Source of the DNA: Candidatus Wildermuthbacteria bacterium | GTDB taxonomy: Bacteria; Patescibacteriota; Minisyncoccia; Minisyncoccales; UBA10102 | NCBI GenBank assembly: GCA_016181405.1 | Contig: JACOZJ010000003.1 | Coordinates: forward strand, 42,749-106,748 | Reading direction: 5' to 3' | Length of the DNA: 64,000 nt | Shown: positions 1-64,000 of the stretch, piece after piece | Layout of the letters: the number at the start of each line of letters is the position of its first letter | Position numbering within the stretch: the stretch's first letter is position 1 | The notes under the pieces: model-generated | What the model was told of the DNA's origin: nothing | The model's input: only the letters and a program-made list of their open reading frames with translations | Databases searched by the model: none | Program-made: the position numbers and the translations under genes

Positions 1-1
1 A

Positions 2-469
2 ATTTGTTTTGTTGGGGAGGTAAATGTCGTTGATTTCTTAAGGCAGTATATCAAGCCAAAAAAGGGAGAAATTGTAGATACGCAAGGCAGGGTTCTTGGA
101 GCACACGAAGGAGTTATGTACTATACGGTTGGCCAACGGCAGGGGATTGGCCTCGCAGAGGGGCCGTGGTATGTGGTTTCAAAAGATCTCAAGAATAATA
201 GGTTAGTGGTTTCCAAAGATGAGGGCGATTTAATCAAAACCGCGGCAGTTGTGCGCAACGTAAACTGGTTTTCAAGACCCGATACTTTTCCTGCGGATCT
301 TACGGTTCATCTCCGCTATCGGCACGAAGGGATCAAAGCAAAAGTAGAGGATATGGGGAACGGGACATATCGCTTGCAGTTTGCAACACCCCAGCGCGCT
401 GTAACCCCCGGCCAATTTGCCGTGTTTTATCATAGCGAGGAATTACTCGGCGGCGGCGTGATCGCATAA
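2..469 (+). CDS. mnmA: tRNA 2-thiouridine(34) synthase MnmA, C-terminal part (5' end lies outside the window)
   Basis: The frame is open from the window edge. FVGEVNVVDFL...HEGVMYYTVGQRQGIGL... matches the MnmA central and C-terminal region. Confidence 0.8.
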   Translation: MCFVGEVNVVDFLRQYIKPKKGEIVDTQGRVLGAHEGVMYYTVGQRQGIGLAEGPWYVVSKDLKNNRLVVSKDEGDLIKTAAVVRNVNWFSRPDTFPADLTVHLRYRHEGIKAKVEDMGNGTYRLQFATPQRAVTPGQFAVFYHSEELLGGGVIA

Positions 470-544
470 GGTAAACTATTGACTCCATCGCTTGATGGGT
501 TATACTTAAAAAAGCTCTTTTAGTTTATTGAGTTTTTCCCTGGA

Positions 545-866
545 AGCTGTACAAGCAGGTAGAGCTGCGAGGGAAGGGCTTGAGAGGATTCTGCAAGGAG
601 TTCTGGTTGAGCCCTATCAAACTCGAAGGAGAGACCATGACTGGACCTCCGCGATTGAGAGCACGCGATCGAACAGCCTGGCGAGCATCCCCGACGGCAA
701 CGGCGCCCCTCGTTGCGCGCCCCGCTCCAGCGCCACCGACACGGCGGCCATCTGACCACGAGCCGGGTCAGGGCCCACTAGGTGCTGAAGCAGTAGGGGA
801 GTCTGGCATATGCCCGGCTCCCCTGCAACTCTACTCGCAGCCAACGAAGGCTGTTTTTTGTTTTTG
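545..866 (+). ncRNA. GC-rich structured RNA or leader upstream of alaS; identity unresolved (weak SRP-RNA-like GGUCAGG...GAAGCAG element)
   Basis: Three overlapping ORFs in different frames have Arg/Pro/Ala-rich junk translations. Strong helices are present (gagccggg/cccggctc; 564-571 with 834-841). The region ends in a stem plus T-run terminator. Confidence 0.35.
837..866 (+). terminator. Intrinsic terminator: cagcc-aacgaa-ggctg followed by TTTTTTGTTTTT
   Basis: Hairpin plus U-tract read directly from the sequence. Its 5' arm overlaps the 3' strand of the long-range helix 564-571:834-841. Confidence 0.6.
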
Positions 867-933
867 ACTAACTGTACATTTTCTATGTCTTACTCTTTTT
901 CTTTTGGGAAATTTATCGTATGATGATGCAACT

Positions 934-2793
934 ATGAAGTCGGGCGAAATTCGAGCAAAATACCTGGAATTTTTTGAGAAAAAAGGGCATACGGTGATTC
1001 CTTCCTCGGCGCTTGTGCCAGAAAACGATCCCACAACGCTTTTTACCGGTTCTGGCATGCAGCCTTTAATACCGTATTTACTCGGGCAAAAACATCCCTC
1101 GGGCAAACGGCTTACGAATTCTCAAAAATGCTTTCGCGCGGAAGACATCGAAGAAGTGGGCGACAATCGCCATACCACCTTTTTTGAAATGCTGGGCAAC
1201 TGGTCGCTCGGTGATTATTTTAAAGCAGAGCAGCTCCTGTGGTTTTTTGAATTTTTAACATCGGTAGTAGGGTTGGATCCAAACCGCTTGTATGTAACAG
1301 TATTTTCCGGCGATTCTGCAAACAATATTCCAAAAGACGAAGAGTCAATTGGCATTTGGAAACAGCTGTTCGCGCAAAAGGGTATCGAAGCAAAAGATGT
1401 GGAACTTGGTTCAGAGCAACGGGGATATGACCTTGGGATGCAGGGAGGCCGTATTTTTGCGTATGATGTTAAGAAAAACTGGTGGAGTCGCGCCGGGGCG
1501 CCAGAAAACATGCCGGCGGGGGAACCCGGCGGCCCGGATTCTGAAGTATTTTATGATTTTGGAACTCCGCACAATGAAACATTTGGAAAATACTGCCACC
1601 CAAACTGCGACTGCGGAAGATTTTTGGAAATTGGCAACTCTGTATTTATGGAATACCAGAAGCAAGACGATGGAAGTTTCGCGAAACTAGCCCAGCGCAA
1701 CGTGGATTTTGGCGGGGGATTGGAGCGCATTGTGGCGGCTTCAAACGACAATAGCGACATTTTTACAATAGATACGCTCTCTGCGGTTATTAAAAAGATC
1801 GAAGAGCTATCCGGGGCGAGCTATGAGGGCAATCAAACGGCTTTTAGGGTTATTGCCGACCATATTCGGGGAGCTGTGTTTATGATTGGCGACGGCGTGC
1901 TGCCCTCGAATACGGATCGCGGCTATTTCGTGCGGCGGCTTTTACGCCGCGCGGTTCGCTACGCCGATGTTCTCAATATGAAACAGGGGAAATTTGCCGA
2001 ACTTGCCTTGCCTGTTATCGAAAGCTATGCGGACCATTACTCCGAACTTCACGAATATGAAGCGCTTATAAAAGAAACAATCCAAAAAGAGGAATCCCGT
2101 TTTCGCGAAACTTTGGCAAATGGGCTACGCGAGTTCGAGAAGTTGAGTCAAGAAGATATTTCTGCCAGAGATGCTTTTAATTTATATCAAAGCTATGGGT
2201 TTCCCCTTGAGGTTACGGTTGACTTGAGCAAAGAGAAGGGGATTGAGGTTGACGAAAAGGGTTTTGCGGAAGAGTTTAAAAAACATCAGGAAATTTCGCG
2301 GGCAGGCGCAGAAAAGAAATTTAAAGGTGGCCTGGCCGATACCAAAGAGGAAACGGTGCGGCTTCACACGGCGCATCACTTGCTTTTAGCTGCGTTGCGG
2401 CAAGTGCTGGGTATCCATGTACACCAAAGAGGCAGCAATATTACGTCTGAACGCCTGCGTATTGATTTTTCGCATCCCCAAAAAATGGCTACAGAAGAAC
2501 TTAAGCAAGTAGAAGATTTGGTGAACCAGAAAATTGCAGAAAACCTCGATATGATTCGTAAAGAAATGCCAAAGGAAGAAGCAATGAAGCTTGGAGCCGA
2601 AATGGAATTCGGCGTGAAATATGGGGATATGGTTTCTGTGTATATGGCGCAAGACCAGCAAGGGAATGTCTTTAGCAAAGAATTTTGTGGGGGGCCGCAT
2701 GCCGAAGGTACGGGCGAACTTGGACATTTTAAAATTCTCAAGGAAGAAGCAGTGTCTGCGGGCATCCGGCGCATCCGCGCGGTGCTTGAATGA
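934..2793 (+). CDS. alaS: Alanyl-tRNA synthetase, short form (catalytic, tRNA-binding and editing domains; no C-Ala domain)
   Basis: MKSGEIRAKYLEFFEKKGH..., the HTAHHLL editing motif and CGGPH near the C-terminus. I took the ATG at 934 inside the TTG-started track ORF. Confidence 0.93.
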   Translation: MKSGEIRAKYLEFFEKKGHTVIPSSALVPENDPTTLFTGSGMQPLIPYLLGQKHPSGKRLTNSQKCFRAEDIEEVGDNRHTTFFEMLGNWSLGDYFKAEQLLWFFEFLTSVVGLDPNRLYVTVFSGDSANNIPKDEESIGIWKQLFAQKGIEAKDVELGSEQRGYDLGMQGGRIFAYDVKKNWWSRAGAPENMPAGEPGGPDSEVFYDFGTPHNETFGKYCHPNCDCGRFLEIGNSVFMEYQKQDDGSFAKLAQRNVDFGGGLERIVAASNDNSDIFTIDTLSAVIKKIEELSGASYEGNQTAFRVIADHIRGAVFMIGDGVLPSNTDRGYFVRRLLRRAVRYADVLNMKQGKFAELALPVIESYADHYSELHEYEALIKETIQKEESRFRETLANGLREFEKLSQEDISARDAFNLYQSYGFPLEVTVDLSKEKGIEVDEKGFAEEFKKHQEISRAGAEKKFKGGLADTKEETVRLHTAHHLLLAALRQVLGIHVHQRGSNITSERLRIDFSHPQKMATEELKQVEDLVNQKIAENLDMIRKEMPKEEAMKLGAEMEFGVKYGDMVSVYMAQDQQGNVFSKEFCGGPHAEGTGELGHFKILKEEAVSAGIRRIRAVLE

Positions 2794-2805
2794 TAGGAAG
2801 TAGCT

Positions 2806-2939
2806 GTGGAAGTATGTGCTTTTCTCGACACGCTCGCTTGCTCCTGCGGCAAGCTCGCTCCATCCTCGGCAAAATTTTTGCTTTCAGCAAATCCAAGCAA
2901 TTTTGCCTGCGGGGGTCTTCGAAAAGCACATGCTTCCAC
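2806..2939. repeat. 134-nt imperfect inverted repeat (multi-branched hairpin) just 3' of alaS
   Basis: Outer arms are gtggaagtatgtgcttttc and gaaaagcacatgcttccac (19 bp, 1 mismatch). Inner hairpins are gcttgc-tcctgcg-gcaagc and ggcaaaat...attttgcc enclosing tttgct-ttc-agcaaa. Confidence 0.7.
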
Positions 2940-2985
2940 GTCTCCATATAGCTTCTATACGGCATTTGTTGTAGAATAAACAAAT

Positions 2986-4122
2986 ATGGGTTTTGGATTT
3001 TTGAGTTTTGCACCGAAAAAAGGGAACAATGTTCTCGTTTTGCGCGTGGGAGAACGCGAAGTTGATTTTTTATTGTTTAAAAACGCCGGAGAAGGGATAC
3101 GTGTCCTGGCATATGGAAGTGAAGACACTTCGCATTTTCATATAGGGCAGGTATTAGAAAAAATTTTTGCGCAGCTCCCGCGAGAAGAACGTATTCACGA
3201 GCTTCGGGTAACATTTGGAACAAGTTCTTTTAGGGCGCAAGTAATAACGTTGACTCTTCCCCCCAAAACGCCTTCGCACGTTTTCGATGACGGCGAGGCG
3301 TCTTTGATTGAGAAGGAAGTCCGCGCGCGCGCGGCGCGCGCGCTCCAACGCAGTTTATTCCGAGAATCGGGTATCCTGCCCAATGAATTTTCTCTGCGCA
3401 GGGTAAAAATCCTCGGGCGGAGAATTGCCGGGTATTCTGTCCCCAAACTCGCAGGTGCCATAAGCAGAGAGCTTGAGTTTTCGCTCCTTGGAGTATTTTT
3501 GTTGGAATCCGCGTTTGTTCCTATGCGAGAATTCGCCAAAACCCATAGGATAGCCGAGATGAGTGTGATTCATATTGCGGAGGCTTTGGAATCTTTCGCT
3601 CGAAAATCCGGTCGGGAGGGCGTATATCTTTGCATGGGAGAAGAGAGAACTCAAATTGCCGTTCAAACGAAAGATCGCTTTGCGTTTCTTGGTACAGTTT
3701 CTATGGGTGCACAAAGCTTTACCGAGTTTTTTGCCGATCGTTTAGGGATGAGAGAATCTACGGCCCGTGTTTTCCAGCAGCAATACTTTGAGAACAGTCT
3801 TTCTGTGGGAGTACAGGAGAAAATGCAAGCGTATCTGTTGCCCGAAATCCAGAAGTTTGGTACATTGATAAAGCAAAAACTTTTGGAAGCAAAGATTGTG
3901 TTGCCGGGATCTTTATGGGTATTTGGAAGAGGGGATGTTCTACGGAATCTCCAAAGTTTGTTTGCACATGAGACGCTGGAGGATCTTCCGTTTTCCCAAA
4001 AACCGAAGATAAGTTTTCTATTGCCTGAAGATGTTTGGGGCGCCAAAAATTTTCCAGGGGCGCGCAATCCTTTTTATACCGAGCTTTGTTTGTTGAGCGC
4101 TTTTACATTAAATCGGCGATGA
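2986..4122 (+). CDS. Hypothetical protein (an FtsA/PilM actin-like fold is only a weak guess)
   Basis: 378-aa ORF, translationally coupled (ATGA overlap) to the next gene. No motif that I can name with confidence. Confidence 0.55.
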   Translation: MGFGFLSFAPKKGNNVLVLRVGEREVDFLLFKNAGEGIRVLAYGSEDTSHFHIGQVLEKIFAQLPREERIHELRVTFGTSSFRAQVITLTLPPKTPSHVFDDGEASLIEKEVRARAARALQRSLFRESGILPNEFSLRRVKILGRRIAGYSVPKLAGAISRELEFSLLGVFLLESAFVPMREFAKTHRIAEMSVIHIAEALESFARKSGREGVYLCMGEERTQIAVQTKDRFAFLGTVSMGAQSFTEFFADRLGMRESTARVFQQQYFENSLSVGVQEKMQAYLLPEIQKFGTLIKQKLLEAKIVLPGSLWVFGRGDVLRNLQSLFAHETLEDLPFSQKPKISFLLPEDVWGAKNFPGARNPFYTELCLLSAFTLNRR

Positions 4123-5384
4123 AAAAACGAGTCATAGACATTTATCCCCCGCATAGTCGCAGCGAGACTCTTCAGGAGGAAGAGCGGTTTTCTGGCGCGA
4201 TGAGAGAGGTTTCTGAGACGAAGGGGCGACACGCATCAAGAACTGCAGCACTGTTGGTTTTTGTGTTGCTGCTTTTCGTGCTGTCGGTGCCTTTTGTGCA
4301 TTTCTTTTTCGCGCGAGCTACCGTGCAAGTATGGCCGCAAATTACTAAACTGCGCAGTACCGAATATATCGTCGCGCAAGTAGGGTACGACACGCTGAAT
4401 TTGGAGCGAAAGATTATTCGAGCCCGCGTATTCGAAGAGGAAGCAGCACAGACAATGCTTTTTCCCGCATCCGGCAAAAAGTTCAAAGCGGAGAGCGCGC
4501 GCGGCATTATTCGCGTATACAACGAAAATTCCACGCAGCCACAGGCGCTTGTTGCAAATACCCGCTTTATTTCAGAGGACGGGAAAATATTCCACCTTGA
4601 GAGTGCTGCTTCTATTCCCGGAGGGCAAATGGATGGCAGAAAACTCGTGCCTGGATTTCTTGACGTTACTGTAGTGGCAGCAGAACCCGGCGAGGATTAT
4701 AACATTGGTCCTTCCAAATTCTCTTTACCCGGTTTGGTGGGATCTCCTTTGTATACAAAAATTCATGGGGAATCGCTGCGGCCAATGACAGGTGGCGCCC
4801 AACGGGAAGTAGCTGTAGTTCAAGAAGAAGATATTGCCTCTGCGCGGGGACAACTTGTCGAATCGCTTAAGGCTCAGGCAACGAAGTCTCTTCTTGCGAA
4901 AGTCCCTCCGCAATTTCAGGTACTTTCCGACTCACTTGTCACTACCGTTGTAGAGGATAACTCCTTGGTGAAGCCAGAGGCAGAATTGGAACAGTTTAAC
5001 TATACTGCGAAGGTGAGAGTTTCCATGCACGCCTTTCATAAAGACGATGCCGATGTTCTTGCCAAATATCTTCTTGCTACTCATTTAGCGGCGAGTCAGG
5101 CCATTGATGAGAAAACACTACGTATTGACTATCAGATGTCTGGAGCCGCGGCAGGAGCAGGGGTGGTGCCTATCACTGTTCAGATTGCGGCAGATCAATA
5201 CGAAAAGGTCGATACAACCGCTATAGCACGACACATAGGAGGTGTTTCTACTAGTCAACTCCGCCAGTTGATGAAGGAGTATCCGTTTCTGGCGAAAGCG
5301 CAGTTTTCGCTCTGGCCCTTTTGGGTTGCTCGCGTACCCCAGGATATAGAGAAGGTGCATCTCGAAGTGCTTTTGGAAGGTTAA
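4119..5384 (+). CDS. Hypothetical membrane-anchored protein (one N-terminal TM helix, large extracytoplasmic domain)
   Basis: MKKRVIDIYPP..., TM segment AALLVFVLLLFVLSVPFVHFFFA. The start overlaps the upstream stop (ATGA). Confidence 0.6.
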   Translation: MKKRVIDIYPPHSRSETLQEEERFSGAMREVSETKGRHASRTAALLVFVLLLFVLSVPFVHFFFARATVQVWPQITKLRSTEYIVAQVGYDTLNLERKIIRARVFEEEAAQTMLFPASGKKFKAESARGIIRVYNENSTQPQALVANTRFISEDGKIFHLESAASIPGGQMDGRKLVPGFLDVTVVAAEPGEDYNIGPSKFSLPGLVGSPLYTKIHGESLRPMTGGAQREVAVVQEEDIASARGQLVESLKAQATKSLLAKVPPQFQVLSDSLVTTVVEDNSLVKPEAELEQFNYTAKVRVSMHAFHKDDADVLAKYLLATHLAASQAIDEKTLRIDYQMSGAAAGAGVVPITVQIAADQYEKVDTTAIARHIGGVSTSQLRQLMKEYPFLAKAQFSLWPFWVARVPQDIEKVHLEVLLEG

Positions 5385-5412
5385 CTCCGACCCGCGAGCT
5401 GGCGGAGAAGGG

Positions 5413-5441
5413 TTGACCTCTATTATAATTTTTGGTAGGAT
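5413..5441 (+). promoter_or_regulatory. Sigma70-like promoter TTGACC-N17-TAGGAT upstream of infA
   Basis: Hexamers and 17-nt spacing read from the sequence. Confidence 0.4.
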
Positions 5442-5456
5442 AAGCATTACGACAGA

Positions 5457-5681
5457 ATGGAAGAATCAGATTCCAGAGAACTTCGGCAAACGGGCGAGGT
5501 TTTAGAGTCCTTGCCGAGTTTCCAATTTCGTGTTAAGCTTGGTGGTGGCCAGGAGATTCTGGCTTATGTTTCGGGTAAACTTCGGATGCACAAAATCCGT
5601 ATTCTGCCTGGCGACACGGTAACCGTCGAATTGAGCCCCTACGATCCAAAAAGAGGACGGATAGTGTATCGCGGGAAATAG
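5457..5681 (+). CDS. infA: Translation initiation factor IF-1
   Basis: 74 aa; ...[49 protein letters not shown] is the S1-like IF-1 fold sequence. Confidence 0.95.
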
Positions 5682-5685
5682 TTAT

Positions 5686-5802
5686 ATGAAAGTGCAGGCA
5701 TCGGTAAAAAAAATGTGTAAAGATTGTAAGATTGCCAAGCGCGGGCGAAGGCTGTATGTTACGTGCAAAAAAAATCCTAAGCATAAGCAGCGGCAAGGTT
5801 AA
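5686..5802 (+). CDS. rpmJ: 50S ribosomal protein L36
   Basis: Translated by hand (below the track cutoff): [38 protein letters not shown]. It sits in the canonical infA-rpmJ-rpsM position. Confidence 0.92.
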
Positions 5803-5806
5803 TTAT

Positions 5807-6196
5807 ATGCCAAGAGTAGTAGGAGTAAGCATCCCAGACAATAAACAAATCGGAGTTGCCCTCACTTATCTGTATGGGGTGGGCTTGGCTTTGAGCCGCA
5901 AGATATTGAAAGAGGCGAATATTGATGAAACTCGAAAAGCATCGAGCATAACGCTCGATGAGTTGAATAAAATTAAAGAAATTATAGAAAAAAACTACCG
6001 TATTGAAGGCGAGTTACGTCGCGATACCATGATGAATATTCGAAGGTTGCATGACATTGGTTCATGGCGGGGGAGTCGCCATGCCAAACGTTTAACCGTA
6101 AGGGGCCAGCGGACGCGTACCAACAGTAGAACTGTGCGCGGGAACGTTCGAAAAACCGTAACTTCGGGCCGCAAACCCGCTGCAAAACCAACATAA
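5807..6196 (+). CDS. rpsM: 30S ribosomal protein S13
   Basis: MPRVVGVSIPDNKQIGVALTYLYGVG...; ATG at 5807 inside the longer track ORF. Confidence 0.95.
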   Translation: MPRVVGVSIPDNKQIGVALTYLYGVGLALSRKILKEANIDETRKASSITLDELNKIKEIIEKNYRIEGELRRDTMMNIRRLHDIGSWRGSRHAKRLTVRGQRTRTNSRTVRGNVRKTVTSGRKPAAKPT

Positions 6197-6197
6197 T

Positions 6198-6647
6198 ATG
6201 GGGAAGAAACGTATTATAAAAAAGGGGGAGGAGGGAGCAGGAGAGCGGAAGCAGGCAGGAGATGTCGAAACAAGTACGGCGCGAGTTAGTGCCGCCAAAC
6301 GAGTACCCGAAGGGCGGGTATATGTGTATTCCTCATACAACAATACATTAATGTCGCTTTGCGATGCGAAGGGAAACGTATTGGCGCAGGTATCGGCGGG
6401 CGCCATTGGCTTTAAGGGGACGAAAAAATCCACTCCATTTGCCGCCGCGAAAGTTGCGGATGCTGTGTCCCAGATTGCAAGAAACAAGGGTATGGAAAGA
6501 GTTGATATTTTAATTAAAGGGGTGGGTTCAGGGAGAGATTCTGCCTTACGGGCATTGGGTTCAAAAGGATTTGAAATAACTTCGATTCAGGATCTTACGC
6601 CGGTCCCGCATAACGGGCCTCGGCTAAGAAAAGTAAGACGAGTATAA
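6198..6647 (+). CDS. rpsK: 30S ribosomal protein S11
   Basis: ...GRVYVYSSYNNTLMSLCDAKGNVL...TPVPHNGPRLRKVRRV. Confidence 0.95.
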   Translation: MGKKRIIKKGEEGAGERKQAGDVETSTARVSAAKRVPEGRVYVYSSYNNTLMSLCDAKGNVLAQVSAGAIGFKGTKKSTPFAAAKVADAVSQIARNKGMERVDILIKGVGSGRDSALRALGSKGFEITSIQDLTPVPHNGPRLRKVRRV

Positions 6648-6695
6648 CCCATTCGACCCGCTTCGCAGCGAGGCGAGCAATCTTAGAATAAACAT

Positions 6696-7220
6696 ATGCA
6701 AAAAGGAGTTGTAAGAAAAAGGCGTACTTCCCAGCTGTCCGAATACGGAAAACAGCTGCAAGAAAAGCAGGAGTTAAAGAATCAGTATAACTTGCGGGAA
6801 CGTCAGTTTCGTCACTATATTGAGAATGCGCTGGAAAAAAGCGGCGCTCAAAATGCAGAGGAACAACTTTTGCAGCATTTAGAGAGACGTCTGGATAATG
6901 TGGTGTTTCGTATGGGCGTGGCGGAAACACGCAAGCAAGCCCGTCAGTTAGTTTCTCATGGGCATATTCGGGTAAACGAAAAGAGAGTTCTGGTCCCTTC
7001 TTATCAGACAAAACGAGGCGACAAAATATCCGTTCGCCCGAATTCGCAGGAAAACGTATTTTTTAAAAACCGAAAACTGGCGCTTAAAAAATATGAGTCT
7101 CCAAGTTGGCTAGAGCTTCACAAGGAGAATTTGGAGGCAGAAATAAAAGGTGCGCCGGGGCCGGAGGAAATAGGAGTTACGGTCCAGATTCCTTTGGTTT
7201 TTGAGTTTTATTCCAGATAA
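6696..7220 (+). CDS. rpsD: 30S ribosomal protein S4
   Basis: ...YGKQLQEKQELKNQYNLRERQFRHY...LERRLDNVVFRMGVAETRKQARQLVSHGHI (S4 domain). Confidence 0.93.
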   Translation: MQKGVVRKRRTSQLSEYGKQLQEKQELKNQYNLRERQFRHYIENALEKSGAQNAEEQLLQHLERRLDNVVFRMGVAETRKQARQLVSHGHIRVNEKRVLVPSYQTKRGDKISVRPNSQENVFFKNRKLALKKYESPSWLELHKENLEAEIKGAPGPEEIGVTVQIPLVFEFYSR

Positions 7221-7239
7221 TCAATAAGTAATTTTGCAT

Positions 7240-8058
7240 ATGATTCCTTTGTCGCAACCAACAAAAGTGGTCGAAAGCAAGCAGAACTTAGGTGTATTCG
7301 TAATCGAGGGTCTTTATCCGGGCTATGGCATTACCATCGGGAACAGTTTGCGGCGCGTACTGTTGTCTTCCTTGGAGGGCGCTGCAATAACACAGGTAAA
7401 GATCAAGGGAGTAGATCACGAATTTTCTACTCTGCCGGGAGTGCTTGAAGATGTGATTATGATTTTGCTGAATCTCAAGCAAATGCGTTTCCGTATGTAT
7501 GGCGAGGAGCCGCAAACGGCAAGCTTAAAGGTGAAGGGTGAGCGAGAAATAAAGGCCTCCGATTTTAAACTCCCGCCTTCTTTAGAGCTTGCGAATGGCG
7601 ATCTTACAATTGCGCATACCACGGATAAATCAACGGAGTTCGAAATGGAAATTCGGGTGGAGAGAGGTATTGGGTATGTGCCCGCAGGCGATCGCAAAAA
7701 AGAAAAACAAGAAATTGGGAGTATTGCGCTCGATGCTATTTTTACACCCATGAAACGCGTAAGTTCAAAGGTAGAAAATATGCGCGTGGGAGATCGTACC
7801 GATTTTAATCGCCTTACTTTGGAAATCGAGACTGACGGCACCATAACTCCAGAAGAAGCGTTTTATCAGGCCACTGATGTGTTGCTGAAACAATTTGAAG
7901 TAGTAATGAGTGGGGTAAAGGAAATTGCGGAGGAGAAAATGGCAGCTGTGGTCGAGGAAGGAAAAGATGAGGGTGAAAAAAGTCCGAAGAAAGTAGAAAA
8001 GAAAGCAAAAACCTTAAAACAGACAAAGGAGAAAAAAACGACCAAGAGTAAGGCATAG
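7240..8058 (+). CDS. rpoA: DNA-directed RNA polymerase alpha subunit; N-terminal domain only, with a Lys/Glu-rich tail in place of the alpha-CTD
   Basis: ...FVIEGLYPGYGITIGNSLRRVLLSSLEGAAI... is the alpha-NTD. The last ~45 aa (EEKMAAVVEEGKDEGEKSPKKVEKKAKTLKQTKEKKTTKSKA) are low complexity. Position is rpsD-rpoA-rplQ. Confidence 0.9.
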   Translation: MIPLSQPTKVVESKQNLGVFVIEGLYPGYGITIGNSLRRVLLSSLEGAAITQVKIKGVDHEFSTLPGVLEDVIMILLNLKQMRFRMYGEEPQTASLKVKGEREIKASDFKLPPSLELANGDLTIAHTTDKSTEFEMEIRVERGIGYVPAGDRKKEKQEIGSIALDAIFTPMKRVSSKVENMRVGDRTDFNRLTLEIETDGTITPEEAFYQATDVLLKQFEVVMSGVKEIAEEKMAAVVEEGKDEGEKSPKKVEKKAKTLKQTKEKKTTKSKA

Positions 8059-8064
8059 TTTGTT

Positions 8065-8415
8065 ATGAAGAAACGAAAAGCCGGGAGAATACTTTCGAGA
8101 AAGAAAAGCGTGCGTAATGCTCTGCTTATTTCTGTTATGCGTGCGTTAGCGCAGAAAGAAAAGGTGCAACTTACCGAAGCCAAGGCAAAAGAAATAGCCC
8201 CGTTAATGGAACATCTGGTTACGAAAGCGAAAAGCGATAATTTGCATGCGCGCCGTGAGTTGCTTCGGTATTTTCCCGCTTCACTTGTGAAGAAAATGTT
8301 GGAAGAAATAGGCCCGCGGTATCGCGAGCGGCAGGGTGGGTATACCCGAGTTATAAAAACCATTCCTCGAAAGTCTGACGGAGCTAAGATGGCCATAGTG
8401 GAATTTGTGAAATAG
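8065..8415 (+). CDS. rplQ: 50S ribosomal protein L17
   Basis: 116 aa directly after rpoA; ...RELLRYF...GGYTRVIKTIPRKSDGAKMAIVEFV. Confidence 0.92.
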   Translation: MKKRKAGRILSRKKSVRNALLISVMRALAQKEKVQLTEAKAKEIAPLMEHLVTKAKSDNLHARRELLRYFPASLVKKMLEEIGPRYRERQGGYTRVIKTIPRKSDGAKMAIVEFVK

Positions 8416-8419
8416 ATTT

Positions 8420-8776
8420 ATGGAAACGATTGAGAGAAAAACTCATACCATAGACGCGACTGACCAGAAGTTTGGCCGTTTGGCAGTTCGCGTGGCCCTT
8501 TTGCTACGAGGGAAAGCAAAGTCCGCATTTGCTTCTAATAAAGATGTAGGGGATTTTGTGATTGTGAAAAACGTTCAGCGCATGCAGTTTTCCGGAAAGA
8601 AACTCGGCCAAAAATCATATTACTATCATTCAGGTTATATAGGCAGTTTGCGTGAAGCAAAGTTGGGAGAGTTGTTCAACAATCGGCCTAGTGAAGTTTT
8701 GAGAAAATCGGTATGGGGAATGTTGCCAAAAAACAAACTTCGGCCTAAACAAATAAACCGCCTAAGCTTTGAATAA
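8420..8776 (+). CDS. rplM: 50S ribosomal protein L13
   Basis: ...IDATDQKFGRLAVRVALLLRGKAK...YYYHSGYIGSLRE... Confidence 0.92.
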   Translation: METIERKTHTIDATDQKFGRLAVRVALLLRGKAKSAFASNKDVGDFVIVKNVQRMQFSGKKLGQKSYYYHSGYIGSLREAKLGELFNNRPSEVLRKSVWGMLPKNKLRPKQINRLSFE

Positions 8777-8777
8777 T

Positions 8778-9191
8778 ATGTCACGTGTTTTACCCGAAAA
8801 AATCTCATATGTTGAAGCGGTAGGACGGCGCAAAACCTCCACTGCAAGAATTCGGCTTTCCTTGTCCGACAAACCGCAATTCGTGGTGAACGAAAAACCT
8901 CTTGAGGAATATGTGCAGGAGGCTGCGTATCAGACCATTGCTAGAGAATCTTTAGAGAAGGGGAGTCCGGGGAAGAGTTTTGCCGTGAGCGTACTCGTGT
9001 ATGGTGGAGGGCCTCATTCGCAGGCAGAAGCTATTCGTCAAGGGCTTGCGCGGGCGCTTGAAAAAATGGATCCAGAACTTCGGCCGAATTTGAAAACTCT
9101 TGGATTTCTCACGCGCGACTCCAGAATGCGCGAACGGAAAAAGTTCGGCCTCAAGCGCGCCAGAAGAGCGCGTCAGTGGAGAAAACGATAG
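8778..9191 (+). CDS. rpsI: 30S ribosomal protein S9
   Basis: ...AVGRRKTSTARIRL...GGGPHSQAEAIRQGLARAL...KKFGLKRARRARQWRKR; ATG at 8778. Confidence 0.93.
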   Translation: MSRVLPEKISYVEAVGRRKTSTARIRLSLSDKPQFVVNEKPLEEYVQEAAYQTIARESLEKGSPGKSFAVSVLVYGGGPHSQAEAIRQGLARALEKMDPELRPNLKTLGFLTRDSRMRERKKFGLKRARRARQWRKR

Positions 9192-9215
9192 TTTTCGACA
9201 TTATGCTGTTTCACT

Positions 9216-9242
9216 CCCGCCCCTTACGGGCGGGTTTGGTTT
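9216..9242. terminator. Hairpin cccgccc-cttac-gggcggg plus T-run between convergent rpsI and the PEGA gene
   Basis: Read directly from the sequence. It lies between two convergent stop codons. Confidence 0.6.
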
Positions 9243-10557
9243 AAGGCAGGAGTTTTTCGGAGGCGCGGATTTGGGCACCACTATACGCGAGGAGAGTGTT
9301 TTCATTTTCCTGCCAGACGAGTGTGGGGTTGGGAAATGAACCAAGGTCTACGATATTAAGGTGATCTCGCGTATCAATTTCCGATACAACAATTGTATCG
9401 CCGCGCGTAAAAATAAGGTAATGCGAAGTCAACCAAGTGAGATTCTTTATGTCCTCGCTGAATCTGGTAAGAAATATTCGTTCGCCCTTTGCACGCGCAG
9501 GCTGCTCCCGGTCTTCTTCAAAATAGTATAGCCACAATTCTCTTCCGCTTGACAGCGCGATCTTTTTCCCGTCGGGGCTCAGAGCCATTTCAGAAAAAGG
9601 TGTAAAGAATTGTTCAAATGCTTGTGTTTGGCGATTGAGCAGATATAATGTTTGAGCTTCCTGAATAAAGAATTCATTTTTGATCTTATAGATCGCATAC
9701 GATGTTTCCTTGCGCAGAGGGAGTGGTTTTTGGTTCAGTTGCGTAGCTTGAGAAGCGGTGTTTCCTTGCTGCCAGAGAATGCCATTTTGGGCGAGCCACA
9801 CAATGTCGTTTTCACTCTCGAGAAAAGCAGTGGCTTGTTGAACGCGTGGATCAACAATGTATTTCTCACGTAGTTGTGCGGCGGTTTGGAGTGTTTTTTC
9901 AAAAGTTGGCTGCGTGAGCAAGCTGCGGTCGATCCGCTGAACAAAGCTTTGTGTCACTCCTGCGGATGCTATTCGCATAAGGAAAGAATTGGAATCGGAA
10001 GCCCAACGGATCTCCAGAATTTCATCCGTTGCAGAAAGCGATTTATAAAGAGGGTACTCAATGTTTCTGAGCGAATCCCAGAGCGTAAGGGTCCAACCGG
10101 TTTGCTCGCCAGCCCGCGGAGATTTTTGCATGACTGCCTCGATTTTGCGCGGTGAAGGCCAAAAGGCCAGGACTTCATTTTCGAGCACGGTAAACGCAGG
10201 ATCTACAGGCATTAAGGTAATGTGTTTTGCCTCTGTTACTTGCTTGGCAGAAACGCTTAATAGTTTTTCCCAAGGGTGATACCCTTCTTTTTGAATTCGA
10301 ATCAGGTAGGTGTCGGGAGGAAAATTCTCCGTGAGGGTAGTACCCAAAATGCGGGCAGTTCGTCCAGTTAACTGCCCATTTACAAATACCTCCGCGCGTG
10401 TTGGCGTGACGCTAAAGTAAAACGCGCCCACCTGAGAAAACCATTGTTCCCGCCAGTCTAGTCGGTAGCCTTGAGAATATAAGATTAAGAGGGGTGTGGT
10501 GAGAAGAAAAAGGATCCCCAGCAAAATGAATAGCGATGTCCGCGCGCGTTTGCTCAT
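9241..10557 (-). CDS. Membrane-anchored PEGA-domain protein with a TolB-like (SPDGKK...) C-terminal repeat region
   Basis: TM segment SLFILLGILFLLTTPLLIL, then a PEGA-like AEVFVNGQLTGRT...YLIRIQKEGYHPW. I chose the start MSKRAR at 10557, which is 7 nt after a TATAAT on the minus strand. Confidence 0.65.
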   Translation of the reverse strand: MSKRARTSLFILLGILFLLTTPLLILYSQGYRLDWREQWFSQVGAFYFSVTPTRAEVFVNGQLTGRTARILGTTLTENFPPDTYLIRIQKEGYHPWEKLLSVSAKQVTEAKHITLMPVDPAFTVLENEVLAFWPSPRKIEAVMQKSPRAGEQTGWTLTLWDSLRNIEYPLYKSLSATDEILEIRWASDSNSFLMRIASAGVTQSFVQRIDRSLLTQPTFEKTLQTAAQLREKYIVDPRVQQATAFLESENDIVWLAQNGILWQQGNTASQATQLNQKPLPLRKETSYAIYKIKNEFFIQEAQTLYLLNRQTQAFEQFFTPFSEMALSPDGKKIALSSGRELWLYYFEEDREQPARAKGERIFLTRFSEDIKNLTWLTSHYLIFTRGDTIVVSEIDTRDHLNIVDLGSFPNPTLVWQENENTLLAYSGAQIRASEKLLP

Positions 10558-10627
10558 TGCACCCATTATAAACACACACAAGCGCATTTGCAAAAAGGCT
10601 GGACTGCGGGTATAATAAGGCATTCGT

Positions 10628-11911
10628 ATGGAGCAATTTGTTATTCAAGGCGGCAAGCCTTTGCGAGGCGCAATAGATGTGCGCGGCGCGAAAAATGCGG
10701 CATTTCCAATTTTGGCCGCTACTATTTTAACTGATGAAGATTGCATTGTTGAAAATCTGCCTCTCATTGAAGATGTGTACCGTATGCTGGAAATTCTGGA
10801 AGGAATGGGAGCGAAAGTGGAGTGGCTTGGTGAGCGAACAGTCAAGATAAACACACAAGTGCTCGATCCCGCAAAAGTCAAAAAGGATATTGTGGCGCGT
10901 TTTCGCGGATCAGTTCTTTTAATGGGGCCTTTACTCGCCAGGTTTGGAAAAGTAAGTTTGCCTCGGCCCGGGGGCGATATTATCGGCGCTCGCCCCATTG
11001 ATACGCACCTCGACGCTTTTTCACAGCTTGGTGTAAAGATTCTTGCGTCGAACGGAAAAGTAGTATTGGAGAAACCGGAACGTTTGACCGGCGACAGCAT
11101 AATTTTAAATGAATTTTCTGTGACTGCTACGGAAAATGTGCTGTTGTTCGCGGCAGCGTATCCGGGTATTATTACGATAAAAACTGCTGACCAAGATTAC
11201 CCAGTTCAGGAGTTAATAAAGGTATTGGAGTTCATGGGAGCAGACATTAAGTTGTCTGCTCTGCACATGATTGAGGTGCGGGGGAAGCAGCACTTGGGCG
11301 GAATGGCACATAGGCTGATGTTTGATCCAATTGAAGCTGGCACTTTTATCGTGATGGCAGCCGCGGCAAAAGGCGAGGTTCTCGTGCAGAATGTGGAAAC
11401 AAGTTTCCTCGAACTTTTTTTGAAAAAATTGAAAGCATTTGGCGTGCCTATGCAGATTGAGGCGAAAGCGGGTGGCGGAGGTTTGGCAGACGTAAAAGTG
11501 CTGCCGTGGAAAAAGCTCAAGATAGACTCTATACAAACATTTATTTACCCTGGCATCCACACTGATCTGCAAAGTCCTTTGGGGGTGCTGGCAACACAGG
11601 CAGCTGGATCAACATTGCTTCATGATCCCTTGTACCCTGGCCGCTTGAAATATCTTGAAGAACTAAATAAAATGGGGGCTGAAATCTATATCGCCGACCC
11701 GCACCGAGCAATTATTAACGGACCATGCCGCTTGTTTGGCACTGACTTGGGAACATTTGACTTGCGGGGAGGCGCCGCTATGATTATCGCCGCATTAATC
11801 GCGAAAGGGAAGAGTACTATTAGTAATATCTACCAAGTGGATAGGGGATATGAGAAAATCGAAGAAAGATTACAGAAATTGGGTGCGGATATAAAACGAA
11901 TAACCGTTTGA
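10628..11911 (+). CDS. murA: UDP-N-acetylglucosamine 1-carboxyvinyltransferase
   Basis: 427 aa; MEQFVIQGGKPLRGAIDVRGAKNAAFPILAATIL... is the typical MurA N-terminus. Confidence 0.93.
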   Translation: MEQFVIQGGKPLRGAIDVRGAKNAAFPILAATILTDEDCIVENLPLIEDVYRMLEILEGMGAKVEWLGERTVKINTQVLDPAKVKKDIVARFRGSVLLMGPLLARFGKVSLPRPGGDIIGARPIDTHLDAFSQLGVKILASNGKVVLEKPERLTGDSIILNEFSVTATENVLLFAAAYPGIITIKTADQDYPVQELIKVLEFMGADIKLSALHMIEVRGKQHLGGMAHRLMFDPIEAGTFIVMAAAAKGEVLVQNVETSFLELFLKKLKAFGVPMQIEAKAGGGGLADVKVLPWKKLKIDSIQTFIYPGIHTDLQSPLGVLATQAAGSTLLHDPLYPGRLKYLEELNKMGAEIYIADPHRAIINGPCRLFGTDLGTFDLRGGAAMIIAALIAKGKSTISNIYQVDRGYEKIEERLQKLGADIKRITV

Positions 11912-11920
11912 CTGAAAGTT

Positions 11921-12928
11921 ATGTTCATTAGCAAAATCGGCATCGACTTGGGTACATGCAATTCACTGGTTTTTGTTCCCAAAAAGGGAGTGGTGTTGTG
12001 CGAACCTTCGGTTGTTGCAGTTTCTTTGGCCGATAATCGCATTCTGGCGGTAGGGGAAGCGGCCAAAGAGATGACCGGGCGCACTCCAGATACTATTCAG
12101 GTATACCGGCCCTTACGGGATGGCGTGATTGCGGATTACCGGGTGACCTTGGCTATGATTCGATATTTTTTGCGTCGTATTATTCCGAAATACCAATTTA
12201 TAAAGCCGGAAGTATTGGTTTCCGTGCCGGCCGGAATCACCTCAACTGAACGCCGCGCCGTGATTGAAGCTACGCATCAGGCTGGGGCGAGGGCCGCGTA
12301 CGTGGCAAAGGAACCCATACTGGCTGCGATTGGGGCTGGTATTCCAATAAACTCTTCTTCGGGGCATATGATTGTGAATATTGGCGGAGGCACTACCGAG
12401 GTTGCGGTTATCTCCTTGGGGGGCGTTGTGGTGGCAACATCGTTGCGTGTAGCCGGCGACAAGATTGACGAAGCAATTTCAGATTACATCAAAAGAAGCC
12501 ATAACCTTGCGATAGGGGAAACGACCGCCGAAGAAATCAAAATAAAAATTGGGACCGCAATGCCTGAAAAAACAGAAACCGTGATGGAAATCCGTGGGCG
12601 CGACTTGATTCACGGACTCCCCAAAAATATCAAGATTTCTTCCAATGAACTGGCTGTGGCTATCCAAGAACCACTCGATGAGACCATCGCTACTATCAAA
12701 ACAGTACTTCGTGAAACGCCGCCTGAACTCTCAGCCGATATTATGGATAAGGGAATGATTTTATCGGGCGGAGGCGCTCTTTTAAGAAACATTGATCAGC
12801 GAATTTCCCAGGCAATCGGAGTGCCGTGTTTTGTGGCAGATGATCCATTGACATGTGTGGCGCGCGGTGCGGGCGTCGTGCTCGATAGCTTGGATATTTT
12901 CAAACAAAGCATTATGAGCAAGCGGTAA
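11921..12928 (+). CDS. mreB: Rod-shape determining actin homolog MreB (copy 1)
   Basis: IGIDLGTCNSLVFV...EPSVVAV...GGGTTEVAVISLGG... Confidence 0.92.
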   Translation: MFISKIGIDLGTCNSLVFVPKKGVVLCEPSVVAVSLADNRILAVGEAAKEMTGRTPDTIQVYRPLRDGVIADYRVTLAMIRYFLRRIIPKYQFIKPEVLVSVPAGITSTERRAVIEATHQAGARAAYVAKEPILAAIGAGIPINSSSGHMIVNIGGGTTEVAVISLGGVVVATSLRVAGDKIDEAISDYIKRSHNLAIGETTAEEIKIKIGTAMPEKTETVMEIRGRDLIHGLPKNIKISSNELAVAIQEPLDETIATIKTVLRETPPELSADIMDKGMILSGGGALLRNIDQRISQAIGVPCFVADDPLTCVARGAGVVLDSLDIFKQSIMSKR

Positions 12929-12943
12929 TTTTGCAAAACACAA

Positions 12944-13681
12944 ATGGTTCAAAATCCACAAGTGGATAAGCAATCATTGTTAAAGAGATTAGCCGAACGG
13001 GGAGGACTATCGCATGCGTATCTGTTCTCTGGGAACGATGAAAAGCAGAAAGACGCATTGGTAGCAGATCTCGTCGCATCGCTTCACATTCATGCAGAAG
13101 ACCGCATTATTCTTGAACCGGTTCAAGACGAAATCACTATTGTACAGATACGCGAACTCTCTTCGTTTTTCAGTATGACTGCGTGGAACTCCACGCATAA
13201 AGTTGCGCTTCTCCGCCATGTGCATACCATGAATCGAGAAGCGCAGTCGGCCTTCCTAAAGCTTTTGGAAGAACCGAAAGGGGATGCTATATTTTTTTTG
13301 CTTACTGAGTATCCAGATATGCTTTTTGACACTATCCGTTCTCGCGCGCAAGAATTTAAGTTTTACTCATTCGTTCCGCCTGAGGTTTTCGACGATACGA
13401 TTGGTGAACTCCAGAAACTTCAGAAGGCAGATCTCGGCACGCGTTTTGGCTATGCCAAAAAACTTGCTGACGAGCCAGAACGTATTCAGCATCTTTTGCA
13501 TCAATGGTTGCTCGCAATTCGACAGATGCTTCGTACACAACTTGAGAAAAATCCTCAAGATGTCCCCGCGACAGTGCGGGCAATCCGAACTATTCAGGAA
13601 ACCCTTCTGCTTTTGCGGACTACCAATGTCAGTCCACGTCTCGCTCTAGAGCGCGTTATGCTTAACCTCGCGGCAAATTGA
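12944..13681 (+). CDS. holB: DNA polymerase III delta-prime-like clamp-loader subunit
   Basis: ...LSHAYLFSGNDEKQKDAL...NREAQSAFLKLLEEP... are AAA+ clamp-loader motifs. Confidence 0.7.
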   Translation: MVQNPQVDKQSLLKRLAERGGLSHAYLFSGNDEKQKDALVADLVASLHIHAEDRIILEPVQDEITIVQIRELSSFFSMTAWNSTHKVALLRHVHTMNREAQSAFLKLLEEPKGDAIFFLLTEYPDMLFDTIRSRAQEFKFYSFVPPEVFDDTIGELQKLQKADLGTRFGYAKKLADEPERIQHLLHQWLLAIRQMLRTQLEKNPQDVPATVRAIRTIQETLLLLRTTNVSPRLALERVMLNLAAN

Positions 13682-13721
13682 TAGCCTCGACACAGAAGAA
13701 GGACTTTGATACAATGCGGAT

Positions 13722-14279
13722 ATGTATCAAGAGATTCTCCAGACAGTGAAGCCAGAGATGGAGAAAGCCCTAGGTTTTTTTCAGGGTGAGCTGGGGAAAA
13801 TCCGGACCGGGCAAGCAACTCCTTCCTTGGTAGAAGACGTGCAGGTAAACCTGTTTGGCCAAAAGATGCCTTTGAAGCAGTTGGCGGGAATTTCTTGTCC
13901 CGACCGCCGCCAGATTCTTATCCAGCCGTGGGATAAGTCCTATGTGGAATCTATTGAAAAGGCATTGCATGCAGCGTCTTTGGGGACAAGTCCGGTGGTA
14001 GAAGGGGCTACGGTTCGTGTGCACTTGCCTCAACTCACACAGGAATATCGTGAGCAGCTAGCCAAGCTGCTTGGGGAGAAAGCGGAAGAAGCAAAAAAGA
14101 CTATCCGCAGGTGGCGGGAGAGCGCATGGGAAGAAATTCAGGAAAAAGCAAAAGAAGGTGAAGTTCGCGAAGACGATAAGTTTCGTGCGAAAGATGAGCT
14201 GCAGAAGCTCATAGACGAATATAATAAAAAAATTGAGGAGCTGGTAGAGAGGAAAAAACAGGAAATTGAAGTAGTATGA
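13722..14279 (+). CDS. frr: Ribosome recycling factor
   Basis: 185 aa; ...GKIRTGQATPSLVEDVQVNLFGQKMPLKQLAGIS... Confidence 0.93.
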   Translation: MYQEILQTVKPEMEKALGFFQGELGKIRTGQATPSLVEDVQVNLFGQKMPLKQLAGISCPDRRQILIQPWDKSYVESIEKALHAASLGTSPVVEGATVRVHLPQLTQEYREQLAKLLGEKAEEAKKTIRRWRESAWEEIQEKAKEGEVREDDKFRAKDELQKLIDEYNKKIEELVERKKQEIEVV

Positions 14280-15343
14280 CAATTTTTATTGCGCTTCTAT
14301 CCATTGGTATTTTAGTCATCCTGCATGAGCTAGGGCATTTTTTTGCCGCCAAAAAATTCGGAATAAAAGTGGAGGAATTTGGGATTGGCTTGCCTCCGCG
14401 CCTTTTCGGAAAAAAGTACGGGGAAACCATATATTCTGTAAATGCTTTGCCCATAGGAGGGTTTGTGCGCATGGAGGGCGAAGAAAAACGGAGTGACAGT
14501 CCCGACAGTTTCAGCAAAAAGCCTCTCTGGCAGCGATTTTGCGTGGTAGCAGCTGGCGTAGTGGTGTTTTGGGTTGTTGCGGTTGTCATCTTCACTCTTT
14601 TGGGCGCGACTACTGGGATTCCCACCGCACTGAATGATGAGCAAGAAGATGTGATAAATCCGCACGTGCGGGTTATCGGGATTGCGGCCGATTCTCCCGC
14701 TGCTTCTGCGGGTTTGAAAATAGGAGATACAATTACGTATGTTGCCGGCCAGGCGGTTTCCACCGTGCGCGAAGTACAGGAACTTTCTGCCGCACACACC
14801 GGAGAAGAAGTTTTGCTCAATGTTCAACGGGGTGAAAAAACTCTTGAATTATCGCTTGTCCCCCGGGAAACGCCGCCTGCAGGCGAGGGACCTATTGGGA
14901 TAGCGCTCACGAGGGCGGGTTTTGTACGATATGCATGGTATGAAGCTCCTTGGCAGGGATTGGTGCGAACGTGGCATATCACAACCTCTATTTTTGCGAC
15001 GTTTGGTACGCTTATTTCTCAAGTTACGGGTGGGAAAGGGCTTCCTGCTGGGACTCAAGTTTCGGGGCCGGTGGGAGTTGTTGATTTGCTCAAAAATTCT
15101 CTTGCGCTCGGCGTATCTTCATTTCTTAGTTTCGTGGCGATAATCTCGGTCTACCTTGCAATCTTTAATACGCTGCCGATTCCGGCTCTTGACGGGGGGA
15201 GAATGTTCTTTTTGCTGCTCGAGGGGATACGCAGGAAACCCCTTTCTGAAAAACTTGAACAGCGGCTAATTCTTATTTCGTTTTTGGTTCTTATACCGTT
15301 TATCCTTTGGGTTACGGTAAACGATATTCGCCGGCTATTTTAG
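14276..15343 (+). CDS. rseP: RIP metalloprotease RseP (M50 site-2 protease with PDZ)
   Basis: HELGHFFAAKKFGIKVEEFGIGLPP plus the C-terminal NTLPIPALDGG motif. Confidence 0.9.
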   Translation: MTIFIALLSIGILVILHELGHFFAAKKFGIKVEEFGIGLPPRLFGKKYGETIYSVNALPIGGFVRMEGEEKRSDSPDSFSKKPLWQRFCVVAAGVVVFWVVAVVIFTLLGATTGIPTALNDEQEDVINPHVRVIGIAADSPAASAGLKIGDTITYVAGQAVSTVREVQELSAAHTGEEVLLNVQRGEKTLELSLVPRETPPAGEGPIGIALTRAGFVRYAWYEAPWQGLVRTWHITTSIFATFGTLISQVTGGKGLPAGTQVSGPVGVVDLLKNSLALGVSSFLSFVAIISVYLAIFNTLPIPALDGGRMFFLLLEGIRRKPLSEKLEQRLILISFLVLIPFILWVTVNDIRRLF

Positions 15344-15350
15344 TTGTACT

Positions 15351-16595
15351 ATGCGCCAGTCCCAACTTTTTACCAAAACGCAAAAAACGCTTCCGAAAGG
15401 CGAGGAAAGCAAAAATGCCCAGCTTTTAATTCAGGCTGGGTTTATTCACAAAGAAATGGCAGGGGTGTACTCGTACTTGCCACTTGGACTTCGGGTTCTT
15501 AAAAACATAGAGCAAATTATTCGGGAAGAGATGAATGCTATTGGTGGGCAAGAGTTGCTCTTAACCGGGCTTCAAAATCCTGAAATATGGCAAACATCGG
15601 GCCGTTGGGCAGACGAGGCTGTGGACATATGGTTTAAAACAAAGTTAAAAAACGATACGGAAATTGGGTTAAGCTGGACGCACGAAGAGCCTTTAACCGC
15701 GCTTATGCGCAACCATATTTCTTCGTACCGGGATCTGCCAGTGTACGTGTACCAAATGCAAACAAAGTTTCGGAACGAGTTGCGCGCGAAAAGCGGTATT
15801 ATGCGCACGCGCGAATTTATTATGAAAGACTTGTACTCGTTTTGCAAAAATGAAGAAGAGCACAAGGCATTTTATGAAAAGGCAAAGCAAGCATACATAA
15901 AAATATTCGATCACGTTGGCTTGGGGCATGTAACCTATGTTACCATGGCTTCTGGCGGAAGTTTTGCGAAATACTCGCACGAGTTTCAAACGCTAACCGA
16001 GGCAGGTGAAGACATTATTTACATAGACGAACAAACGAAGGAGGCGGTGAACGAAGAAATAATAGACGACAAAGATTTGGGATACGACAAAAACAAGCTG
16101 CGAAAAGAAAAGGCGGTAGAGGTGGGAAATATTTTTACCCTGGGAACTAAATACTCGGAAGTGCTCGGTTTGCAGTATCAAGACGATCAAGGAAATAAAC
16201 GGCCCGTGTTTATGGGCAGTTACGGAATTGGTCCGGCTCGCGTTATGGGTACAATTGCCGAGTTATTCGCCGACGAGAAAGGTCTTGTGTGGCCTTCGTC
16301 AGTAGCGCCTTTCCTCACCCATTTACTTTGTTTGTCGGATTCAACGGAAGAAGCCGACGCGTTGTATGAGCAGTTGCAAAGTGTGGGGATTGAGGTATTG
16401 TATGATGATAGGCACGGCATGAGCGCAGGCGAAAAATTTGCCGATGCCGATTTAATCGGCATTCCCTGGCGCCTTGTTATAAGCGACAAAACACTTGCGT
16501 CAAAAAGCGTGGAAGTGAAAGCACGGCAAAGTAAAGAGATTAAGCTTGTGTCGTTGCGAGAACTGCCAAGCTATCTGCATTCGAAAATTTCTTGA
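15351..16595 (+). CDS. proS: Prolyl-tRNA synthetase, compact form without the INS editing domain
   Basis: MRQSQLFTKTQKTLPK...AGFIHKEMAGVYSYLPLG...FRNELRAKSGIMRTREF... Confidence 0.88.
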   Translation: MRQSQLFTKTQKTLPKGEESKNAQLLIQAGFIHKEMAGVYSYLPLGLRVLKNIEQIIREEMNAIGGQELLLTGLQNPEIWQTSGRWADEAVDIWFKTKLKNDTEIGLSWTHEEPLTALMRNHISSYRDLPVYVYQMQTKFRNELRAKSGIMRTREFIMKDLYSFCKNEEEHKAFYEKAKQAYIKIFDHVGLGHVTYVTMASGGSFAKYSHEFQTLTEAGEDIIYIDEQTKEAVNEEIIDDKDLGYDKNKLRKEKAVEVGNIFTLGTKYSEVLGLQYQDDQGNKRPVFMGSYGIGPARVMGTIAELFADEKGLVWPSSVAPFLTHLLCLSDSTEEADALYEQLQSVGIEVLYDDRHGMSAGEKFADADLIGIPWRLVISDKTLASKSVEVKARQSKEIKLVSLRELPSYLHSKIS

Positions 16596-16602
16596 CTCAT
16601 TT

Positions 16603-17661
16603 ATGCGATTTATCAGAAACACATTATCCCGATTGGGGAATGACATCGCGATTGATTTGGGCACTGCCAATTCGTTGGTTTATGTAAAGGGAAAGGGGAT
16701 TGTAATTCAGGAACCCACGGTAGTTGCTATTAATCAAAAGACTGGAAGGGTACTCGCTATAGGGGAGGAAGCGAAAAAAATGGTGGGGCGTACTCCTATC
16801 CATATTGTAGCAACGCGGCCGTTGGCAAAAGGCGTTATTTCGGACTTCGAGGTTACCGAACAAATGCTTAGGTATTTCATCGCCAAAGCGTGTCCCCGAA
16901 AGTTTATTTTTAGTCCCGGGCCTCGCGTAATTGTGGGGATTCCTTTTGGCGTAACGGAAGTTGAAAAAAAGGCAGTTCGCGATGCCACGCTTTCCGCCGG
17001 CGCACGTGAGGTTTTTCTCATTGAAGAACCAATGGCTTCTGCCATTGGTGCGCGGCTTGCGGTGCAGGAACCCGGAGGGAATTTCATTGTGGATATCGGC
17101 GGGGGCACTACAGAAGTTGCTGTTTTGTCGCTTGGAGGGGTGGTATACGCAAAGTCACTTCGGATTGCGGGCGATAAATTAAACGAAGATATTATTCATT
17201 TTGCGCAGGAAGAATACAAGCTTTTCATTGGAGAACGAACCGCAGAGGCGCTCAAGATTGGAATTGGTTCTGCGTATCCATTGAAAGAGCGGAAAGAAGT
17301 GCCCCTCCGGGGCAGAAATTTGGTTACGGGTTTGCCCGAAGAGATTATGGTTTCCGATACAGATATCCGCCGCGCAATGGAGCGTTCTGTGCGGCAAATA
17401 GTCAACGAAGTTAAAGCCACGGTAGAAGAAACGCCGCCCGAACTCCTCGCAGACATTATGTGCAGAGGAATTTTTCTTGCGGGAGGAGGAGCGCTCCTTC
17501 GTGAACTCGACACGCTCATTACGAAAGAAACAAAAATTCCCACGCGTATTGTAGAGGATCCTTTGACCGCGGTGGTGAGAGGTGCGGGTCTGGTTCTTGA
17601 AAATCTCGATGAACTCTGCGATGTATTGTCGGAAGCAGAAGATCTAGAGCCGCCCAGATAG
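16603..17661 (+). CDS. MreB-family actin homolog (copy 2)
   Basis: IAIDLGTANSLVYV...EPTVVAI...DIGGGTTEVAVLSLGG; ATG at 16603 inside the longer track ORF. Confidence 0.9.
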   Translation: MRFIRNTLSRLGNDIAIDLGTANSLVYVKGKGIVIQEPTVVAINQKTGRVLAIGEEAKKMVGRTPIHIVATRPLAKGVISDFEVTEQMLRYFIAKACPRKFIFSPGPRVIVGIPFGVTEVEKKAVRDATLSAGAREVFLIEEPMASAIGARLAVQEPGGNFIVDIGGGTTEVAVLSLGGVVYAKSLRIAGDKLNEDIIHFAQEEYKLFIGERTAEALKIGIGSAYPLKERKEVPLRGRNLVTGLPEEIMVSDTDIRRAMERSVRQIVNEVKATVEETPPELLADIMCRGIFLAGGGALLRELDTLITKETKIPTRIVEDPLTAVVRGAGLVLENLDELCDVLSEAEDLEPPR

Positions 17662-17664
17662 ACT

Positions 17665-17952
17665 ATGATTTCTCCCAAAGAAGTACAACACATCGCAAAA
17701 CTTGCTCGTATCGAGTTAACCGACAGGGAACTTATACAGTTTCAGAAAGAGCTTGCTGGTGTTTTGGCCTATTTTGAAATCTTGCAGGAAGTCAACGTTT
17801 CTTCCGTGGCGCCCATGACTCATTCGGTACTCTTGGAAAATGTGTATCGAAGTGATGAATTTAAGGCAAAAACCGATGACATTGCGCAGAAACTTCTCCA
17901 GATGGCCCCAGAAACAAAAAACGGATATTTGAAAGTGAAGCAAATTTTATAA
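17665..17952 (+). CDS. gatC: Asp/Glu-tRNA amidotransferase subunit C
   Basis: 95 aa; MISPKEVQHIAKLARIELTDRELIQFQKEL..., directly upstream of gatA. Confidence 0.9.
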   Translation: MISPKEVQHIAKLARIELTDRELIQFQKELAGVLAYFEILQEVNVSSVAPMTHSVLLENVYRSDEFKAKTDDIAQKLLQMAPETKNGYLKVKQIL

Positions 17953-17978
17953 AACCTACGAATTACGAATACTTGCGA

Positions 17979-19394
17979 ATGGACGAATTTACGATTCGAC
18001 AACTGCACGAAAAACTGAAAAACAAAGAATTTTCTGCGCAAGAAATCGTAGAAAGTTTTCTCAAAAACATTGAGCAGAAAGATGCAAATCTGCATGCTTT
18101 TATTACTCCGACAAGGGAACTAGCGCTCGCGCAGGCAAAAGAAATTGATGAAAAAATCGCGCGCGGAGAAAAAGTTTCTCCGCTCGCGGGCGTTCCCTGT
18201 GCAGTGAAAGATTCTATTCTCGTCGATGGCGTGCGTTGCACCGCAGGATCCAAGATTTTGGAAAACTATATTGCGCCTTACGATGCCACGGTTACGCAAA
18301 AACTTCGTACAGAGGGCGTTTTGTTTGTCGGAAAAACAAATCTCGACGAGTTTAATATGGGTGCTTCCACCGAAAACTCGGCTTTCGGCGTTACAAAAAA
18401 CCCTTATGATGAAACAAGGGTGGCCGGAGGAAGTTCCGGAGGATCTGCGGCAAGCGTAGCTGCAAACGAAGCTCTTGTGGCTTTGGGAGCCGATACGGGC
18501 GGCTCTATACGCCTTCCTGCCGCATTTTGCGGCGTGGTGGGGTTAAAACCTACCTACGGCACTGTTTCCCGGCATGGATTAATTGCGATGGCGTCTTCCC
18601 TCGATCAGATAGGGCCGATCGCGAAAACCGCAGAAGACGCAGAAACAGTTTTTGAGACAATCTGCGGAAGGGATGCTTTCGACGCAACCTCCCTTGCGTA
18701 TCAGTACGAATCTCTTTCCGATTTTGATGTGAAAAACCTCCGCATAGGTGTGGCCAAAGAATTTTTTGGCGAAGGGCTTATGCCTCAAATCGCAGAGCTA
18801 GTAAAGGCGGCAATCAAAAAGCTTGAGGATGCTGGCGCTACCGTACAGGAAATAAGCCTTCCTCACGCCAAATACGCCTTAGCGGCCTATTATATCATTA
18901 ACACCTCTGAAGTATCGGCGAACCTCGCTCGTTTTGACGGCATTCGTTATGGCAAATCTGCCAGTAGGGGACAAAACTTGCTCGATGTATACCTGCAAAC
19001 CAGGGGAGAATATCTCGGCGCGGAAGTAAAACGCAGAATTATGCTCGGCACATATGCGCTTTCCGCCGGCTATTACGATGCATATTATCTTAAGGCGCAG
19101 AAAGTTCGCACCCTTCTCCAGCAAGATTTTACGGCCGCCTTTACAGATGTAGATGTAATTATGGGGCCGCCCAGTCCATTTCTCCCTTTTAAGATCGGGG
19201 AGCGCACCGAAGATCCGTTAACCATGTATCTTGTGGATTTGTACACGGTGCCTGTCAATCTCGTTGGATTACCAGCGCTCTCCCTTCCGATAGGATATAC
19301 GCAAGGGCTCCCAGTGGGTTTGCAGATTATTGGGAAGCCGCTCCAAGAAAATTTACTGTTTGCGATTGCAAAGGATTTGGAAAAATTGGCATAG
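17979..19394 (+). CDS. gatA: Asp/Glu-tRNA amidotransferase subunit A
   Basis: Amidase signature ...GGSSGGSAASVAANEA...GADTGGSIRLPAAFCG... Confidence 0.93.
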   Translation: MDEFTIRQLHEKLKNKEFSAQEIVESFLKNIEQKDANLHAFITPTRELALAQAKEIDEKIARGEKVSPLAGVPCAVKDSILVDGVRCTAGSKILENYIAPYDATVTQKLRTEGVLFVGKTNLDEFNMGASTENSAFGVTKNPYDETRVAGGSSGGSAASVAANEALVALGADTGGSIRLPAAFCGVVGLKPTYGTVSRHGLIAMASSLDQIGPIAKTAEDAETVFETICGRDAFDATSLAYQYESLSDFDVKNLRIGVAKEFFGEGLMPQIAELVKAAIKKLEDAGATVQEISLPHAKYALAAYYIINTSEVSANLARFDGIRYGKSASRGQNLLDVYLQTRGEYLGAEVKRRIMLGTYALSAGYYDAYYLKAQKVRTLLQQDFTAAFTDVDVIMGPPSPFLPFKIGERTEDPLTMYLVDLYTVPVNLVGLPALSLPIGYTQGLPVGLQIIGKPLQENLLFAIAKDLEKLA

Positions 19395-19410
19395 GTGCTA
19401 CAATATTGTA

Positions 19411-19935
19411 ATGGAACAGCAAATTTTGGATTTTCTTTCCAAAATAAATTCGCCGGAACTTCAAGCGAAACTTTTTGGGATTAAACTCCTATTCCTTTCG
19501 GTAACGGGGTTTTTTATTGCCATTATAATCATCGCACTTGCCAGAACACCCTATATTAGTTTAAGTATGCTCGCGGACGCCGTAGAAATAGCCACGTTTC
19601 GCCCTTTCGGATTTCCAAAAGTACGGCGGCGATGGCAAAAAATTATGCAGCGTTTGGATGCAGACGACGAGGCCGAATACAAACTTGCTATTATTGAAGC
19701 CGACACTTTGCTGGACGAGATGCTCAAAAAGATGAAGCTCTCCGGGGACAATGTCGACGAACGTTTGCAAAAGGTTACTGCCTTCATGCTTCCTAGCGTA
19801 GAGGAACTCAAAACTGCTCATCGGACGCGCAGCAGTATTGTATACGATGTTGACTATCGCTTAAGCTTACAAGAAGCGCGCCGCGTGCTTTTGGCATATC
19901 AAAAGGCTTTCGAGCAGCTTGATTTTTTCCACTAA
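19411..19935 (+). CDS. Hypothetical membrane protein (one TM helix)
   Basis: MEQQILDFLSK...LLFLSVTGFFIAIIIIALA...; no motif I recognise. Confidence 0.6.
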   Translation: MEQQILDFLSKINSPELQAKLFGIKLLFLSVTGFFIAIIIIALARTPYISLSMLADAVEIATFRPFGFPKVRRRWQKIMQRLDADDEAEYKLAIIEADTLLDEMLKKMKLSGDNVDERLQKVTAFMLPSVEELKTAHRTRSSIVYDVDYRLSLQEARRVLLAYQKAFEQLDFFH

Positions 19936-19952
19936 AAAGGGTAATGTAATTG

Positions 19953-20023
19953 CGCGGGGTAGTGGAGTAGTACCATGCGAGGCCCATAACCTTGTGACGC
20001 CGGTGCAAATCCGGCCCCCGCAA
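19953..20023 (+). tRNA. Initiator tRNA-fMet (CAU), 71 nt, CCA not encoded
   Basis: Hand-folded cloverleaf. It has the C1xA72 mismatch and near-identity to the E. coli tRNA-fMet ends (CGCGGGG...CCGGCCCCCGCAA). Anticodon loop is CCCAUAA. Confidence 0.85.
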
Positions 20024-20050
20024 CATATAGCCTTATCCTGCAAATTGGGA

Positions 20051-20122
20051 GGCTGCGTAGCTCAGTGGTAGAGCGAGGGACTCATAAGCCCTAGGCCGGA
20101 GGTTCGATCCCTCCCGCAGCCA
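20051..20122 (+). tRNA. tRNA with CAU anticodon (elongator Met or Ile2)
   Basis: Cloverleaf GGCUGCG...CGCAGCC-A, anticodon loop CUCAUAA, T-arm GGAGG-UUCGAUC-CCUCC. Confidence 0.88.
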
Positions 20123-20201
20123 CACGATTTTTGTTCCGTCTCTTCGGCGGACCACAAGGATCAGTACGAATAAAAAACGCCTCCCGCTATGGCGGGCAAA
20201 G

Positions 20202-20279
20202 GCGGGCGTAGCTCAGCTGGTTTAAAGCGCTTCCCTGTCACGGAAGAGATCGTGGGTTCGAATCCCATCGCCCGCGCCA
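20202..20279 (+). tRNA. tRNA-Asp (GUC), CCA encoded
   Basis: Acceptor GCGGGCG/CGCCCGC-G-CCA, anticodon loop CUGUCAC, T-arm GUGGG-UUCGAAU-CCCAU. Confidence 0.9.
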
Positions 20280-20285
20280 AAAAAC

Positions 20286-20314
20286 TTGAATAATGCTTCA
20301 GAATGCGGTATGGT
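20286..20314 (+). promoter_or_regulatory. Promoter TTGAAT-N17-TATGGT
   Basis: Read directly from the sequence. It is 7 nt after the tRNA-Asp CCA and upstream of the first islet ORF. Confidence 0.4.
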
Positions 20315-20379
20315 AGCGTCGCCCGTGAAAAGTCCCAAGTATCACGGGAGTACGCACATTTTCGTGGTGGAGGACCGCA

Positions 20380-20823
20380 ATGAACGGCCAAAGGATGCTC
20401 CCTAACTGTTGCGAGGAATGGATTTTGGATCCTGCTTGGAAGTGGGGTTTGAAAATCCCCGTATTGGAGATGTTCTACTGTGCTCCGTGTGGGCACCCGT
20501 GGCAGTGCACGGGGGATGGTGTTTTCATGGAGCTTTCCACGAGGACTTCTTACTTCGTGAAAGAGCGCAACGGTTTCCCATACTTATCCCCAGCAGATGG
20601 ACCGCAGCTTGCGCTTGAGCGCTGCTGCTATCTCAATCTCATCGAGGTGATTCCGGGGAGAGGCGGAGAATTCATCTGCCCGATCTGCGGGGCTCTGTGG
20701 GCAATGAATGAAGAGACGGTGAACGGACTCTTCCGCGAGGTTTACAGCAACACCAAAACGGGTCAGCGTTTTGCAAGGAAGGAGGGAAGCCCTCGCGACT
20801 ATTTCGTTCCTTTGAACCAATAG
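20380..20823 (+). CDS. Hypothetical Cys-rich protein (CxxC...CxxC, zinc-ribbon-like)
   Basis: GGAGGA SD 5 nt before the ATG. Motifs YCAPCGHPWQC and FICPICG. A stem plus T-run follows. Confidence 0.65.
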   Translation: MNGQRMLPNCCEEWILDPAWKWGLKIPVLEMFYCAPCGHPWQCTGDGVFMELSTRTSYFVKERNGFPYLSPADGPQLALERCCYLNLIEVIPGRGGEFICPICGALWAMNEETVNGLFREVYSNTKTGQRFARKEGSPRDYFVPLNQ

Positions 20824-20935
20824 CGCCAGCCGACGCCCAAGAAAAATACCGCGAACCCTTCGAGTTCGTGGTCCTTTTTTTGCGCTGTGGATTGAAACGA
20901 TTTATGAGCTTTTGGATTTTGAACTCCGGTGGGTA

Positions 20936-20964
20936 TTGACGGAACATACTCCCGGGGGTATTCT
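20936..20964 (+). promoter_or_regulatory. Promoter TTGACG-N17-TATTCT
   Basis: Hexamers and spacing read directly from the sequence. Confidence 0.45.
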
Positions 20965-21011
20965 CATGTAATATTCGGATTTCCATTTTATCTGTCTGTT
21001 GGAGGTGAGGA

Positions 21012-21443
21012 ATGTTAGAGGTTCGTACCTTTGAATTCGAGGGCACCGACGCCCAGGAAGTCTACATTCGCCTGCAAGAAAAGTACTGGCCCTTCCCCAA
21101 TCCGTGTCTGCTCATAGATCCAGAGAGATTAAACGACTGGGCAAATGGTGGCTGGCAGCAAATGCCGCATCCTTGTCTCTGCGAGGATGGTGTTCATGGC
21201 TGCCCCAAGCACCTTGTTTACGTCCACGCAGTTGTGGATGCTCTCGCAGAAAGCAGAATTCGGCGCGCTGTGCTACGTTTCATCGCACCCAACTTGCTGG
21301 TCTTGGTTCGCGCAACAGTTTCATTCCCCCGAAGATGGATACCGGCTTCAGTATCCATTATCGCCCTCGAGGTTGATGTCCGAATTGGAGAGGTTCCAAA
21401 GTTCCTCCTGGCGCGAGGCGTCAACAATCAGCGCCCTCCCTGA
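21012..21443 (+). CDS. Hypothetical protein
   Basis: 143 aa with a GGAGGTGAGG SD. No recognisable motif. Confidence 0.6.
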   Translation: MLEVRTFEFEGTDAQEVYIRLQEKYWPFPNPCLLIDPERLNDWANGGWQQMPHPCLCEDGVHGCPKHLVYVHAVVDALAESRIRRAVLRFIAPNLLVLVRATVSFPRRWIPASVSIIALEVDVRIGEVPKFLLARGVNNQRPP

Positions 21444-21529
21444 CACGGAAGGCGCTTTTCTTTTCGGTCTGGAAAATCTGTCGGGGGAATGATAGAAAAT
21501 AGACAGAGTAAGCCGTAGGGAGGAAATCT

Positions 21530-21718
21530 ATGCAGGCCGCTTTTGTTCAAGCACTCAAAGAGCAAATACGGCGGCGGGAGTTTCCGTCGCGAATCACCGA
21601 GGATGCATTCGAGATCAAATATGGCAAACTGTCGCCAGAAATAAGGCAATATGCCCGCAAATTACTCGAGGAAGCCGGCGTAGTAATTGAACCTAGGCGG
21701 AAAGGAGGGAAAAAATGA
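21530..21718 (+). CDS. Hypothetical small protein (62 aa, basic C-terminus)
   Basis: GGGAGG SD. The stop overlaps the next start (ATGA). Confidence 0.55.
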   Translation: MQAAFVQALKEQIRRREFPSRITEDAFEIKYGKLSPEIRQYARKLLEEAGVVIEPRRKGGKK

Positions 21719-22155
21719 TGCCTGAAATACGGCGATTTACTGAAGAGGAATTCCGGCGAAAACTCGCGGACCGAGCATACATACATATTCTTGGACTGTT
21801 TGAACCGCGGCAACTTGGCGTCATGCTCTTTCTTACACGACTCGAGTTCTTTCATTATCCACCTGGTTCGGCACGAAACTCTCTATTCGAGCTCCTCGCA
21901 GTCAACTGGCAGGAAATGCTTTGGGTGGGAGCTTGCATTCCATCCCCGGAGATCACTATCGCTCGCCGTGTTGCTGCCGAAAGTGGACTGCGCGTTACGC
22001 ACAGCGGTCGCGCCCTGCTGTTTCTTCTCTACGAGAATGTTTTCTTGCTCGAAAGCATTCCACACTTGCAGGATTTCAGCTCTACGGCGGAAAGGCTTAG
22101 GGCCGAAGAACGAGAAATTCAACGAATCCAAGCGGGGAGAGCAGCCCGCAACTAG
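21715..22155 (+). CDS. Hypothetical protein (146 aa)
   Basis: Translationally coupled to 21530-21718. A terminator hairpin lies at about 22180-22215. Confidence 0.55.
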   Translation: MMPEIRRFTEEEFRRKLADRAYIHILGLFEPRQLGVMLFLTRLEFFHYPPGSARNSLFELLAVNWQEMLWVGACIPSPEITIARRVAAESGLRVTHSGRALLFLLYENVFLLESIPHLQDFSSTAERLRAEEREIQRIQAGRAARN

Positions 22156-22271
22156 CTCTTTGGAAACATGTGAATAGCAAAGCGGTCGAAAAATACCTCG
22201 TCCGCTTTTCTTTTGCGCATTTTTCATACTCATGAGCCGGCCTAAGGGGAGGACTGGAAAATTTTTGAAGA

Positions 22272-22814
22272 ATGAACTATATTGCAGCATGCCTCCCTAG
22301 GGGAAGTGTGGGGCAGGACGAGGAGGTTGTTGTGATACAAACACCAAGTATGCTTCGAAGGCTTGGGGGGCTTGCGAAGCGTATCTCGCAAAACGGGAGC
22401 GAGAACGAGGCAAGCAGGCTTCTCGACGAAGTGTTCCGCCTGCATCGCGAGGAGAAGCTCACCGAAAACAGCTTCTACACAATACTGGAAGCGCTTCTCG
22501 AAACAGCTGAATCACGCCACGCCGCCAGAGTAGCAGAAATGTTGACGTGGAATATCACGGTGGCTAGCCCGAGACGGCGCACCAGAATTGCGCTTATGGC
22601 ACTCTTCATCCGCGTGGGAACCCGCAAGCACATTCCATGTCTACAGGCATTCGCGGAGTTCGTCAAACAGATTCTGTATCCCGATGAAACGTGGAAACCT
22701 CTTAGCGCCGGACCAATAGCCGCCTCTCCCGAATTCTTCCAACAACTCGATCAGGCAGATATTCGCGCCGCAATCGCCGCCTGCGAGGCGCGCGAAGACA
22801 TACCTGACCACTAA
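22272..22814 (+). CDS. Hypothetical helical protein
   Basis: 180-aa ORF. An alternative GTG start at 22332 has a better SD (GAGGAGG). Confidence 0.55.
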   Translation: MNYIAACLPRGSVGQDEEVVVIQTPSMLRRLGGLAKRISQNGSENEASRLLDEVFRLHREEKLTENSFYTILEALLETAESRHAARVAEMLTWNITVASPRRRTRIALMALFIRVGTRKHIPCLQAFAEFVKQILYPDETWKPLSAGPIAASPEFFQQLDQADIRAAIAACEAREDIPDH

Positions 22815-22942
22815 AGGCACTCAGTGTCTGCAAGAGTCAACGTACGCGCTGGCTCTTTCTTTTTGCGCTGGAAAACTAAACAGAGATGTGGTAAAAGCAA
22901 AGAGGTTATCCTGCGAAAGATTTGACGCAGAGGGAGGTTGCG

Positions 22943-23314
22943 GTGGCAGCATCAACTATCCTCATTAGGTGCGTAGATCCCAGATTCGAAGGCGAGTGGG
23001 CTCCGACCATTCAGAAGGCCATAGGGCCCCACTATAGCCTTACCGAGTTCGGGGGCTTTGATACCTTGGGTGAGGAGGGCTTTCAGCAACTTGCGCGGAA
23101 AATCTCCGCAATACGCAAGATGAACTCCGCCGTTCACCGAATTATCGTTACGTTCCATACGGATTGCGCTTGGTGCGGTGCGCTGCGGATGAATGACGAA
23201 GAGCAGCGGACGCGTGCTTTTGCTCTCGCGCGTCAAATTGCGTATCTGTTTGTCCCGGTGGAAGTTTTTGTAGGCAAAGTTGAGGAGGGTTGGATAACAC
23301 TCCTCAACAGCTAG
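22943..23314 (+). CDS. Hypothetical protein with beta-carbonic-anhydrase-like Cys/His motifs (C-x-D-x-R ... H-x-x-C)
   Basis: GTG start 5 nt after GAGGGAGG. Motifs RCVDPRF and FHTDCAWCG. Confidence 0.5.
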   Translation: MAASTILIRCVDPRFEGEWAPTIQKAIGPHYSLTEFGGFDTLGEEGFQQLARKISAIRKMNSAVHRIIVTFHTDCAWCGALRMNDEEQRTRAFALARQIAYLFVPVEVFVGKVEEGWITLLNS

Positions 23315-23421
23315 GGGCGTAGCTTGACGGCATCGCCTTTTCTTTTTTGTTGTGAAATGTGGTATGCTCCTGTAGGAGAGCGCGCGTAAAGCTCCTACAA
23401 CTCTTAGAGAAGGAACGGAGC

Positions 23422-23784
23422 ATGAAGGAAAATACACTTGTGCTTATAGCCGATCCAACTGATCCGCAAGTTTGGAATCCCACATTGCCTCCTGATCCTT
23501 CCAACCACAAACCTCTGTATGGGATCGTCGAATGTGTACTCGATAAATCTGGTCCCTATGAGGTTCGCCGCTGTCGTGTGAGGCATGATAATAGCGAGGA
23601 ACCCTTAATAGTGCCGATGGCCAGGCTTCTTCTCATTCGGGTATTATCGCCCGAAGATGCACGCGCAGGCACGGTAAATGAGGTATTCAATAGGTGGGCA
23701 CCGATAATTGTAAAGGAGGGAGCGCTGAAGAAAATGCTGTCTAACCAGCGCGATACTCTCCGCAAGATGATCCCTCCAACGTAA
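23422..23784 (+). CDS. Hypothetical protein (120 aa)
   Basis: ATG preceded by GAAGGAACGGAG. A terminator follows at about 23817-23860. Confidence 0.55.
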   Translation: MKENTLVLIADPTDPQVWNPTLPPDPSNHKPLYGIVECVLDKSGPYEVRRCRVRHDNSEEPLIVPMARLLLIRVLSPEDARAGTVNEVFNRWAPIIVKEGALKKMLSNQRDTLRKMIPPT

Positions 23785-23933
23785 AGGTGATAGCTACACG
23801 CTACCGCCCGACAAAAGGCTATGCACGCCTTTGGTGTGCACGGCCCTTTCTTTTTTGGAATAGGGTTTTATTCTGTTAGCAACACCCTTGCTGGCAGACC
23901 GAAGCCCTTTGACCAACGGGGAGGAGGTGGGCA

Positions 23934-24227
23934 GTGACTACAAAATCGAAGGCCGTTGAGGTCGAGGAGGCGTTCGTCAAACTTGTCGAGCTCACTCTTG
24001 CCTGCAGAAGGGGCGGCTTCGGGTGCAATCCCCTTCAGCATAGGGAGGGCCACCCGGTTACCCCGGAAATGATGGTGGCAGTTATGACCCCAATCCGGGT
24101 CTGGCAACTCGAAAACCCCAAACTCCGAACTGAGGAACGTGTCAGCGGTTCGCTGGCATGGCAACTCGCACAAAAGCTGCAGGCCAAACGCAATCCTGCC
24201 CAAAACCCATTGCGTAAGCCCGGGTAG
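23934..24227 (+). CDS. Hypothetical protein (97 aa)
   Basis: GTG start after GGAGGAGGTG. A 9-bp stem terminator lies at 24238-24285. Confidence 0.55.
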   Translation: MTTKSKAVEVEEAFVKLVELTLACRRGGFGCNPLQHREGHPVTPEMMVAVMTPIRVWQLENPKLRTEERVSGSLAWQLAQKLQAKRNPAQNPLRKPG

Positions 24228-24317
24228 CTCCTAGCACCCCATACCGTTACTGCATCTCTGCAGTGAAGGTATGGGGTATTCTTTTGAAAAATTGGAAAAG
24301 TGGAGTTATAGTGAAGT

Positions 24318-24896
24318 ATGAAACGGATTTTTCTTATACATGGCTGGGGTGGTTCGCCGGAAGAAGGTTGGACGCCCTGGTTAAAGGGTAAACTGGAAAA
24401 GCGCGGATTCGAGGTATATGTGCCTGCTATGTCAGATTCGAAGCATCCCAGAATGGACGCGTGGTTGGCGAATTTGCGAGAAACTGTTCGAGTTCCAGAT
24501 CAAAACTGCTACTTTGTTGGCCATAGCTTAGGTTGCATTACTATTCTTCGGTATTTGGAAACTTTGGAAGAAAACCAAAAAGTTGGCGGCGCGGTTCTTG
24601 TGGCTGGTTTTAGCGACATAAACATTACAGTTGGGCCAGATGAAAACGTTCTGGAGATTCAAAGTTTCTTCCAAACCAACGTTGATTTTGCGGCTATCCG
24701 AAAACACTGCGACAAGTTTGTCGCAATTCATTCAGACAACGATCCTTATGTTGATCTGCGGTATGCTGATATTTTCCGCGAAAATCTGGGCGCAAAAGTA
24801 CTGGTGGAGAAGCATAAGGGCCATTTTAGCGGTGATGACGGCATTATGGAACTTCCGAGCGCCCTCGAAAACACTTTGCAGCTAGCATCAGATTAA
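24318..24896 (+). CDS. Alpha/beta serine hydrolase of the YdeN/RBBP9 type
   Basis: MKRIFLIHGWGGSPEEGW...YFVGHSLGC (GxSxG nucleophile elbow). A TTGAAA-N17-TATAGT promoter lies upstream. Confidence 0.75.
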   Translation: MKRIFLIHGWGGSPEEGWTPWLKGKLEKRGFEVYVPAMSDSKHPRMDAWLANLRETVRVPDQNCYFVGHSLGCITILRYLETLEENQKVGGAVLVAGFSDINITVGPDENVLEIQSFFQTNVDFAAIRKHCDKFVAIHSDNDPYVDLRYADIFRENLGAKVLVEKHKGHFSGDDGIMELPSALENTLQLASD

Positions 24897-24991
24897 CACT
24901 CGCGCTGGCTCGAAAAATCAGGCCGCATCCGCTAAAAAATGTGGCGCTAATTCGCCCTTTCGCTCCCGGCTATTTTTGGTATAATTGGTTT

Positions 24992-25318
24992 ATGATTTCT
25001 TTTGAGGAGTTCAAGAAACTGGATATCAAGATAGGGAAAATTGTGAAAGCGGAAAAAATCGCCGATTCAGAAAAACTGGTAAGGCTTATGGTTGATTTGG
25101 GAGAGGGGGAGCCGCGGCAAATTGTGGCCGGAATTGGTTTGACGTGTCCCAACGCAGATGACTTAGTTGACAAAGAGATTCCTGTACTTTGCAATCTCGA
25201 GCCAAAAACCTTTCTGGGCTACACGAGCTATGGTATGTTGCTTGCCGCAGAAGGCGAGGGAATACCGGTGCTGCTGCATCCGGCTGAAGAACTGAAACCC
25301 GGCAGTACTGTGAAATGA
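24992..25318 (+). CDS. Free-standing tRNA-binding (EMAP/Trbp111/CsaA-type OB-fold) protein
   Basis: FEEFKKLDIKIGKIVKAEKIADSEKLVRLMVDLGEGEPRQIVAGI... The ATG is 6 nt after a TGgTATAAT element. Confidence 0.8.
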   Translation: MISFEEFKKLDIKIGKIVKAEKIADSEKLVRLMVDLGEGEPRQIVAGIGLTCPNADDLVDKEIPVLCNLEPKTFLGYTSYGMLLAAEGEGIPVLLHPAEELKPGSTVK

Positions 25319-25869
25319 GGCGAATGATATACGAAATTCCGTACACATTACGATTGAGTAAGCGCGCCCGAAAGGCGCGCATTGCCGTATATCCCGATGG
25401 GAATGTTGTGATTACGTTTCCTAGGTGGGGCAAAGAATTTTTTGCAGAGCGATTCTTGCAAGAGAATGCGCAATGGGTATTGCGAAAACTTTCCTACTTT
25501 CACGACTTGCGAAAGACAGCACCACCTCTTCGAACGGATGCCTCCGTGCAGAATCGAGCAAAAGCGCATAATTTTGCATTAAGCAAAGTGGAGTACTTTA
25601 ATAAGTTCTATGGGTATGCGTACAATAAGATTAGTATCAAAAATCAAAAAACAAGATGGGGGAGTTGTTCTCAAAAAGGAAATTTAAACTTTAACTATAA
25701 AATCTTGTTTCTTCCAGAAACTGCCGCTGAGTATATAATCGTTCATGAACTGTGTCATTTAAAAGAGTTTAATCACTCGAGCAGATTTTGGAAATTAGTG
25801 GCAACAGCGTTCCCGAATTATCGAGAAATAAGAAAAGAATTGCACAAAAGGGGTTTGGAACTTTTGTAA
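25315..25869 (+). CDS. YgjP/DUF45-type (SprT-like) zinc metallohydrolase
   Basis: ...WGSCSQKGNLNFNYKILFLP...IIVHELCHLKEFNHSSRFW (HExxH). Confidence 0.8.
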   Translation: MRRMIYEIPYTLRLSKRARKARIAVYPDGNVVITFPRWGKEFFAERFLQENAQWVLRKLSYFHDLRKTAPPLRTDASVQNRAKAHNFALSKVEYFNKFYGYAYNKISIKNQKTRWGSCSQKGNLNFNYKILFLPETAAEYIIVHELCHLKEFNHSSRFWKLVATAFPNYREIRKELHKRGLELL

Positions 25870-25954
25870 AAGTTGGAAGGAAGAGTAAAAATATATGAAT
25901 GCTAGCTTCGTGAAAGTGACTTTCTAGTGCAGAATAGGAGAAAAATAGGCGACA

Positions 25955-25983
25955 TTGACTATATCAAAAAAATAATGTATACT
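25955..25983 (+). promoter_or_regulatory. Near-consensus promoter TTGACT-N17-TATACT
   Basis: Read directly from the sequence, upstream of the secreted-protein gene. Confidence 0.55.
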
Positions 25984-26014
25984 TTGTCCGGGAACAAATT
26001 TGAGGAGGTATCCC

Positions 26015-26554
26015 ATGCGACCTTTCCGTAACGGTCTCGGGTTCCTGGCGGTTCTCGTGGTGCTCATGGCGACCATTGGCGGTGTGGCTTTGGCCAGCAC
26101 AATCGTCCCGGGCCACGACAAGGACCGGTACGATCAGGATGCGAACGGTTACCCCGACGCTGGCGTGAATAGCGTCGGGAAGTACACTTCCCTCTACGCG
26201 TATGACGCCAACGGCAATTGGTATTGGGACCTCGGCGACGGCCGCATCCAGGGTACCGTCGGATCCGTTGAGGATCTCGACCAAGCTACCCTTACGGCCT
26301 GCGAGTACCAGGTGGAGTACCGCGGGCAGTTTGGGAATGATCCCTACCTGGACAGCGGATGGATCAACAACGAAATCAACTGTGCCGGGTATGGCGACAA
26401 CGGGAACTACGTGTACGTAGTCGTTCACCAATCGGACCCTCGGTACGAGGGCAATCCCGAGTGGGCAATCTGGGGAACGTGGGAGTACCACGTCCTCACT
26501 ATCTCGGGCACGGGCAATCTGGCTCGGCCGGAGAACGCGGCCGGCGTACACTAG
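26015..26554 (+). CDS. Hypothetical secreted protein (signal peptide; Asn/Gly/Tyr/Asp-rich)
   Basis: GAGGAGG SD. MRPFRNGLGFLAVLVVLMATIGGVALAS is a signal-like N-terminus. A 10-bp stem terminator follows. Confidence 0.7.
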   Translation: MRPFRNGLGFLAVLVVLMATIGGVALASTIVPGHDKDRYDQDANGYPDAGVNSVGKYTSLYAYDANGNWYWDLGDGRIQGTVGSVEDLDQATLTACEYQVEYRGQFGNDPYLDSGWINNEINCAGYGDNGNYVYVVVHQSDPRYEGNPEWAIWGTWEYHVLTISGTGNLARPENAAGVH

Positions 26555-26768
26555 TACACAGTAGAAGTTGTTCGCAAACCTCAAGGCGGTCTTCAAAGCT
26601 TCGAAGACCGCCTCTTTCTTTAAAACAATCATCTGCGCAAGGGGGTTGTTAACGAAAGCTATGGCCCTGCTTTTTTTACGATTTTTTGATAATATAAATA
26701 TACTATGCTCCATTGCATTTGCACCGGGAAGGGTCATAATAGAAAAGAGAAGTAATAAATAAACATAT

Positions 26769-27362
26769 ATGAAAAATGTTCTTATAGTGGGGGCCGTTAT
26801 TGTTATCGTCGGCATAATAGCATTTGTAGTTTTCGGAAATCGTGGCGCAAATGGCAATCCTATGGTTACTTTAAAAACAAACAAGGGCGATATTACACTG
26901 GAACTCTTTATGGATAAAACGCCGATTACCGCCGGGAATTTCGTGAAATTAGCGAAAGAAGGATTCTACAACGGCACAAAGTTTCACCGAGTTATCGCGC
27001 AATTTATGATACAAGGCGGGGATCCAAATTCGAAAGGTACCGATCCATCCTTATATGGCACGGGCGGACCCAGATACACTATTCGAGATGAATTTGTGGA
27101 GAGTTTGTCGAATGTGCGGGGGACAATTTCTATGGCAAACACAGGAGCTCCAAATTCCGGCGGAAGCCAATTTTTCATCAACCTTGTGGATAATACCGGC
27201 CTCGATTTTAACAAAGAACCGCTCACAAGCCGACATCCCGTATTTGGCAAGGTAATTGCCGGAATGGATATCGTAGACGCAATCGCACAAGTTCAAACTG
27301 ATTCCCGTGATATTCCGGTAGATCCAGTAGTCATTACCGAGATAATCGTAAAAGAAAAATAA
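26769..27362 (+). CDS. Cyclophilin-type peptidyl-prolyl cis-trans isomerase with an N-terminal membrane anchor
   Basis: ...FHRVIAQFMIQGGDP...GTISMANTGAPNSGGSQFFIN... Confidence 0.9.
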   Translation: MKNVLIVGAVIVIVGIIAFVVFGNRGANGNPMVTLKTNKGDITLELFMDKTPITAGNFVKLAKEGFYNGTKFHRVIAQFMIQGGDPNSKGTDPSLYGTGGPRYTIRDEFVESLSNVRGTISMANTGAPNSGGSQFFINLVDNTGLDFNKEPLTSRHPVFGKVIAGMDIVDAIAQVQTDSRDIPVDPVVITEIIVKEK

Positions 27363-27395
27363 AGGTCGCCCATATAAAACATTTAAATTATATGT

Positions 27396-27854
27396 ATGAA
27401 TAAACTCCTTCTTATTTTAGGTATTGTAGTGGTCGCGGGAATTGGATGGTATCTGTGGAGCACAGGCGCGTTAACCCCATCTCCCGCGGAAACGCCGGGA
27501 AACACGGATCAAGAGGAAACAGTAAAGATTATGGTGGCTCTCGGAGCGCAAAACAATTCAGGTATGAGCGGTACTGCGACGCTCACGGAAGAAAACGGAA
27601 AAACAAAAGTTACGCTAAGTTTGAGCGGAGCTCCCCAAGGCGTAGCCCAGCCGGCACACATTCATATGAATTCTTGCGCGAATATCGGCGCAGTAAAATA
27701 TCCCTTAACGCCTCTCGTAAATGGAAACTCTGAAACTCTTGCTGATGTTTCACTGGCAGAATTGAAAGCGGGCTTGCCTTTGTCGATAAACGCACACAAA
27801 TCTGCTGAAGAAGTTAGCGTATATGTTGCGTGCGGCGATATTTTGATACCCTAA
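27396..27854 (+). CDS. Membrane-anchored or secreted protein, CHRD-like (weak call)
   Basis: N-terminal TM segment; ...GTATLTEENGKTKVTLSLSG...PAHIHMNSC... Confidence 0.45.
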   Translation: MNKLLLILGIVVVAGIGWYLWSTGALTPSPAETPGNTDQEETVKIMVALGAQNNSGMSGTATLTEENGKTKVTLSLSGAPQGVAQPAHIHMNSCANIGAVKYPLTPLVNGNSETLADVSLAELKAGLPLSINAHKSAEEVSVYVACGDILIP

Positions 27855-27866
27855 TAGCAGTAGTAT

Positions 27867-28367
27867 ATGAATATTCGCGTTTTCACTATTCTTGGCATAG
27901 GAGTTTTGTTTATTGGCGTGTTAATGTATATTCTTGCATTTTGGGAGGCGCCAAAAGAAGAGGCGACGGGAAGATTGGTAAAGCTTTTCTATTACAATCC
28001 GGAACTAGACAAAGATGAAAACGGAAATATCATGTGCAGCAGGCAAGGCCTTGTGACGGTTGAACGCGAGATCCCAACGAGCCAAACACCTATTCAAGAT
28101 ACGATTCGCCTTCTACTAAAAGGGGGGCTTACAGCGCAAGAAAAAAATTTGGGCATCTCAAGCGAATACCCGCTCGAGGGAGTTAGTTTGAAAGGAGCTT
28201 CACTAAACAACGGCGTATTGACGCTCGAATTTGAAGATCCCCAAAACAAAACCGGAGGCGGTTCCTGCCGTGTAGGTATTCTTTGGTTCCAGATTGAAGC
28301 TACGGCAAAACAATTTTCAGAAGTTCAACAAGTCCATTTCCTGCCCGAGGAGCTTTTCCAGCCGTAA
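27867..28367 (+). CDS. GerMN-domain-like membrane-anchored protein
   Basis: N-terminal TM segment; ...TPIQDTIRLLLKGGLT...GVLTLEFED... Confidence 0.55.
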   Translation: MNIRVFTILGIGVLFIGVLMYILAFWEAPKEEATGRLVKLFYYNPELDKDENGNIMCSRQGLVTVEREIPTSQTPIQDTIRLLLKGGLTAQEKNLGISSEYPLEGVSLKGASLNNGVLTLEFEDPQNKTGGGSCRVGILWFQIEATAKQFSEVQQVHFLPEELFQP

Positions 28368-28370
28368 AAT

Positions 28371-28976
28371 TTATTCGATAAGCGGGACGAACGTGAAACC
28401 GGGGAATTTTTGAATATCCGTTTTGGTTTCTGAAATTTTGCGCACCCGAAGTATATCTTCTCTTACAGGGATTACTAAAATTCCACCAATTTTCAGCTGT
28501 TGCACCAATTCTTTTGGCAGTGAACTCGCAGTCGCTGAAGCTAAAATTTTGTCGAATGGCGCTTTTTTTGGCATGCCGAGTTTTTTGTGTGCCTGCACTA
28601 TTCGCGCTTGCGGAAGCCGATACTTTGCCAAATTTCGTTGCCCAAATGCCACAAGTTCTGGGATAATTTCTGTTCCATATACATGACCCTTTGAACCCAC
28701 AATGTGGGCCAAAAGGGCCGTTGTCCAGCCGGATCCTGATCCCACATCCAGAATCTTTTCTCCGGATTTTGGTTGGAGCAATTCAAGCATGAATGCTACG
28801 GTATATGGCTGTGATATGGTCTGTCCCGAACTAATGGGAAGGGGATAGTCTTCATACGCGGCATCTCGATATTCGGGTAAAACAAAATCTTTTCTATCAA
28901 TTGCGCCAAATGCCGCGATAATATTTGGTTCCTTGAGCACTCCGACATCTCTAAGATGTTGTATGAGTTTATCCAT
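28371..28976 (-). CDS. pcm: Protein-L-isoaspartate O-methyltransferase
   Basis: ...ISSGQTISQPYTVAFMLELL...ILDVGSGSGWTTALLA... Confidence 0.88.
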   Translation of the reverse strand: MDKLIQHLRDVGVLKEPNIIAAFGAIDRKDFVLPEYRDAAYEDYPLPISSGQTISQPYTVAFMLELLQPKSGEKILDVGSGSGWTTALLAHIVGSKGHVYGTEIIPELVAFGQRNLAKYRLPQARIVQAHKKLGMPKKAPFDKILASATASSLPKELVQQLKIGGILVIPVREDILRVRKISETKTDIQKFPGFTFVPLIE

Positions 28977-29103
28977 TACTCTATACAAACATGTATACCT
29001 CACCCATTCAAGCGTACGCGTGTGTGGACAGAGTACGCTCTACGTGATATGACACGAATAGTTCCCGCCGAAAATCGAATACTGGAAAGAAAGCGAGAGA
29101 GTA

Positions 29104-29820
29104 ATGAACGCGAAAAAGCTGAAGATTATGGCGTTCGCTTGGAGCGTGGGGATCTTTGGACGCCTCGCCGTTCTCGTTCTTCAAGCACTGGGGATAGTGC
29201 GCGTCGAGGGCATACGGAATCTCCGGGCGCTTCTCGCCCGGGATGAAGGTTTCCTGGTGATCCACCGGCACCCCTCCATGCGGGAAACAGTGATGATCCC
29301 GCTTCTATTCGTTCCATGGGCGCTCTGGAACTGGAAGAGAGTTCCAGTAGTCACCCCTGATAAACATAACTACTACGATCCCTGGTGGTGCGCGTCTCTG
29401 CGGCCACTCGCAATTCCCGTGCTAAGGGAGAATCACGACGTAATGCGCGGTGCCGCTTTGAAAATGCGGCGCGCGCTGCTTGCGGGCAGACCGCTCGTTC
29501 TCGCGCCTGAAGGCGGCAGGACCTTCAAGGGTGAAAACTTCAAATACCTAACTTCCGCCGACCAGGTGTACACCTGCGGACGACCGGAAGCAGGAGTAGA
29601 TCTCTCGCAGTGTGTCATCCGGCGCTTCCAACCGAAGGTTGGCGAACTGTGCGGCAACGGAAAGATCCGCATTACCGTGTTGCCCGTATGGGTCGATTCG
29701 AAAGGGTGGCACACAACGATTATATTCGGCAAGCCCACGACACTTCCCCTAAACACACTGGACAAAACAGAGGCACTGGAGAATTTACTTCTCCACACTT
29801 CCAGGCAACGTTCTCGATAG
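29104..29820 (+). CDS. Putative lysophospholipid (PlsC-family) acyltransferase
   Basis: ...VIHRHPSMRET... and ...LAPEGGRTF... resemble acyltransferase blocks I and III. Composition is G+C-rich by eye. Confidence 0.5.
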   Translation: MNAKKLKIMAFAWSVGIFGRLAVLVLQALGIVRVEGIRNLRALLARDEGFLVIHRHPSMRETVMIPLLFVPWALWNWKRVPVVTPDKHNYYDPWWCASLRPLAIPVLRENHDVMRGAALKMRRALLAGRPLVLAPEGGRTFKGENFKYLTSADQVYTCGRPEAGVDLSQCVIRRFQPKVGELCGNGKIRITVLPVWVDSKGWHTTIIFGKPTTLPLNTLDKTEALENLLLHTSRQRSR

Positions 29821-29930
29821 CCACAAACGGCGCAGGGCCACCCTGCGCTTTTCTATTGTTTAAATGGAAATGGGGGATTGTTTTTTGCTTTATTTTCAGG
29901 TATAATAAAACAACTGTGGAATACTTGAAT

Positions 29931-30950
29931 ATGGCAATTTCTCCGCTTAAAAACAGTGCTTTGGAAGCTATTAAAAGAGCTCAAAATCTTGCAGAGCTCG
30001 AGGCCTCGTATAAAGCGTATTTGGGCAAAAAGGGGGAGTTAACCCTTATTTTGCGTTCGCTTGCGAATTTGAGCGAAACAGAACGTAAGGCCCAAGGAAA
30101 AGAGGCAAACGACTTGCGGGATTTACTTGAAAAACGCTTTGCTGAAAGAAAAAAGGAAGTTCAGCGAGAAGAAATCGTAATCCAAGAAAAACTCGCCATC
30201 CGCGAGCATGTCGATGTTACTGCCCCGGGCAAACGACTTCCCAAAGGCCATCTGCACCCACTTACGCTCGTGCAAAAGAAAGCAGAGGAGATTTTCCAGT
30301 CGATGGGATTTGCTATAGCCCAAGGCCCGGAAATTGAAACCGAATGGTACAATTTCGACGCTCTCAACATTCCCGCAAACCATCCAGCTCGCGATATGTG
30401 GGACACGTTTTGGCTCAAACCAAAAAATGCAGGGTATCTTCTGCGCACGCATACGAGCCCCGTGCAGATTCGATACATGGAGAAGCATAATCCGCCGTTG
30501 AGAATTATCGCGCCGGGCCGCATTTTCCGATATGAAGCAACGGATGCAAGCCATGAATTCAACTTTTATCAGCTCGAAGGACTCATGGTAGGGAAAGAAG
30601 TTTCGGTTGCAAACTTCAAAGCCATCATCCAAGAATTTTACCGCCAGTTTTTTGACAAACCCGTATCCATACGCTTGCGCCCAAGTTACTTTCCGTTTAC
30701 CGAACCTTCGTTTGAAGTTGATATGCGCTGGGGCAAAGGCTCGCCTCGCGGCGAAGCGGGAAAATGGCTAGAAATGATGGGAGCCGGCATTGTGCACCCC
30801 AACGTATTTCGAGCAGTTGGATATATCCCAGCAGAATGGCGCGGTTTCGCGTTTGGAATGGGGCTGGATAGATTAGCAATGATGAAATACCAGATACCGG
30901 ACATACGGTTATTATATTCAGGGGATTTACGATTCCTCCAGCAATTTTAG
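29931..30950 (+). CDS. pheS: Phenylalanyl-tRNA synthetase alpha subunit
   Basis: ...HPLTLVQKKAEEIFQSMGF...HPARDMWDTFW...FRYEATDASHEFNFYQLEG... ATG at 29931 inside the longer track ORF. Confidence 0.93.
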   Translation: MAISPLKNSALEAIKRAQNLAELEASYKAYLGKKGELTLILRSLANLSETERKAQGKEANDLRDLLEKRFAERKKEVQREEIVIQEKLAIREHVDVTAPGKRLPKGHLHPLTLVQKKAEEIFQSMGFAIAQGPEIETEWYNFDALNIPANHPARDMWDTFWLKPKNAGYLLRTHTSPVQIRYMEKHNPPLRIIAPGRIFRYEATDASHEFNFYQLEGLMVGKEVSVANFKAIIQEFYRQFFDKPVSIRLRPSYFPFTEPSFEVDMRWGKGSPRGEAGKWLEMMGAGIVHPNVFRAVGYIPAEWRGFAFGMGLDRLAMMKYQIPDIRLLYSGDLRFLQQF

Positions 30951-30951
30951 T

Positions 30952-35075
<4,124 letters not shown>

Positions 35076-35144
35076 ACTGTAATTTGGTATCTTGGAGGCA
35101 CTGATAAAAGAGGCCTCCCAAGGCCTTTTTAAAAACCATTTATC

Positions 35145-35354
35145 ATGAAAATTGTGAATCCGTTAAAGCAATTACCTGGAGCCCTCAATTTTTTACGGGA
35201 AGTAAAAACCGAAGGGATGCGGGTAAACTGGCCCACTCGGGAAAAAACAATCAAAGACACCCTTATCGTTATCGGGTTTGCCGTCGCAGTTGCCGTGTTT
35301 TTAAGTATATCTGACTATATCTTTCAATCTATACTAGATAGATTTCTCTTGTAA
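35145..35354 (+). CDS. secE: Preprotein translocase subunit SecE
   Basis: 69 aa, C-terminal TM helix, ...REVKTEGMRVNWPTREKT..., directly upstream of nusG. Confidence 0.85.
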   Translation: MKIVNPLKQLPGALNFLREVKTEGMRVNWPTREKTIKDTLIVIGFAVAVAVFLSISDYIFQSILDRFLL

Positions 35355-35356
35355 TC

Positions 35357-35902
35357 ATGCCTAAACAACAGACCGCAGGGGAGCGTAACTGGTACGTAAT
35401 CCACACATATTCCGGATACGAAGACGCCGTCGCGCGAAATCTCAAACAAAGAATTGAGTCTTTGGACATGAGCGACAAAATTTTCAACGTGATGGTTCCA
35501 AAGGAAAAAAAGATTAAAATCAAAAATAGCAAGCGCAAAATCGTGGAAGAAAAAATCTATCCAGGATACGTACTCGTAGAAATGGTAGTTACCGATGACT
35601 CCTGGTATGTAGTAAGGAATACTCCGAATGTAACAGGATTTGTAGGCTCTGGCACCGTTCCTATTCCGGTTTCCCAAGAAGAAATTCAATACCTGCAAAA
35701 ACGCATGGGCGTGGAATCTCCGGAGTACGAAATCGTGGTAGCGCCGGGCGACAATGTAAAAATCATCGATGGCCCATTCAAGGATTTCGATGGAAGGGTT
35801 GCGGAAACGGACAAAGAACGTGGCAAGATAAAGGTTTTGGTAAATATGTTTGGCAGAGATACACCCGTCGAGTTAGATTCATTGCAGATCCAAAAATTAT
35901 AA
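35357..35902 (+). CDS. nusG: Transcription termination/antitermination factor NusG
   Basis: ...WYVIHTYSGYEDAV...PGYVLVEM...GDNVKIIDGPFKDFDGRV (KOW). Confidence 0.93.
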   Translation: MPKQQTAGERNWYVIHTYSGYEDAVARNLKQRIESLDMSDKIFNVMVPKEKKIKIKNSKRKIVEEKIYPGYVLVEMVVTDDSWYVVRNTPNVTGFVGSGTVPIPVSQEEIQYLQKRMGVESPEYEIVVAPGDNVKIIDGPFKDFDGRVAETDKERGKIKVLVNMFGRDTPVELDSLQIQKL

Positions 35903-35908
35903 ACAACC

Positions 35909-36331
35909 ATGGCAAAGAAAATTAAGGCAGTCGTAAAACTTCATATCCCGGCAGGCCAAGCCACTCCTGCCCCTCCGGTGGGCCCAGCTTTGGCTCAGCA
36001 CGGCGTGAACATCGGGGAGTTCACGAGACAGTTCAACGAAGCAACCAAAGACAAACAGGGATTCAAACTTCCCTGTGACATTATTGTGTATGAAGACCGG
36101 ACTTTTACGTTCAAGCTTCATCAGCCGCCGGCATCCGCGCTTATCAAAAAAGCTATAGGCGTAGAGAAAGGTTCCGGCACTCCTAACAAGCAAACTGTGG
36201 GCACAATAACCAAAGCCCAGCTCAAAGAAGTAGCGGAGAAAAAAATGAGCGATCTGAACACGAAAGACGTAGAAAGCGCAATGAGGATTGTCGGAGGCAC
36301 CGCCAAAAGCATGGGTATTAAGGTAGAGTGA
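35909..36331 (+). CDS. rplK: 50S ribosomal protein L11
   Basis: [38 protein letters not shown]... Confidence 0.95.
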
Positions 36332-36356
36332 CGCCAATCAACAGGATACTCAAAGA

Positions 36357-36390
36357 AAATCCCCTGTACTACAGGGGATTTTCTTTTATG
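36357..36390 (+). terminator. Intrinsic terminator aaaatcccctgt-act-acaggggatttt plus TCTTTT
   Basis: Perfect 12-bp stem plus T-run read directly from the sequence. Confidence 0.75.
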
Positions 36391-36452
36391 TTTGTTTCTG
36401 AAGGCATTTTATGGTATAGAGTACTCAGAATTCAGTACGGAAAGGAGGCGCG

Positions 36453-37268
36453 ATGAGCATCCTCGTGAACACCATATTCCTCAACGTGGCAGGAGGCAAG
36501 TGGTTCGAGGAGCTCCTCGAGTTCCTCAAGCAGTACATCGAAGTCACCGATCTTTTCTGCTTCCAGGAAGTGCTCGACAGCGTTGGTGAGCAAAAATGGT
36601 CAAAAAGCAATTGGGATGCGGCCCGGGTGAGATCAAGCCTTTGGAACGACTTACGAAAGCAACTTCCAGGGTATTGGTCCATCTTTACTCCGTATTCTCG
36701 GCTCCCGTACGAAATGCAGCATACGAATATGCTAAGCATTGGCAACGCCATCTTTGCGCGCGAGCAAACCTTGCGCGTTGTGGCGTCATGGGATGCCATG
36801 ATTTATCGAACTCGGAATTCCTTTGACGGAAAAGATCTGCTTACTCTTCCGCGCAACATACTCGGCGCCGAACTGGAAACGCGGGAGGGTACGAAATTCA
36901 CCGTGTTCAACGTACACGGCCTCTGGCATCCCGATGGGAAGGAGGATAACTCCCTTCGCACCGCCCAAGCCAGACGGATTGTCGAAGAGATTAGTCGCTG
37001 CCAAGGGCCGAAAATCCTTGGAGGTGACTTTAATGGATTCCCCAACAGCCAGTGGGCAGAAATCATTGAACAGTCGGGAATGATCAACCTGGTGCGGTTA
37101 AACGGCATCACGAGTACCCGCAGTAAGCATTACCCACGAGGAGTGACGAGAGGTAAGCACGCCGATAACGTGTTCATCTCTCGGGAAATACCCCTCGCAG
37201 GATTTCAAGTGCTCCAAGGAGTGGCGGTATCCGACCACCTACCCCTTAGAGTACATTATTATGTTTAA
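36453..37268 (+). CDS. Endonuclease/exonuclease/phosphatase (EEP) family protein
   Basis: ...FCFQEV...ILGGDFNGFPNS...VSDHLPLRV...; G+C-richer than its neighbours by eye. Confidence 0.75.
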   Translation: MSILVNTIFLNVAGGKWFEELLEFLKQYIEVTDLFCFQEVLDSVGEQKWSKSNWDAARVRSSLWNDLRKQLPGYWSIFTPYSRLPYEMQHTNMLSIGNAIFAREQTLRVVASWDAMIYRTRNSFDGKDLLTLPRNILGAELETREGTKFTVFNVHGLWHPDGKEDNSLRTAQARRIVEEISRCQGPKILGGDFNGFPNSQWAEIIEQSGMINLVRLNGITSTRSKHYPRGVTRGKHADNVFISREIPLAGFQVLQGVAVSDHLPLRVHYYV

Positions 37269-37361
37269 CCTCGGAGCCCACCACGTGGCAAACTCCGGGG
37301 TTTTTCTTTTCGTGTACAGCGAATTTGCTTCTCACTCTCTCTTTTTGTATAATGGCAACGT

Positions 37362-37787
37362 ATGAAACTTCGGATCCAACGGCTAAACTTGGATGCAAAA
37401 ATTCCAATTTCACCCTATAGAGGAGATGCAGGGATGGACGTGTTCTCTGTTGAAGAGGTTGATATCCCAGCTGGCGAAAAAATTGCCGTGAAAACCGGGC
37501 TTAAGTTAGCAATCCCCGAAGGATACGCGGGTTTTGTGTGGGATAAATCCGGCCTCGCGCTCAAACATCACCTAAAAACCATGGCCGGTGTGATTGATTC
37601 TAACTATCGGGGTGAACTTATGATTGTGCTTACCAATCTGGGGAAAAAACCTTATCATGTTGAAAAAGGATCAAAAATCGCGCAGCTTGTTATAACCCCT
37701 GTGGCCAGCCCGGAAATTGAAGAGGGCATAGTCGCAGACGATACCGAACGGGGAACCGCAGGCTTTGGAAGCTCAGGAACCGTATAA
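37362..37787 (+). CDS. dut: dUTP diphosphatase
   Basis: ...PYRGDAGMDVFS...GVIDSNYRGEL...ERGTAGFGSSG. Confidence 0.92.
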   Translation: MKLRIQRLNLDAKIPISPYRGDAGMDVFSVEEVDIPAGEKIAVKTGLKLAIPEGYAGFVWDKSGLALKHHLKTMAGVIDSNYRGELMIVLTNLGKKPYHVEKGSKIAQLVITPVASPEIEEGIVADDTERGTAGFGSSGTV

Positions 37788-37798
37788 TACATATATTT

Positions 37799-38296
37799 AT
37801 GGAAAACAACATTCAAGAGCATATTCCGCGGCCGACTTGGGATGAATACTTTATGATGCTTACCAAGCTTGTGGCAGTCATGGCCACATGCCCAAAACGC
37901 AGAGTCGGGGCGGTTATTGTAAAGAACAAACGTATCCTCACGACAGGGTTCAATGGCGCTCCGCCGGGAATGCCTCACTGTACCGAAGCCGGCTGCCTTG
38001 TTTTTGAAGGAGAGGGGAGCTCGTGCCGCCGCGTGCTGCACGCGGAACAAAACGCGGTACTGCAGGATTCCCGAAATCTGGAAGGCGCCACTCTCTATAC
38101 AACATTTCTTCCCTGTGTGGACTGTATGAAAGAAATCGTAACCGCAAAAATCGCGGAGGTTGTATATGAAGAGGAGTATCCAGGTACCAAACCACGCTAT
38201 ACGTATGCCAAAGAATTCGCGCAAACTACGCCGGTACGCCTTCGAAAAATACCTCCTGTCGATATTATGCGCGTCCTCGCTAGATACTATTCATAG
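37799..38296 (+). CDS. Deoxycytidylate (dCMP) deaminase
   Basis: ...CPKRRVGAVIV...HAEQNAVL...PCVDCMKEI (CDA zinc motifs). Confidence 0.88.
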   Translation: MENNIQEHIPRPTWDEYFMMLTKLVAVMATCPKRRVGAVIVKNKRILTTGFNGAPPGMPHCTEAGCLVFEGEGSSCRRVLHAEQNAVLQDSRNLEGATLYTTFLPCVDCMKEIVTAKIAEVVYEEEYPGTKPRYTYAKEFAQTTPVRLRKIPPVDIMRVLARYYS

Positions 38297-38302
38297 CATT
38301 CG

Positions 38303-39124
38303 ATGAAAATTTATCTCGATTTACTTCAAGATGTTCTGGAAAACGGGGTGGATAAGTCAAACCGTACCGGCATCGATCAACGCACCGTGTTCGGCCGCCA
38401 GATGCGTTTCAATATGGCGGACGGTTTCCCGGCAATTACCACGAAAAAACTCGCGTTCAACGCGGTAAAAGCAGAACTGTTGTGGTTTTTGAGCGGAAGC
38501 TCCGACGTAAAAGCTCTCCAAAAACTCGGTTGTCATATTTGGGATGCGAACGCGCAAGCTGATTACTGGAAACCAAAAGCCCGTTTTGAAGGTGATCTTG
38601 GCCGGGTATACGGCGTCCAGTGGCGATCGTGGAATGCTCCGGGCGGGAAAACTATTGATCAGATAAAAAACGTTATCGAAAAAATCAAAACGAATCCCAC
38701 CGATCGGCGACTCCTTGTGAGCGCGTGGAATCCCGGCGAACTCGACCAAATGGCACTTCCTCCCTGCCATGTATTTTTTCAATTTTTTGTGAGCGAAGGC
38801 GCGCTTTCTTTGCAAATGTATCAGCGAAGCTGCGATATGTTTTTGGGCGTTCCATTCAATATCGCGTCCTACGCGCTTTTACTCCATATGGTAGCCCAGG
38901 TTACCAATTTAAAACCCGGCGAATTTATTCACATTCTTGGTGATACCCATATTTATCACAACCATTTTGACCAGGTAAAAGAACAGCTCAAAAGAGTCCC
39001 TTATCCCTTGCCAACACTTTCGCTCAATCCCCAAGTGAAAGATATTGACGCCTTTGGCATGGACGATATCCAACTGCAGAATTACCAGCATCATCCTGCC
39101 TTAAAGGCGGAAATGGCAGTATAA
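38303..39124 (+). CDS. thyA: Thymidylate synthase (ThyA type)
   Basis: MKIYLDLLQDVLENGVDKSNRTG...LPPCHVFFQFFV... Confidence 0.95.
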   Translation: MKIYLDLLQDVLENGVDKSNRTGIDQRTVFGRQMRFNMADGFPAITTKKLAFNAVKAELLWFLSGSSDVKALQKLGCHIWDANAQADYWKPKARFEGDLGRVYGVQWRSWNAPGGKTIDQIKNVIEKIKTNPTDRRLLVSAWNPGELDQMALPPCHVFFQFFVSEGALSLQMYQRSCDMFLGVPFNIASYALLLHMVAQVTNLKPGEFIHILGDTHIYHNHFDQVKEQLKRVPYPLPTLSLNPQVKDIDAFGMDDIQLQNYQHHPALKAEMAV

Positions 39125-39128
39125 ACTC

Positions 39129-39626
39129 ATGACAGTATTTCTTATTGCGGCGCTTACGGCCGATGGGTTTATCGCGCGAGACCCCACCCATACCCCCATG
39201 AGCTGGACAAGCAAAGAAGACAAGCAATTCTTCACCCAGCGCACAAAAGAAGCGAGAGTCGTGGTAATGGGGCTGAATACGTATAAAACCATTGGGAAGC
39301 CCCTTCCCGGGCGCCAAAACATCGTTTATGCGCCCCCTGGGACGCTCCTTGAGGGAGTCCAAATTACTCAAGACGACCCAAAAACTCTTATTTCGAAACT
39401 TTCAGGTGAAGGGTTTCAGGAGGTGGCTATTTGTGGCGGCGCTACGATTTATACAATGTTTATGGAAGCCGGCGTTATAGACAAACTGTATCTTACATTG
39501 GAACCAATACTTTTCGGATCAGGAATCCATTTATTCAATAAAGAACTTCAGGTAAATCTCAAACTCGAGTCAACAAAAAATCTTTCTGAAACCACGGTGT
39601 TATTGGAATACTCCGTGCAAAAATAG
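39129..39626 (+). CDS. folA: Dihydrofolate reductase family protein (RibD_C-like)
   Basis: ...IAALTADGFIA...VVMGLNTYKTIGKPLPGRQNIV...; located between thyA and tmk. Confidence 0.7.
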   Translation: MTVFLIAALTADGFIARDPTHTPMSWTSKEDKQFFTQRTKEARVVVMGLNTYKTIGKPLPGRQNIVYAPPGTLLEGVQITQDDPKTLISKLSGEGFQEVAICGGATIYTMFMEAGVIDKLYLTLEPILFGSGIHLFNKELQVNLKLESTKNLSETTVLLEYSVQK

Positions 39627-39629
39627 ACC

Positions 39630-40313
39630 ATGAGAAAGCAGGCATCAACCGGAAAACTCTTCGCATTTGAGGGTATCGACGGATCTGGAAAATCAACCCA
39701 GGCTGGTTTGTTGATACAGAAAATGACAGAAGAAGGATACACGGTTCGTGCAATTGATTTCCCCCAATACGGGAAAAAGTCTGCAGGCCTTGTGGAGGAA
39801 TATCTGGGAGGAAAATATGGAAGCGCCGATGAAGTGGGACCGCAAATCTCCTCGATATTCTATGCCGCGGATCGCTACGATTTAAGTTTTCAAATCCGCG
39901 AGTGGCTTGCAAAAGGATTCATAGTTGTAACAGACCGCTATGTGGGATCGAATATGGGCCACCAGGGAGCGAAAATCGCTTCCCTCCAGAAAAGACAAGA
40001 GTTTTTCAAATGGTTGTATGATTTGGAATACGGAATTTTTCAAATTCCCAAACCCACTATTTCTCTCTTTCTCGACGTACCCGCCCGCATAGCGCAAGAA
40101 CTCTGCGAAAACCCGGAACGCAGAAAGAAAAAGAAAAAAGATATTCATGAGCGAGATCCCAAACACTTCCAAAAAGCAGAACAGGCATACCGCCACGCCA
40201 TGCGAATGTTTCCAAACGACTTTGTGACTGTTAAAAATATGCAGAGCGGCAAACTTCTTGATCCGCAGGAAGTTCACGGGCGTGTTTGGACAAAAATTGA
40301 GAACTATCTATAA
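39630..40313 (+). CDS. tmk: Thymidylate kinase
   Basis: ...KLFAFEGIDGSGKSTQAGLL...DRYVGSNMGHQGA... Confidence 0.9.
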   Translation: MRKQASTGKLFAFEGIDGSGKSTQAGLLIQKMTEEGYTVRAIDFPQYGKKSAGLVEEYLGGKYGSADEVGPQISSIFYAADRYDLSFQIREWLAKGFIVVTDRYVGSNMGHQGAKIASLQKRQEFFKWLYDLEYGIFQIPKPTISLFLDVPARIAQELCENPERRKKKKKDIHERDPKHFQKAEQAYRHAMRMFPNDFVTVKNMQSGKLLDPQEVHGRVWTKIENYL

Positions 40314-40323
40314 TAGAGCAACT

Positions 40324-41775
40324 ATGCGCTATATTCCTACTATTGGGCTGGAAATTCATGCGGAGCTCAAAACCGAGAGCAAAATGTTTTGTTCATGCAA
40401 GAATGATCCCAATGAAAAGCAGCCAAACGTGAACATTTGCCCAATTTGCATGGGGCATCCGGGCACTTTGCCCGTGCCGAACGAACTGGCAATCCATATG
40501 GTAATAAAAACCGGTCTGGCTTTACAGTGCACCATAGCTCCGTATTCAAAATTCGACCGGAAAAATTATTTTTACCCCGACCTTCCCAAGGGTTATCAAA
40601 TAAGTCAGTATGATTTGCCTCTTTGCCAAAAAGGCAAATTGCGAATAGAGGAGCGCGACATCCAAATTACCAGAATTCATTTGGAAGAAGATACCGGCAG
40701 GTCGCAGCACGCCGAAAACAAAAGCCATTCATTAGTAGATTTTAACCGAGCCGGCGTGCCGCTCATGGAACTTGTTACCGAGCCCGACTTGCATAGCGGC
40801 GAAGAATCTGTCGCGTTTGCCCAAGAGCTGCAAAGGCTATTGCGGTATCTTAGCGTTTCTGATGCTGATATGGAAAAAGGGCAAATGCGCGTGGAAGCGA
40901 ATATTTCCATCCGGCCTGAAGGAACCGAAACCCTCGGCACGAAAGTTGAAGTTAAAAACTTAAACTCGTTTCGCTCTGTTCAGAACGCCATCGACTTTGA
41001 AATAAAGCGACAAACGCAAGTATTGAATGCGGGAGAAGAAATAAACCAAGAAACGCGCGGGTGGAATGAAACCGAAAAAGAAACCTTTTCGCAGCGCGAA
41101 AAAGAATCGGCGCATGATTACCGCTATTTTCCTGAACCCGATATTCCGCCACTCACTTTTACACCCGCGTTCATCGAAATGCGCCGTCTTGAAATCCCGG
41201 AACTCCCACAAGCTAAAAAATTGCGTTTGCAGAAAGAATATAATCTTGGTGAAAAAGAAGCTGCCTTGCTTGTAAAAGATAGGGGATTGGGTGAATACTT
41301 TGAACAAGTGGTAAGCGAGCTTGGCTCCCGGCTGTCTGTCGAAGAGCTCGCGAAACGCGTGAAACTTGTGGGCAACTATATTGTTTCTGATTTACAAGGT
41401 TTGCTTGCCGGCAATTCGGTGGAAGATAAAAACTTCAAGATTACACCCGAGAACTTTGCAGAACTCGTCAACATGATTGCGACAAACAAAATTTCTTCCC
41501 CGGCTGCAAAATCTCTCCTTAGAAAAATGTTCGCAACAGGCGGCGATCCATCCCAGCTCTTGGAATCTGAAGGCCTAACCCAAGTCTCAAACCAGGAAGA
41601 GATTGCGCGTATTGCCAAGGAAATCATTGAGAAAAATCCCAAAGCGGTGCAAGACTACAAAAACGGCAAAGCAAACGCTTTCCAGTTTCTTGTCGGAGAA
41701 ATGATGGCAAAAACCAAGGGTACGGCCAATCCCGAAACCGTCCGCACCAACATTCTCAAAATTATTGAAGGTTAA
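40324..41775 (+). CDS. gatB: Asp/Glu-tRNA amidotransferase subunit B
   Basis: MRYIPTIGLEIHAELKTESKMFCSC...NRAGVPLMELVTEPD...; ATG at 40324. Confidence 0.93.
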   Translation: MRYIPTIGLEIHAELKTESKMFCSCKNDPNEKQPNVNICPICMGHPGTLPVPNELAIHMVIKTGLALQCTIAPYSKFDRKNYFYPDLPKGYQISQYDLPLCQKGKLRIEERDIQITRIHLEEDTGRSQHAENKSHSLVDFNRAGVPLMELVTEPDLHSGEESVAFAQELQRLLRYLSVSDADMEKGQMRVEANISIRPEGTETLGTKVEVKNLNSFRSVQNAIDFEIKRQTQVLNAGEEINQETRGWNETEKETFSQREKESAHDYRYFPEPDIPPLTFTPAFIEMRRLEIPELPQAKKLRLQKEYNLGEKEAALLVKDRGLGEYFEQVVSELGSRLSVEELAKRVKLVGNYIVSDLQGLLAGNSVEDKNFKITPENFAELVNMIATNKISSPAAKSLLRKMFATGGDPSQLLESEGLTQVSNQEEIARIAKEIIEKNPKAVQDYKNGKANAFQFLVGEMMAKTKGTANPETVRTNILKIIEG

Positions 41776-42646
41776 GCTCAACAAGCCGTTTAGCTTCCGC
41801 ATATATGGAGATCCAATGAATGCGGGGATCTTTTTTGAACCAAACCATCTGGCGGCGGACAAAAGCTTCACTTTCTTTTTGAATGCGCGTAATCATTTCT
41901 TGTTTTGTGATTTTCCCCTGAAAGAATTGTGCGATATATCGGTATTCCAAGCCAAATGCCTCGAGCCTACGCCACGATACGCCTTCCCTATGGAGGCGCT
42001 CTACTTCACGTATCATTCCTTGCCTAAGCCGTTTATCCAAACGCTTCTTAATCCGCTTTTTGAGCTCTTCTGGCGAACGCCGAATGCCAAGCATCAAAAC
42101 ATCGAACGATGGAGCATTTTTCTGTAGCGGAGAAATCGGCTTTCCGGTCGTCAGCACAATCTCCAAAGCGCGCACAAGACGCCGTTTGTTTTTCTGTTCA
42201 ATCGTATTAGCGCGCGCAGGATCGAGCGATTTGAGCTTTTCATATAACTCCTCTATCGAAAGCTTTTCGAGTTCTTGCCGCAACTTCGTATTTGGCTTTA
42301 CTTCGGGGATTACAATCCCATCAACAACAGCATAAATATAAAATGGGCTACCGCCAACAAAAAAGGGAAGTTTATTCCGTCGGCTTATTGATGCTATCGC
42401 CTGAATAGCGCGACGCTGATACTGGGCTACGGTAAAGGTGCGCTTCGGCGAAGCTACGTCTAAAAGATGATGGGGAATACCCATCGTTTCTTTCTGCGTA
42501 ATTTTTCCAGAGCCAATGTCGAGACCACGGTAGACCTGCCGTGAATCTGCCGAAACAATTTCTCCATCAAACCGCCTTGCCAGTTTCACCGCAAGCTCCG
42601 ACTTCCCGGAAGCGGTCGGCCCGACAATAACAACAACTTTCCTCAT
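41762..42646 (-). CDS. miaA: tRNA dimethylallyltransferase
   Basis: MRKVVVIVGPTASGKSELAVKLARRF...SADSRQVYRGLDIGSGK... Confidence 0.92.
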   Translation of the reverse strand: MRKVVVIVGPTASGKSELAVKLARRFDGEIVSADSRQVYRGLDIGSGKITQKETMGIPHHLLDVASPKRTFTVAQYQRRAIQAIASISRRNKLPFFVGGSPFYIYAVVDGIVIPEVKPNTKLRQELEKLSIEELYEKLKSLDPARANTIEQKNKRRLVRALEIVLTTGKPISPLQKNAPSFDVLMLGIRRSPEELKKRIKKRLDKRLRQGMIREVERLHREGVSWRRLEAFGLEYRYIAQFFQGKITKQEMITRIQKESEAFVRRQMVWFKKDPRIHWISIYAEAKRLVELNLQ

Positions 42647-42685
42647 ACCTCTATAAAGCGCAAGAAAGAGACATGATGCGAGCGA

Positions 42686-44287
42686 TTAATGGATTTCCTC
42701 TTTTTTCTCGCGAAGGAAACTTCGCCATTGCTCCAAGAATTCTACGAACATCTGGAATGGCGCTTCAATAAGGAAATTGAGTACGAGGACAAGCACATTG
42801 TACCGAACTATCTGCCCTGAAAGCCATCGCCCAACCTGAATCATGGGCAAAGAGAAAATGTCAAACACGTTGTACAGAAACCCCTCTTTAACAGATTCTA
42901 CCATTAGTTCGCGCGCCTGCTGGCGAATTTTGGTTCCGGCAAAAAGCACAAGTGACATAAACATCAAGAAGATAAGCATAGAAAAAGGTGAAAATTCGAG
43001 TTTTTGCAAAATCCATATGAGTGCGCCAAAAGAAATGATAAAACTGAAAAGATAAAACACATAAACTGTGCTCGCCCCAAGTCCGGCTCGTTTGCGTGGC
43101 GGAAAAATGTTATGCGGTTCTTGACTGCCGCGCACCTGAATAATCTTTACGACTTCCATCATCACGCGCTCAAAATTGCGTTGCGTGCTTGTCCGCACAG
43201 TGGTAACCAAACCAAACAGTACAATAGCAGGAACCGCAACGCTCAAACCAATCGCAAGATAATTAAGCTCCGCCTGCAAATATCGATCCACTGGGATTTC
43301 AATTGCGAGCGCAATGAGTATTTTTGTGATAAATATTGATAAAATACTGTAAAAAGCCGCCCGGCCAATACGCCTTCGCAATCTCGCATGGCGCTTATCA
43401 TACGCGTGTCGAATGGCCTCTTCCAAAGCAGGGGGATCATTCGCGAGCTGTTCGAAACGGTCTGTATCGTCACTTAGTATATCGTGTAAAATAAGATAAG
43501 GAGTATCGTATTTCTCCGCAAGCTGGTAAAAACGCTCGCCATACGGGTGGGAAATGATTTTCTCAACATTCTCGCGCAAAGTATCAAGATTCTCCGCGAC
43601 ATAAGTAAGCGTTTCCTGTGATGGAGTTTTCCAATCCGGATAAAACTTTTCGAGGATATGGTAAGCAATGCTAAAATTATCGAGTTTAAACAATGTCTTC
43701 TGCACGGCCACATAAATCTGCAGCCTCTTTTCGCCTTCCTCGAGCGGCCTTTCAAGATCGCGTTTCCGGGCAACCAGATTTATGCTTTTCTCCAAGTCTT
43801 CGGTCATTAACTCGATAAGGGCGCGCTCACGCCGCGGGGCAGAAAGCGCCTCTTCAATTTCCACCGCGGCTATGGAAAGAATCCAATCGGCAGAATTCCT
43901 CCCTCCATTCTGCTGTCCATTTCGCGAATGCTCAGCAATAAATATGTATTTCTCGATAACGGCCTGAATCTCGTCAACCTGCTTAAATGAAATCCTCTTG
44001 TTTGGGAAATGTCCTCCGCGCACAAGCTCGGCAAGAAAATTCTCTGCAAAGCCTTCGCTTACCTTATGTATAGCAAGCCGGCGTTTGAGAATACGTTCAA
44101 TTGCGGTCTTCCGAAGCAAGTGTTCGGCTCTCCAATCCACGATTTCCCGAAGCTTTTCATAAAATAAAGCTACGCGCGCCACGACCTCATCCACAGAGAT
44201 TACCTCCTCTTCTTGCCGAATTTGAGCCCTTTCTTTCCACAATTCATATTCTGCAATAAGTTTTTGTACGCCCGGAGAAATTACCAT
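42686..44287 (-). CDS. Hypothetical integral membrane protein (helical N-terminal domain, about 5 C-terminal TM helices)
   Basis: 533-aa ORF overlapping the thrS stop by 7 nt. No motif that I can name. Confidence 0.6.
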   Translation of the reverse strand: MVISPGVQKLIAEYELWKERAQIRQEEEVISVDEVVARVALFYEKLREIVDWRAEHLLRKTAIERILKRRLAIHKVSEGFAENFLAELVRGGHFPNKRISFKQVDEIQAVIEKYIFIAEHSRNGQQNGGRNSADWILSIAAVEIEEALSAPRRERALIELMTEDLEKSINLVARKRDLERPLEEGEKRLQIYVAVQKTLFKLDNFSIAYHILEKFYPDWKTPSQETLTYVAENLDTLRENVEKIISHPYGERFYQLAEKYDTPYLILHDILSDDTDRFEQLANDPPALEEAIRHAYDKRHARLRRRIGRAAFYSILSIFITKILIALAIEIPVDRYLQAELNYLAIGLSVAVPAIVLFGLVTTVRTSTQRNFERVMMEVVKIIQVRGSQEPHNIFPPRKRAGLGASTVYVFYLFSFIISFGALIWILQKLEFSPFSMLIFLMFMSLVLFAGTKIRQQARELMVESVKEGFLYNVFDIFSLPMIQVGRWLSGQIVRYNVLVLVLNFLIEAPFQMFVEFLEQWRSFLREKKEEIH

Positions 44288-46086
44288 ATACGTATGTGAG
44301 TTTTTTGAACAAACGCTTCAAGTTTCATTGCACCAAGGTCACCCTTGCCGCGTTCGCGCACGCTTATTTCATGGTTACTCATTTCTTTTTCTCCAACTAT
44401 GAGTGAATAGGGTATTTTCATTGTTTCACCTTCCCGAATTCGTTTGCCCAGCGTTTCGTTTTCGCCGTTCATGCGAATACGAAAATCTTTATCTGCGGCC
44501 AGAAGTTTTTGCTGAACCTCTTGCGCGTAGCCCGCAAATTTATCCGATACCGGTAAAATCCAAATCTGTTCGGGCGCTAGCCAAAAAGGAAAGGCACCAG
44601 CGTAGTGTTCAATCAAAAACGCAATAAACCGCTCGTGGGAACCAAGAGGAGCTCGATGTATAACATACAAAGGTTTTTCTGAGCCATCCTTATCGCGATA
44701 CGTGAGATTAAACCGTTCTGTCGCAAGAAAATCAAGCTGGTTAGTGGAAGCTGTCTCTTCGCGGCCAATAACGCTTTTAATTTGGAAATCAACTTTCGGC
44801 CCATAGAACGCGGCTTCACCTTCAGCTTCCTGGTAGGGGAGTCCTGATTTTTTCATCGCGCTTCTGATAATTTCAACAGCCTCTTTCCACGCTTTTGGAA
44901 CCCCGGCATACTTTTTCTTGTCTTTTGCCGGCAGCGAAAGCCGCATATAAAAATTTTCAATTCCAAATACTTTTTTGTACCAAAATTCGTGTAGCTGCAT
45001 TACTTTAAGGAACTCTTCTTCTGCCTGTTCTTTGGTGCAATAGATGTGGGCATCGTTTTGCGTAAATCCGCGCACACGCAAAAGCCCAGCTAGGGTGCCG
45101 GAAAGTTCATACCGATATACAGTGCCAAATTCCGCGTAGCGCAATGGCAGTTCACGATAACTATGAGGTTCTGCCCTGTAAATCATATGAGTATGCGGGC
45201 AATTCATGGCCTTCAAATAGTATTTGCCGTCGTCCAATTCCATCGGAGGATACATACTATCTGCATAGTAGGGGATATGCCCAGACATTTTATACAGGGC
45301 TTCCTTCGCGATATGGGGAGTGGTAACGCGCTGATACCCCCATTCTCGCTCTATTTGTTTTGCGCATTTCTCAATTTCTTCGCGGATAATCGTCCCATTT
45401 GGCAGCCAAAGAGGCAATCCAGGCCCAACTTCTGGGGCGAATGTAAATAGCTTGAGTTTTTCTCCAAGCACGCGATGATCCCGTTTTTTTGCTTCTTCTT
45501 GCCGCCAAAGGTAATCATCGAGTTCCTTCTTAGTGGCAAAAGCCGCCCCATACACGCGGGTAAGCATAGGATTTTTTTCATCACCTCGCCAGTAAGCTCC
45601 AGCAACGCTTGTAAGCTTGAAAGCATCAAGCGGCAATTCGCGCGTATTTTTTACGTGCCCGCCGCGGCACAAATCCAAAAACACGTCGCCGGTATATACC
45701 ATACCTACCTTCAAAAATTTTGGATTTTGGATTTTGGATTTTGAGCTTTGCGCTTTGGATTTTACGAGATCTCGGATGAGCTCGAGCTTATACGGCTGTT
45801 TCAGTTTCTTGTAGTGCAACGTTGCCTTAGGCGCTGGCCACAGTTCCCTTTTGAAAGCCAAGTTTTGTTTTGCGATAAAGCGCATTTCTTCTTCGATTTT
45901 GGCCAAATCCGCCTCGGTAATTTTGAGTTTTCCGAAATCATAATAAAACCCGTTTTCAATCACGGGCCCAATTCCCAATTCCACCTTGGGATAGAGCTTT
46001 TTCACGGCCGCCGCGAGCACATGCGCGAACGAGTGCCGCATATTTTCTATAGCTTCTCTGGAACTTTTCGAAGGAATGTCTGCCAT
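44281..46086 (-). CDS. thrS: Threonyl-tRNA synthetase (no N-terminal TGS domain)
   Basis: ...HSFAHVLAAAVKKLYP...CRGGHV...HRAPLGSHERFIAFLIEH...; ATG at 46086. Confidence 0.93.
   Translation of the reverse strand: MADIPSKSSREAIENMRHSFAHVLAAAVKKLYPKVELGIGPVIENGFYYDFGKLKITEADLAKIEEEMRFIAKQNLAFKRELWPAPKATLHYKKLKQPYKLELIRDLVKSKAQSSKSKIQNPKFLKVGMVYTGDVFLDLCRGGHVKNTRELPLDAFKLTSVAGAYWRGDEKNPMLTRVYGAAFATKKELDDYLWRQEEAKKRDHRVLGEKLKLFTFAPEVGPGLPLWLPNGTIIREEIEKCAKQIEREWGYQRVTTPHIAKEALYKMSGHIPYYADSMYPPMELDDGKYYLKAMNCPHTHMIYRAEPHSYRELPLRYAEFGTVYRYELSGTLAGLLRVRGFTQNDAHIYCTKEQAEEEFLKVMQLHEFWYKKVFGIENFYMRLSLPAKDKKKYAGVPKAWKEAVEIIRSAMKKSGLPYQEAEGEAAFYGPKVDFQIKSVIGREETASTNQLDFLATERFNLTYRDKDGSEKPLYVIHRAPLGSHERFIAFLIEHYAGAFPFWLAPEQIWILPVSDKFAGYAQEVQQKLLAADKDFRIRMNGENETLGKRIREGETMKIPYSLIVGEKEMSNHEISVRERGKGDLGAMKLEAFVQKTHIRIW
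45718..45764. repeat. Short repeat family B inside thrS (tttggattttggattttggattttgagctttgcgctttggatttt); encodes KSKAQSSKSKIQNPK on the minus strand
   Basis: 29 of 31 nt match 50671-50700. Includes a TTTTGGA x3 tandem. Confidence 0.75.
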
Positions 46087-46260
46087 AGCCAATTGACTAG
46101 TTATACCACAAAACAAAAACCCCCTCAACAGGGAAGTACCCCAAGCGCTTAAGCCACGGAAAAGTTTGACTTTTTATCGGTAGCGTGTTAGTGTATCGCC
46201 AGCACTTGCTGGTGGGAAAACCCTTAAATTGTATAGCCAGCAAGAAGGAAGGTGGTTCCG

Positions 46261-46545
46261 ATGTCAAAGAAATTCCTGGTAATCTTGGCGCTCGTAGCCG
46301 TCCTGGCGGCCGTATTGGTTCTTCCAGGACAGGGAGCCGACGCACGGCAGAAGCGTTCGGCCTTCCAGGTGACCTCGGTAGGGATACAGCGCTCTGACAC
46401 GGGCACATGGCTAGAGAGCCACGTTGATCTGAATGTGCTGTCCATCCGGATACGGCCGGCCGCAAACCAGGATGGAGTCGCGGTCACTATCGTAGACACG
46501 TCGGGAAACGTCGTCTACGACGGAACGCCAGGCACCAAGAACTAG
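46261..46545 (+). CDS. Hypothetical small secreted protein (94 aa)
   Basis: AGGAAGGTGG SD; MSKKFLVILALVAVLAAVLVLPGQGA is a signal-like N-terminus. Confidence 0.65.
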   Translation: MSKKFLVILALVAVLAAVLVLPGQGADARQKRSAFQVTSVGIQRSDTGTWLESHVDLNVLSIRIRPAANQDGVAVTIVDTSGNVVYDGTPGTKN

Positions 46546-46584
46546 CTCCAGCGCCCTGTAGTAGAAGCACCTAATACCCAGAAA

Positions 46585-46829
46585 CGGGCAGGGCAGGCGA
46601 CGAGAAGTCCAAACCTTCTTTCGCCTGCTCACTCTCATTGAGTGCATCAAGGAATTGGTGGATTCAACAGGAGTTCCAGTACTTTTAAATACACATCCGC
46701 CGCTTCATAGCGGCGAAACGGACATTACCGCAGAAACGCTTAAAACAATTGATTGAAAGAAGTGAAAACGAGTAGTAGTGTTCGTCTCGCCGCTATGGAG
46801 CAGGCAATCTCTCTAAGGAGAAGACATCT
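46585..46829 (+). promoter_or_regulatory. Structured intergenic RNA module, copy 1
   Basis: Stem-loop 46585-46628. Local GCCGC-TTCATA-GCGGC hairpin. CATAGCGGCGA (46706-16) is complementary to TCGCCGCTATG (46787-97). Homologous to the copies at 54346 and 55091. Confidence 0.6.
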
Positions 46830-46871
46830 ATGGAGAACAAATTTGTGGATTTTTATAGAAACAAAACCTGA
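46830..46871 (+). CDS. Possible 13-aa micro-ORF (MENKFVDFYRNKT) downstream of module copy 1
   Basis: AAGGAG SD 8 nt upstream. The stop lies inside the terminator stem. It may not be translated. Confidence 0.25.
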   Translation: MENKFVDFYRNKT

Positions 46872-46893
46872 CAGTTGCTGTCAGGTTTTGTTT
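46863..46893. terminator. Bidirectional terminator aaaacctgacag-ttg-ctgtcaggtttt shared with dnaE
   Basis: Perfect 12-bp stem flanked by A-run and T-run. Confidence 0.75.
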
Positions 46894-49595
46894 TAGGAGG
46901 CTACGATTTCCTCGACTTCTTCGGCGAGGAATTTTTTTTCGCCGTCGCGGCTATCGAGACGACCAGTTACAAACACCATTTTATTTTCTTGCAGAGCGGT
47001 CGGATAGCGCTCGATAACCGAAGGAAACACCACAACCTCGATACGATCGGTTAAATCCTCCAAGGCAACAAAAAGCATGGGTTTGCCACTTTTGGTAATA
47101 ATTCTTTTCACCGAAGAAATAATACCTCCAATGCGCAAGCGCTCGCGTTGCCGGCTAAACTGAAACTTGTATCGCGTATTTTGAATCTCCTGCACCGCCT
47201 CTTGCAGCGAACGGATCGCCAGCGCCCTACTTTCCAAAATGTTTTTGATCGCTTTCAAAGGATGAGAAGTTACATATAATCCCAGCAATTCCTTTTCCCA
47301 TAGCAAAAGCTCTGACTCTTTTGCGGGTTCTGTAGCTTCCAGCACGAGTGAAGAGTGATTCTGTTCTGCCGGCTGGCTGTCGAACAAGCCTTTTTGCCCG
47401 TTGGCTTTTGTTTTCTGATTTTCACGCGCAACGGTAAGCAATCGCTCCATGTTTTTTAGGAGCTGGTTACGCTCGCCGAACTGATCGAATACGCCGGCTT
47501 TTACCATGCTTTCCATCGATTTCTTGTTCAAATCTTTTGTTGCCACGCGGGTCACAAAATTTTGAATCGCCAGATAAGGGCCATCTGCCTTACGTTCTTG
47601 AATAATAGACGCCACAATCCCTTCGCCCACGTTTTTGATGGCCAATAGCCCAAAGCGAATCTGATTTTTTGCCGGCACGGCAGAAAAAAAGGCGAAGCTC
47701 TCGTTTACGTCGGGAGGCAACACTTCAATACCCATTTTTCGCGTTTCCTCAATCAAGAACGCGATGCGTTCAACATCGTTGCGTTCCGAAGTTAGAAGAG
47801 CAGACATATATTCCAAAGGATAGTTCGCTTTAAGCCACGCGGTTTGGTAGGCGATGGTGGCGTAGCACGCCGCATGGCTCCTATTGAAACCATAGCTCGC
47901 GAAAGGCTCAATAAAATCAAAAACACTCTCCGCGATTTTCTTTGAAGTTCCAGCTGCGACTGCTCTCTCCACAAATTTTACTTTTTGCTCCTCTAAGAGC
48001 GTCTTTATTTTTTTCCCAATGGCCTTGCGGAGAATGTCTGCCTCTCCATAGGAAAATCCGGCGAGTTCACGCGCTATCTGCAGAATTTGTTCCTGGTACA
48101 CGGCAATCCCATACGTATTGCGTAAAATGGGTTCTAGTTTTGGATGCAAATACCGAATTTCTTTTTCTCCATGCTTGCGGGCAATATAGTCGGGTATAAG
48201 TTCCATCGGACCTGGCCGATAGAGCGCAACCATGGCAATAATGTCTTCAAACTCGGTTGGCTTCAATTCTTTTAAGTATCTTCTCATCCCGCCGCTTTCC
48301 AGTTGGAACACCCCGGTTGTATCGCCCGCCTGCAAAAGCTTGTACACTTTTGGATCATTCAAAGGGATAGTATCGATATCAATATTTTTGCCGCGAATGG
48401 CGTATATGCGCTTGAGTGTTTCTTCAATAATGCTCAAGTTTTTCAGCCCCAAAAAATCCATTTTTAAAAGGCCGATGTCTTCCACGCTGTGCATTTCGTA
48501 TTGGGTAACTATCGCCTCATCGTTTTGCGTGGGGTGCTGCAAAGGCACGCGCGTATCCAAGGGTTCTGCCGCAATCACCACCCCGCAAGCGTGCGTGGAA
48601 GCGTGCCGCGCGACACCCTCGAGCTTTTTGCCCAAATCAATTAAACGTTTGGCTTTTTCATCTTCCTCGTATAGAGCTTTGAATTCATCCACTTGCTCCA
48701 ATGCTTCCTCGAGCGAAGAACCAAAGGGAATCAGTTTTGCCGCGCGGTCACAGTATCCATACTCATATTCGAGCGCGCGCCCTACATCGCGTATCACGGC
48801 GCGCGAGGCCATTGTTCCAAATGTAATAATTTGCGCCACGCGATCCCGCCCGTATTTTTGAGCCACGTATTCTATAACTTCGTCGCGCCTTGTGTCTGCA
48901 AAATCCAAATCAATGTCCGGCAGAGAAACGCGTTCTGGATTCAAAAATCGCTCGAACAAAAGTTTATAGCGAATAGGATCAACGTTTGTAATCTTGAGCA
49001 AGTACGCCGCGATAGATCCAGCGGCAGATCCGCGGCCCGGCCCCACCACAATGCGGTTTTGCTTTGCCCAGTTCACAAAATCCTGCACAATTAAGAAGTA
49101 GGCGGCAAATCCGGTTTGGAGAATCACGTCGAGCTCATATTCCAGCCGTTTTACAGCATCTCCCGAATCGGTGTATTGCGGCTTTTCCTTCAACCCCTCG
49201 TAGCAAAGTTCGCGGAGATATGCGTCGGCAGTTTTCCCTTCAGGAAGAGGAAATTTGGGCAAAAGATTTTTCCCAAGTACAAGCTCCAGATTGCAGGCTT
49301 CGGCTATGACTTGCGTATTTGTTAAAGCTTCTGGAACATCTTTGAAAAGCTCTGCCATTTCTTCTGCGCTTTTTAACGAGAAATCATCATGCTTGAGCGT
49401 CAGGCGTTCCTCATCGCTATTCTTCGCCCCGGTATTAATAAGCATTAAAATATCCTGTGCTTCTGCGTCATCTTTTCGCAGATAGTGCGAATCGGCGGTT
49501 GCCACCAACGGAATACCAGTACGCTTGGAAATTGCAATCAATTCTTTGTTTACTGTTTCTTGTTCTTTGATATTCGGATGATTCTGCAGCTCCAA
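46893..49595 (-). CDS. dnaE: DNA polymerase III alpha subunit, main body (from ...YLELQNHP onward)
   Basis: ...ELQNHPNIKEQETVNKELIAISKRTGIPLVATADSHYL...PGPMELIPDY... In this frame the homology extends upstream to IFGKGNYY, but the only in-frame start is a TTG. Confidence 0.85.
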   Translation of the reverse strand: MELQNHPNIKEQETVNKELIAISKRTGIPLVATADSHYLRKDDAEAQDILMLINTGAKNSDEERLTLKHDDFSLKSAEEMAELFKDVPEALTNTQVIAEACNLELVLGKNLLPKFPLPEGKTADAYLRELCYEGLKEKPQYTDSGDAVKRLEYELDVILQTGFAAYFLIVQDFVNWAKQNRIVVGPGRGSAAGSIAAYLLKITNVDPIRYKLLFERFLNPERVSLPDIDLDFADTRRDEVIEYVAQKYGRDRVAQIITFGTMASRAVIRDVGRALEYEYGYCDRAAKLIPFGSSLEEALEQVDEFKALYEEDEKAKRLIDLGKKLEGVARHASTHACGVVIAAEPLDTRVPLQHPTQNDEAIVTQYEMHSVEDIGLLKMDFLGLKNLSIIEETLKRIYAIRGKNIDIDTIPLNDPKVYKLLQAGDTTGVFQLESGGMRRYLKELKPTEFEDIIAMVALYRPGPMELIPDYIARKHGEKEIRYLHPKLEPILRNTYGIAVYQEQILQIARELAGFSYGEADILRKAIGKKIKTLLEEQKVKFVERAVAAGTSKKIAESVFDFIEPFASYGFNRSHAACYATIAYQTAWLKANYPLEYMSALLTSERNDVERIAFLIEETRKMGIEVLPPDVNESFAFFSAVPAKNQIRFGLLAIKNVGEGIVASIIQERKADGPYLAIQNFVTRVATKDLNKKSMESMVKAGVFDQFGERNQLLKNMERLLTVARENQKTKANGQKGLFDSQPAEQNHSSLVLEATEPAKESELLLWEKELLGLYVTSHPLKAIKNILESRALAIRSLQEAVQEIQNTRYKFQFSRQRERLRIGGIISSVKRIITKSGKPMLFVALEDLTDRIEVVVFPSVIERYPTALQENKMVFVTGRLDSRDGEKKFLAEEVEEIVAS

Positions 49596-49972
49596 ATAAT
49601 AATTCCCTTTGCCGAATATATGTAATAGAAACCGTCCAGGTGGGCGCGAGTTAAGAGTTTTACGATATTTTGATATCCCTTTTCGTTTTTAGCTAGAAGA
49701 ATCAAATGGTAAATTGTGTCGTCCACGCCTGGACGCTTGTCTGCCATACTTTCAAACGCCAAATAAATTTCGCATCCCAAAATAGGTTTAATGCCTTTTG
49801 CTTTCGCTTTTTTGTAGAACTCCACCGCGCCATAGAGGTTGCCGTGATCGGTTAGAGCCACCGAGTTCATGGTAAGCTCCTGCACCCTATCCAAAAGCTG
49901 GTCTATTTTCGGCAGACCATCGAGAAGCGAGTAGTGAGAATGGACGTGTAAGTGAGTAAAGCTTTGCCCCAT
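49550..49972 (-). pseudogene. dnaE: dnaE N-terminal PHP-domain fragment in a different frame (frameshift plus internal deletion relative to intact DnaE)
   Basis: MGQSFTHLHVHSHYSLLDG...LLAKNEKGYQNIVKLLTRAHLDGFYY, then out-of-frame junk. It overlaps the main ORF by 46 nt. Confidence 0.7.
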
Positions 49973-50011
49973 AGGTATGTATAATTCTATCTCGTTTGGT
50001 ACAATATCTCA

Positions 50012-50614
50012 ATGCAGAAAATTATCGTTGGCATAGATGAAGCTGGTCGAGGCCCTCTTGCGGGCCCGGTGGTGGCAGCAGCGTTTTGCGTGGTGGGAAA
50101 ACCGAAATTTCGGGCGATAGGGGATTTCGACTCCAAAAAACTCACACCCCAATGGCGGGAAGATTTATATCAAGTTTTTACCTCTCATCCGCAAATAGAA
50201 TGGGGGATAGGGCAAGTTTCAGAAAAACAAATAGACAAGATAAACATTCTCCAGGCAACCCGCCTTGCCATGAAAAAGGCGTTTTACGGGTTGTTTCGAA
50301 AACTGCAAAACAAGGGAGTAACACCAAATCTTCTCATTGTGGATGGAACATCTCTTCTTGATATTCCCATATCCCAAAAAGCGATTCCGAAGGCAGATGC
50401 CACGATATTTCCATGTATGGCGGCTTCCATTATTGCCAAAGTTACCCGCGACCGCCTTATGCTCAAACTTCACGAAAGATATCCTGTCTATGGCTTTGAT
50501 CGTCATAAAGGATATGGAACCAAATTTCATCTACAAGCGCTGGCGCGATTTGGACCCTGTACAATCCATAGAAAAAGCTTTTCACCAATCTCCGATGTCT
50601 TAAAATCCAAATGA
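50012..50614 (+). CDS. rnhB: Ribonuclease HII
   Basis: ...VGIDEAGRGPLAGPVVAAA...DSKKLT... Confidence 0.92.
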   Translation: MQKIIVGIDEAGRGPLAGPVVAAAFCVVGKPKFRAIGDFDSKKLTPQWREDLYQVFTSHPQIEWGIGQVSEKQIDKINILQATRLAMKKAFYGLFRKLQNKGVTPNLLIVDGTSLLDIPISQKAIPKADATIFPCMAASIIAKVTRDRLMLKLHERYPVYGFDRHKGYGTKFHLQALARFGPCTIHRKSFSPISDVLKSK

Positions 50615-50700
50615 CAAAATCCAAATTCCAAAATAAATTACAAATACAAATATATAAATTCAAAACCTGTTTTGGATTTTGAGCTTTGAGTTTTGGATTT
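50602..50700. repeat. Repeat family B, intergenic imperfect inverted pair (aaaatccaaa...aaatccaaa / tttggattttgagctttgagttttggattt) around an AT-rich core
   Basis: Read directly from the sequence. The left arm overlaps the rnhB stop codon. Confidence 0.7.
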
Positions 50701-50743
50701 ACACTCTTGCAGAAAATACTCTTTTCTGCTAGAGTAGGGCATT

Positions 50744-51037
50744 ATGGCGGTTCCAAAACAACATCGGTCAAAATCGAGGCAAGGGCAGCGAAGAATGCAT
50801 TTGTTCATCAAGAACCTTAAACTGGTCGCCTGCAAAAAGTGCGGAAAACCAGTTTTGCCGCATACGCTTTGCGAAAACTGCGGAACCTACCGGAGCAAAA
50901 CATTCCTCGACGTCCTTGCGAAACTCACCAAAAAAGAACGGAAGCAGAAACAAAAAGAATTGGCGGCGCAGGAGGAGCATCCGCCAGCTGGCGGACAGTC
51001 GAAGGATTTAAGCGCAGAAGAGTTATCTAAGCGGTAA
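50744..51037 (+). CDS. rpmF: 50S ribosomal protein L32 with a Lys/Glu-rich C-terminal extension
   Basis: MAVPKQHRSKSRQGQRRMH...CKKCGKPVLPHTLCENCG... Confidence 0.9.
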   Translation: MAVPKQHRSKSRQGQRRMHLFIKNLKLVACKKCGKPVLPHTLCENCGTYRSKTFLDVLAKLTKKERKQKQKELAAQEEHPPAGGQSKDLSAEELSKR

Positions 51038-51040
51038 ACC

Positions 51041-51517
51041 ATGGCTAGCCGGCACCTTGCGCGTTCCATAGCAATGCAGTCCTTGTACGAATGGGACTTT
51101 TACGGCAAGCAAAAGGAATTGGCAGAAACGGTAGAACGCAATATCAAAGAGTTTGGTCCGGGACTGGAAGAAGGAAATAAGGACTTCGTGCGGCGGCTCG
51201 CCTTAGGCGTACGTGAAAATCTGCAGTCGCTCAACGCCATTATTGAAAAGGCGGCGCCCGAATGGCCGCTGGATCAAATAACTCTTGTAGACCGTAACGT
51301 ATTGCGCCTTGGCCTTTATGAACTTATCTACGGCAACAAAGAAGAAGTGCCGCCCAAGGTGGCAATTAACGAAGCAATCGAACTCGCGAAAAACTTTAGC
51401 GGCGAGTCCGCGGGCAAATTCGTCAACGGAGTGCTAGGCACCGTATTTCGCGAATTAGAAGCAACGCAATCCACCGAAAGCCCAAGGGGCATTCAGGCGG
51501 ACCCGCCTCAATCCTGA
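51041..51517 (+). CDS. nusB: Transcription antitermination factor NusB
   Basis: ...[17 protein letters not shown]...[12 protein letters not shown]...[10 protein letters not shown]... Confidence 0.88.
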
Positions 51518-51543
51518 GGTTTGGGCGGGCAACAACCACAATT

Positions 51544-52233
51544 ATGAGTTTATCATCACTCGAAAAGGCACTCGACATTTCATTCAAAAATAAAGACTTA
51601 CTCCAGCAAGCATTCGTTCACCGTTCGTATCTCAACGAAAATCGAGACTTCCATCTTCAACACAATGAAAGGCTCGAGTTTCTGGGAGATGCGGTGCTCG
51701 AACTGGTTGTTACCGAATATCTCTACTCAAAGTACCCCGATAAGCCGGAAGGTGAACTTACTGCCTGGCGCGCCGCGCTGGTAAACACCAAAATGCTTTC
51801 TTCCATTGGCAGGGAACTGAACTTTAGCGATTACTTACTGCTCTCGCACGGAGAGTCAAAAGAAGAAGGCAAGGCAAGAGACTATATTCTGGCAAACACG
51901 GTAGAAGCATTCATTGGTGCCTTATTCCTTGACCAGGGCTTGAAAAACTCCGGAAAGTTTATTACAACATATATACTGTCCAAACTTAAAGAAGTGCTGG
52001 AGGACGAACTATTTTTAGACTCAAAATCCCACTTCCAAGAATTAGCGCAGGAAAAAGCGGCCATTACCCCCACGTACATCGTATTAAAGGAATGGGGGCC
52101 TGACCACGCGAAGCATTTTTACATCGGCGTATATCTGGATAAAGAACTGGTGGCACACGGAGAGGGCTCTTCCAAGCAGGAAGCAGAACAAAACGCAGCC
52201 AAAAATGCCCTCGCGGAGAAAAACTGGAAATAG
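51544..52233 (+). CDS. rnc: Ribonuclease III
   Basis: ...NERLEFLGDAVLELVVTEYLY... plus a C-terminal dsRBD (KSHFQELAQ...). Confidence 0.93.
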   Translation: MSLSSLEKALDISFKNKDLLQQAFVHRSYLNENRDFHLQHNERLEFLGDAVLELVVTEYLYSKYPDKPEGELTAWRAALVNTKMLSSIGRELNFSDYLLLSHGESKEEGKARDYILANTVEAFIGALFLDQGLKNSGKFITTYILSKLKEVLEDELFLDSKSHFQELAQEKAAITPTYIVLKEWGPDHAKHFYIGVYLDKELVAHGEGSSKQEAEQNAAKNALAEKNWK

Positions 52234-52241
52234 TAAATATT

Positions 52242-52706
52242 ATGTTAACAATTCGTTTATTTCGCGTAGGAAGGAAAAATCAGCCGGCGTTTAAGATTGT
52301 CGTCTGCAATAAGCAAAACGCCGCTTCAAGGGGACGCTTCGTGGAGGAAGTGGGTTTTTACGATCCCTTAACTAAACAGCGCAACCTAAAAGGGGATAGG
52401 GTAAAATACTGGTTATCCGTAGGCGCAAAAGCTTCTCCCACGGTTCACAATATGCTTGTGACAGATAAAGTGGTGGAAGGCTCCAAAATCGCCAAACACA
52501 AACTCTCCAAGAAGCCTGCCTCGCCAGCAGGGGAGTCTGTAGCGTCTGAAACAAACCAAAGCGGGAAGTCAGCCGATACGGCCCCGGAAGCACCAAAAGC
52601 CCAGGAATCAGCTCCACAAAGCGCTCCTGCTCAAGAAACCACCCCTGAAGCGCCAAAACCCGCTGAAGAGCCTAAGCCTGCCGAAACGCAGGAAAAACAG
52701 CCTTAA
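52242..52706 (+). CDS. rpsP: 30S ribosomal protein S16 with a Pro/Ala/Glu-rich C-terminal extension
   Basis: MLTIRLFRVGRKNQPAFKIVVCNKQNAASRGRFVEEVGFYDP... Confidence 0.93.
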   Translation: MLTIRLFRVGRKNQPAFKIVVCNKQNAASRGRFVEEVGFYDPLTKQRNLKGDRVKYWLSVGAKASPTVHNMLVTDKVVEGSKIAKHKLSKKPASPAGESVASETNQSGKSADTAPEAPKAQESAPQSAPAQETTPEAPKPAEEPKPAETQEKQP

Positions 52707-52770
52707 AGCTCAAACTCCTCAATTCTTGTCCCGCCGTAGCTTTAAGCCAAGGCGGATAGCCTTATACACT

Positions 52771-52795
52771 CCCACCAACCCTTTGGTGGGTTCTT
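52771..52795 (+). terminator. rpsP terminator cccacca-accctt-tggtggg plus TTCTT
   Basis: 7-bp GC stem followed by a short T-run. Confidence 0.5.
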
Positions 52796-52822
52796 GACAT
52801 TTTTGGGGAAGTATGCTATACT
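52794..52822 (+). promoter_or_regulatory. Consensus promoter TTGACA-N17-TATACT
   Basis: Perfect -35 element, 5 of 6 in the -10 element, 17-nt spacer. Confidence 0.65.
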
Positions 52823-53164
52823 GTGGCTAACAATAAAATACTGGTTTTGCGGGTGGAAGGAGAGAGCCACCGGCAAATAATAAAGACACAGACGATTGCA
52901 CATATCACAATTACCCAATCAGCTCTCCCCAAAAGGAGAGTTGGTTGTTTAGAGAATGTCCTGCCTCTGCGAATATAAAGATACTCCCGGAGGTAGCACA
53001 TTCAAAACATCACAGCACCTTAACCATCAAGCAAGGGGGAAGAGGAACAGAAAATTCTTCCCCCATACCCTTCAGCCCACCACGAGTATCGAATGGCGAA
53101 TTGAAGGGTAACGATAGCACCCAAAAATTTCCTTCCTGTAAAGGGAAGGGGAAAGGAGAGAGCC

Positions 53165-53275
53165 ATGGTGCACCGACCTCCACGCCCGGAGACGGTGATG
53201 ACGCTTCCGCTGCCGCGTTGCGGCTGCGGGGCACGCATCGCCCCGGGTGGCTACTGTACTGGAAAGTGCAAGTAG
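53165..53275 (+). CDS. Cys-rich micro-protein (36 aa: MVHRPPRPETVMTLPLPRCGCGARIAPGGYCTGKCK)
   Basis: Translated by hand. GGAAAGGAGAGAG SD 3 nt upstream. CxC...CxxxC pattern. Confidence 0.45.
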   Translation: MVHRPPRPETVMTLPLPRCGCGARIAPGGYCTGKCK

Positions 53276-53283
53276 CCCTCAAC

Positions 53284-53388
53284 GGAGTCGGAGGAAAAGC
53301 ACTCATTGATTGCACTCATAGCATACTCTCCGACTCCTTAAGTTTAAGACCGTTGCGAAAAGCGCAGATCATAGATTTAAGGAGTCGG
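53284..53388 (+). promoter_or_regulatory. Three-segment alternative-hairpin element (1:2 versus 2:3)
   Basis: ggagtcggag (53284-93) pairs with ctccgactcc (53328-37). ccgactccttaa (53330-41) pairs with ttaaggagtcgg (53377-88). The two pairings are mutually exclusive. Confidence 0.5.
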
Positions 53389-53420
53389 ATAGATTGCGCA
53401 CCTTATGAAAGGAGGACGCC

Positions 53421-53606
53421 ATGGAAAGGCTCAATCAATCCCAAATCCGGGCCGCCCATTGGAAGATTGGAGTGAGGGGACCCGTAAACGGGTTACTCAC
53501 TCCAAGGAAACTCGCCCGGGTTTACGGAGTTAGTCCGAGCGAGACAAGAATCATCGTGTTGTCGGTATTCGTGTACCGCGCGCGGGAATGGCTTTGCCCC
53601 CGATGA
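53421..53606 (+). CDS. Small putative helix-turn-helix protein (61 aa)
   Basis: AAAGGAGG SD; ...LTPRKLARVYGVSPSETRIIV... looks like an HTH. Confidence 0.5.
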   Translation: MERLNQSQIRAAHWKIGVRGPVNGLLTPRKLARVYGVSPSETRIIVLSVFVYRAREWLCPR

Positions 53607-53872
53607 GAGCGTGCACAATCCCAGCAACCAAGCCCTGGCCCTGCGAGATCTACCAAGATTTCGCAGGGCACCCCAACTGAATCCCGAATTCATTTCGAGA
53701 TTCAACAGGGGTTAGTACATAAAAATCCATTCGTCTTCAGCGATTTGGCCAAGGCACTTGACTGAATCGTTGGAGACGAGAAGTATGGTGAGATGCGATT
53801 CGTCGAAGACCTCTTCTTGAGTGTCGAAGAACGACAAAGAAAACTCACGAAGAGTGCCAAGAAAGGCAGAAA

Positions 53873-54307
53873 ATGTCTATGTCTATACCGACGATGCTGG
53901 CGGGGCTGGCGGGGCTGGTGGTAGCGGGGATGCTGGTGGGGATGCTGATCTCCATCATCGTATGGACGGATCGGCGCCCGTCGTTCAAGACCGTGTTTGG
54001 TTTCAAGCCTCAGAACCGCAAGAGGCCTTGGTCGTCAGCGCTTCGTGCAGCGGAACAGAAAAAGGTGGCTACTGTGCTGAGTCGGTTAGCACAGACCTTT
54101 GCCACGTGCGACAAGACCGAGAGGGAGATGAAGATTGAACTCCCTGCGGATGGGGAGTTCGAGAAATGGCATACGGAACAGCGTAAACGCCTCGCGGATT
54201 TGAGGCGGGAGCTGAAAACCGCGAAGGAAGGTTTCTGGCGGGCCTATGCGCTCGCCGAGAAACAGGAATTCAGTGTACAGCGGAAGTACACTGACTACCT
54301 CCCCTAG
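53873..54307 (+). CDS. Hypothetical membrane-anchored protein (N-terminal TM helix, charged coiled C-terminus)
   Basis: MSMSIPTMLAGLAGLVVAGMLVGMLISIIVW... Preferred over the overlapping 53821-54138 frame. Confidence 0.55.
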   Translation: MSMSIPTMLAGLAGLVVAGMLVGMLISIIVWTDRRPSFKTVFGFKPQNRKRPWSSALRAAEQKKVATVLSRLAQTFATCDKTEREMKIELPADGEFEKWHTEQRKRLADLRRELKTAKEGFWRAYALAEKQEFSVQRKYTDYLP

Positions 54308-54345
54308 CGCGACCACTAAGTAGAAGGATGCGTCTCACCACGCAT

Positions 54346-54578
54346 TCTGGGCGGGAGAACAAAGGTTCAATCCCTTTCTCTCCCGCCCCCATACTTGAGC
54401 TCATGAATAAGTTCGTGGGCTGAAGAGTGGATAGCACTTTCAAAACTACAGCCGCTTCATAGCGGCGAAATGCCCTTCCGTAGCTTTATGCGAAGGAGGA
54501 CAGCTCGCTGCTATGGAAAGCGGCCTTCCGTAAACCCTCACCCTCAGCAAAAGGAGAGGTAGGAAGAGGAGAACAAGA
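54346..54578 (+). promoter_or_regulatory. Structured intergenic RNA module, copy 2
   Basis: Stem-loop 54346-54389 with a TTCAATC loop followed by CCA. GATAGCACTTTCAAAAC box. CATAGCGGCGA (54458-68) pairs with TCGCTGCTATG (54505-15). Confidence 0.6.
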
Positions 54579-54962
54579 ATGACCATGAAATCTTTCGCGG
54601 CATTGGACTGGACGTTTTCAGGCCCGGCGCGCCGGGTTACTCTCGAGTTCCCGTGCGAGACCCCTGAGGAGGCGCGGGTCCTCCTGCGGGCGGAGCATGA
54701 GGCCCGCAAGGACAAGGCATTGGAGGAAATCAAGGCCCATCCCCGCATGAAGCAGATTGGATGGGCAGGGGATCACGTCACTCCGGTAATGGGGCCCGTG
54801 CCCCCTTGGGAGGATTCCCGGTACCCAGGGTCCCTCTGCGTCGGCATCCCCAACGTGGATGCCGAGGTCGGGGTCCAAGTCGGATCCGGGATGGGAGAGA
54901 CGGACCGGATATACCGCATTGAGGCGGTGCCGGGGGGCGGCACGCGCGCCGTGCGTGTCTGA
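54579..54962 (+). CDS. Hypothetical protein (127 aa)
   Basis: GGAAGAGGAG SD; no recognisable motif. Confidence 0.55.
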   Translation: MTMKSFAALDWTFSGPARRVTLEFPCETPEEARVLLRAEHEARKDKALEEIKAHPRMKQIGWAGDHVTPVMGPVPPWEDSRYPGSLCVGIPNVDAEVGVQVGSGMGETDRIYRIEAVPGGGTRAVRV

Positions 54963-55090
54963 CGCAAGAGAAGACCAGGCTGGGGGTGAAGCCGGCCAAA
55001 AAGAATAGTTTCCCAGTATCATGAAACTGGGGGCGCTGACCACGGCGCCATACAGCAGTGGGAGGTCGTTCTGCCCGAGGCGGAAGGACC

Positions 55091-55366
55091 TAAGGCGAGA
55101 GAGGAAGGTTAATCCCTTTCTCTCCCGCCCCATACTTGAGCTCATGAATAAATTCGTGGGCTGAAGAGTGGATAGCACTTTCAAAACCACAGCTGCTTCA
55201 TAGCGGCGAAATGAACATTTCCGTCTCATCGACGGATATGCCGACGAGGCATAAACCAGAAACGCTCAAGATGCATGAAAGAAATGATTTGGAGTGGAAA
55301 ACAGAGTTAGTGTTCAGCTCGCTGCTATAAAGTGGCAAATCTTGAGCCTGAGAGCAGGAGGAGAAC
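55091..55366 (+). promoter_or_regulatory. Structured intergenic RNA module, copy 3
   Basis: The first ~120 nt are about 95% identical to copy 2. ATAGCGGCGA (55200-09) pairs with TCGCTGCTAT (55319-28). The insert shares blocks with copy 1. Confidence 0.6.
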
Positions 55367-55561
55367 ATGAAAAAAAACGCCTTGTCGACGATCTTCCTAG
55401 TCGGTTTTTCCCTCGTGGGCGCTTTCGGGGGCGCCCTCGGAGGGGTCAGTGTCAGCGCTCTCATTGGTATTAACCCAAACACTGCCGCCCTATGGGGCGG
55501 TATCGTCGGTGCCATCGCTATGACGGCGGTGGCGGTCCTCAGCATCAATAGGTGGAAATAA
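55367..55561 (+). CDS. Glycine-zipper small hydrophobic protein (64 aa)
   Basis: GGAGGAG SD; ...LVGAFGGALGGVSVSALIG...LWGGIVGAIAMTAVAVL... Confidence 0.65.
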   Translation: MKKNALSTIFLVGFSLVGAFGGALGGVSVSALIGINPNTAALWGGIVGAIAMTAVAVLSINRWK

Positions 55562-55591
55562 AACGCAAGGAGATAACCTTTCGTGCAATAA

Positions 55592-55640
55592 GGTAGGGAG
55601 GCGAACGGTTCTATTCCGCTTCCTCCCTACCACTTTCTTG
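55592..55640 (+). terminator. Stem-loop ggtagggagg..cgg-ttctatt-ccg..cctccctacc, same architecture as the module stem-loops
   Basis: 10-bp stem, internal loop, 3 bp and a 7-nt loop, followed by ACTTTCTT. Confidence 0.5.
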
Positions 55641-55731
55641 CGTACAGCTGTGATCTACTCTCTCCTCCGCCTCACCGGCGGATCCATCATAGCTGTACAC
55701 AAGAGAGAAATACTTTTCCACTTCTCAAATA

Positions 55732-55759
55732 TTGACAGGATGGCACGCAGTGCTAGACT
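55732..55759 (+). promoter_or_regulatory. Promoter TTGACA-N16-TAGACT (TG immediately upstream of the -10 region)
   Basis: Read directly from the sequence. The track ORF 55732-55935 begins at the TTG of this -35 box. Confidence 0.55.
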
Positions 55760-55944
55760 ATCCTAATTTCACAGCATGCACCCTCGAACGTGATGCGGAA
55801 ATGGGGGATGGATTGGCAAGGAGTATTGATTCTTTGGCAATCCCGTCCCTGTTTCGTACCACAATTCAGCGGCAGGGAGGAGAGGAGGTACAACTTGAAA
55901 GTCTAAAATACAAATCAACGCGTTCTTTTTCATAAACGAGGAGG

Positions 55945-56097
55945 ATGACGATGCAATCGAATAGAGGGAGAATCCGGGGATGCCTGGGTCAGACCTATGC
56001 CTCTCCGATTCAGCCGAAGCGCTTTCGGCCGCAGCGCCCCCGCGCGTCGCATCGCCGGAAGCCCATCGTCAAGATCATCCTGATCTCCAACACGTAA
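55945..56097 (+). CDS. Highly basic 50-aa protein (MTMQSNRGRIRGCLGQTYASPIQPKRFRPQRPRASHRRKPIVKIILISNT)
   Basis: Translated by hand. GAGGAGG SD. An 11-bp stem hairpin follows at 56121-56157. Confidence 0.45.
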   Translation: MTMQSNRGRIRGCLGQTYASPIQPKRFRPQRPRASHRRKPIVKIILISNT

Positions 56098-56172
56098 CCT
56101 CGTTGGCGCCCGATAACCCCAACAACCCCTCGGATTGTGGTACATCCGAGGGGTTCATCATTTGTGTGGGGG

Positions 56173-56200
56173 TTGACACTATTTTTTGATCGTGTATACT
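56173..56200 (+). promoter_or_regulatory. Consensus promoter TTGACA-N16-TATACT
   Basis: Read directly from the sequence. Confidence 0.6.
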
Positions 56201-56206
56201 CAATCG

Positions 56207-56342
56207 TACATAAATATGAACTCACGCTATCTTTTCTGCATGTGTCTTTGTGCCAGCCCAGAGAAGAGTCTGCGTGTTTCGCGTTAAGACATTTTGTTAT
56301 TTGAAACCAGCCAGCCTCTTCTCTTCAGGGGCTGGTTTTTTG
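56207..56342 (+). ncRNA. Candidate ~135-nt sRNA bracketed by a consensus promoter and a strong terminator (contains an SD-less 23-codon ORF)
   Basis: Promoter at 56173-56200. Terminator aaccagcc...ggctggtt plus TTTTT at 56305-56342. Confidence 0.4.
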
Positions 56343-56419
56343 TAGCTTGGCAGAGACTCAAAACCCATTGTGCGTCTCTGCCAGGAAACAATCCTGGAAT
56401 ACAGAAAGGAGAAAGGGAA

Positions 56420-56740
56420 ATGGCCAGAATAATAGGAGTGTTTGAAGGCCCAACTTCCCTACAGGAAGTCTTCGGCAGAAACGTGCCGAACAGAAGGTCT
56501 TTTGAATCGTACGAAGACCTTCTCAAAGCCCTCAAGGAGGGGCTGCTTGACGGCATCGTCATACCGGAGAATCTCGTCAGCAGAACTTTCGTGGCAGCGC
56601 AAATGGGGTTGATACAGTGCGTGCGTGGATTCGCGTATATCAAGCCGTCGCTCGAGATACGGGTCCGCCGCGCGCGAAGCCGCATGCACGAACGCCGCGC
56701 TTGGCGAGAGTATACGCCGCCCCGGCGCCTTCCCTGTTAA
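56420..56740 (+). CDS. Hypothetical 106-aa protein resembling the N-terminal part of a prephenate-dehydratase or periplasmic-binding-protein type-2 fold (fragment?)
   Basis: AAAGGAGAAAGGG SD; MARIIGVFEGPTSLQEVF...SFESYEDLLKALKEGLLDGIVIPENLVS... Confidence 0.45.
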   Translation: MARIIGVFEGPTSLQEVFGRNVPNRRSFESYEDLLKALKEGLLDGIVIPENLVSRTFVAAQMGLIQCVRGFAYIKPSLEIRVRRARSRMHERRAWREYTPPRRLPC

Positions 56741-56759
56741 CCTGCACCTTACAACGTAG

Positions 56760-56792
56760 AAGCCCCGCCTTTATGGCAGGGGCTTTCTTTTT
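56760..56792 (+). terminator. Intrinsic terminator aagccccgcc-tttat-ggcaggggctt plus TTCTTTTT
   Basis: GC stem with one bulged A, followed by a T-run. Confidence 0.65.
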
Positions 56793-56796
56793 GGGG

Positions 56797-56825
56797 TTGA
56801 CAAACCCGAGAGACAGAAATAACAT
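56797..56825 (+). promoter_or_regulatory. Promoter TTGACA-N17-TAACAT upstream of khpA
   Basis: Read directly from the sequence. Confidence 0.5.
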
Positions 56826-56869
56826 AAAGAAAAGTCGAATAGCAGAAAGTTACAGAATTCAGAATTCAA

Positions 56870-57178
56870 ATGGCAGAAGAGACACCTCAGTACCAAGCAT
56901 TGCTCGAGTATATCGTGAAATCCTTGGTGGACAATCCGAACGACGTAACGGTAGAACGCAAAGTAGATGAAATGGGCGTACTGCTTTCTTTGAAAGTGCA
57001 CGCTCAAGACATGGGTCAAATAGTCGGCCGACAGGGTTCTACCGCGCGAGCAATTCGCACATTGGTTCGCATCGCGGGCCTCAAAGCTCACGCACGGGTA
57101 AACCTCAAGATTGAAGAGCCAGAAGGCGGCCGCGGCCCCCGAAAGAGCGAAGAACCTCTTGCGGGGTTGAACATCTAA
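56870..57178 (+). CDS. khpA: KH-domain RNA-binding protein (KhpA/YlqC, UPF0109)
   Basis: ...LLEYIVKSLVDNPNDVTVERKVDEMGVLLSLKVHAQDMGQIVGRQGSTARAIRTLV... Confidence 0.88.
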   Translation: MAEETPQYQALLEYIVKSLVDNPNDVTVERKVDEMGVLLSLKVHAQDMGQIVGRQGSTARAIRTLVRIAGLKAHARVNLKIEEPEGGRGPRKSEEPLAGLNI

Positions 57179-57243
57179 ACGAAAATTAGAACTTGAAATC
57201 TGCAAGAACGGTGTTACGATAGGGTAATGCCGTTTTTGTTTAT

Positions 57244-57945
57244 ATGAAATTCGATATCATCACCATATTTCCGCAAATTTTTGATTCCTATTTTGCCGAG
57301 TCACTTTTGAAACGCGCCCAAGAAAAAAAACTTCTTGAGATTCGCGTACACAATCTGCGCGATTGGACCGAAGACTCCCACAAAACAGTGGACGACAGCC
57401 CATTCGGCGGGGGATTGGGAATGGTAATGAAAATTGAGCCGATCTACAAGGCCGTAATAGGCCTAAAGTCTCAAGGATCAAACTCCAAGGCCCAAGCAAA
57501 CCCTAAGTTTCCAAACCTCAAACAACGCGTTATCCTTTTCACGCCGAGGGGAAAGAAATTTACGCAACGAAAGGCGCACGAATATGCAAAGCTCGACCAA
57601 CTTATTATGATCTGCGGCCGATACGAGGGAGTCGATGAGAGAGTAGGGAAGTATATTGCAGACGAGCAACTCTCTATAGGGGATTATGACTTAATGGGTG
57701 GGGAGCTTCCTGCAATGATTGTAGTGGAAACTGTTTCGCGCTTAATTCCCGGCGTTATTGGCAAAGAAGAATTTCTGAAAGAGCATATAAAAGATGGGGG
57801 ATTTATAGAATATCCACAGTACACGCGGCCTGAAGTATTTGTGGATGCAAAAAGGAAAAAACGAACTGTACCACAAGTATTGCTATCCGGAAATCACAAA
57901 AAAATTGAAGAGTGGCGGCAAAGACACGAAAAGCTCATCAAATGA
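57244..57945 (+). CDS. trmD: tRNA (guanine37-N1)-methyltransferase
   Basis: MKFDIITIFPQIFDSYF...DDSPFGGGLGMVMK...CGRYEGVDERV... Confidence 0.93.
   Translation: MKFDIITIFPQIFDSYFAESLLKRAQEKKLLEIRVHNLRDWTEDSHKTVDDSPFGGGLGMVMKIEPIYKAVIGLKSQGSNSKAQANPKFPNLKQRVILFTPRGKKFTQRKAHEYAKLDQLIMICGRYEGVDERVGKYIADEQLSIGDYDLMGGELPAMIVVETVSRLIPGVIGKEEFLKEHIKDGGFIEYPQYTRPEVFVDAKRKKRTVPQVLLSGNHKKIEEWRQRHEKLIK
57464..57525. repeat. Possible degenerate family-B-like insertion in trmD (encodes KSQGSNSKAQANPKFPNLKQ)
   Basis: Extra loop relative to the usual TrmD ...AV....VILLSP... spacing. The peptide resembles the thrS insert. DNA similarity is weak. Confidence 0.35.
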
Positions 57946-57986
57946 TTGAAAAATGCGGGAAAACGTGGTAGGATATGCGAGGTAAA

Positions 57987-58069
57987 GCGTGGATGGCAGA
58001 GCGGTCAATTGCATGTGGCTGTAAACCACACGCCTTCGGGCTACGGGGGTTCGAATCCCTCTCCACGCA
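57987..58069 (+). tRNA. tRNA-Tyr (GUA) with long variable arm, CCA not encoded
   Basis: Acceptor GCGUGGA/UCCACGC-A, anticodon loop CUGUAAA, 14-nt variable arm, T-loop UUCGAAU. Confidence 0.9.
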
Positions 58070-58162
58070 CAAAAAGGGACCCATAGGACCCGGGCAATTC
58101 TTACGTCCGCCAACTGGCGGATCCGCCTAAATTGCCCCTTAAAGCAAAACAGTTTGCTTCAA

Positions 58163-58235
58163 GCCAATGTAGCTCAGTCGGCAGAGCAACTCCATGGTAA
58201 GGAGTAGGTCGCCGGTTCGATTCCGGCCATTGGCT
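58163..58235 (+). tRNA. tRNA-Thr (GGU)
   Basis: Acceptor GCCAAUG/CAUUGGC-U, anticodon loop AUGGUAA, T-arm GCCGG-UUCGAUU-CCGGC. Confidence 0.9.
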
Positions 58236-58262
58236 CAATATAAATAAGTTTAATAACACAGT

Positions 58263-58427
58263 ATGGCAGCAAAGAAAAAGCCATTTATCAAATTTCAGTG
58301 CGCCTCGTGCAAGGAGGTCAATTACTTTATCAAAAAGTCAAAGGAGAAGGCCGAAACAAAGCTGGAATTGAAGAAATTTTGCAGGAACTGCAGGAAACGC
58401 ACCGCGCACAAAGAAACAAAGAAGTAA
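58263..58427 (+). CDS. rpmG: 50S ribosomal protein L33
   Basis: Translated by hand: MAAKKKPFIKFQCASCKEVNYFIKKSKEKAETKLELKKFCRNCRKRTAHKETKK. Confidence 0.9.
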   Translation: MAAKKKPFIKFQCASCKEVNYFIKKSKEKAETKLELKKFCRNCRKRTAHKETKK

Positions 58428-58465
58428 CCGCAATAGTCTACCCTGCCAGTCGCAGAGCAGATTAG

Positions 58466-58539
58466 AGGGGTGTGGTGAAGTGGTATCACGGAGGTCTCCA
58501 AAACCTTCGTCGGGGGTTCGATTCCCTCCACCCCTGCCA
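58466..58539 (+). tRNA. tRNA-Trp (CCA anticodon), 3' CCA encoded
   Basis: Acceptor AGGGGUG/CACCCCU-G-CCA, anticodon loop CUCCAAA. Confidence 0.9.
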
Positions 58540-58546
58540 CCGACGT

Positions 58547-59113
58547 ATGGCTACACTTTCCATAGTTATCTATCCCGCAAAAATCCTCAGACAAGAGGCG
58601 GTAGAAGTTTCGCCAATTACTTCCGAGATCAAACGCCTCATCCCACAGATGATCGAAACGATGTACGGAAGTCAGGGCATTGGGCTCGCCGCTCCCCAAG
58701 TTGGCATATCAAAGAAACTTATTATCGTAGAAACTTCTGATGACCCGCGCGCTACCGTACGAGAAACGACCCGACACATACGTGGCAAACCCGCCTTGCC
58801 GAATCGAGGCAGGCCTCTTGCGTTTTTGAATCCGGTTATTGTAAAAAAATCAAAGGAAACAGCCATCGATGAAGAAGGATGCTTAAGTCTTCCGGGAATT
58901 TTTGTTCCGGTAAAACGAGCTGAATCCATAGAAATTCTCTGCCAAACAGCAGACGGCTCGAAGGTAAGGGTTGAAGCCGGAGGCCTTACTGCCAGAATTT
59001 TTCAGCATGAAATTGATCACCTCAACGGGAAGCTTATTATAAACCACCTTGATCCGCTTAAGAAACTCAAGGTTCGTCGCCAACTCAAAGAACTCGTTCA
59101 CAAAACGAGATGA
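58547..59113 (+). CDS. def: Peptide deformylase
   Basis: ...GIGLAAPQVG...EGCLSLPG...QHEIDHLNG... The ATG is 8 nt after the tRNA-Trp CCA. Confidence 0.92.
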   Translation: MATLSIVIYPAKILRQEAVEVSPITSEIKRLIPQMIETMYGSQGIGLAAPQVGISKKLIIVETSDDPRATVRETTRHIRGKPALPNRGRPLAFLNPVIVKKSKETAIDEEGCLSLPGIFVPVKRAESIEILCQTADGSKVRVEAGGLTARIFQHEIDHLNGKLIINHLDPLKKLKVRRQLKELVHKTR

Positions 59114-60156
59114 AGATACCATTACTCTTTTACGAACTCGTCTTAACCTTCGCCGCGATAGTTGCGGTTTTTGGGTTTGTCCATATTTTCCTCCCCGTTG
59201 ACCCTGCCAACTCCAACCCAATCGTCTTTCGAGTTGAAAGTGGGGAGGGAAGCTATGAGACAGCTTTCAACCTTGAGAAGGCGAATCTTATTCGCTCGCG
59301 CGCCAGCTTCTTTCTGTATGTCATAGTAACCGGCCAGGCTCAAAAACTTCAAAGCGGCGACTATCTTCTCGCGCCTGGCATGAATGCCTACACGATTATT
59401 CGCGCACTGGCGAGTGGCGATATTATACGAGAATACATAACCATCAAAGAAGGATGGAACCTGCGCGATATTGCGACTGAATTTGAGAAACGTGGCTTCT
59501 TTACCCAGGAGGAATTCTTTGCGGTTACCGGATATCCTACAGTTGATTATCGCGAAAAAACCGCCCTACCCCGGCCAAGAGATTTTTCTCATGAGTTTGC
59601 TTTTTTGCGGGACAAACCGCTCTATGTAAGCCTCGAGGGTTACATTTTCCCGGACACCTACCAAGTCACCGCAAACGAAACAGCCGAAACTTTTGTGCGC
59701 CACGCGCTCCGGAATTTTGGAGCCAACCTCACGCCCGAACTTCTCTACAAAATTGAGGCCCAAGGGAAAAGCATATACGAAGTAGTAACTTGGGCCGCAA
59801 TGATTGAAAAGGAGGTACGAAACTTTGAAGACAAGCAACTTGTGGCAGGACTTCTGCAAAAGCGCCTGGAAGAAGGCATGCGCCTGCAAACAGATTCTCC
59901 CATAGTGTATATTCGCGATGGAAACTATTACAAAGTTTCCATCGAGGAGACACAAATAGAATCGCCCTACAACACATACCGCATATATGGCCTGCCCCTA
60001 GGCCCCATTTCAAACCCGGGGATAGAAAGCATTCGAGCCGCAGTGGAACCGGTCGCAAGCCCTTACTGGTATTACCTTTCTGCGCGCGGCGGCGCAACCA
60101 TTTTTTCCCGCACGTTCGCAGAACACCTCGCCGCCAAAGCACTCTACTTGCGATAG
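59110..60156 (+). CDS. mltG: Endolytic murein transglycosylase MltG (YceG-like)
   Basis: N-terminal TM segment; ...LEGYIFPDTYQV...SPYNTYRIYGLPLGPISNPG... Confidence 0.88.
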   Translation: MKIPLLFYELVLTFAAIVAVFGFVHIFLPVDPANSNPIVFRVESGEGSYETAFNLEKANLIRSRASFFLYVIVTGQAQKLQSGDYLLAPGMNAYTIIRALASGDIIREYITIKEGWNLRDIATEFEKRGFFTQEEFFAVTGYPTVDYREKTALPRPRDFSHEFAFLRDKPLYVSLEGYIFPDTYQVTANETAETFVRHALRNFGANLTPELLYKIEAQGKSIYEVVTWAAMIEKEVRNFEDKQLVAGLLQKRLEEGMRLQTDSPIVYIRDGNYYKVSIEETQIESPYNTYRIYGLPLGPISNPGIESIRAAVEPVASPYWYYLSARGGATIFSRTFAEHLAAKALYLR

Positions 60157-60159
60157 AAC

Positions 60160-60188
60160 TTTACAACCACCCCCATAAATGCTATAGT
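60160..60188 (+). promoter_or_regulatory. Promoter TTTACA-N17-TATAGT
   Basis: Read directly from the sequence, 4 nt after the mltG stop. Confidence 0.5.
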
Positions 60189-60256
60189 ATTGTATCCTTG
60201 GGATGATCTCAAGGGAAGCTCTTTCACAATCCAATCCTGGAAGGAGAACAGCACGC

Positions 60257-60535
60257 ATGCGGACCGCAGAAGAAATCACAATGCGCTCCAAACCCATCCT
60301 TGATCAACCGGACATTGTCTCGCTGGTTGAGAAGAGTAGCAGTCCCACGGCGGTCTATGACATGGTTATGGACGCCACGGGAAATGACGAAACCGCGAAA
60401 GCAGCTCGTTGGCTCGGGGTGTTGCGTAGGGATTATCCCGATCGTTACGTTGAGCTTATCCGCAGCACGACCCATCATGTTCCGGAGAATACGATGAAGA
60501 AAGAAGATGATGATGAAACTACTGAATTCTGCTGA
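60257..60535 (+). CDS. Hypothetical acidic protein (92 aa)
   Basis: GGAAGGAG SD. The 3' end overlaps the ATGATGATG start of the next gene by 29 nt. Confidence 0.5.
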   Translation: MRTAEEITMRSKPILDQPDIVSLVEKSSSPTAVYDMVMDATGNDETAKAARWLGVLRRDYPDRYVELIRSTTHHVPENTMKKEDDDETTEFC

Positions 60536-61835
60536 ACTCTTGAGTTACGTTGCAAGCGGAACTCGGGTTGAATTCTGCGGTTGGGTGAAAGCCCGACGCA
60601 AATACAAAGAAATCGTTTTCTTGGATGTTTGCGATTCCGCAGGAGTAGTCCAGGTCGTGATCGATAAAACCAATGAAGAATTGTTCGAACTGGCAAGACA
60701 GATCAACCAGGAAACGGCAGTAAAGATTGCTGGAATCCTCACGGAGACTGGACGACCCAGTCCCCCAAAGGAAATTTGTGTTCAGGAGATCGAAATCCTC
60801 GGCGCTAGCACAATAAACGTGTCGCCCTATCCACGTTCAAACATTGATATTTTTGATCCAAGGCTTCAAGAACAGCTTTTGGAGAATCGACATTTCTATC
60901 TTCGCAATGAAAAGATTGCGGCGATTCTGAAATTCCGGTACATGCTCACGCGGATCGTGCATCAATGGTTCTATGAGAATGGATTCATCGAGATTCACGC
61001 TCCCGTGCTTACTCCTACTCCATTGTACGATGATAGTACTGCGATCGGGCTTACGGTGCATGAACAGGAGGTGTATCTTACGCAATGCGTTGGATTCTAT
61101 CTTGAACAAGCAGTCCACGCCTTCGAAAAAATCTACAACATCGGCCCCAGCTTCAGAGCCGAAGAGAGTCGCTCCAAAAGACATCTCATGGAGTACTGGC
61201 ATGTCAAGGCCGAGCTGGCGTTCGTGGATTTCGAGGACATGGTTGCAACAGTGGAACGGTTCATCCGAGACGTTAGTGAACAAAGCATCCGTCAAGGAAA
61301 CGAGTTTACCCGTGTTATTGGCACTGAAATGTGCCGTGACGGACTGAAAACTCCGTTTCCGCGTATTGACTACGGGGAGGCGATAGATTGGCTCAAGAAA
61401 CAAGGATCTGATATCGAGTTTGGTAAAAGTTTGGGCTCCGATGAGGAATCCTTGCTTAGCAATCGATTCGGCGAAACTCCGTTTTGGGTTGTTAGTATTC
61501 CGCGTTCCATCGAACCTTTTCCGTATGTGCTTAATCCGAACGATCCTCGTTGTACGAAGACAGCTGACTTGATCGCAAGTAGGGGGTTCGGTGAACTTCT
61601 CGGAGTTGCAGAGAAAATTCATACTCTCCCCATGCTTGACGAACGTCTCCAGGAAAAAGGGAAAGGCGACGACCCGCGCTATGAATGGCTGCGGGAATTA
61701 CGTCAGTATGGTTGTGTGCCTCATGGCGGATTCGGTATGGGACTGGAACGACTCATTCGTTGGTTTTTGCAGATTCCGCATGTAAGGGACACCATTCCTT
61801 TCCATCGAGCGTTCGGCAGAAGGATTAACCCCTGA
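60507..61835 (+). CDS. asnS: Asparaginyl-tRNA synthetase (class IIb)
   Basis: N-terminal OB-fold (VEFCGWVKARRKYKEIVFLDV...). Motif 2 FRAEESRSKRHLMEYWHVKAELAF. Motif 3 GGFGMGLERLIRW. An alternative TTG start lies at 60540. Confidence 0.8.
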   Translation: MMMKLLNSAELLSYVASGTRVEFCGWVKARRKYKEIVFLDVCDSAGVVQVVIDKTNEELFELARQINQETAVKIAGILTETGRPSPPKEICVQEIEILGASTINVSPYPRSNIDIFDPRLQEQLLENRHFYLRNEKIAAILKFRYMLTRIVHQWFYENGFIEIHAPVLTPTPLYDDSTAIGLTVHEQEVYLTQCVGFYLEQAVHAFEKIYNIGPSFRAEESRSKRHLMEYWHVKAELAFVDFEDMVATVERFIRDVSEQSIRQGNEFTRVIGTEMCRDGLKTPFPRIDYGEAIDWLKKQGSDIEFGKSLGSDEESLLSNRFGETPFWVVSIPRSIEPFPYVLNPNDPRCTKTADLIASRGFGELLGVAEKIHTLPMLDERLQEKGKGDDPRYEWLRELRQYGCVPHGGFGMGLERLIRWFLQIPHVRDTIPFHRAFGRRINP

Positions 61836-61888
61836 AACCTCTTATACACCAAACCAAATAAGGCAAAGCGCAGTGAAAGGAGAAAGTA

Positions 61889-63196
61889 ATGGAACGAACT
61901 TTGATCAAAGAACTCGGATCTAAGGATGGTGAAACCATTCGGATCTGCGGATGGGTAGAAGTCATCCGTGACCAAAAGCGAATGCAGTTTCTCATCGTCC
62001 GTGACCACACCGGCAGCGTCCAGGTGATCCATGACAAGTCGGCGAACTCTGAGCTGACGGCAATCATTGGTGGCCTTACTTCCGAAAGCGCCGTCGAAAT
62101 TACGGGCAGAGTCATTCTGAACCCAATGGTCAAGCTGGGCGGTCTGGAAGTGGAGGCTAAATCGGTATCCGTCGTCAATAAGGCGGACTCTCTGTTGCCG
62201 CTTGGCGATAACCCAAGCAGCGATACCCGACTGGACTGGAGATTCTTGGATCTGCGATCTCCACGAAACCTGTTGGTCTTCAAGATCCAGACCCTGGCTG
62301 AACACGCCATGCGTTCGTTCTGGAAATCGGAGGGATTCATCGAAATCCATTCTCCGAAGTTCATGGGCAGCGCGAGCGAATCGGGCGCGGAGCTCTTCGA
62401 AGTGAAGTACTTCGATCGTAAGGCGTATCTCGCTCAGTCGCCGCAGTTCTACAAGCAAATGGGGATGGCGGCTGGTTTCGACCGCGTGTTCGAGATTGGC
62501 CCTGTGTTCCGCGCAAACCCCTCATTCACGTCTCGCCACGACACCGAGTTCACGAGCGTTGACGTCGAAATCTCGTGGATTGACTCCCACGAGGACGTCA
62601 TGCAGCTTGAAGAGCGTTGGCTTCGCCACGTGCTTCAGGCGGTGAAAGCCGAGTACGGCGAGAAGGTCAAGGCGATGTTTGGCACGGAGATCATGGTTCC
62701 CGAGCTTCCGTTTCCGCGCGTGACAATGGCCGAGGCGTACGAAATCCTCGACCAGATAGGTCATCATATCGAGCGGGGCGAAAAGGGCGACCTCGATCCA
62801 GAGGGTGAACGGCTTTTGTGTCGGCACTTTCATGAGAAGACCGGCCATGAGTTCGTTTTCGTCACGGAGTATCCCTCGGTGGTCCGGGCGTTCTACCACA
62901 TGCGTCCCGAAGGCAAACCCCATCTCACCAAGAGCTTCGACCTTCTCTGGAAGGGGCTTGAAGTGACGACGGGGGCGCAACGGGAGCATCGCTACGAGAT
63001 CCTGGTGGAGCAAGCCAAGGAGAAGGGACTCTCGCTTGAGCCCATCCAGTACTATCTGGATTTCTTCCGCTACGGCTGCCCACCTCATGGCGGCTACGGC
63101 TTCGGCCTTACCCGCATGCTCATGGTGATGCTGGGTGCGAAAAGCGTGCGCGAAGTGACGTACCTCTATCGAGGCGTCAACCGACTCACTCCGTAA
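61889..63196 (+). CDS. aspS: Aspartyl-tRNA synthetase, archaeal/eukaryal-type short form
   Basis: ...IRICGWVEVIRDQKRMQFLIVRD...QSPQFYKQM...FRANPSFTSRHDTEFTSVDVE...GGYGFGLTRMLM... Confidence 0.85.
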   Translation: MERTLIKELGSKDGETIRICGWVEVIRDQKRMQFLIVRDHTGSVQVIHDKSANSELTAIIGGLTSESAVEITGRVILNPMVKLGGLEVEAKSVSVVNKADSLLPLGDNPSSDTRLDWRFLDLRSPRNLLVFKIQTLAEHAMRSFWKSEGFIEIHSPKFMGSASESGAELFEVKYFDRKAYLAQSPQFYKQMGMAAGFDRVFEIGPVFRANPSFTSRHDTEFTSVDVEISWIDSHEDVMQLEERWLRHVLQAVKAEYGEKVKAMFGTEIMVPELPFPRVTMAEAYEILDQIGHHIERGEKGDLDPEGERLLCRHFHEKTGHEFVFVTEYPSVVRAFYHMRPEGKPHLTKSFDLLWKGLEVTTGAQREHRYEILVEQAKEKGLSLEPIQYYLDFFRYGCPPHGGYGFGLTRMLMVMLGAKSVREVTYLYRGVNRLTP

Positions 63197-63215
63197 CTTG
63201 GAAGCAAAGAAACCC

Positions 63216-63250
63216 GGTGGCTGAGATGCACAATGTGCATCTCAGCCACC
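63216..63250 (+). terminator. Perfect 16-bp hairpin ggtggctgagatgcac-aat-gtgcatctcagccacc after aspS (no T-run)
   Basis: Read directly from the sequence. Confidence 0.5.
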
Positions 63251-63287
63251 CCTATATCACATCTCATTAGGAAGGAGGACGAGCCAC

Positions 63288-63929
63288 ATGAACTGGGATG
63301 ATCTCTACAAGGACCCGAGGTTCTGTCTAAAGAATCCGGCGGAGGAAGTGGTGAAAATTGTACCTATCCTCCAATCACGCGGAACCAAGCGGATACTCGA
63401 TCTTGGATTTGGTGCCGGACGTCACATCATCTATCTCGCAAAGCTGGGATTTACGATGTACGGAACCGACTTATCCAAGAGAGGTGAGCAAATCACGAAA
63501 GAGTGGCTTGAACAAGAGAAACTTCAAGCTAAACTCGTGATGAGCGACATGACAGTGATCCCTTATCCGGATGATTTCTTCGACGCCTGCATCTGTCGAG
63601 GAGTCATTACTCACAATGTCGTAAATGGCATACGTACCTGTATCACGGAGATGCATCGTACGTTGTCGCCGGGAGGAGTTGTTATGTGCACATTCATCTC
63701 CCGCGAAAGTTCCGAGTACCGAAAAGGCGAAGAGGTAGAACCGCACACTTTTGCTCCCGATGAGGGAATCGAAGCTGGCGTGCCTCATCACTTTGTAGAT
63801 GAAGAAGAGGCGCGCTCACTCATGCAGTGCTTCAAAACCATCGAGGTTTACCATATGAAACACGGTGGCCTGATTGATATGGGAACCCCCTACGTCTCTG
63901 CGCATTGGGTGTTTCTGGGAGAGAAGTAG
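63288..63929 (+). CDS. Class I SAM-dependent methyltransferase
   Basis: ...ILDLGFGAGRHIIYLAKLGFTMYGTDLS... (motif I) ...LSPGGVVMCTF... Confidence 0.8.
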   Translation: MNWDDLYKDPRFCLKNPAEEVVKIVPILQSRGTKRILDLGFGAGRHIIYLAKLGFTMYGTDLSKRGEQITKEWLEQEKLQAKLVMSDMTVIPYPDDFFDACICRGVITHNVVNGIRTCITEMHRTLSPGGVVMCTFISRESSEYRKGEEVEPHTFAPDEGIEAGVPHHFVDEEEARSLMQCFKTIEVYHMKHGGLIDMGTPYVSAHWVFLGEK

Positions 63930-64000
63930 CTCTCGCAAACGCTACCGCACAACCGCCCGGGAGATTTTGAGGCTTAAGCTTCATACTTCTCGGGCTTCTT

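Follow-up and report, generated by a model that had tools for sequence, protein, structure and literature searches.

The gap between mnmA and alaS in the window (by which we mean the whole stretch of 64,000 nucleotides that was analyzed) contains an element of ~350 nt on the + strand. We read it, with about as much confidence as doubt, as a lineage-restricted and independently transcribed structured sRNA gene. So far it has been found only in two groundwater CPR bacteria that are close relatives, and none of the known RNA families matches it. It has what is generically looked for in an sRNA gene, namely its own promoter and a Rho-independent terminator on one strand together with no conserved ORF. 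The first-pass annotation had placed a stand-alone RNA second, after a riboswitch or leader of alaS, and it is this second choice that is favored by the promoter–terminator bracket, by a conservation above that of alaS and by structure that is specific to the + strand.

The mnmA gene, which is cut by the left edge of the window, stops at 469 and the alaS ATG is located at 934, leaving a gap of 465 nt. The start of the alaS ORF (934-2793, 619 aa) was set by comparison with relatives, its product is 100% identical to a protein of a Candidatus Wildermuthbacteria MAG, and the best AlaS relatives all belong to the Patescibacteria. AlaS carries the tRNA-synt_2c and tRNA_SAD domains; in model bacteria the protein is roughly 870 aa in size, and a short form of ~600-680 aa is also found in the listed CPR relatives. 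The region 584-866 is the GC maximum of the 64-kb window; 150-nt segments in it reach 0.72, compared with a mean of 0.48 (sd 0.057). It was proposed earlier that the gap is G+C-rich, carries three overlapping junk ORFs and ends in a terminator; the composition and the terminator stand, and the overlapping ORFs are four, of 75-95 aa, on both strands and with junk-like products. The predicted transcription start from the promoter at 479-506 is at ~513, and a small hairpin inside the promoter spacer (484-499) may also end mnmA transcription. On the minus strand of the gap no comparable promoter or terminator sites were found, and the two sites frame the element on one strand both in the window and in its homologue, L161. 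The features of the region, in window coordinates, are the following.

479-506, + strand: promoter of the sigma-70 type, TTGACT-16-TATACT, near-consensus with 10/12 matches.
513-651, + strand: conserved 5' domain, consisting of an AU-rich 5' tail, a three-way junction and hairpin H3; 136/140 identical to L161.
652-723, + strand: variable spacer, GC-rich and C-rich, with no excess structure.
724-792, + strand: branched hairpin that starts the 3' domain, with the outer stem GCUCCAGCG / GUGCUGAAGC and variable loops.
793-826, + strand: strong hairpin H6, GGGGAGUCUGGC AUAU GCCCGGCUCCCC, z -5.5.
837-866, + strand: intrinsic terminator recognized by sequence, with a stem at 837-854, then UUUUUGUUUUU, the T-run reaching 866.
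863-905, + strand: apparent deletion scar of a former cassette, from the alignment with L161.
919-936, + strand: alaS -10-like box TATGAT (919-924), 9 nt before the ATG at 934, with no Shine-Dalgarno; not part of the RNA.

The homologue L161 is a groundwater contig whose AlaS is 93% identical to that of the window. Window 434-874 corresponds to L161 945-1389 and window 893-1000 to L161 2989-3096. Along the gap, the identity to L161 is distributed as follows.

470-512 (promoter): 43/43.
513-651 (5' domain): 136/140.
652-685: 15/34, with a +1 indel at 651/652.
686-723: 30/38.
724-765: 32/46.
766-866 (3' domain): 97/101.

The same promoter is present at 990-1017 in L161. In the center (652-765) the identity falls to 65% and indels appear. 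For comparison, the overall identity of alaS between the window and L161 is 90%, with 78% at the third positions of codons and 74.6% at fourfold-degenerate sites, so that both ends of the element are more conserved than this essential protein gene. Since the center changes at about the neutral rate and with indels, the whole element seems to have come by vertical descent. The contrast between center and ends suggests that the two ends are under purifying selection, which we infer to act on the RNA. The high identity of the ends could in principle come from recent recombination instead of selection.

The predicted fold follows the same division. In the 5' domain a closing stem (528-535/618-625) holds a three-way junction with the arms H1 (536-575) and H2 (575-616), the latter capped by a GNRA loop at 593-596, and is followed by hairpin H3 (628-650), in which GGAG is paired with CCUCC and the AUG at 637 lies in the loop. 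In the 3' domain, the inner hairpin of 724-792 is formed by GGCC..CUGACC, a loop and GGUCAGGGCC. When compared with shuffled sequences, 526-651 gives a fold z of -4.65 on the + strand and -1.68 on the minus strand, and 724-836 gives -5.09 (to -5.8) and -2.47, respectively. H1 and H2 have z values of -4.2 and -3.4. The same test gives -2.1 to +1.1 for tiles of alaS and +0.62 for the center of the element (652-765). The fold of the 5' domain is strand-specific because it contains six G-U pairs. It is the conserved ends that fold strongly and in a + strand-specific manner, whereas the variable part shows no excess folding.

The substitutions between the two copies fit this picture. In the 5' domain there are three, two in the unpaired tail (515 and 523) and one at the N of the GNRA loop (594, GCAA to GUAA). 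In the 3' domain, L161 retains the stem 752-757/766-771, in which a C-G pair has become U-G and whose loop (758-765) is rewritten, and the changes at 815-817 in H6 turn a U-G pair into U-A, gain a U-G and lose a C-G; the hairpin is kept with its mismatch shifted, and 7/8 tested pairs are intact. The terminator stem is invariant and the T-run differs by one T. These few substitutions avoid or preserve pairs, which is consistent with a constraint at the RNA level. The consensus fold of the two sequences holds three one-sided, pair-preserving changes and no pair that is changed on both sides, and the two copies are near-identical in the structured parts.

The first choice of the first-pass annotation was a riboswitch or leader logic in front of alaS. 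As a cis-acting leader, the element would let a signal switch between an antiterminator and the 837-854 terminator and so control read-through into alaS. This is suggested by the strong promoter, the long structured RNA and the terminator directly upstream of an aaRS gene, by a 5' three-way junction that is aptamer-like in look, and by two alternative pairings that would compete with the terminator, 564-571/834-841 and 672-679/848-855. The first of these, GCTGCGAG with CTCGCAGC, had been described as a closing helix that competes with the terminator, and it is present as placed. However, the competing helices are at chance level. Of the proposed switch helices, 564-571/834-841 never varies and 760-767/813-820 is broken in L161. 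The 354-nt stretch contains three perfect 8-bp helices against 0.87 expected (p ~0.055), and the complementarity between the 5' and the 3' domain is not above that of shuffled sequences (p 0.2-0.28). Because both arms of the closing helix are invariant in the sole homologue, this helix is uninformative.

Two internal helices had also been named. The one between GAGCCGGG and CCCGGCTC exists, at 760-767/813-820 rather than at 761-768/811-818. It is broken in L161, where 4/8 pairs are left and these are not contiguous, and it was rejected as a switch helix since only scattered pairs remain. The other, GGGGAGTC with GGCTCCCC, is present at 796-803/816-823, and its hairpin (796-823) is retained. 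In the homologue, the helices thus fare differently: hairpin 796-823 and the terminator are kept, 760-767/813-820 is lost and the closing helix does not vary. A T-box is characterized by a Stem I with a specifier loop and by a conserved T-box sequence in the antiterminator; no match to the T-box model (RF00230) or to another riboswitch was obtained at E<=10, in either copy for the T-box, and no conserved T-box sequence was found. In addition, the neutral spacer of ~70-110 nt that would separate the ‘aptamer’ from the ‘expression platform’ is atypical of a leader.

The upstream regions of alaS in relatives, which the first-pass annotation regarded as informative, also speak against a leader. 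In 141 CPR loci whose upstream sequence is long enough, the nearest long ORF before alaS lies at a median distance of 78 nt, and none of the long upstream gaps among them is markedly GC-enriched. The element is absent upstream of alaS in L001, L021 and L163-L166. In these relatives, at 74-81% AlaS identity, the junction holds ~70 nt in L001, a 74-aa zinc-ribbon ORF in L021, a 138-aa gene in L163/L164 and a 65-aa gene in L166. The mnmA–alaS junction looks like a hot spot of gene content, which can hold nothing, small ORFs, or, in L161, the RNA element and a radical-SAM cassette.

The alaS gene appears to have its own promoter. L161 and L162 show the same -10 layout as the window and no Shine-Dalgarno; in L163/L164, L021, L001 and L002 the box is TATACT/TATATT, with its end 6-7 nt upstream of the alaS ATG, and clade-wide a -10-like hexamer ends 6-9 nt before the ATG without a Shine-Dalgarno. 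This suggests that the alaS mRNA is leaderless and is made from its own promoter. Read-through transcripts would be poor templates for AlaS, because there is no Shine-Dalgarno and the -10 box abuts the ATG. With the element missing from relatives and, in L161, placed before a different gene set that has its own promoter, we consider a leader of alaS quite unlikely and retain the stand-alone sRNA gene.

In L161, a cassette of 1.6 kb (1379-2992) separates the terminator of the element from alaS. It has its own promoter (1379-1407) and its own terminator (2969-2992). The first gene of the cassette, 60 nt downstream of the element, encodes a protein similar to radical-SAM/SPASM peptide maturases; its best NCBIfam matches are mycofactocin and sactipeptide maturases, all below the cut-offs. 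The second gene encodes a coiled-coil-like protein of 90 aa that ends in SGGGCLRA (SGGSCLIA in L162), which is a plausible RiPP-type substrate of the cassette. TTGACT at 863-868 of the window is the -35 box of the cassette promoter in L161, and CTCTTTTTCTTTT at 893-905 is the T-run of the cassette terminator. As these two pieces are all that the window keeps of the cassette, the region was read as a deletion scar, and it appears that the window genome deleted the cassette. The breakpoints are located just outside the terminator of the element. Thus, the terminator of the element precedes different genes in the two genomes, and the element, the cassette and alaS each have their own promoter-like site. 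A possible target-site duplication (515-526/893-904), T-rich and 83% identical, was rejected, as its right copy is the T-run of the cassette terminator.

The other side of the element also differs in L161. Upstream of it, at 900-983, only the last ~13 codons of mnmA (…VWSEQIIGGGVIA*) are left; before them come stop codons and small genes of membrane- or lipoprotein-like type that are unrelated, and right after alaS the synteny is lost again. These flanks reflect either heavy rearrangement or a chimeric assembly.

Such flanks raise another option, that the element is a functionless remnant of GC-rich DNA, inserted or foreign, at a hot spot of recombination between mnmA and alaS, in which case the identity of the ends would be the result of recent recombination or hitch-hiking. 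The different small genes at the junction in each relative, the rearrangement of L161 on all sides (the 13 mnmA codons, the inserted cassette, the synteny lost after alaS), a GC content that is foreign to the genome and the existence of two known copies all fit this option. Yet the center is still ~65-79% identical with recognizable blocks, which fits neutral vertical descent, and two separate recombination tracts would be needed to explain the two ends. The conserved ends coincide exactly with the + strand-specific folding, and the promoter and the terminator are intact in both genomes. A blastn search of plasmids and phages with the element gave no match, and two exact-pattern scans of viral contigs found nothing. 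We regard a remnant as unlikely, though less so than a leader of alaS.

Can the element encode a protein instead? The candidates are the ORF that starts at ATG-637 (76 aa) and the frame 528-755, either as a small protein or as a RiPP-like precursor for the radical-SAM/SPASM enzyme. A good Shine-Dalgarno and AUG (630-639) lie within the conserved part, and AAGGAGAGACC-ATG (627-639) forms a good and conserved ribosome-binding site, which hints at some translation-related role. The ATG-637 frame has a GC content by codon position of 0.68/0.56/0.72, which is weakly coding-like; in both genomes the 528-755 frame has a conserved part of 41 codons and then a variable tail, which is similarly long in the two, and in L161 the maturase-like gene lies only 60 nt downstream. 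However, no ORF through the center stays intact in both genomes, since each has a frameshift or a stop in one of them. The ATG-637 ORF has a +1 indel after codon 5 relative to L161, so its two peptides share only MTGPP, and the 3' domain is then read in different frames although it is 96% identical. The 528-755 frame lacks a Shine-Dalgarno and has a CAA to TAA change at codon 23 in L161, the genome that bears the enzyme. The minus-strand frames also differ between the window and L161.

The substitution pattern and the protein searches lead in the same direction. The element shows no synonymous-type pattern of substitutions relative to L161, against a 22% divergence at the third positions of alaS. 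No match to the two most coding-like frames was found among 5.8 billion proteins, and a search of 1.84 billion representatives with the ATG-637 ORF gave only two, to proteins of 988 and 1330 aa over multiple short stretches, which are taken to be low-complexity matches. Pfam found no family in five frames, an exact look-up of eight ORF variants in the protein collection found none of them, and no gene is called across the element in L161. As for a RiPP precursor, all candidate frames are interrupted by a frameshift or stop, the window lacks the maturase-like gene, and the likelier substrate of the cassette is the 90-aa protein ending in GGGCLRA, encoded downstream of the enzyme. A protein-coding role is very unlikely on this evidence, and the sRNA gene is kept as the preferred reading.

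The first-pass annotation had also brought the SRP, T-box, RNase P, tmRNA and 6S families into consideration, and no family was recognized by Rfam even at E<=10. At the gathering threshold, Rfam found 6 tRNAs in the whole window and nothing near the element; with relaxed filters and E<=10, the window copy and the L161 copy gave only meaningless matches at E>1 (three for the window copy). ARAGORN called no tmRNA in 1-3000. A divergent universal RNA (SRP, RNase P, tmRNA or 6S) that is missed by the Rfam models would nevertheless agree with the ~350 nt size, with the GC enrichment and with a separate promoter and terminator, as is typical of such RNAs in AT-richer genomes. The stretch GGUCAGGGCC...GAAGCAG, moreover, is loosely like SRP helix 8.

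Taken family by family, the agreement is not maintained. SRP domain IV is marked by helix 8 with symmetric and asymmetric loops and a GNRA-type tetraloop; no SRP model (RF00169, RF01854) matched either copy at E<=10, and the likeness to helix 8 that was noticed earlier dissolves on folding, since GGUCAG pairs with the upstream CUGACC as the 3' strand of a conserved local hairpin (752-757/766-771) instead of forming the 5' strand of helix 8. RNase P RNA has the P4 pseudoknot with its GAGGAAAGUCC and ACAGAA...GGCUUA strands, both absent from the element by reading, and RF00010 and RF00011 gave no match in either copy at E<=10. The tmRNA has a tRNA-like domain made from both ends (T-arm, CCA end) and a tag reading frame; neither Rfam nor ARAGORN gave a match, and by inspection there is no T-loop or CCA end. 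6S RNA is one long irregular helix of ~180-200 nt with a large central bubble; RF00013 did not match at E<=10, and the element has no single long bulged helix but folds as a multi-branched structure with three separate 5' hairpins. Membership in the T-box, SRP, RNase P, tmRNA and 6S families was rejected because of these missing Rfam and ARAGORN matches. A universal RNA that is 97% identical at an AlaS identity of 93% would also not be missing from the locus, and be without any similar sequence, in relatives at 80%. We find it hardly credible that the element is one of them.

The known distribution of the element is narrow. Blastn, nhmmer and covariance models of the 5' domain (R1) and of the 3' domain (R2) were run against 166 loci, ~1.1 Mb of CPR DNA, and against the whole window, and only L161 was recovered. 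With a single homologue in ~1.1 Mb, the family may be very young or narrow. Several elements associated with mobile or variable DNA were considered as well. The variable region of a DGR was rejected, as the center contains indels and has no second copy in the window, and an invertible segment was rejected since the two copies are collinear. For a retron, an omega RNA (an IS-encoded guide) or a bridge RNA, the gene order shows no reverse transcriptase, TnpB, IscB or IS110 gene nearby.

Another GC-raised stretch of the window should be mentioned separately. At 52900-56870, no convincing long ORF is seen over ~4 kb of a genome that is otherwise densely packed, and the GC content peaks at 0.60-0.70. 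Nine candidate ORFs in it have no Pfam family and Rfam is empty there even at relaxed thresholds. The part 55158-58060 has a 100% identical counterpart in a Logan contig (L167), where the genes called in this stretch are only of 61-106 aa and have no families. The stretch may represent clustered orphan genes of tiny size, DNA in decay or non-coding RNA. Its GC-richest part is bracketed by a direct repeat of 104 nt (54369-54472 and 55111-55214, in the regions 54349-54472 and 55097-55214), with copies ~97% identical and 742 nt apart. Ahead of the first copy there is a hairpin of 17 bp, GGGCGGGAGAACAAAGG TTCAAT CCCTTTCTCTCCCGCCC, whose loop is T-loop-like and which resembles a tRNA acceptor/T-arm minihelix; ARAGORN calls no tRNA there. 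The Logan assembly breaks inside the second copy, and the repeat could be an att-like duplication around a small insert.

Based on these data we can suggest how the sRNA gene would work. The promoter at 479-506 would start transcription at ~513 and the terminator at 837-866 would stop it, making the element a single transcription unit. The RNA would consist of two folded and constrained domains, joined by a fast-evolving, unstructured and C-rich spacer of ~70-110 nt; the 5' domain would form the three-way junction with its GNRA-capped arm and a small hairpin, and the 3' domain the branched hairpin, the strong hairpin and the terminator. The terminator would be the 3' end of the RNA itself and would insulate the neighboring gene, with alaS expressed from its own leaderless-type promoter. 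Most likely, such an RNA would act in trans, as a protein-binding or base-pairing regulator. A further and more tentative idea, which we consider possible rather than probable, is that the element is the founding member of an undescribed RNA class of the CPR (Wildermuthbacteria lineage), a molecule of ~350 nt with two almost invariant domains and a neutrally drifting linker. It might serve as an RNP scaffold, as a ribozyme, or as a ligand sensor controlling access to the Shine-Dalgarno/AUG that is sequestered at 630-639.

The genomes of CPR/Patescibacteria are tiny and contain very little non-coding DNA, and to our knowledge hardly anything is known about the regulatory RNAs of this group. In such genomes, a non-coding unit of 350 nt whose conservation exceeds that of an essential synthetase gene is therefore likely to have a function. 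If a family is confirmed by wider searches, it would join the few structured RNAs of the CPR radiation that are known to be lineage-specific. At present the evidence describes a narrow, two-copy orphan, and the more exciting reading, a new aaRS riboswitch, is unsupported.

When compared with known systems, the element resembles each of them in part. With T-box RNAs and attenuators (RF00230) it shares the position upstream of an aaRS gene, the intrinsic terminator and a structured RNA in a class of 200-350 nt. It differs from them in having no model match, in being unlinked to alaS in L161 and absent in relatives, in its alternative helices, which are unsupported, and in an alaS that looks leaderless with its own promoter. 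With SRP domain IV (helix 8) it shares the strings GGUCAGG and GAAGCAG, ~15 nt apart, but there is no model match, the spacing and the tetraloop do not fit and GGUCAG belongs to a local hairpin. The central part of SRP RNA is its most conserved one, whereas the center of the element is its variable part. RNase P RNA and tmRNA have, like the element, conserved and structured 5' and 3' parts around a variable middle at a size of ~350 nt; the element is without their signature sequences and pseudoknots and without a match in Rfam or ARAGORN, and its known distribution is very narrow. The Breaker laboratory has reportedly searched for structured sRNAs as GC-rich intergenic islands in AT-richer genomes (the GC-IGR approach, e.g. 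PMC8632094). Compared with the sRNAs of that approach, the element has no family or covariation support, is known in two copies and is built of two domains with a neutral spacer; what it shares with them is a long intergenic region, much more GC-rich than the genome and without coding potential, that has a promoter and an intrinsic terminator of its own and folds stably in a strand-specific manner.

Follow-up and report, generated by a model that had tools for sequence, protein, structure and literature searches.

What occupies the 4 kb between a tRNA-Asp gene and a serine hydrolase gene in a groundwater Candidatus Wildermuthbacteria MAG, and by what route did it come to lie there? A preliminary description of the 64-kb stretch of DNA analysed here (the window) had seen in this interval eight genes for proteins of 62-180 aa beside a tRNA-fMet/Met/Asp cluster. 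Eight plus-strand ORFs, here numbered o1 to o8, are indeed found at 20296-24290, next to tRNAs that ARAGORN calls Met, Met and Asp. They form seven units, each closed by a hairpin and a T-tract, and all eight sequences have exact public matches among the Wildermuthbacteria MAG proteins HYT49_01675-01705; o8 is called in Logan assemblies and uncalled by NCBI. The layout is as follows.

19953..20279, + strand: cluster of tRNA-Met, tRNA-Met and tRNA-Asp, left anchor of the islet (ARAGORN, Rfam)
20296..20909, + strand: o1 cassette, with CDS 20380-20823 (147 aa, 9 Cys) and bidirectional terminator 20848-20881 (blastn breakpoints)
20910..21476, + strand: o2 cassette, with promoter-like element 20936-20964, CDS 21012-21443, terminator 21430-21464 and junction motif 21457-21476
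21530..22215, + strand: bicistronic o3-o4 unit, with o3 21530-21718, o4 21715-22155 and terminator 22179-22215 followed by TTTTGCGC (sequence)
22272..22875, + strand: o5 unit, with CDS 22272-22814 or, from GTG, 22332-22814, terminator 22832-22865 and second junction motif 22856-22875
22876..23346, + strand: o6 unit, with CDS 22943-23314 (123 aa) and terminator 23315-23346
23347..23857, + strand: o7 unit, with extended -10-like TGgTATGCT 23360-23368, CDS 23422-23784 (120 aa) and terminator 23817-23853
23858..24290, + strand: o8 unit, with CDS 23934-24227 (97 aa, GTG start) and terminator 24236-24285
24318..24896, + strand: serine hydrolase (PF06821), right flank (Pfam, tblastn, ORFs of the sister genome)

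The islet is flanked by housekeeping genes. The tRNA-Asp CCA ends at 20279, and tRNA-Asp and the 16 nt behind it are fully identical (100 %) in the genome of a sister species (L001), so that the conserved flank runs to 20295. Blastn against that genome places the start of variable DNA at 20296, 17 nt past the CCA, where 7 nt had first been given; the adjacency to the tRNA noted earlier stands. On the right, the hydrolase shares just 50 % identity with its truncated counterpart in the sister species, and mosaicism between the two species runs on to about 28.3 kb. The 4-kb extent first given therefore describes the islet and not the variable zone, which exceeds it.

GC3, codon scores and GGAGG Shine-Dalgarno (SD) sequences set the units apart from the backbone, to which they are foreign both in composition and in "grammar". 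The G+C richness previously estimated by eye amounts to 0.521 against 0.477 in the rest of the window, and GC3 is 9 points higher in islet than in backbone coding sequences (0.564 vs 0.471). Within the 64 kb, 4-kb GC rises above 0.51 in three stretches only: the islet, 51-58 kb and, marginally, 59.5 kb. A GGAGG-type SD, announced for almost every gene, lies 5-6 nt upstream of the start in seven of the eight (p = 0.016 for GGAGG in a random 15-nt window), provided that o5 is read from GTG 22332; the SD of o7 is weaker. Just 7 of the 47 other ORFs carry the 5-mer core despite best-case start choice (Fisher p = 1.2e-4 vs the islet). The backbone is SD-poor and partly leaderless in type, and the strong SDs of the islet are therefore atypical here. 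Elsewhere in the window, other SD-led, GC3-rich genes look acquired; one of them encodes a second class-II aaRS, and the paralogue next to it is backbone-like.

That the islet DNA was acquired is made plausible by its GC3, its codon usage and its SD-led genes in a genome otherwise poor in SDs. The interval is compositionally distinct and lineage-restricted, which supports the initial reading of the locus in part; searches found no donor lineage, and the terminators and promoters are native in style.

Coding potential holds up as well. In a six-frame score the annotated frame ranks first in seven of the eight genes, o1 tying with its own antisense frame; all eight score below backbone genes, o1 being the weakest. 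The proteins have no transmembrane segments (0/8), no paralogues and no mutual similarity, and none of the eight matches Pfam, PHROGs, PADLOC or NCBIfam. All eight had been called orphans. This is not the case for o6, which belongs to an 11-member family near Pro_CA_2, nor strictly for o2 and o7, which have homologues in the sister species. Remote-homology searches covered o2 and o6; o1, o3, o4, o5 and o8 are taken for orphans on the basis of profile libraries and 90 % clusters, and o7 on the basis of these, an IMG/VR scan and a single homologue in the sister species.

Some of the products can nevertheless be given a tentative character. The Cys-rich, zinc-ribbon-like protein described earlier is o1, with 9 Cys in which two CxxCG..W modules can be read, and an internal repeat scoring 48 against 23.9 +/- 4.4 in shuffles (0/2000 reach 48); it appears to be a duplicated zinc-knuckle protein. 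Its ATG is preceded by GGAGG at 6 nt and its terminator has a dG of -11.9. The 143-aa o2 contains a conserved PHPCxCxDGxxGCP, and 5.8e9 clusters yielded 2 members of its family. As proposed, o3 (62 aa, pI 10.1) and o4 (146 aa) share an ATGA overlap, read directly in the sequence; each start has GGAGG 6 nt upstream, a common terminator follows (dG -12.9), and the two are probably a co-translated pair. Neither has a family match in Pfam, PHROGs, PADLOC or NCBIfam, and AF2 gave no usable model of o4 (pLDDT 41). For o5, which is 180 aa long from ATG 22272 and 160 aa from GTG 22332, the GTG is judged the more likely start from the sequence, since GAGGAGG stands 5 nt upstream of it and the ATG has no SD; a promoter-like TGGAAA-17-TATATT at 22255-22283 overlaps that ATG. 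Residues 23-60 of o5 resemble the TPR-like repeats of kinesin light chain (E 1.6e-4), which suggests a TPR-like helical protein. Finally, o8 is basic (pI 9.9), ends in the strongest hairpin (dG -30) and is missing from the sister species.

In o6, motifs like those of beta-carbonic anhydrases (beta-CAs) had been noticed; both the motifs and structural modelling with AF2 and Foldseek agree with this. The zinc-ligand motifs CxDxR and HxxC are present as C10-V-D12-P-R14 and H72-T-D-C75, do not vary across the ten aligned members, and lie in the family signature RCVDPRF...H..CAWC. The AF2 model is confident (pLDDT 91.4, pTM 0.86), with the alpha/beta fold of beta-CAs, and its top 12 PDB matches and top BFVD match in Foldseek are carbonic anhydrases (E 2e-4 to 3e-3, TM(query) 0.50-0.57), the best PDB and viral matches being beta-CAs. 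In length o6 equals the Pro_CA_2 model (about 125 aa), with CxDxR and HxxC some 60 residues apart. It differs in that every family member falls below the Pfam gathering cutoff: seven of the ten match PF20393 Pro_CA_2 sub-threshold (top score 26.8 bits, cutoff 30), one matches PF00484, and o6 itself has no Pfam match. It is also roughly half as long as the beta-CAs characterised so far, without their dimerisation and C-terminal elements, and has an extra invariant Cys (HxxCAWC). We infer a minimal beta-carbonic-anhydrase-like protein, a candidate for zinc binding and CO2 hydration.

How autonomous are the units? A terminator per unit had been claimed and is found: each of the seven unit ends has a hairpin with T-tract no more than about 60 nt away (dG -9.3 to -30), and TTTTGCGC follows three of them, at 20878, 22211 and 22861. 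Further TTTCTTTT terminators occur outside the islet at 36380, 37303 and 56784; these TTTCTTTT tails and the extended -10 promoters are of native style. The promoters attributed to almost every gene fare less well. The cited TTGACG-17-TATTCT pair exists (20936-20964), but a consensus scan finds just 2 islet promoters at >=9/12, and the regional total is not in significant excess (11 vs 6.4 +/- 2.9 in shuffles). Independent promoter-SD-ORF-terminator organisation thus holds for SDs (7/8) and terminators (7/7), and for promoters is statistically unsupported.

At the terminator/promoter junctions a motif recurs, TTTCTTTT-N4-CTGGAAAA, a direct repeat and not an imperfect palindrome. Two copies occur in the window (0.01 expected), both in the islet, and two in the sister genome, again both in the islet; none was found elsewhere in the window or in 23 other loci.

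Comparison of the interval in relatives, which had been suggested at the outset, reveals differences by whole cassettes. Between tRNA-Asp and the hydrolase gene the sister species has homologues of only o2 (38 % aa) and o7 (47 % aa, at the same locus, with a terminator homologous to that of the window, for which dG is -19.3). In DNA the two genomes are about 90 % identical across the upstream flank, and 81-88 % identical farther downstream. The o1 cassette is missing from it as a single clean 614-bp indel. Breakpoints by blastn fall at 20295/20296, 20909/20910, 21476/21477 and about 23857, in terminator-tail/promoter junctions. For o2, the two species agree at 80 % of the promoter/5'UTR and at 47/48 terminator positions, around a far more divergent CDS; the o6 promoter region aligns as a homologue of the sister's o7 promoter. 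The sister junction is a hybrid of the o2 terminator and the o5-terminator/o6-promoter of the window. The arrangement of the sister genome is repeated in 24 contigs from several samples. Farther away, at least two lineages (L006 and L002) have a pyrE-like gene directly after tRNA-Asp, and no other Wildermuthbacteria locus compared holds an islet homologue. Far from being conserved here across the clade with backbone-like composition, the genes thus occur in this species only, apart from o2 and o7 in the sister and members of the o6 family elsewhere. Among codons for identical amino acids, the fraction changed against the sister is 0.65 in o2 and 0.48 in o7, compared with 0.20-0.34 in the flanks, which speaks against their having simply been inherited vertically along with the backbone.

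The reading that we favour, by a modest preference, is an integrase-free, lineage-specific islet in which single-gene cassettes are gained and lost and the products are independent. It would be a head-to-tail array of seven autonomous (predicted) transcription units with eight genes for small, soluble, unrelated proteins. Cassettes would enter and leave by recombination across short junctions (TTTCTTTT-N4-CTGGAAAA and relatives) without a dedicated recombinase, at a point past the tRNA cluster where synteny was already broken, and the products would act separately rather than as one system. The difference from the sister could equally be loss there as gain here; loss is favoured because the sister hydrolase is truncated and the hybrid junction is compatible with deletion. 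Like integron cassette arrays, the islet has same-orientation, mostly uncharacterised single-gene cassettes that vary between relatives, and a short boundary repeat. Unlike them, it has no IntI in or beside it, its boundary hairpins resemble intrinsic terminators with T-tracts, its junction motif is a direct repeat where attC sites are imperfect palindromes, and each cassette has its own promoter-like region and SD.

Among the alternatives, the strongest, though unlikely, is that these are native, fast-evolving genes of the clade that arose de novo or through relocation or duplication, with SDs and GC3 reflecting expression requirements. Native-style terminators and promoters that the sister species shares, the presence of identical sequences in several samples, and a Parcubacteria-wide o6 family of which merely the location has changed all speak for it. 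If expression were the reason, however, RRF and NusG, for which good expression is expected as they are housekeeping genes, should not be without SD and without high GC3; moreover, the window's other SD-led, GC3-rich genes look acquired, and the synonymous divergence of o2 and o7 goes far beyond that of the flanks.

Somewhat less probable still is a decayed integrative element (prophage, ICE or plasmid) at tRNA-Asp that lost integrase, att and structural genes and left moron-like cargo. The islet does resemble tRNA-associated integrative islands: it follows immediately on a tRNA gene, stands out in GC and codon usage, varies between close relatives (2/8 genes in the sister) and carries cargo of unassigned function. 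Phage morons are promoter-ORF-terminator units that sit as autonomous insertions between the genes of a prophage (Hendrix-lab literature), and the single-gene units found here at intergenic junctions, each with a terminator and putative expression signals of its own and a composition unlike their surroundings, recall them. Small basic proteins and the one coupled pair would also suit such a remnant; SDs and terminators of this type are clear, promoters partly detectable and not above shuffles. Yet, as the preliminary description had stated, mobility signatures are lacking. No integrase or recombinase family was detected by Pfam and NCBIfam in the eight ORFs, the adjacent upstream gene or the hydrolase, nor a recombinase in precomputed Pfam annotation of the neighbours of another locus (L026). 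The 22-nt tRNA 3' end and a 27-nt end-plus-flank are single-copy in the 64 kb at up to 3 mismatches, leaving no direct repeat. The islet measures 4 kb only, lies outside any prophage, stacks several units head to tail and lacks a PHROGs match, and neither its polyprotein nor the o2, o6 and o7 profiles showed similarity to phage, plasmid or IMG/VR sequences. Several separate cassette-sized indels, not one insertion, distinguish the species, and in other Parcubacteria o6 is a chromosomal, rpsP-linked gene.

That the genes form one multi-gene system, whether anti-phage defence or toxin-antitoxin (TA), with unannotated components, is improbable. In size and 4-nt overlap o3/o4 is typical of type II TA pairs, which it also resembles in order (basic o3 before o4) and in its shared terminator, and in the Wildermuthbacteria genome HYW95 the o6 homologue adjoins an AbiEii fragment and a type I R-M system. 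Against this, o3/o4 match no toxin or antitoxin family in Pfam, NCBIfam or PADLOC, and a PDB sequence search returned noise. The defence prediction proposed earlier gave no PADLOC match at E < 0.01 for the islet (best 0.013, a partial SspG, then 0.053), every unit has its own terminator, just two of the eight genes are co-conserved in the sister, and o6 travels alone, its homologues elsewhere occurring without any of the other seven. Independence of the products is most likely. Spurious ORFs in non-coding or RNA-coding DNA, to which the low codon scores, the o1 tie and a sub-threshold RpsF-leader match at 21420-21532 (25.6 bits, cutoff 37) might point, are hardly credible given the top-ranking frames and well-spaced GGAGG in seven of eight genes, protein-level conservation of o2, o6 and o7, the o1 repeat, the confident o6 model and an Rfam scan of the islet with no family at gathering score.

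An islet of exchangeable single-gene cassettes need not be "foreign" in the strict sense. An o6 homologue sits after rpsP in four other Parcubacteria, where the family is vertically inherited; together with the native-style terminators and promoters, this implies that the islet DNA may come from within the clade. As variable regions go, the islet is rather ordinary, apart from a few instructive peculiarities.

The eight genes at window positions 20296-24290, between tRNA-Asp and a serine-hydrolase gene (24318-24896), constitute an islet of probably autonomous single-gene units and one two-gene unit. As the preliminary description had stated, the islet adjoins a tRNA cluster, since the three tRNAs end at 20279, just before it. 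The genes are the following.

o1: 20380-20823, + strand, ORF
o2: 21012-21443, + strand, ORF
o3: 21530-21718, + strand, ORF
o4: 21715-22155, + strand, ORF
o5: 22272-22814, + strand, ORF; alternative GTG start at 22332
o6: 22943-23314, + strand, ORF
o7: 23422-23784, + strand, ORF
o8: 23934-24227, + strand, ORF

An exact look-up of the translated ORFs identifies the islet proteins at NCBI as MBI2098353-59 (locus tags HYT49_01675-01705; 264-kb contig of a Candidatus Wildermuthbacteria MAG), where the model of o1 begins at Met50 and o8 is uncalled. The locus also occurs, with 100 % identity throughout, in Logan contigs of four SRR121134xx runs. The longer, 147-aa gene model of o1 is supported by a significant internal duplication in the predicted protein (module FxCxxCGxxW...G[VL]FxE), which also lends weight to the earlier view of a Cys-rich, zinc-ribbon-like product. 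For o5, GTG 22332 is most likely the start, judging from its context, because GAGGAGG lies 5 nt upstream whereas ATG 22272 has no Shine-Dalgarno (SD) sequence and falls within a promoter-like site (TGGAAA-17-TATATT).

Most of the expression signals that had been read from the sequence by eye are indeed present. GGAGG stands 5-6 nt before seven of the eight islet starts (its chance of occurring in a random 15-nt window is 0.016), the o3/o4 pair proposed to be translationally coupled has an ATGA overlap with the SD inside the 3' end of o3, and a hairpin followed by a T-tract (dG -9.3 to -30 kcal/mol) closes all seven units, with TTTTGCGC directly 3' of three of these terminators. The promoters fared less well. 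The TTGACG-17-TATTCT proposed before o2 is indeed there and is kept in the sister species, but a consensus scan yielded 11 matches versus 6.4 +/- 2.9 in shuffles, i.e., no enrichment, and most units have solely extended -10-like boxes of the form TGnTAnnnT. At 21420-21532, over the terminator of o2 and the 5'UTR of o3, Rfam gave a sub-threshold match to the RpsF leader (25.6 bits versus a gathering score of 37; E 0.038), which is probably due to chance.

The islet is G+C-richer than its surroundings, as had been suspected (0.521 versus 0.477 in the rest of the window), and the GC3 of its coding sequences is 0.564 versus 0.471. Otherwise, the window contains 4-kb segments with GC above 0.51 only at 51-58 kb and, marginally, at 59.5 kb. 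With a codon log-odds model trained on genes of the backbone, the annotated frame ranked first in seven islet ORFs, and o1 was tied with its own antisense frame. Backbone genes score 0.24 on average and 0.14 at the least, and every islet gene (-0.01 to 0.21) is either under this range or close to its lower limit. The islet is real, coding and lineage-restricted.

The gene that immediately precedes the tRNAs served to retrieve related loci. Closest is the genome RIFCSPHIGHO2_01_FULL_48_27b, whose locus L001 (identical to L003, L004 and L016-L025) shares about 90 % DNA identity with the window over 5 kb upstream, and 100 % over tRNA-Asp plus 16 nt. Between tRNA-Asp and a truncated hydrolase, this sister species has two genes only, homologues of o2 (38 % aa identity) and o7 (47 %). 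The same arrangement recurs in 24 contigs from several groundwater samples, among which the o2 homologue is identical. At the more distant Wildermuthbacteria loci examined no homologues of the eight islet genes were found; pyrE begins 10 nt after tRNA-Asp in one of them (L006), and a pyrE-like ORF is next after tRNA-Asp in another (L002). Clade-wide conservation of these genes with backbone-like composition was specifically checked, and is not what is found. The sister-species hydrolase (L001 12136-12450) is cut to 104 aa, with 50 % identity over 72 residues to the window copy, which hints at decay of the locus in that species. Mosaicism does not stop at the hydrolase but reaches about 28.35 kb (window 24318-28350 versus L001 12136-15929): the window encodes tRNA_bind, YgjP-like, secreted 184-aa, CHRD-like and Germane-domain proteins, and L001 instead has secreted proteins of 497 and 213 aa. 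L001 also has riboflavin kinase and synthase genes (17462-18432) that are missing from the matching position in the window.

Boundaries of the individual cassettes were mapped with blastn breakpoints and a three-way alignment. The o1 unit is a single clean 614-bp indel (20296-20909) right after the conserved tRNA flank. For o2, the promoter/5'UTR is 80 % identical to that of L001 and the terminator matches at 47 of 48 positions, whereas the coding region lacks detectable DNA similarity. The junction between the o2 and o7 homologues in L001 is a hybrid, its left half being the window o2 terminator and its right half matching the window o5-terminator/o6-promoter region. These terminator-tail/promoter boundaries share a junction motif, which occurs twice in the window, 1399 bp apart:

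21457-21476: TTTCTTTT-N4-CTGGAAAA junction motif
22856-22875: TTTCTTTT-N4-CTGGAAAA junction motif

These are the only two copies in the 64 kb (0.01 expected); L001 also has two, flanking its o7 homologue, and 23 loci of other genomes have none. The TTTCTTTT tails by themselves were rejected as an islet-specific feature, being also found on backbone terminators (36380, 37303, 56784); it is the combined motif only that is specific to the islet. The junction pattern is compatible with either of two events, the insertion of an o3-o5 block on the branch of the window or a direct-repeat deletion on that of the sister species.

The two shared genes have diverged from their sister homologues far more than the flanking genes, synonymous sites included. 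The fraction of identical-aa codons that changed is 0.23 for gatA, 0.34 for the upstream gene and 0.20 for the PPIase, compared to 0.48 for o7 and 0.65 for o2; NG86 estimates agree. Such divergence, together with conserved non-coding flanks, suggests either allele replacement through recombination in the flanks or a locally raised mutation rate. A diversity-generating retroelement was rejected, as no template/variable repeat pair was found and the divergence spans the whole proteins.

How, then, should the islet be viewed? A single multi-gene system is disfavoured by the lack of co-conservation. A recognisable integrative element is disfavoured as well, since neither a recombinase (in the eight ORFs, the adjacent upstream gene and the hydrolase) nor an att repeat (in the 64 kb) was found, in line with the earlier failure to see an integrase or a repeat of the tRNA 3' end, and the concatenated islet proteins gave nothing in tblastn searches of 50,697 phage and 72,556 plasmid records. 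The tRNA-Asp anticodon arm (20232-20246) and the o2 terminator loop region (21437-21451) match at 14 of 15 positions, but this was discarded as an att remnant, given that by our estimate chance alone would yield about 0.5 such pairs in 5 kb. The best-supported reading is a zone where cassettes accrue and are lost without an integrase, located at a synteny breakpoint by the tRNA cluster and encoding small, functionally independent proteins. Cassettes could enter or leave this zone through recombination at short junction repeats. The stronger proposal, that single-gene units of an integrase-free array are exchanged, inserted and deleted via recombination at the conserved TTTCTTTT-N4-CTGGAAAA junction, strikes us as rather unlikely. 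Nevertheless, it would account for the coding divergence of o2 and o7, synonymous sites included, beyond that of their conserved non-coding flanks, for the presence of the motif at cassette boundaries only in both species, and for the way in which the sister junction exactly combines two junctions of the window. Among known systems, tRNA-linked islets, phage morons and integron arrays come closest; the architecture of the islet resembles that of each, but in every case a defining feature is missing.

At E < 0.01, none of the eight islet proteins has a match in Pfam, PHROGs, PADLOC or NCBIfam; nor do they resemble each other or anything further in the window, or contain transmembrane segments. 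PDB sequence searches with o1, o2, o4, o6 and o7 returned noise only. The o2 family has exactly two members in a 5.8-billion-cluster database, within the sensitivity of the tool. Residues 23-60 of o5 match TPR-like repeats (E 1.6e-4), and a single-sequence AF2 model of o4 reached a pLDDT of 41, too low to be of use.

The preliminary description regarded all eight genes as orphans. This does not hold for o6, which a full HMMER scan, together with a profile search, places in an 11-member family with the invariant RCVDPRF...H..CAWC. Seven of ten family members match Pfam PF20393 (Pro_CA_2, 'putative carbonic anhydrase', a 125-position model) end to end, albeit below cutoff (best 26.8 versus 30 bits), and one matches PF00484. 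A confident AF2 model of o6 from the family alignment (pLDDT 91.4, pTM 0.86) has beta-carbonic anhydrases as its best matches among PDB and viral structures (E from 2e-4 to 3e-3). In hhalign of the o6 family against E. coli Can, the sole aligned segment pairs H72/C75 with H98/C101, the ligands known in Can, but at E = 0.36 this is not counted as evidence. The beta-carbonic-anhydrase hint is thus borne out at the level of motif, profile and fold, and o6 is a putative enzyme and a candidate member of Pro_CA_2. No relevant literature was found on Pro_CA_2/PF20393 or on Wildermuthbacteria genomic islands.

In four Parcubacteria (L032, L035, L036/L037 and L038), with GC from 27 % to 55 %, the o6 homologue, a Pro_CA_2-like protein of 120-130 aa, is part of a conserved nusB-rnc-rpsP-o6 arrangement; this synteny suggests a conserved housekeeping rather than accessory role for the family. 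In the window, nusB-rnc-rpsP lies at 51.0-52.7 kb and o6 30 kb off, in the islet. The site that the o6-family gene occupies in the four Parcubacteria here holds a second GC-rich stretch (52707-56870, about 4.1 kb, GC 0.53-0.59), between rpsP and the KH-domain/trmD genes, with no Pfam match among its ORFs and no Rfam family. This stretch may thus be another islet, one that took the place of o6. In a second Wildermuthbacteria genome, HYW95 (L029), the o6 homologue is found about 700 nt after tRNA-Asn. Here, too, small unannotated genes lie near a tRNA: L029 7202-8700 carries an 82-aa ORF, next the o6 homologue, with GGAGG as its SD, then a 64-aa ORF and a fragment of AbiEii, followed by a type I R-M system. 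The flanks of the window and HYW95 o6 cassettes do not align.

The islet also stands apart by its translation signals. A 5-mer SD core precedes seven of the eight islet genes versus 7 of 47 non-islet ORFs (Fisher p = 1.2e-4), the latter count being a best case, in which up to 60 in-frame candidates from the beginning of each ORF were considered and the one with the most SD-like context was taken as the start. Window-wide, the majority of backbone genes have no SD. Several operon-head genes (starts 13722, 19411, 50012 and ~24992) carry an extended -10 box of the type TGnTAnAAT, placed 6-8 nt upstream of the ATG, as in TGATACAAT-N7-ATG at 13722; leaderless mRNAs typically show this spacing. Outside the islet, the few genes led by an SD are GC3-rich and look acquired. 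An example comes from a pair of neighbouring class-II (D/K/N) aminoacyl-tRNA synthetase genes: that at 60507-61835 is backbone-like (GC3 0.50, no SD), whereas that at 61889-63196 (GC-rich with GC3 0.70, SD-led) is probably a horizontally acquired paralogue. In this genome, an SD combined with high GC3 therefore seems to be a sign of non-backbone genes.

Current ideas are not overturned by these observations, and, taken overall, the islet is a variable region of an ordinary kind. The points worth keeping are the motif at the junctions, the difference in SD use between islet and backbone and the minimal beta-carbonic-anhydrase-like protein. Bacteria of the Candidate Phyla Radiation (CPR) have small genomes in which unannotated genes abound, and their routes of gene gain are little known. 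The locus offers a clean two-species case of single-gene cassette gain or loss without a recombinase; recombination at the junction, if true and general in CPR bacteria, would provide a simple recombinase-independent route to sample small genes from the community pool. The 123-aa beta-carbonic-anhydrase-like family, rpsP-linked in other Parcubacteria, is a small conserved CPR protein that merits biochemistry. Finally, SD-led, GC3-rich genes set against an SD-poor, partly leaderless-type backbone are a practical marker, which may flag recent arrivals in this lineage.

Follow-up and report, generated by a model that had tools for sequence, protein, structure and literature searches.

The question raised by this locus is how one short, A+T-rich repeat came to lie both between genes and within them, where it gives two essential tRNA enzymes (ThrRS and TrmD) floppy loops rich in lysine. 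Its host is a member of Candidatus Wildermuthbacteria (Patescibacteria), an uncultured groundwater bacterium. We conclude that the repeat in the window (the whole stretch of 64,000 nucleotides that was analyzed) belongs, as a low-copy member, to a widespread family of palindromes built of units of about 7 nt, here called heptads.

A repeat family with coding and noncoding copies

The features that bear on the argument are the following.

44281-46128, minus strand: thrS, confirmed by Pfam
45712-45765, minus strand: heptad array inside thrS, in frame, encoding VKSKAQSSKSKIQNPKFL as an additional loop within the ThrRS editing (N2) domain
45718-45738, plus strand: perfect tandem (TTTTGGA)3; its coding strand, (AAAATCC)3, reads through in all three frames (KSKIQNP)
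45732-45762, plus strand: core copy of the T-rich arm in thrS, TTTTGGATTTTGAGCTTTGCGCTTTGGATTT; partial match to the family profile (E = 7.7e-4)
50598-50700, plus strand: complete heptad palindrome in the rnhB-rpmF spacer; matches the family profile over nearly its full length (E = 4.9e-12)
50598-50650, plus strand: A-rich arm, carrying the last codons of rnhB (LKSK) and its TGA stop
50664-50700, plus strand: T-rich arm, ending 6 nt upstream of the promoter-like -35 box of rpmF
50707-50735, plus strand: promoter-like TTGCAG-17 nt-TAGAGT of rpmF, read from the sequence and outside the repeat
57466-57525, plus strand: decayed, G+C-enriched heptad array in trmD, in frame, encoding KSQGSNSKAQANPKFPNLKQ

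A repeat search of the window reproduced the match that an earlier note had claimed between the thrS copy (45732-45762) and the spacer (50670-50700): 29 of 31 bases are the same (94% identity), with a longest exact common stretch of 19 nt. The 13-mer TTGGATTTTGAGC occurs exactly twice, and nine of the 14 occurrences of TTTGGATTT (1.8 expected) fall within the thrS and spacer loci, which, with trmD in addition, are the only clear loci in the 64-kb window. These copies might be unrelated products of independent slippage in A+T-rich DNA. The space of A3-4N3-4 sequences is small, the 19-mer recurs by chance in unrelated coding genes (e.g., in Chryseobacterium and a phage), and the DNA similarity of the trmD array is nonsignificant. 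However, an exact stretch of at least 19 nt is common to only about 0.5% of unrelated arm pairs of the same repeat class, and the thrS/spacer match therefore exceeds what low-complexity grammar alone would give. Both window copies also lack the same stretch of about 11 nt of the family consensus (CTTGATTTGAC), and the whole 103-nt spacer element, including its nonheptad A+T-rich center, aligns elsewhere. Finally, a profile built from 19 copies gave 131 matches with an E of <1e-6 in 1 Mb of retrieved loci and none below that threshold in the same 1 Mb reversed, a control indicating that the profile recognizes specific sequence. Convergent low complexity, which we regard as highly improbable, is largely refuted for the thrS and spacer copies.

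The 19-mer and profile matches establish a real repeat family with coding and noncoding copies, as the earlier note had held; two further points need revision. The 31-nt "unit" is one arm of a heptad-built palindrome of about 103 nt with defined ends, and the repeat is not private to the source genome, as the 19-nt core (TTTTGGATTTTGAGCTTTG) was found at more than 119 loci (a lower bound) in species-representative genomes of many phyla. Family members are imperfect palindromes of roughly 100 to 125 nt, in which one arm consists of about seven or eight A3-4N3-4 units and the other is its imperfect complement. Sampling by an exact 19-mer biases what looks canonical; the layout of A-arm, loop, and T-arm is conserved in the flanks of the matches, which were not selected by the search. 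The family is common in Patescibacteria, and forms related to it are known from other phyla, among them Omnitrophota. The heptad palindrome matches no Rfam family, our literature searches found no description of it, and it is apparently undescribed so far.

The spacer element and its neighbors

The spacer copy aligns end to end with elements in unrelated flanks (L138/L142, L139, and L143/L150). Those of L138/L142 and L139 lie upstream of pth-like and tuf-like genes (named from N-terminal sequences only), and a full-length homologue follows a rodA/ftsW-like gene (named from terminal protein sequence) in another member of Wildermuthbacteria. The imperfect inverted pair that had been described as overlapping the rnhB stop is indeed present: the TGA at 50612-50614 lies within the A-arm unit AAATGAC, and the arms are predicted to fold as an imperfect hairpin (-21.9 kcal/mol; z = -2.2). 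RNase HII of the relative L131 stops earlier (...SFAPVSRM*). On the other side, the promoter-like sequence of rpmF scores below the promoter scan threshold and ends 8 nt before the ATG at 50744; its geometry is repeated in the relatives L135 (TTGCAT-17-TATGCT) and L134 (TTGCAT-17-TATACT).

This placement raises the possibility that the elements act in cis, either as arrays of ~7-nt sites for a protein that binds single-stranded nucleic acid (candidates would be cold-shock-domain, S1, or CsrA-like proteins) or as intercistronic hairpins that would set mRNA stability, termination, or translational coupling, with the coding copies as by-products. Elements often reach from a stop codon to within a few nucleotides of the start codon that follows, placing a GGA unit at Shine-Dalgarno distance, and this filling of spacers could be a sign of function in expression. 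In L101 and in Omnitrophota, as in the window, the T-arm lies next to a -35 box, and the TAACTGA heptamers found upstream of start codons provide a published parallel (PMC4679880). Arm sequences are conserved across Patescibacteria lineages beyond simple A-tract periodicity, and their conservation across distant lineages is hard to explain by neutral slippage alone and hints at constraint, for example by a binding factor or a copying machinery. Against a role in cis, RNAalifold returned no consensus base pairs for 30 copies, and the two strands fold equally well, the sense strand being the better in 16 of these (P = 0.66). Elements are found in 44 tandem, 6 convergent, and 9 divergent spacers, with no evident preference. 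Position relative to the rpmF promoter varies: the element precedes the -35 box in the window, lies within the apparent 5' leader in L131, and is missing from L134 and L135. Promoter-like and terminator-like signals of the ordinary kind occur in the host genome (41 terminator-like sites versus 25.5 expected), and none was called at the spacer element. We think it unlikely that function in cis accounts for the family.

The loops in ThrRS and TrmD

The thrS copy is read in frame as KSKAQSSKSKIQNPKF, and the insert combines one palindrome arm with the (TTTTGGA)3 tandem that had been noticed earlier as an extension (lag-7 identity of 0.66 and lag-14 identity of 0.61 at 45718-45738). Independent assemblies from NCBI, Logan, and JGI all contain the insert, which is thus not an assembly artifact. 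Both the translation and a comparison with Staphylococcus aureus ThrRS (1nyq), relative to which the protein has 14 extra residues, agree with the earlier reading of an in-frame extra loop. In the AlphaFold model, the block of residues 111 to 120 has a pLDDT of 62, versus 89 to 95 in the preceding blocks and 80 after it, and the insert is modeled partly as a helix extension. The site is a hypervariable loop among 120 orthologs, many of which lack an insert.

The TrmD insert is an older, decayed array of the same kind. Its units (AAGTCTC AAGGATC AAACTCC AAGGCCC ... AAACCTC) have no significant DNA likeness to the other copies (profile E = 0.35) and retain a period of 7 nt (lag-7 and lag-14 identities of 0.44 and 0.40, versus a background of 0.25 +/- 0.06), a level reached by only seven regions in the 64 kb; the suggestion that trmD carries the same phenomenon with weak DNA similarity thus holds. 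TrmD has 14 residues more than S. aureus TrmD (3ky7), and residues 79 to 90 are modeled as coil with no secondary structure and a pLDDT of <50, so that this insert, like that of ThrRS, is extra relative to solved structures and modeled with lower confidence than its flanks. The assertion that other TrmD proteins have no such peptide is correct for solved structures but not for Parcubacteria, many of which have similar inserts. Clear heptad peptides (e.g., KFKIQNPKSKINSKSKIQK and KSQIPNPKSQTNPKFKILKSK) occupy the site in some orthologs, a relative with 84% identity has AAATCCAAAATAAATACTAAACACAAAATATTAAATACG there, and many orthologs have no insert.

In other genomes, the 19-mer TTTTGGATTTTGAGCTTTG is found in frame in LeuRS, an IleRS/ValRS-type synthetase, MurB, MiaB-like enzymes, RpoC, WecG, MazG, and iPGM. 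It is read in all three frames (QSSKSKI, KAQNPK, and KLKIQN), and by hand reading the A-rich strand is sense in about 24 cases versus 7 among the 35 ORF-internal matches listed.

Probable array turnover and copying between loci, and known repeat systems

Comparison with relatives, proposed in the earlier note, revealed that copies are polymorphic in both presence and length. An element present in one relative at the 3' end of thrS is missing from the window and from two other relatives. At the ThrRS loop, a relative with 94% identity in ThrRS has AAAATCC AAAATAC ATTC (AAAATTC)3, 18 nt longer than the window; an 81% relative has (CAAGGTT)n; and relatives at 76 to 77% have (A[AG]ATAC)n and (AAAAACT)n. 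These other unit types at the same loop do not bear out a single insertion of a fixed element into thrS. Within genomes, the thrS loop and noncoding arrays tend to match: thrS and the rnhB-rpmF spacer of L131 have 17 nt exactly in common (CTAGATACTAAATACAA), and L136 has three ATAC-type arrays within 8.5 kb, whereas the orthologous thrS loops of the two lineages have only 6 nt exactly in common. Unit types that are common to the loop and to noncoding arrays within a genome and differ between related genomes point to copying between loci. We read the history of the thrS loop as array turnover plus such copying; the case for concerted evolution rests on three lineages, and the pattern would look no different if each lineage's own element had inserted repeatedly and independently into this hot-spot loop.

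A reading close to the repeat element of the earlier note is a true mobile element (a MITE or a sequence like the Rickettsia palindromic elements), moved in trans by an enzyme and inserted once each in thrS and the spacer and earlier in trmD. Full-length copies with defined ends in unrelated flanks, the presence/absence polymorphism at the thrS 3' junction, high densities of three to four copies per 8 kb in some genomes, genome-specific variants common to copies of one genome (e.g., the two in L062), and in-frame copies in many housekeeping genes would all suit such an element. However, each coding copy consists of a single arm or a bare tandem array rather than a whole element, and neither lengths nor ends are sharply defined. 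In MITEs, inverted repeats mark the termini and the target site is duplicated, whereas no consistent duplication was seen at the element ends inspected. The variety of units at the ThrRS loop fits turnover in place, and a viral scan yielded one heptad arm only. We consider mobility of this kind doubtful; a combination of slippage and inter-array copying is a better fit than transposition by cut and paste.

On balance, we favor as probable the view that heptad palindromes evolve by minisatellite-like slippage plus inter-array copying, with the inserts as passengers; both the mechanism and the neutrality of the inserts are what we infer from these patterns. The source genome holds a complete copy filling most of the rnhB-rpmF spacer, a half copy with (AAAATCC)3 in frame in a ThrRS surface loop, and an older, decayed array kept by TrmD. 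Arrays would arise and change as minisatellites do, by slippage of ~7-nt units during replication, and stretches may be copied nonreciprocally among the arrays of one genome (by gene conversion or template switching). Selection would only filter the outcome: a coding copy would survive where the A-rich strand, largely stop-free and encoding K, S, Q, N, P, and T, is sense, where the added length keeps the reading frame, and where the site is a disordered surface loop or a gene end. The loops in ThrRS and TrmD, flexible, basic, and tolerated, are probably neutral, and the spacer copy may amount to no more than a weak A-U hairpin that separates the end of rnhB from the promoter of rpmF.

Among known systems, the Rickettsia palindromic elements (RPE), reportedly described by Ogata and colleagues in 2000 as palindromes inserted whole and confined to Rickettsia, share several features with this family. 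They are said to be dispersed both between genes and in frame in conserved housekeeping proteins, to which they reportedly add a hydrophilic surface segment without destroying the protein. Compared by description, the coding heptad copies differ in being single A-rich arms or bare tandem arrays, and the element is built of ~7-nt units, minisatellite-like, with related copies in several phyla.

The STRR repeats of cyanobacteria are likewise heptamers. In Beggiatoaceae, Cyanobacteria, and Bacteroidetes, direct repeats of the heptamer TAACTGA lie a short way upstream of start codons (MacGregor 2015, PMC4679880); S1, Csp, and CsrA have been proposed to bind them, and CspB is reported to bind at a ratio of one protein per heptamer (PMC4679880). 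Like both of these, the heptad elements have 7-nt units, are mostly intergenic and often a few nucleotides from a start codon, overlap stop codons or ORF ends in some cases, and are spread over distant phyla without a known transfer mechanism. Unlike those of TAACTGA, the heptad units have another sequence, are degenerate (A3-4N3-4) rather than exact, and are arranged in two opposed arms as an imperfect palindrome. One TAACTGA strand has stops in all frames, whereas the A-rich heptad strand is largely open and lies inside core enzymes.

Small bacterial repeats such as REP/BIME, ERIC/RU, and Correia (see the review by Delihas, PMC3184786) are also short imperfect palindromes. They lie in spacers of codirectional genes, number many per genome, have variants specific to a genome, and occasionally occur inside genes, as known for RU (PMC2759123). 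REPs are 20 to 40 nt, G+C-rich, and linked to RAYT transposases, whereas the heptad element measures about 100 nt, is rich in A+T, and has an internal period. In Haemophilus influenzae, heptanucleotide simple-sequence repeats reportedly control hmw expression (PMC12721329). As described there, these too consist of tandem 7-nt units, placed in a promoter or 5' leader, whose number varies by slippage; they are exact tandems at one locus that serve phase variation, whereas the heptad family is dispersed and palindromic, and its arrays occur in essential genes, in which a change of reading frame would be lethal.

Heptad arrays at three loci of the window

Arrays of ~7-nt units occur at three loci of the window: an in-frame loop of thrS, the spacer between rnhB and rpmF, and an in-frame loop of trmD. 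ThrRS and TrmD of the window show 100% identity to proteins of a Candidatus Wildermuthbacteria MAG (Parcubacteria, Patescibacteria), encoded there on a 263,996-bp contig. The genes below were assigned by Pfam.

Genes and spacer arms in the window
44281-46128, minus strand: thrS
46893-49595, minus strand: dnaE
50012-50614: rnhB
50598-50650: A-rich arm of the spacer element
50664-50700: T-rich arm of the spacer element
50744-51037: rpmF
57244-57945: trmD

The repeat pair proposed in the earlier note was recovered by a repeat search (family D5), in which 45732-45762 and 50670-50700 agree at 29 of 31 bases (94% identity). As that note had read them, the thrS copy is translated in frame (45712-45765, as VKSKAQSSKSKIQNPKFL) and extended by a tandem, (TTTTGGA)3 at 45718-45738; the A-rich and T-rich arms of the spacer form an imperfect hairpin (-21.9 kcal/mol, z = -2.2); and the rnhB stop codon (TGA, 50612-50614) falls in the A-arm unit AAATGAC. 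The spacer element is ~103 nt long and A+T-rich. When a profile HMM of 19 Patescibacteria copies is applied, 50599-50698 aligns to model positions 6-111 (E = 4.9e-12) as a near-full-length copy with A-arm, loop, and T-arm. The thrS copy, which holds one arm and the tandem but not the whole palindrome, gives only a partial match (E = 7.7e-4), and its mRNA fold (z = -1.3) is no better than those of shuffled sequences. At a lag of 7 nt, self-identity reaches 0.66 in thrS, 0.56-0.57 in the arms of the spacer, and 0.44 in trmD, where the background is 0.25 +/- 0.06. A regular-expression scan of the 64 kb for runs of A3-5N1-4 units returned these loci and two ordinary Lys/Glu-rich stretches only, and the same scan of shuffled sequence returned none. 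An assembly artefact was rejected because the thrS insert is also present in independent assemblies.

Judged from its sequence, the spacer copy is neither a canonical terminator nor a canonical promoter. An intrinsic terminator (short G+C-rich stem plus T run) was rejected, as a scan of 50300-51000 found no terminator-like site; ordinary sites of this kind are enriched elsewhere in the region (41 vs 25.5 expected). A promoter was rejected as well, since the scan gave weak promoter-like matches only, inside the A+T-rich arm. The Rfam 15 search of the window returned tRNAs alone, with no structured-RNA match at the element. Relative to the promoter-like hexamers of rpmF, the element lies upstream in the window, lies within an apparent 5' leader in the syntenic contig L131, and is absent in the related contigs L134 and L135. 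A -10-like hexamer ends 8 nt before the rpmF ATG in the window (50707-50746, TTGCAG-17-TAGAGT) and in L135 (~1765-1800, TTGCAT-17-TATGCT), which suggests that the L32 mRNA has little or no leader. Immediately 3' of the dnaE stop lies the hairpin CCTGACAG-ttgc-CTGTCAGG (46861-46893); both of its strands have T runs, and it resembles an ordinary intrinsic terminator that works in both directions.

Several neighboring features were also recorded. The dnaE region is split (46893-49972, minus strand), a 140-aa PHP-domain ORF (49550-49972) sharing 46 nt with the start of a 900-aa ORF (46893-49595); in relatives, dnaE is one gene of 1061-1080 aa, and the split is either a frameshift, an assembly error, or real. 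A G+C-rich palindromic motif family, GCCGCTTCATAGCGGCGAAA, occurs at 46699-46801, 52727-52760, 54387-54482, and 55128-55223. It includes an inverted pair downstream of dnaE (46702-46728 / 46775-46801) and an 86-nt direct repeat, 97% identical, at 54387 and 55128 (741 nt apart), where the ORFs have no Pfam match. This family is probably the G+C-rich pheT-type element of the earlier note. A G+C-rich stretch at 53878-53947 is a 9-nt periodic GCTGGCGGG-like repeat that would encode a Gly/Ala-rich peptide if translated, and (CAGAATT)2 then CAAATGG, a short run of heptads with a different unit, stands directly 5' of the khpA start codon (56850-56870). In L135 (1794-3572), RNase HII is 592 aa long and gives faint Pfam matches to intein and LAGLIDADG models, which suggests an intein in rnhB.

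The heptad palindrome family

The repeat is not confined to this genome. In a scan of one genome per species, the exact 19-nt core TTTTGGATTTTGAGCTTTG, the single exact 19-mer through which the family was sampled, occurs at >119 loci in species-representative genomes. Among the loci listed, the Patescibacteria sources are Saccharibacteria, Parcubacteria groups, Roizmanbacteria, Gracilibacteria, and others; the remaining sources are Omnitrophota, Schekmanbacteria, Elusimicrobia, Bacteroidota, Anaerolineae, Planctomycetota, and Leptolyngbya. This list of phyla may be inflated by mis-binning of MAGs (a 1.8-kb contig labelled Bathyarchaeia is an example); several of the non-Patescibacteria genomes carry copies on multiple long contigs. 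Flanks outside the search pattern have a common layout of A-arm, short A+T-rich loop, and T-arm.

Arms of the heptad palindrome
A-arm: AAAATCC AAAATCC AAAGCTC AAATGTC AAATC AAATCC AAAATCC AAATGTC AAAA
T-arm: TTTT GGATTTT GAGCTTT GAGCTT GATTT GACATTT GGATTTT GACATTT GGATTT

Run on ~1 Mb of retrieved loci, the profile gave 131 matches (E < 1e-6) and none in the same DNA reversed; thus, it recognizes a specific sequence, beyond A-tract spacing. The near-full-length, non-overlapping copies listed number 70, some without the 19-mer, and density reaches 3-4 copies per 8 kb on three Omnitrophota contigs (L043, L049, and L100) and a Patescibacteria contig (L062).

A metagenome scan with a 29-nt pattern of the window variant matched 18 contigs. 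In five of these (L138, L139, L142, L143, and L150), a ~103-nt element aligns with 50598-50700 throughout, A+T-rich centre included, and its flanks are unrelated to those in the window. Whole-length alignment despite unrelated flanks indicates that the element has defined ends and occupies different loci in different genomes. These sites include some upstream of pth (L138 and L142) and tuf (L139), genes read from N-terminal sequences only; in L101, from other Wildermuthbacteria, a short version follows a rodA/ftsW-like gene and precedes TTGACA-17-GATAAT. No window orthologs were found among the ORFs of nine metagenome contigs (including L138-L143) and L101. In many Patescibacteria copies, the element opens with TTAAAATCC and closes with a GGATTTTAA-like sequence; the window subfamily ends otherwise. 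No consistent target-site duplication was seen at the ends of the copies inspected. Phage carriage was rejected, as nine of the 10 matches in a viral scan are one unrelated phage gene; the tenth is a heptad arm. At four loci (L041 ~4170-4230, L088 ~5290-5340, L112 ~6985-7040, and L114 7490-7620), GCCCGCC...GGCGGGC hairpins are nested in heptad arms, where a second, G+C-rich repeat type appears to have inserted into A+T-rich DNA.

With genes called by simple ORF heuristics, on which the context statistics rest, ~87 of the 122 listed matches lie outside ORFs of at least 100 aa. The hairpins measure 80-170 nt with 30-60 pairs, and their spacers are co-directional in 44 cases, divergent in 9, and convergent in 6. 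Placement is often from a few nt after a stop codon to a few nt before the next start codon, an arrangement notable in genome architecture because the genomes of Patescibacteria are small and their spacers very short. Folding is better on the sense strand in 16 of 30 copies (p = 0.66), i.e., without sense/antisense asymmetry. RNAalifold found no consensus base pairs in 30 copies because, on inspection, A-tracts lie opposite T-tracts but complementarity often fails in the variable 3-4 nt of facing units. Eight canonical loci searched against Rfam 15 gave only far sub-threshold matches to plant miRNA precursors (generic long hairpins). Together, these two results indicate that the conserved part is the arm sequence with its ~7-nt spacing, not a covarying RNA structure.

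Coding copies and proposed exchange between loci

Comparison of 120 ThrRS orthologs bears out the extra loop seen in the earlier note and shows it to be hypervariable: the LIxDL-KVGMVYTG segment ranges from 3 to >40 residues, many Parcubacteria having only "KAK," and relatives carry different array types at the same site.

ThrRS loops in the window and in related loci (L) or proteins (P), with ThrRS identity in parentheses
Window: AAATCC AAAGCGC AAAGCTC (AAAATCC)3 AAAATTT
L121 (94%): window-like first half, then AAAATAC ATTC (AAAATTC)3; 18 nt longer
P0004 (91%): no heptads
L125 (81%): (CAAGGTT)n
L131 (77%): CTAGATAC TAAATAC AAAATAC TAAATAC
L136 (76%): (A[AG]ATAC)n
L135 (76%): (AAAAACT/AAAAACC)n

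The window ThrRS insert adds 14 residues relative to S. aureus ThrRS (1nyq). AlphaFold models the beginning of the insert as a helix extension and the remainder as coil, with a pLDDT of 62 for residues 111-120, compared to 89-95 for the preceding blocks and 80 for the following one.

For TrmD, the earlier note had proposed a similar extra peptide that other TrmD proteins lack. The likeness in kind stands, with period 7 (a signal level reached by just 7 regions of the 64-kb window) and 14 residues more than S. aureus TrmD (3ky7) has at this site; the model shows coil for residues 79-90, at a pLDDT below 50. The absence elsewhere does not stand: after AVxxLK, many Parcubacteria carry KSQIPNPKSQTNPKFKILKSK, KFKIQNPKSKINSKSKIQK, KSEIRNSKSETNSKFQNPKSK, and similar peptides, and others lack the insert (KIKNSK). 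The window array is G+C-enriched (AAGTCTC AAGGATC AAACTCC AAGGCCC ... AAACCTC) and does not match the family profile significantly (E = 0.35); in an 84%-identical relative, the loop DNA is AAATCC AAAATA AATACT AAACAC AAAATATT AAATACG. We read the TrmD insert, on sequence grounds, as like in kind to the thrS and spacer arrays, older and diverged, and not a recent copy of them. Contigs of the closest TrmD relative lack synteny in the upstream region and so yielded no rnhB-rpmF spacer. In L134 (840-1515; CAYZNF010000002.1), from a MAG related to Wildermuthbacteria, gene calling splits trmD into two ORFs, and the frame changes exactly within the variable heptad-type loop; the cause is either a sequencing error or a frameshift that slippage at the repeat induced.

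In other genomes, ORF-internal copies of the 19-mer are read in all three frames (QSSKSKI, KAQNPK, and KLKIQN), and their Pfam-confirmed hosts are an IleRS/ValRS-type class I synthetase, LeuRS, MurB, two MiaB-like enzymes, RpoC, WecG, MazG, iPGM, and O-antigen ligase. By our reading of 35 listed ORF-internal matches, the A-rich strand is the sense strand in ~24 vs 7; on the T-rich strand, one frame contains a stop, and the peptide would be F/W/I/L-rich. A 7-nt unit in frame cycles through the three frames to give a 7-residue period, AAAATCC yielding K-S-K-I-Q-N-P and AAAATAC yielding K-I-Q-N-T-K-Y.

Arrays within one genome resemble each other. The window thrS and spacer copies have 19 exact nt in common, as do only ~0.5% of pairs of unrelated arms (>=19 nt), and both lack the same ~11-nt stretch of the consensus. 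In L131, where the spacer array lies directly 5' of the rpmF ATG, the thrS loop and spacer have 17 exact nt in common (CTAGATACTAAATACAA) in a quite different unit type, and L136 holds three arrays of the ATAC type within 8.5 kb, one in the thrS loop, one in a second ORF, and one forming a palindrome that closely precedes a start codon. Longest common substrings are 11-38 nt (TCC type) and 8-17 nt (TAC type) within lineages, compared to 4-10 nt between lineages and 6 nt for orthologous thrS loops. Closer similarity among paralogous than among orthologous arrays is the hallmark of concerted evolution; however, repeated seeding by each lineage's own element could give a like pattern. The polymorphism among relatives that the earlier note proposed to look for is seen not only in the longer L121 loop but also at the thrS 3' end. 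Here, L125 has a full element (2005-2105, E = 4.9e-14) without the 19-mer, which replaces the last ~17 thrS codons (C-terminus ...TIGQLNVKIQMSNDKLNPKFK*) and parts thrS from the next gene; in the window, L121, and L122 (another related locus), the genes overlap there and no element is present.

Interpretation and comparison with known systems

These observations are best read as a palindromic repeat, dispersed and built from heptads, with minisatellite-like behavior, in which the ~7-nt units would slip, arrays would exchange sequence within a genome, and selection would filter the surviving outcomes. The protein inserts are most simply tolerated passengers, since they are extra relative to solved structures, are modelled less confidently than their flanks, vary even between 94%-identical orthologs, and are absent in many relatives. 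Neutral slippage leaves two features unexplained, namely, the conservation of arms across lineages and the stop-to-start placement, and these keep alive both true mobility and a role as a binding site or regulatory element. The binding-site or regulatory reading has a close parallel in the published TAACTGA heptamer repeats (PMC4679880). Slippage with exchange, regulation, and mobility are not mutually exclusive. We think it rather improbable that the palindromes are the footprint of an unrecognized system common to Patescibacteria, Omnitrophota, and other uncultured phyla, with a trans-acting factor that either binds arrays of the ~7-nt sites or actively copies and homogenizes them from locus to locus, giving a genome-wide, lineage-specific "unit code" at gene boundaries and repeatedly writing basic loops into essential proteins (aminoacyl-tRNA synthetases, TrmD, RpoC, and MurB). 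A factor for binding or copying, if there is one, would be a novel system, regulatory or mobile, in bacteria that are poorly understood.

The heptad unit offers a simple route from non-coding repeat to protein, with a 7-residue K/S/Q/N/P period, by which lineage-specific loops arise in otherwise highly conserved enzymes. Alignments, gene callers, and ortholog-based phylogenies can be led astray by such loops and spacers, and the unit types, being lineage-specific, could be used to mark strains or lineages.

We found no description of this element in the literature, where literal sequences retrieve only PCR primers and keywords give no description in Patescibacteria, nor an Rfam 15 model. Rickettsia palindromic elements (RPE) are in-frame palindromic repeats. 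The thrS copy resembles them as an in-frame copy at a surface position of a conserved protein, absent from many orthologs; in RPE, however, the whole palindrome is inserted, whereas thrS holds one arm plus the tandem. Small repeats of the REP, MITE, and ERIC type are also among the closest known systems (PMC3184786, PMC2759123), but REP/BIME are G+C-rich palindromes of 20-40 nt, whereas the element here is ~103 nt and A+T-rich, and MITEs have terminal inverted repeats with a consistent target-site duplication, the latter not being clear here. A TIGR array is made up of 36-nt units in tandem, whose edge and loop repeats are conserved, and adjoins a Nop-domain Tas gene (PMC12045711); it was rejected, as the units here are ~7 nt, copies are single and dispersed, and rnhB, rpmF, thrS, and dnaE have no Nop-domain Pfam match. 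TAACTGA/STRR heptamers are tandem 7-nt direct repeats, like (TTTTGGA)3 in thrS and the (AAAATTC)3, (CAAGGTT)n, and (A[AG]ATAC)n arrays of relatives, but their unit sequence differs from AAAATCC, AAAGCTC, AAATGTC, and similar units. The heptad palindrome departs from defining features of RPE, of TAACTGA/STRR, and of REP/ERIC-type repeats, and probably also of MITEs.
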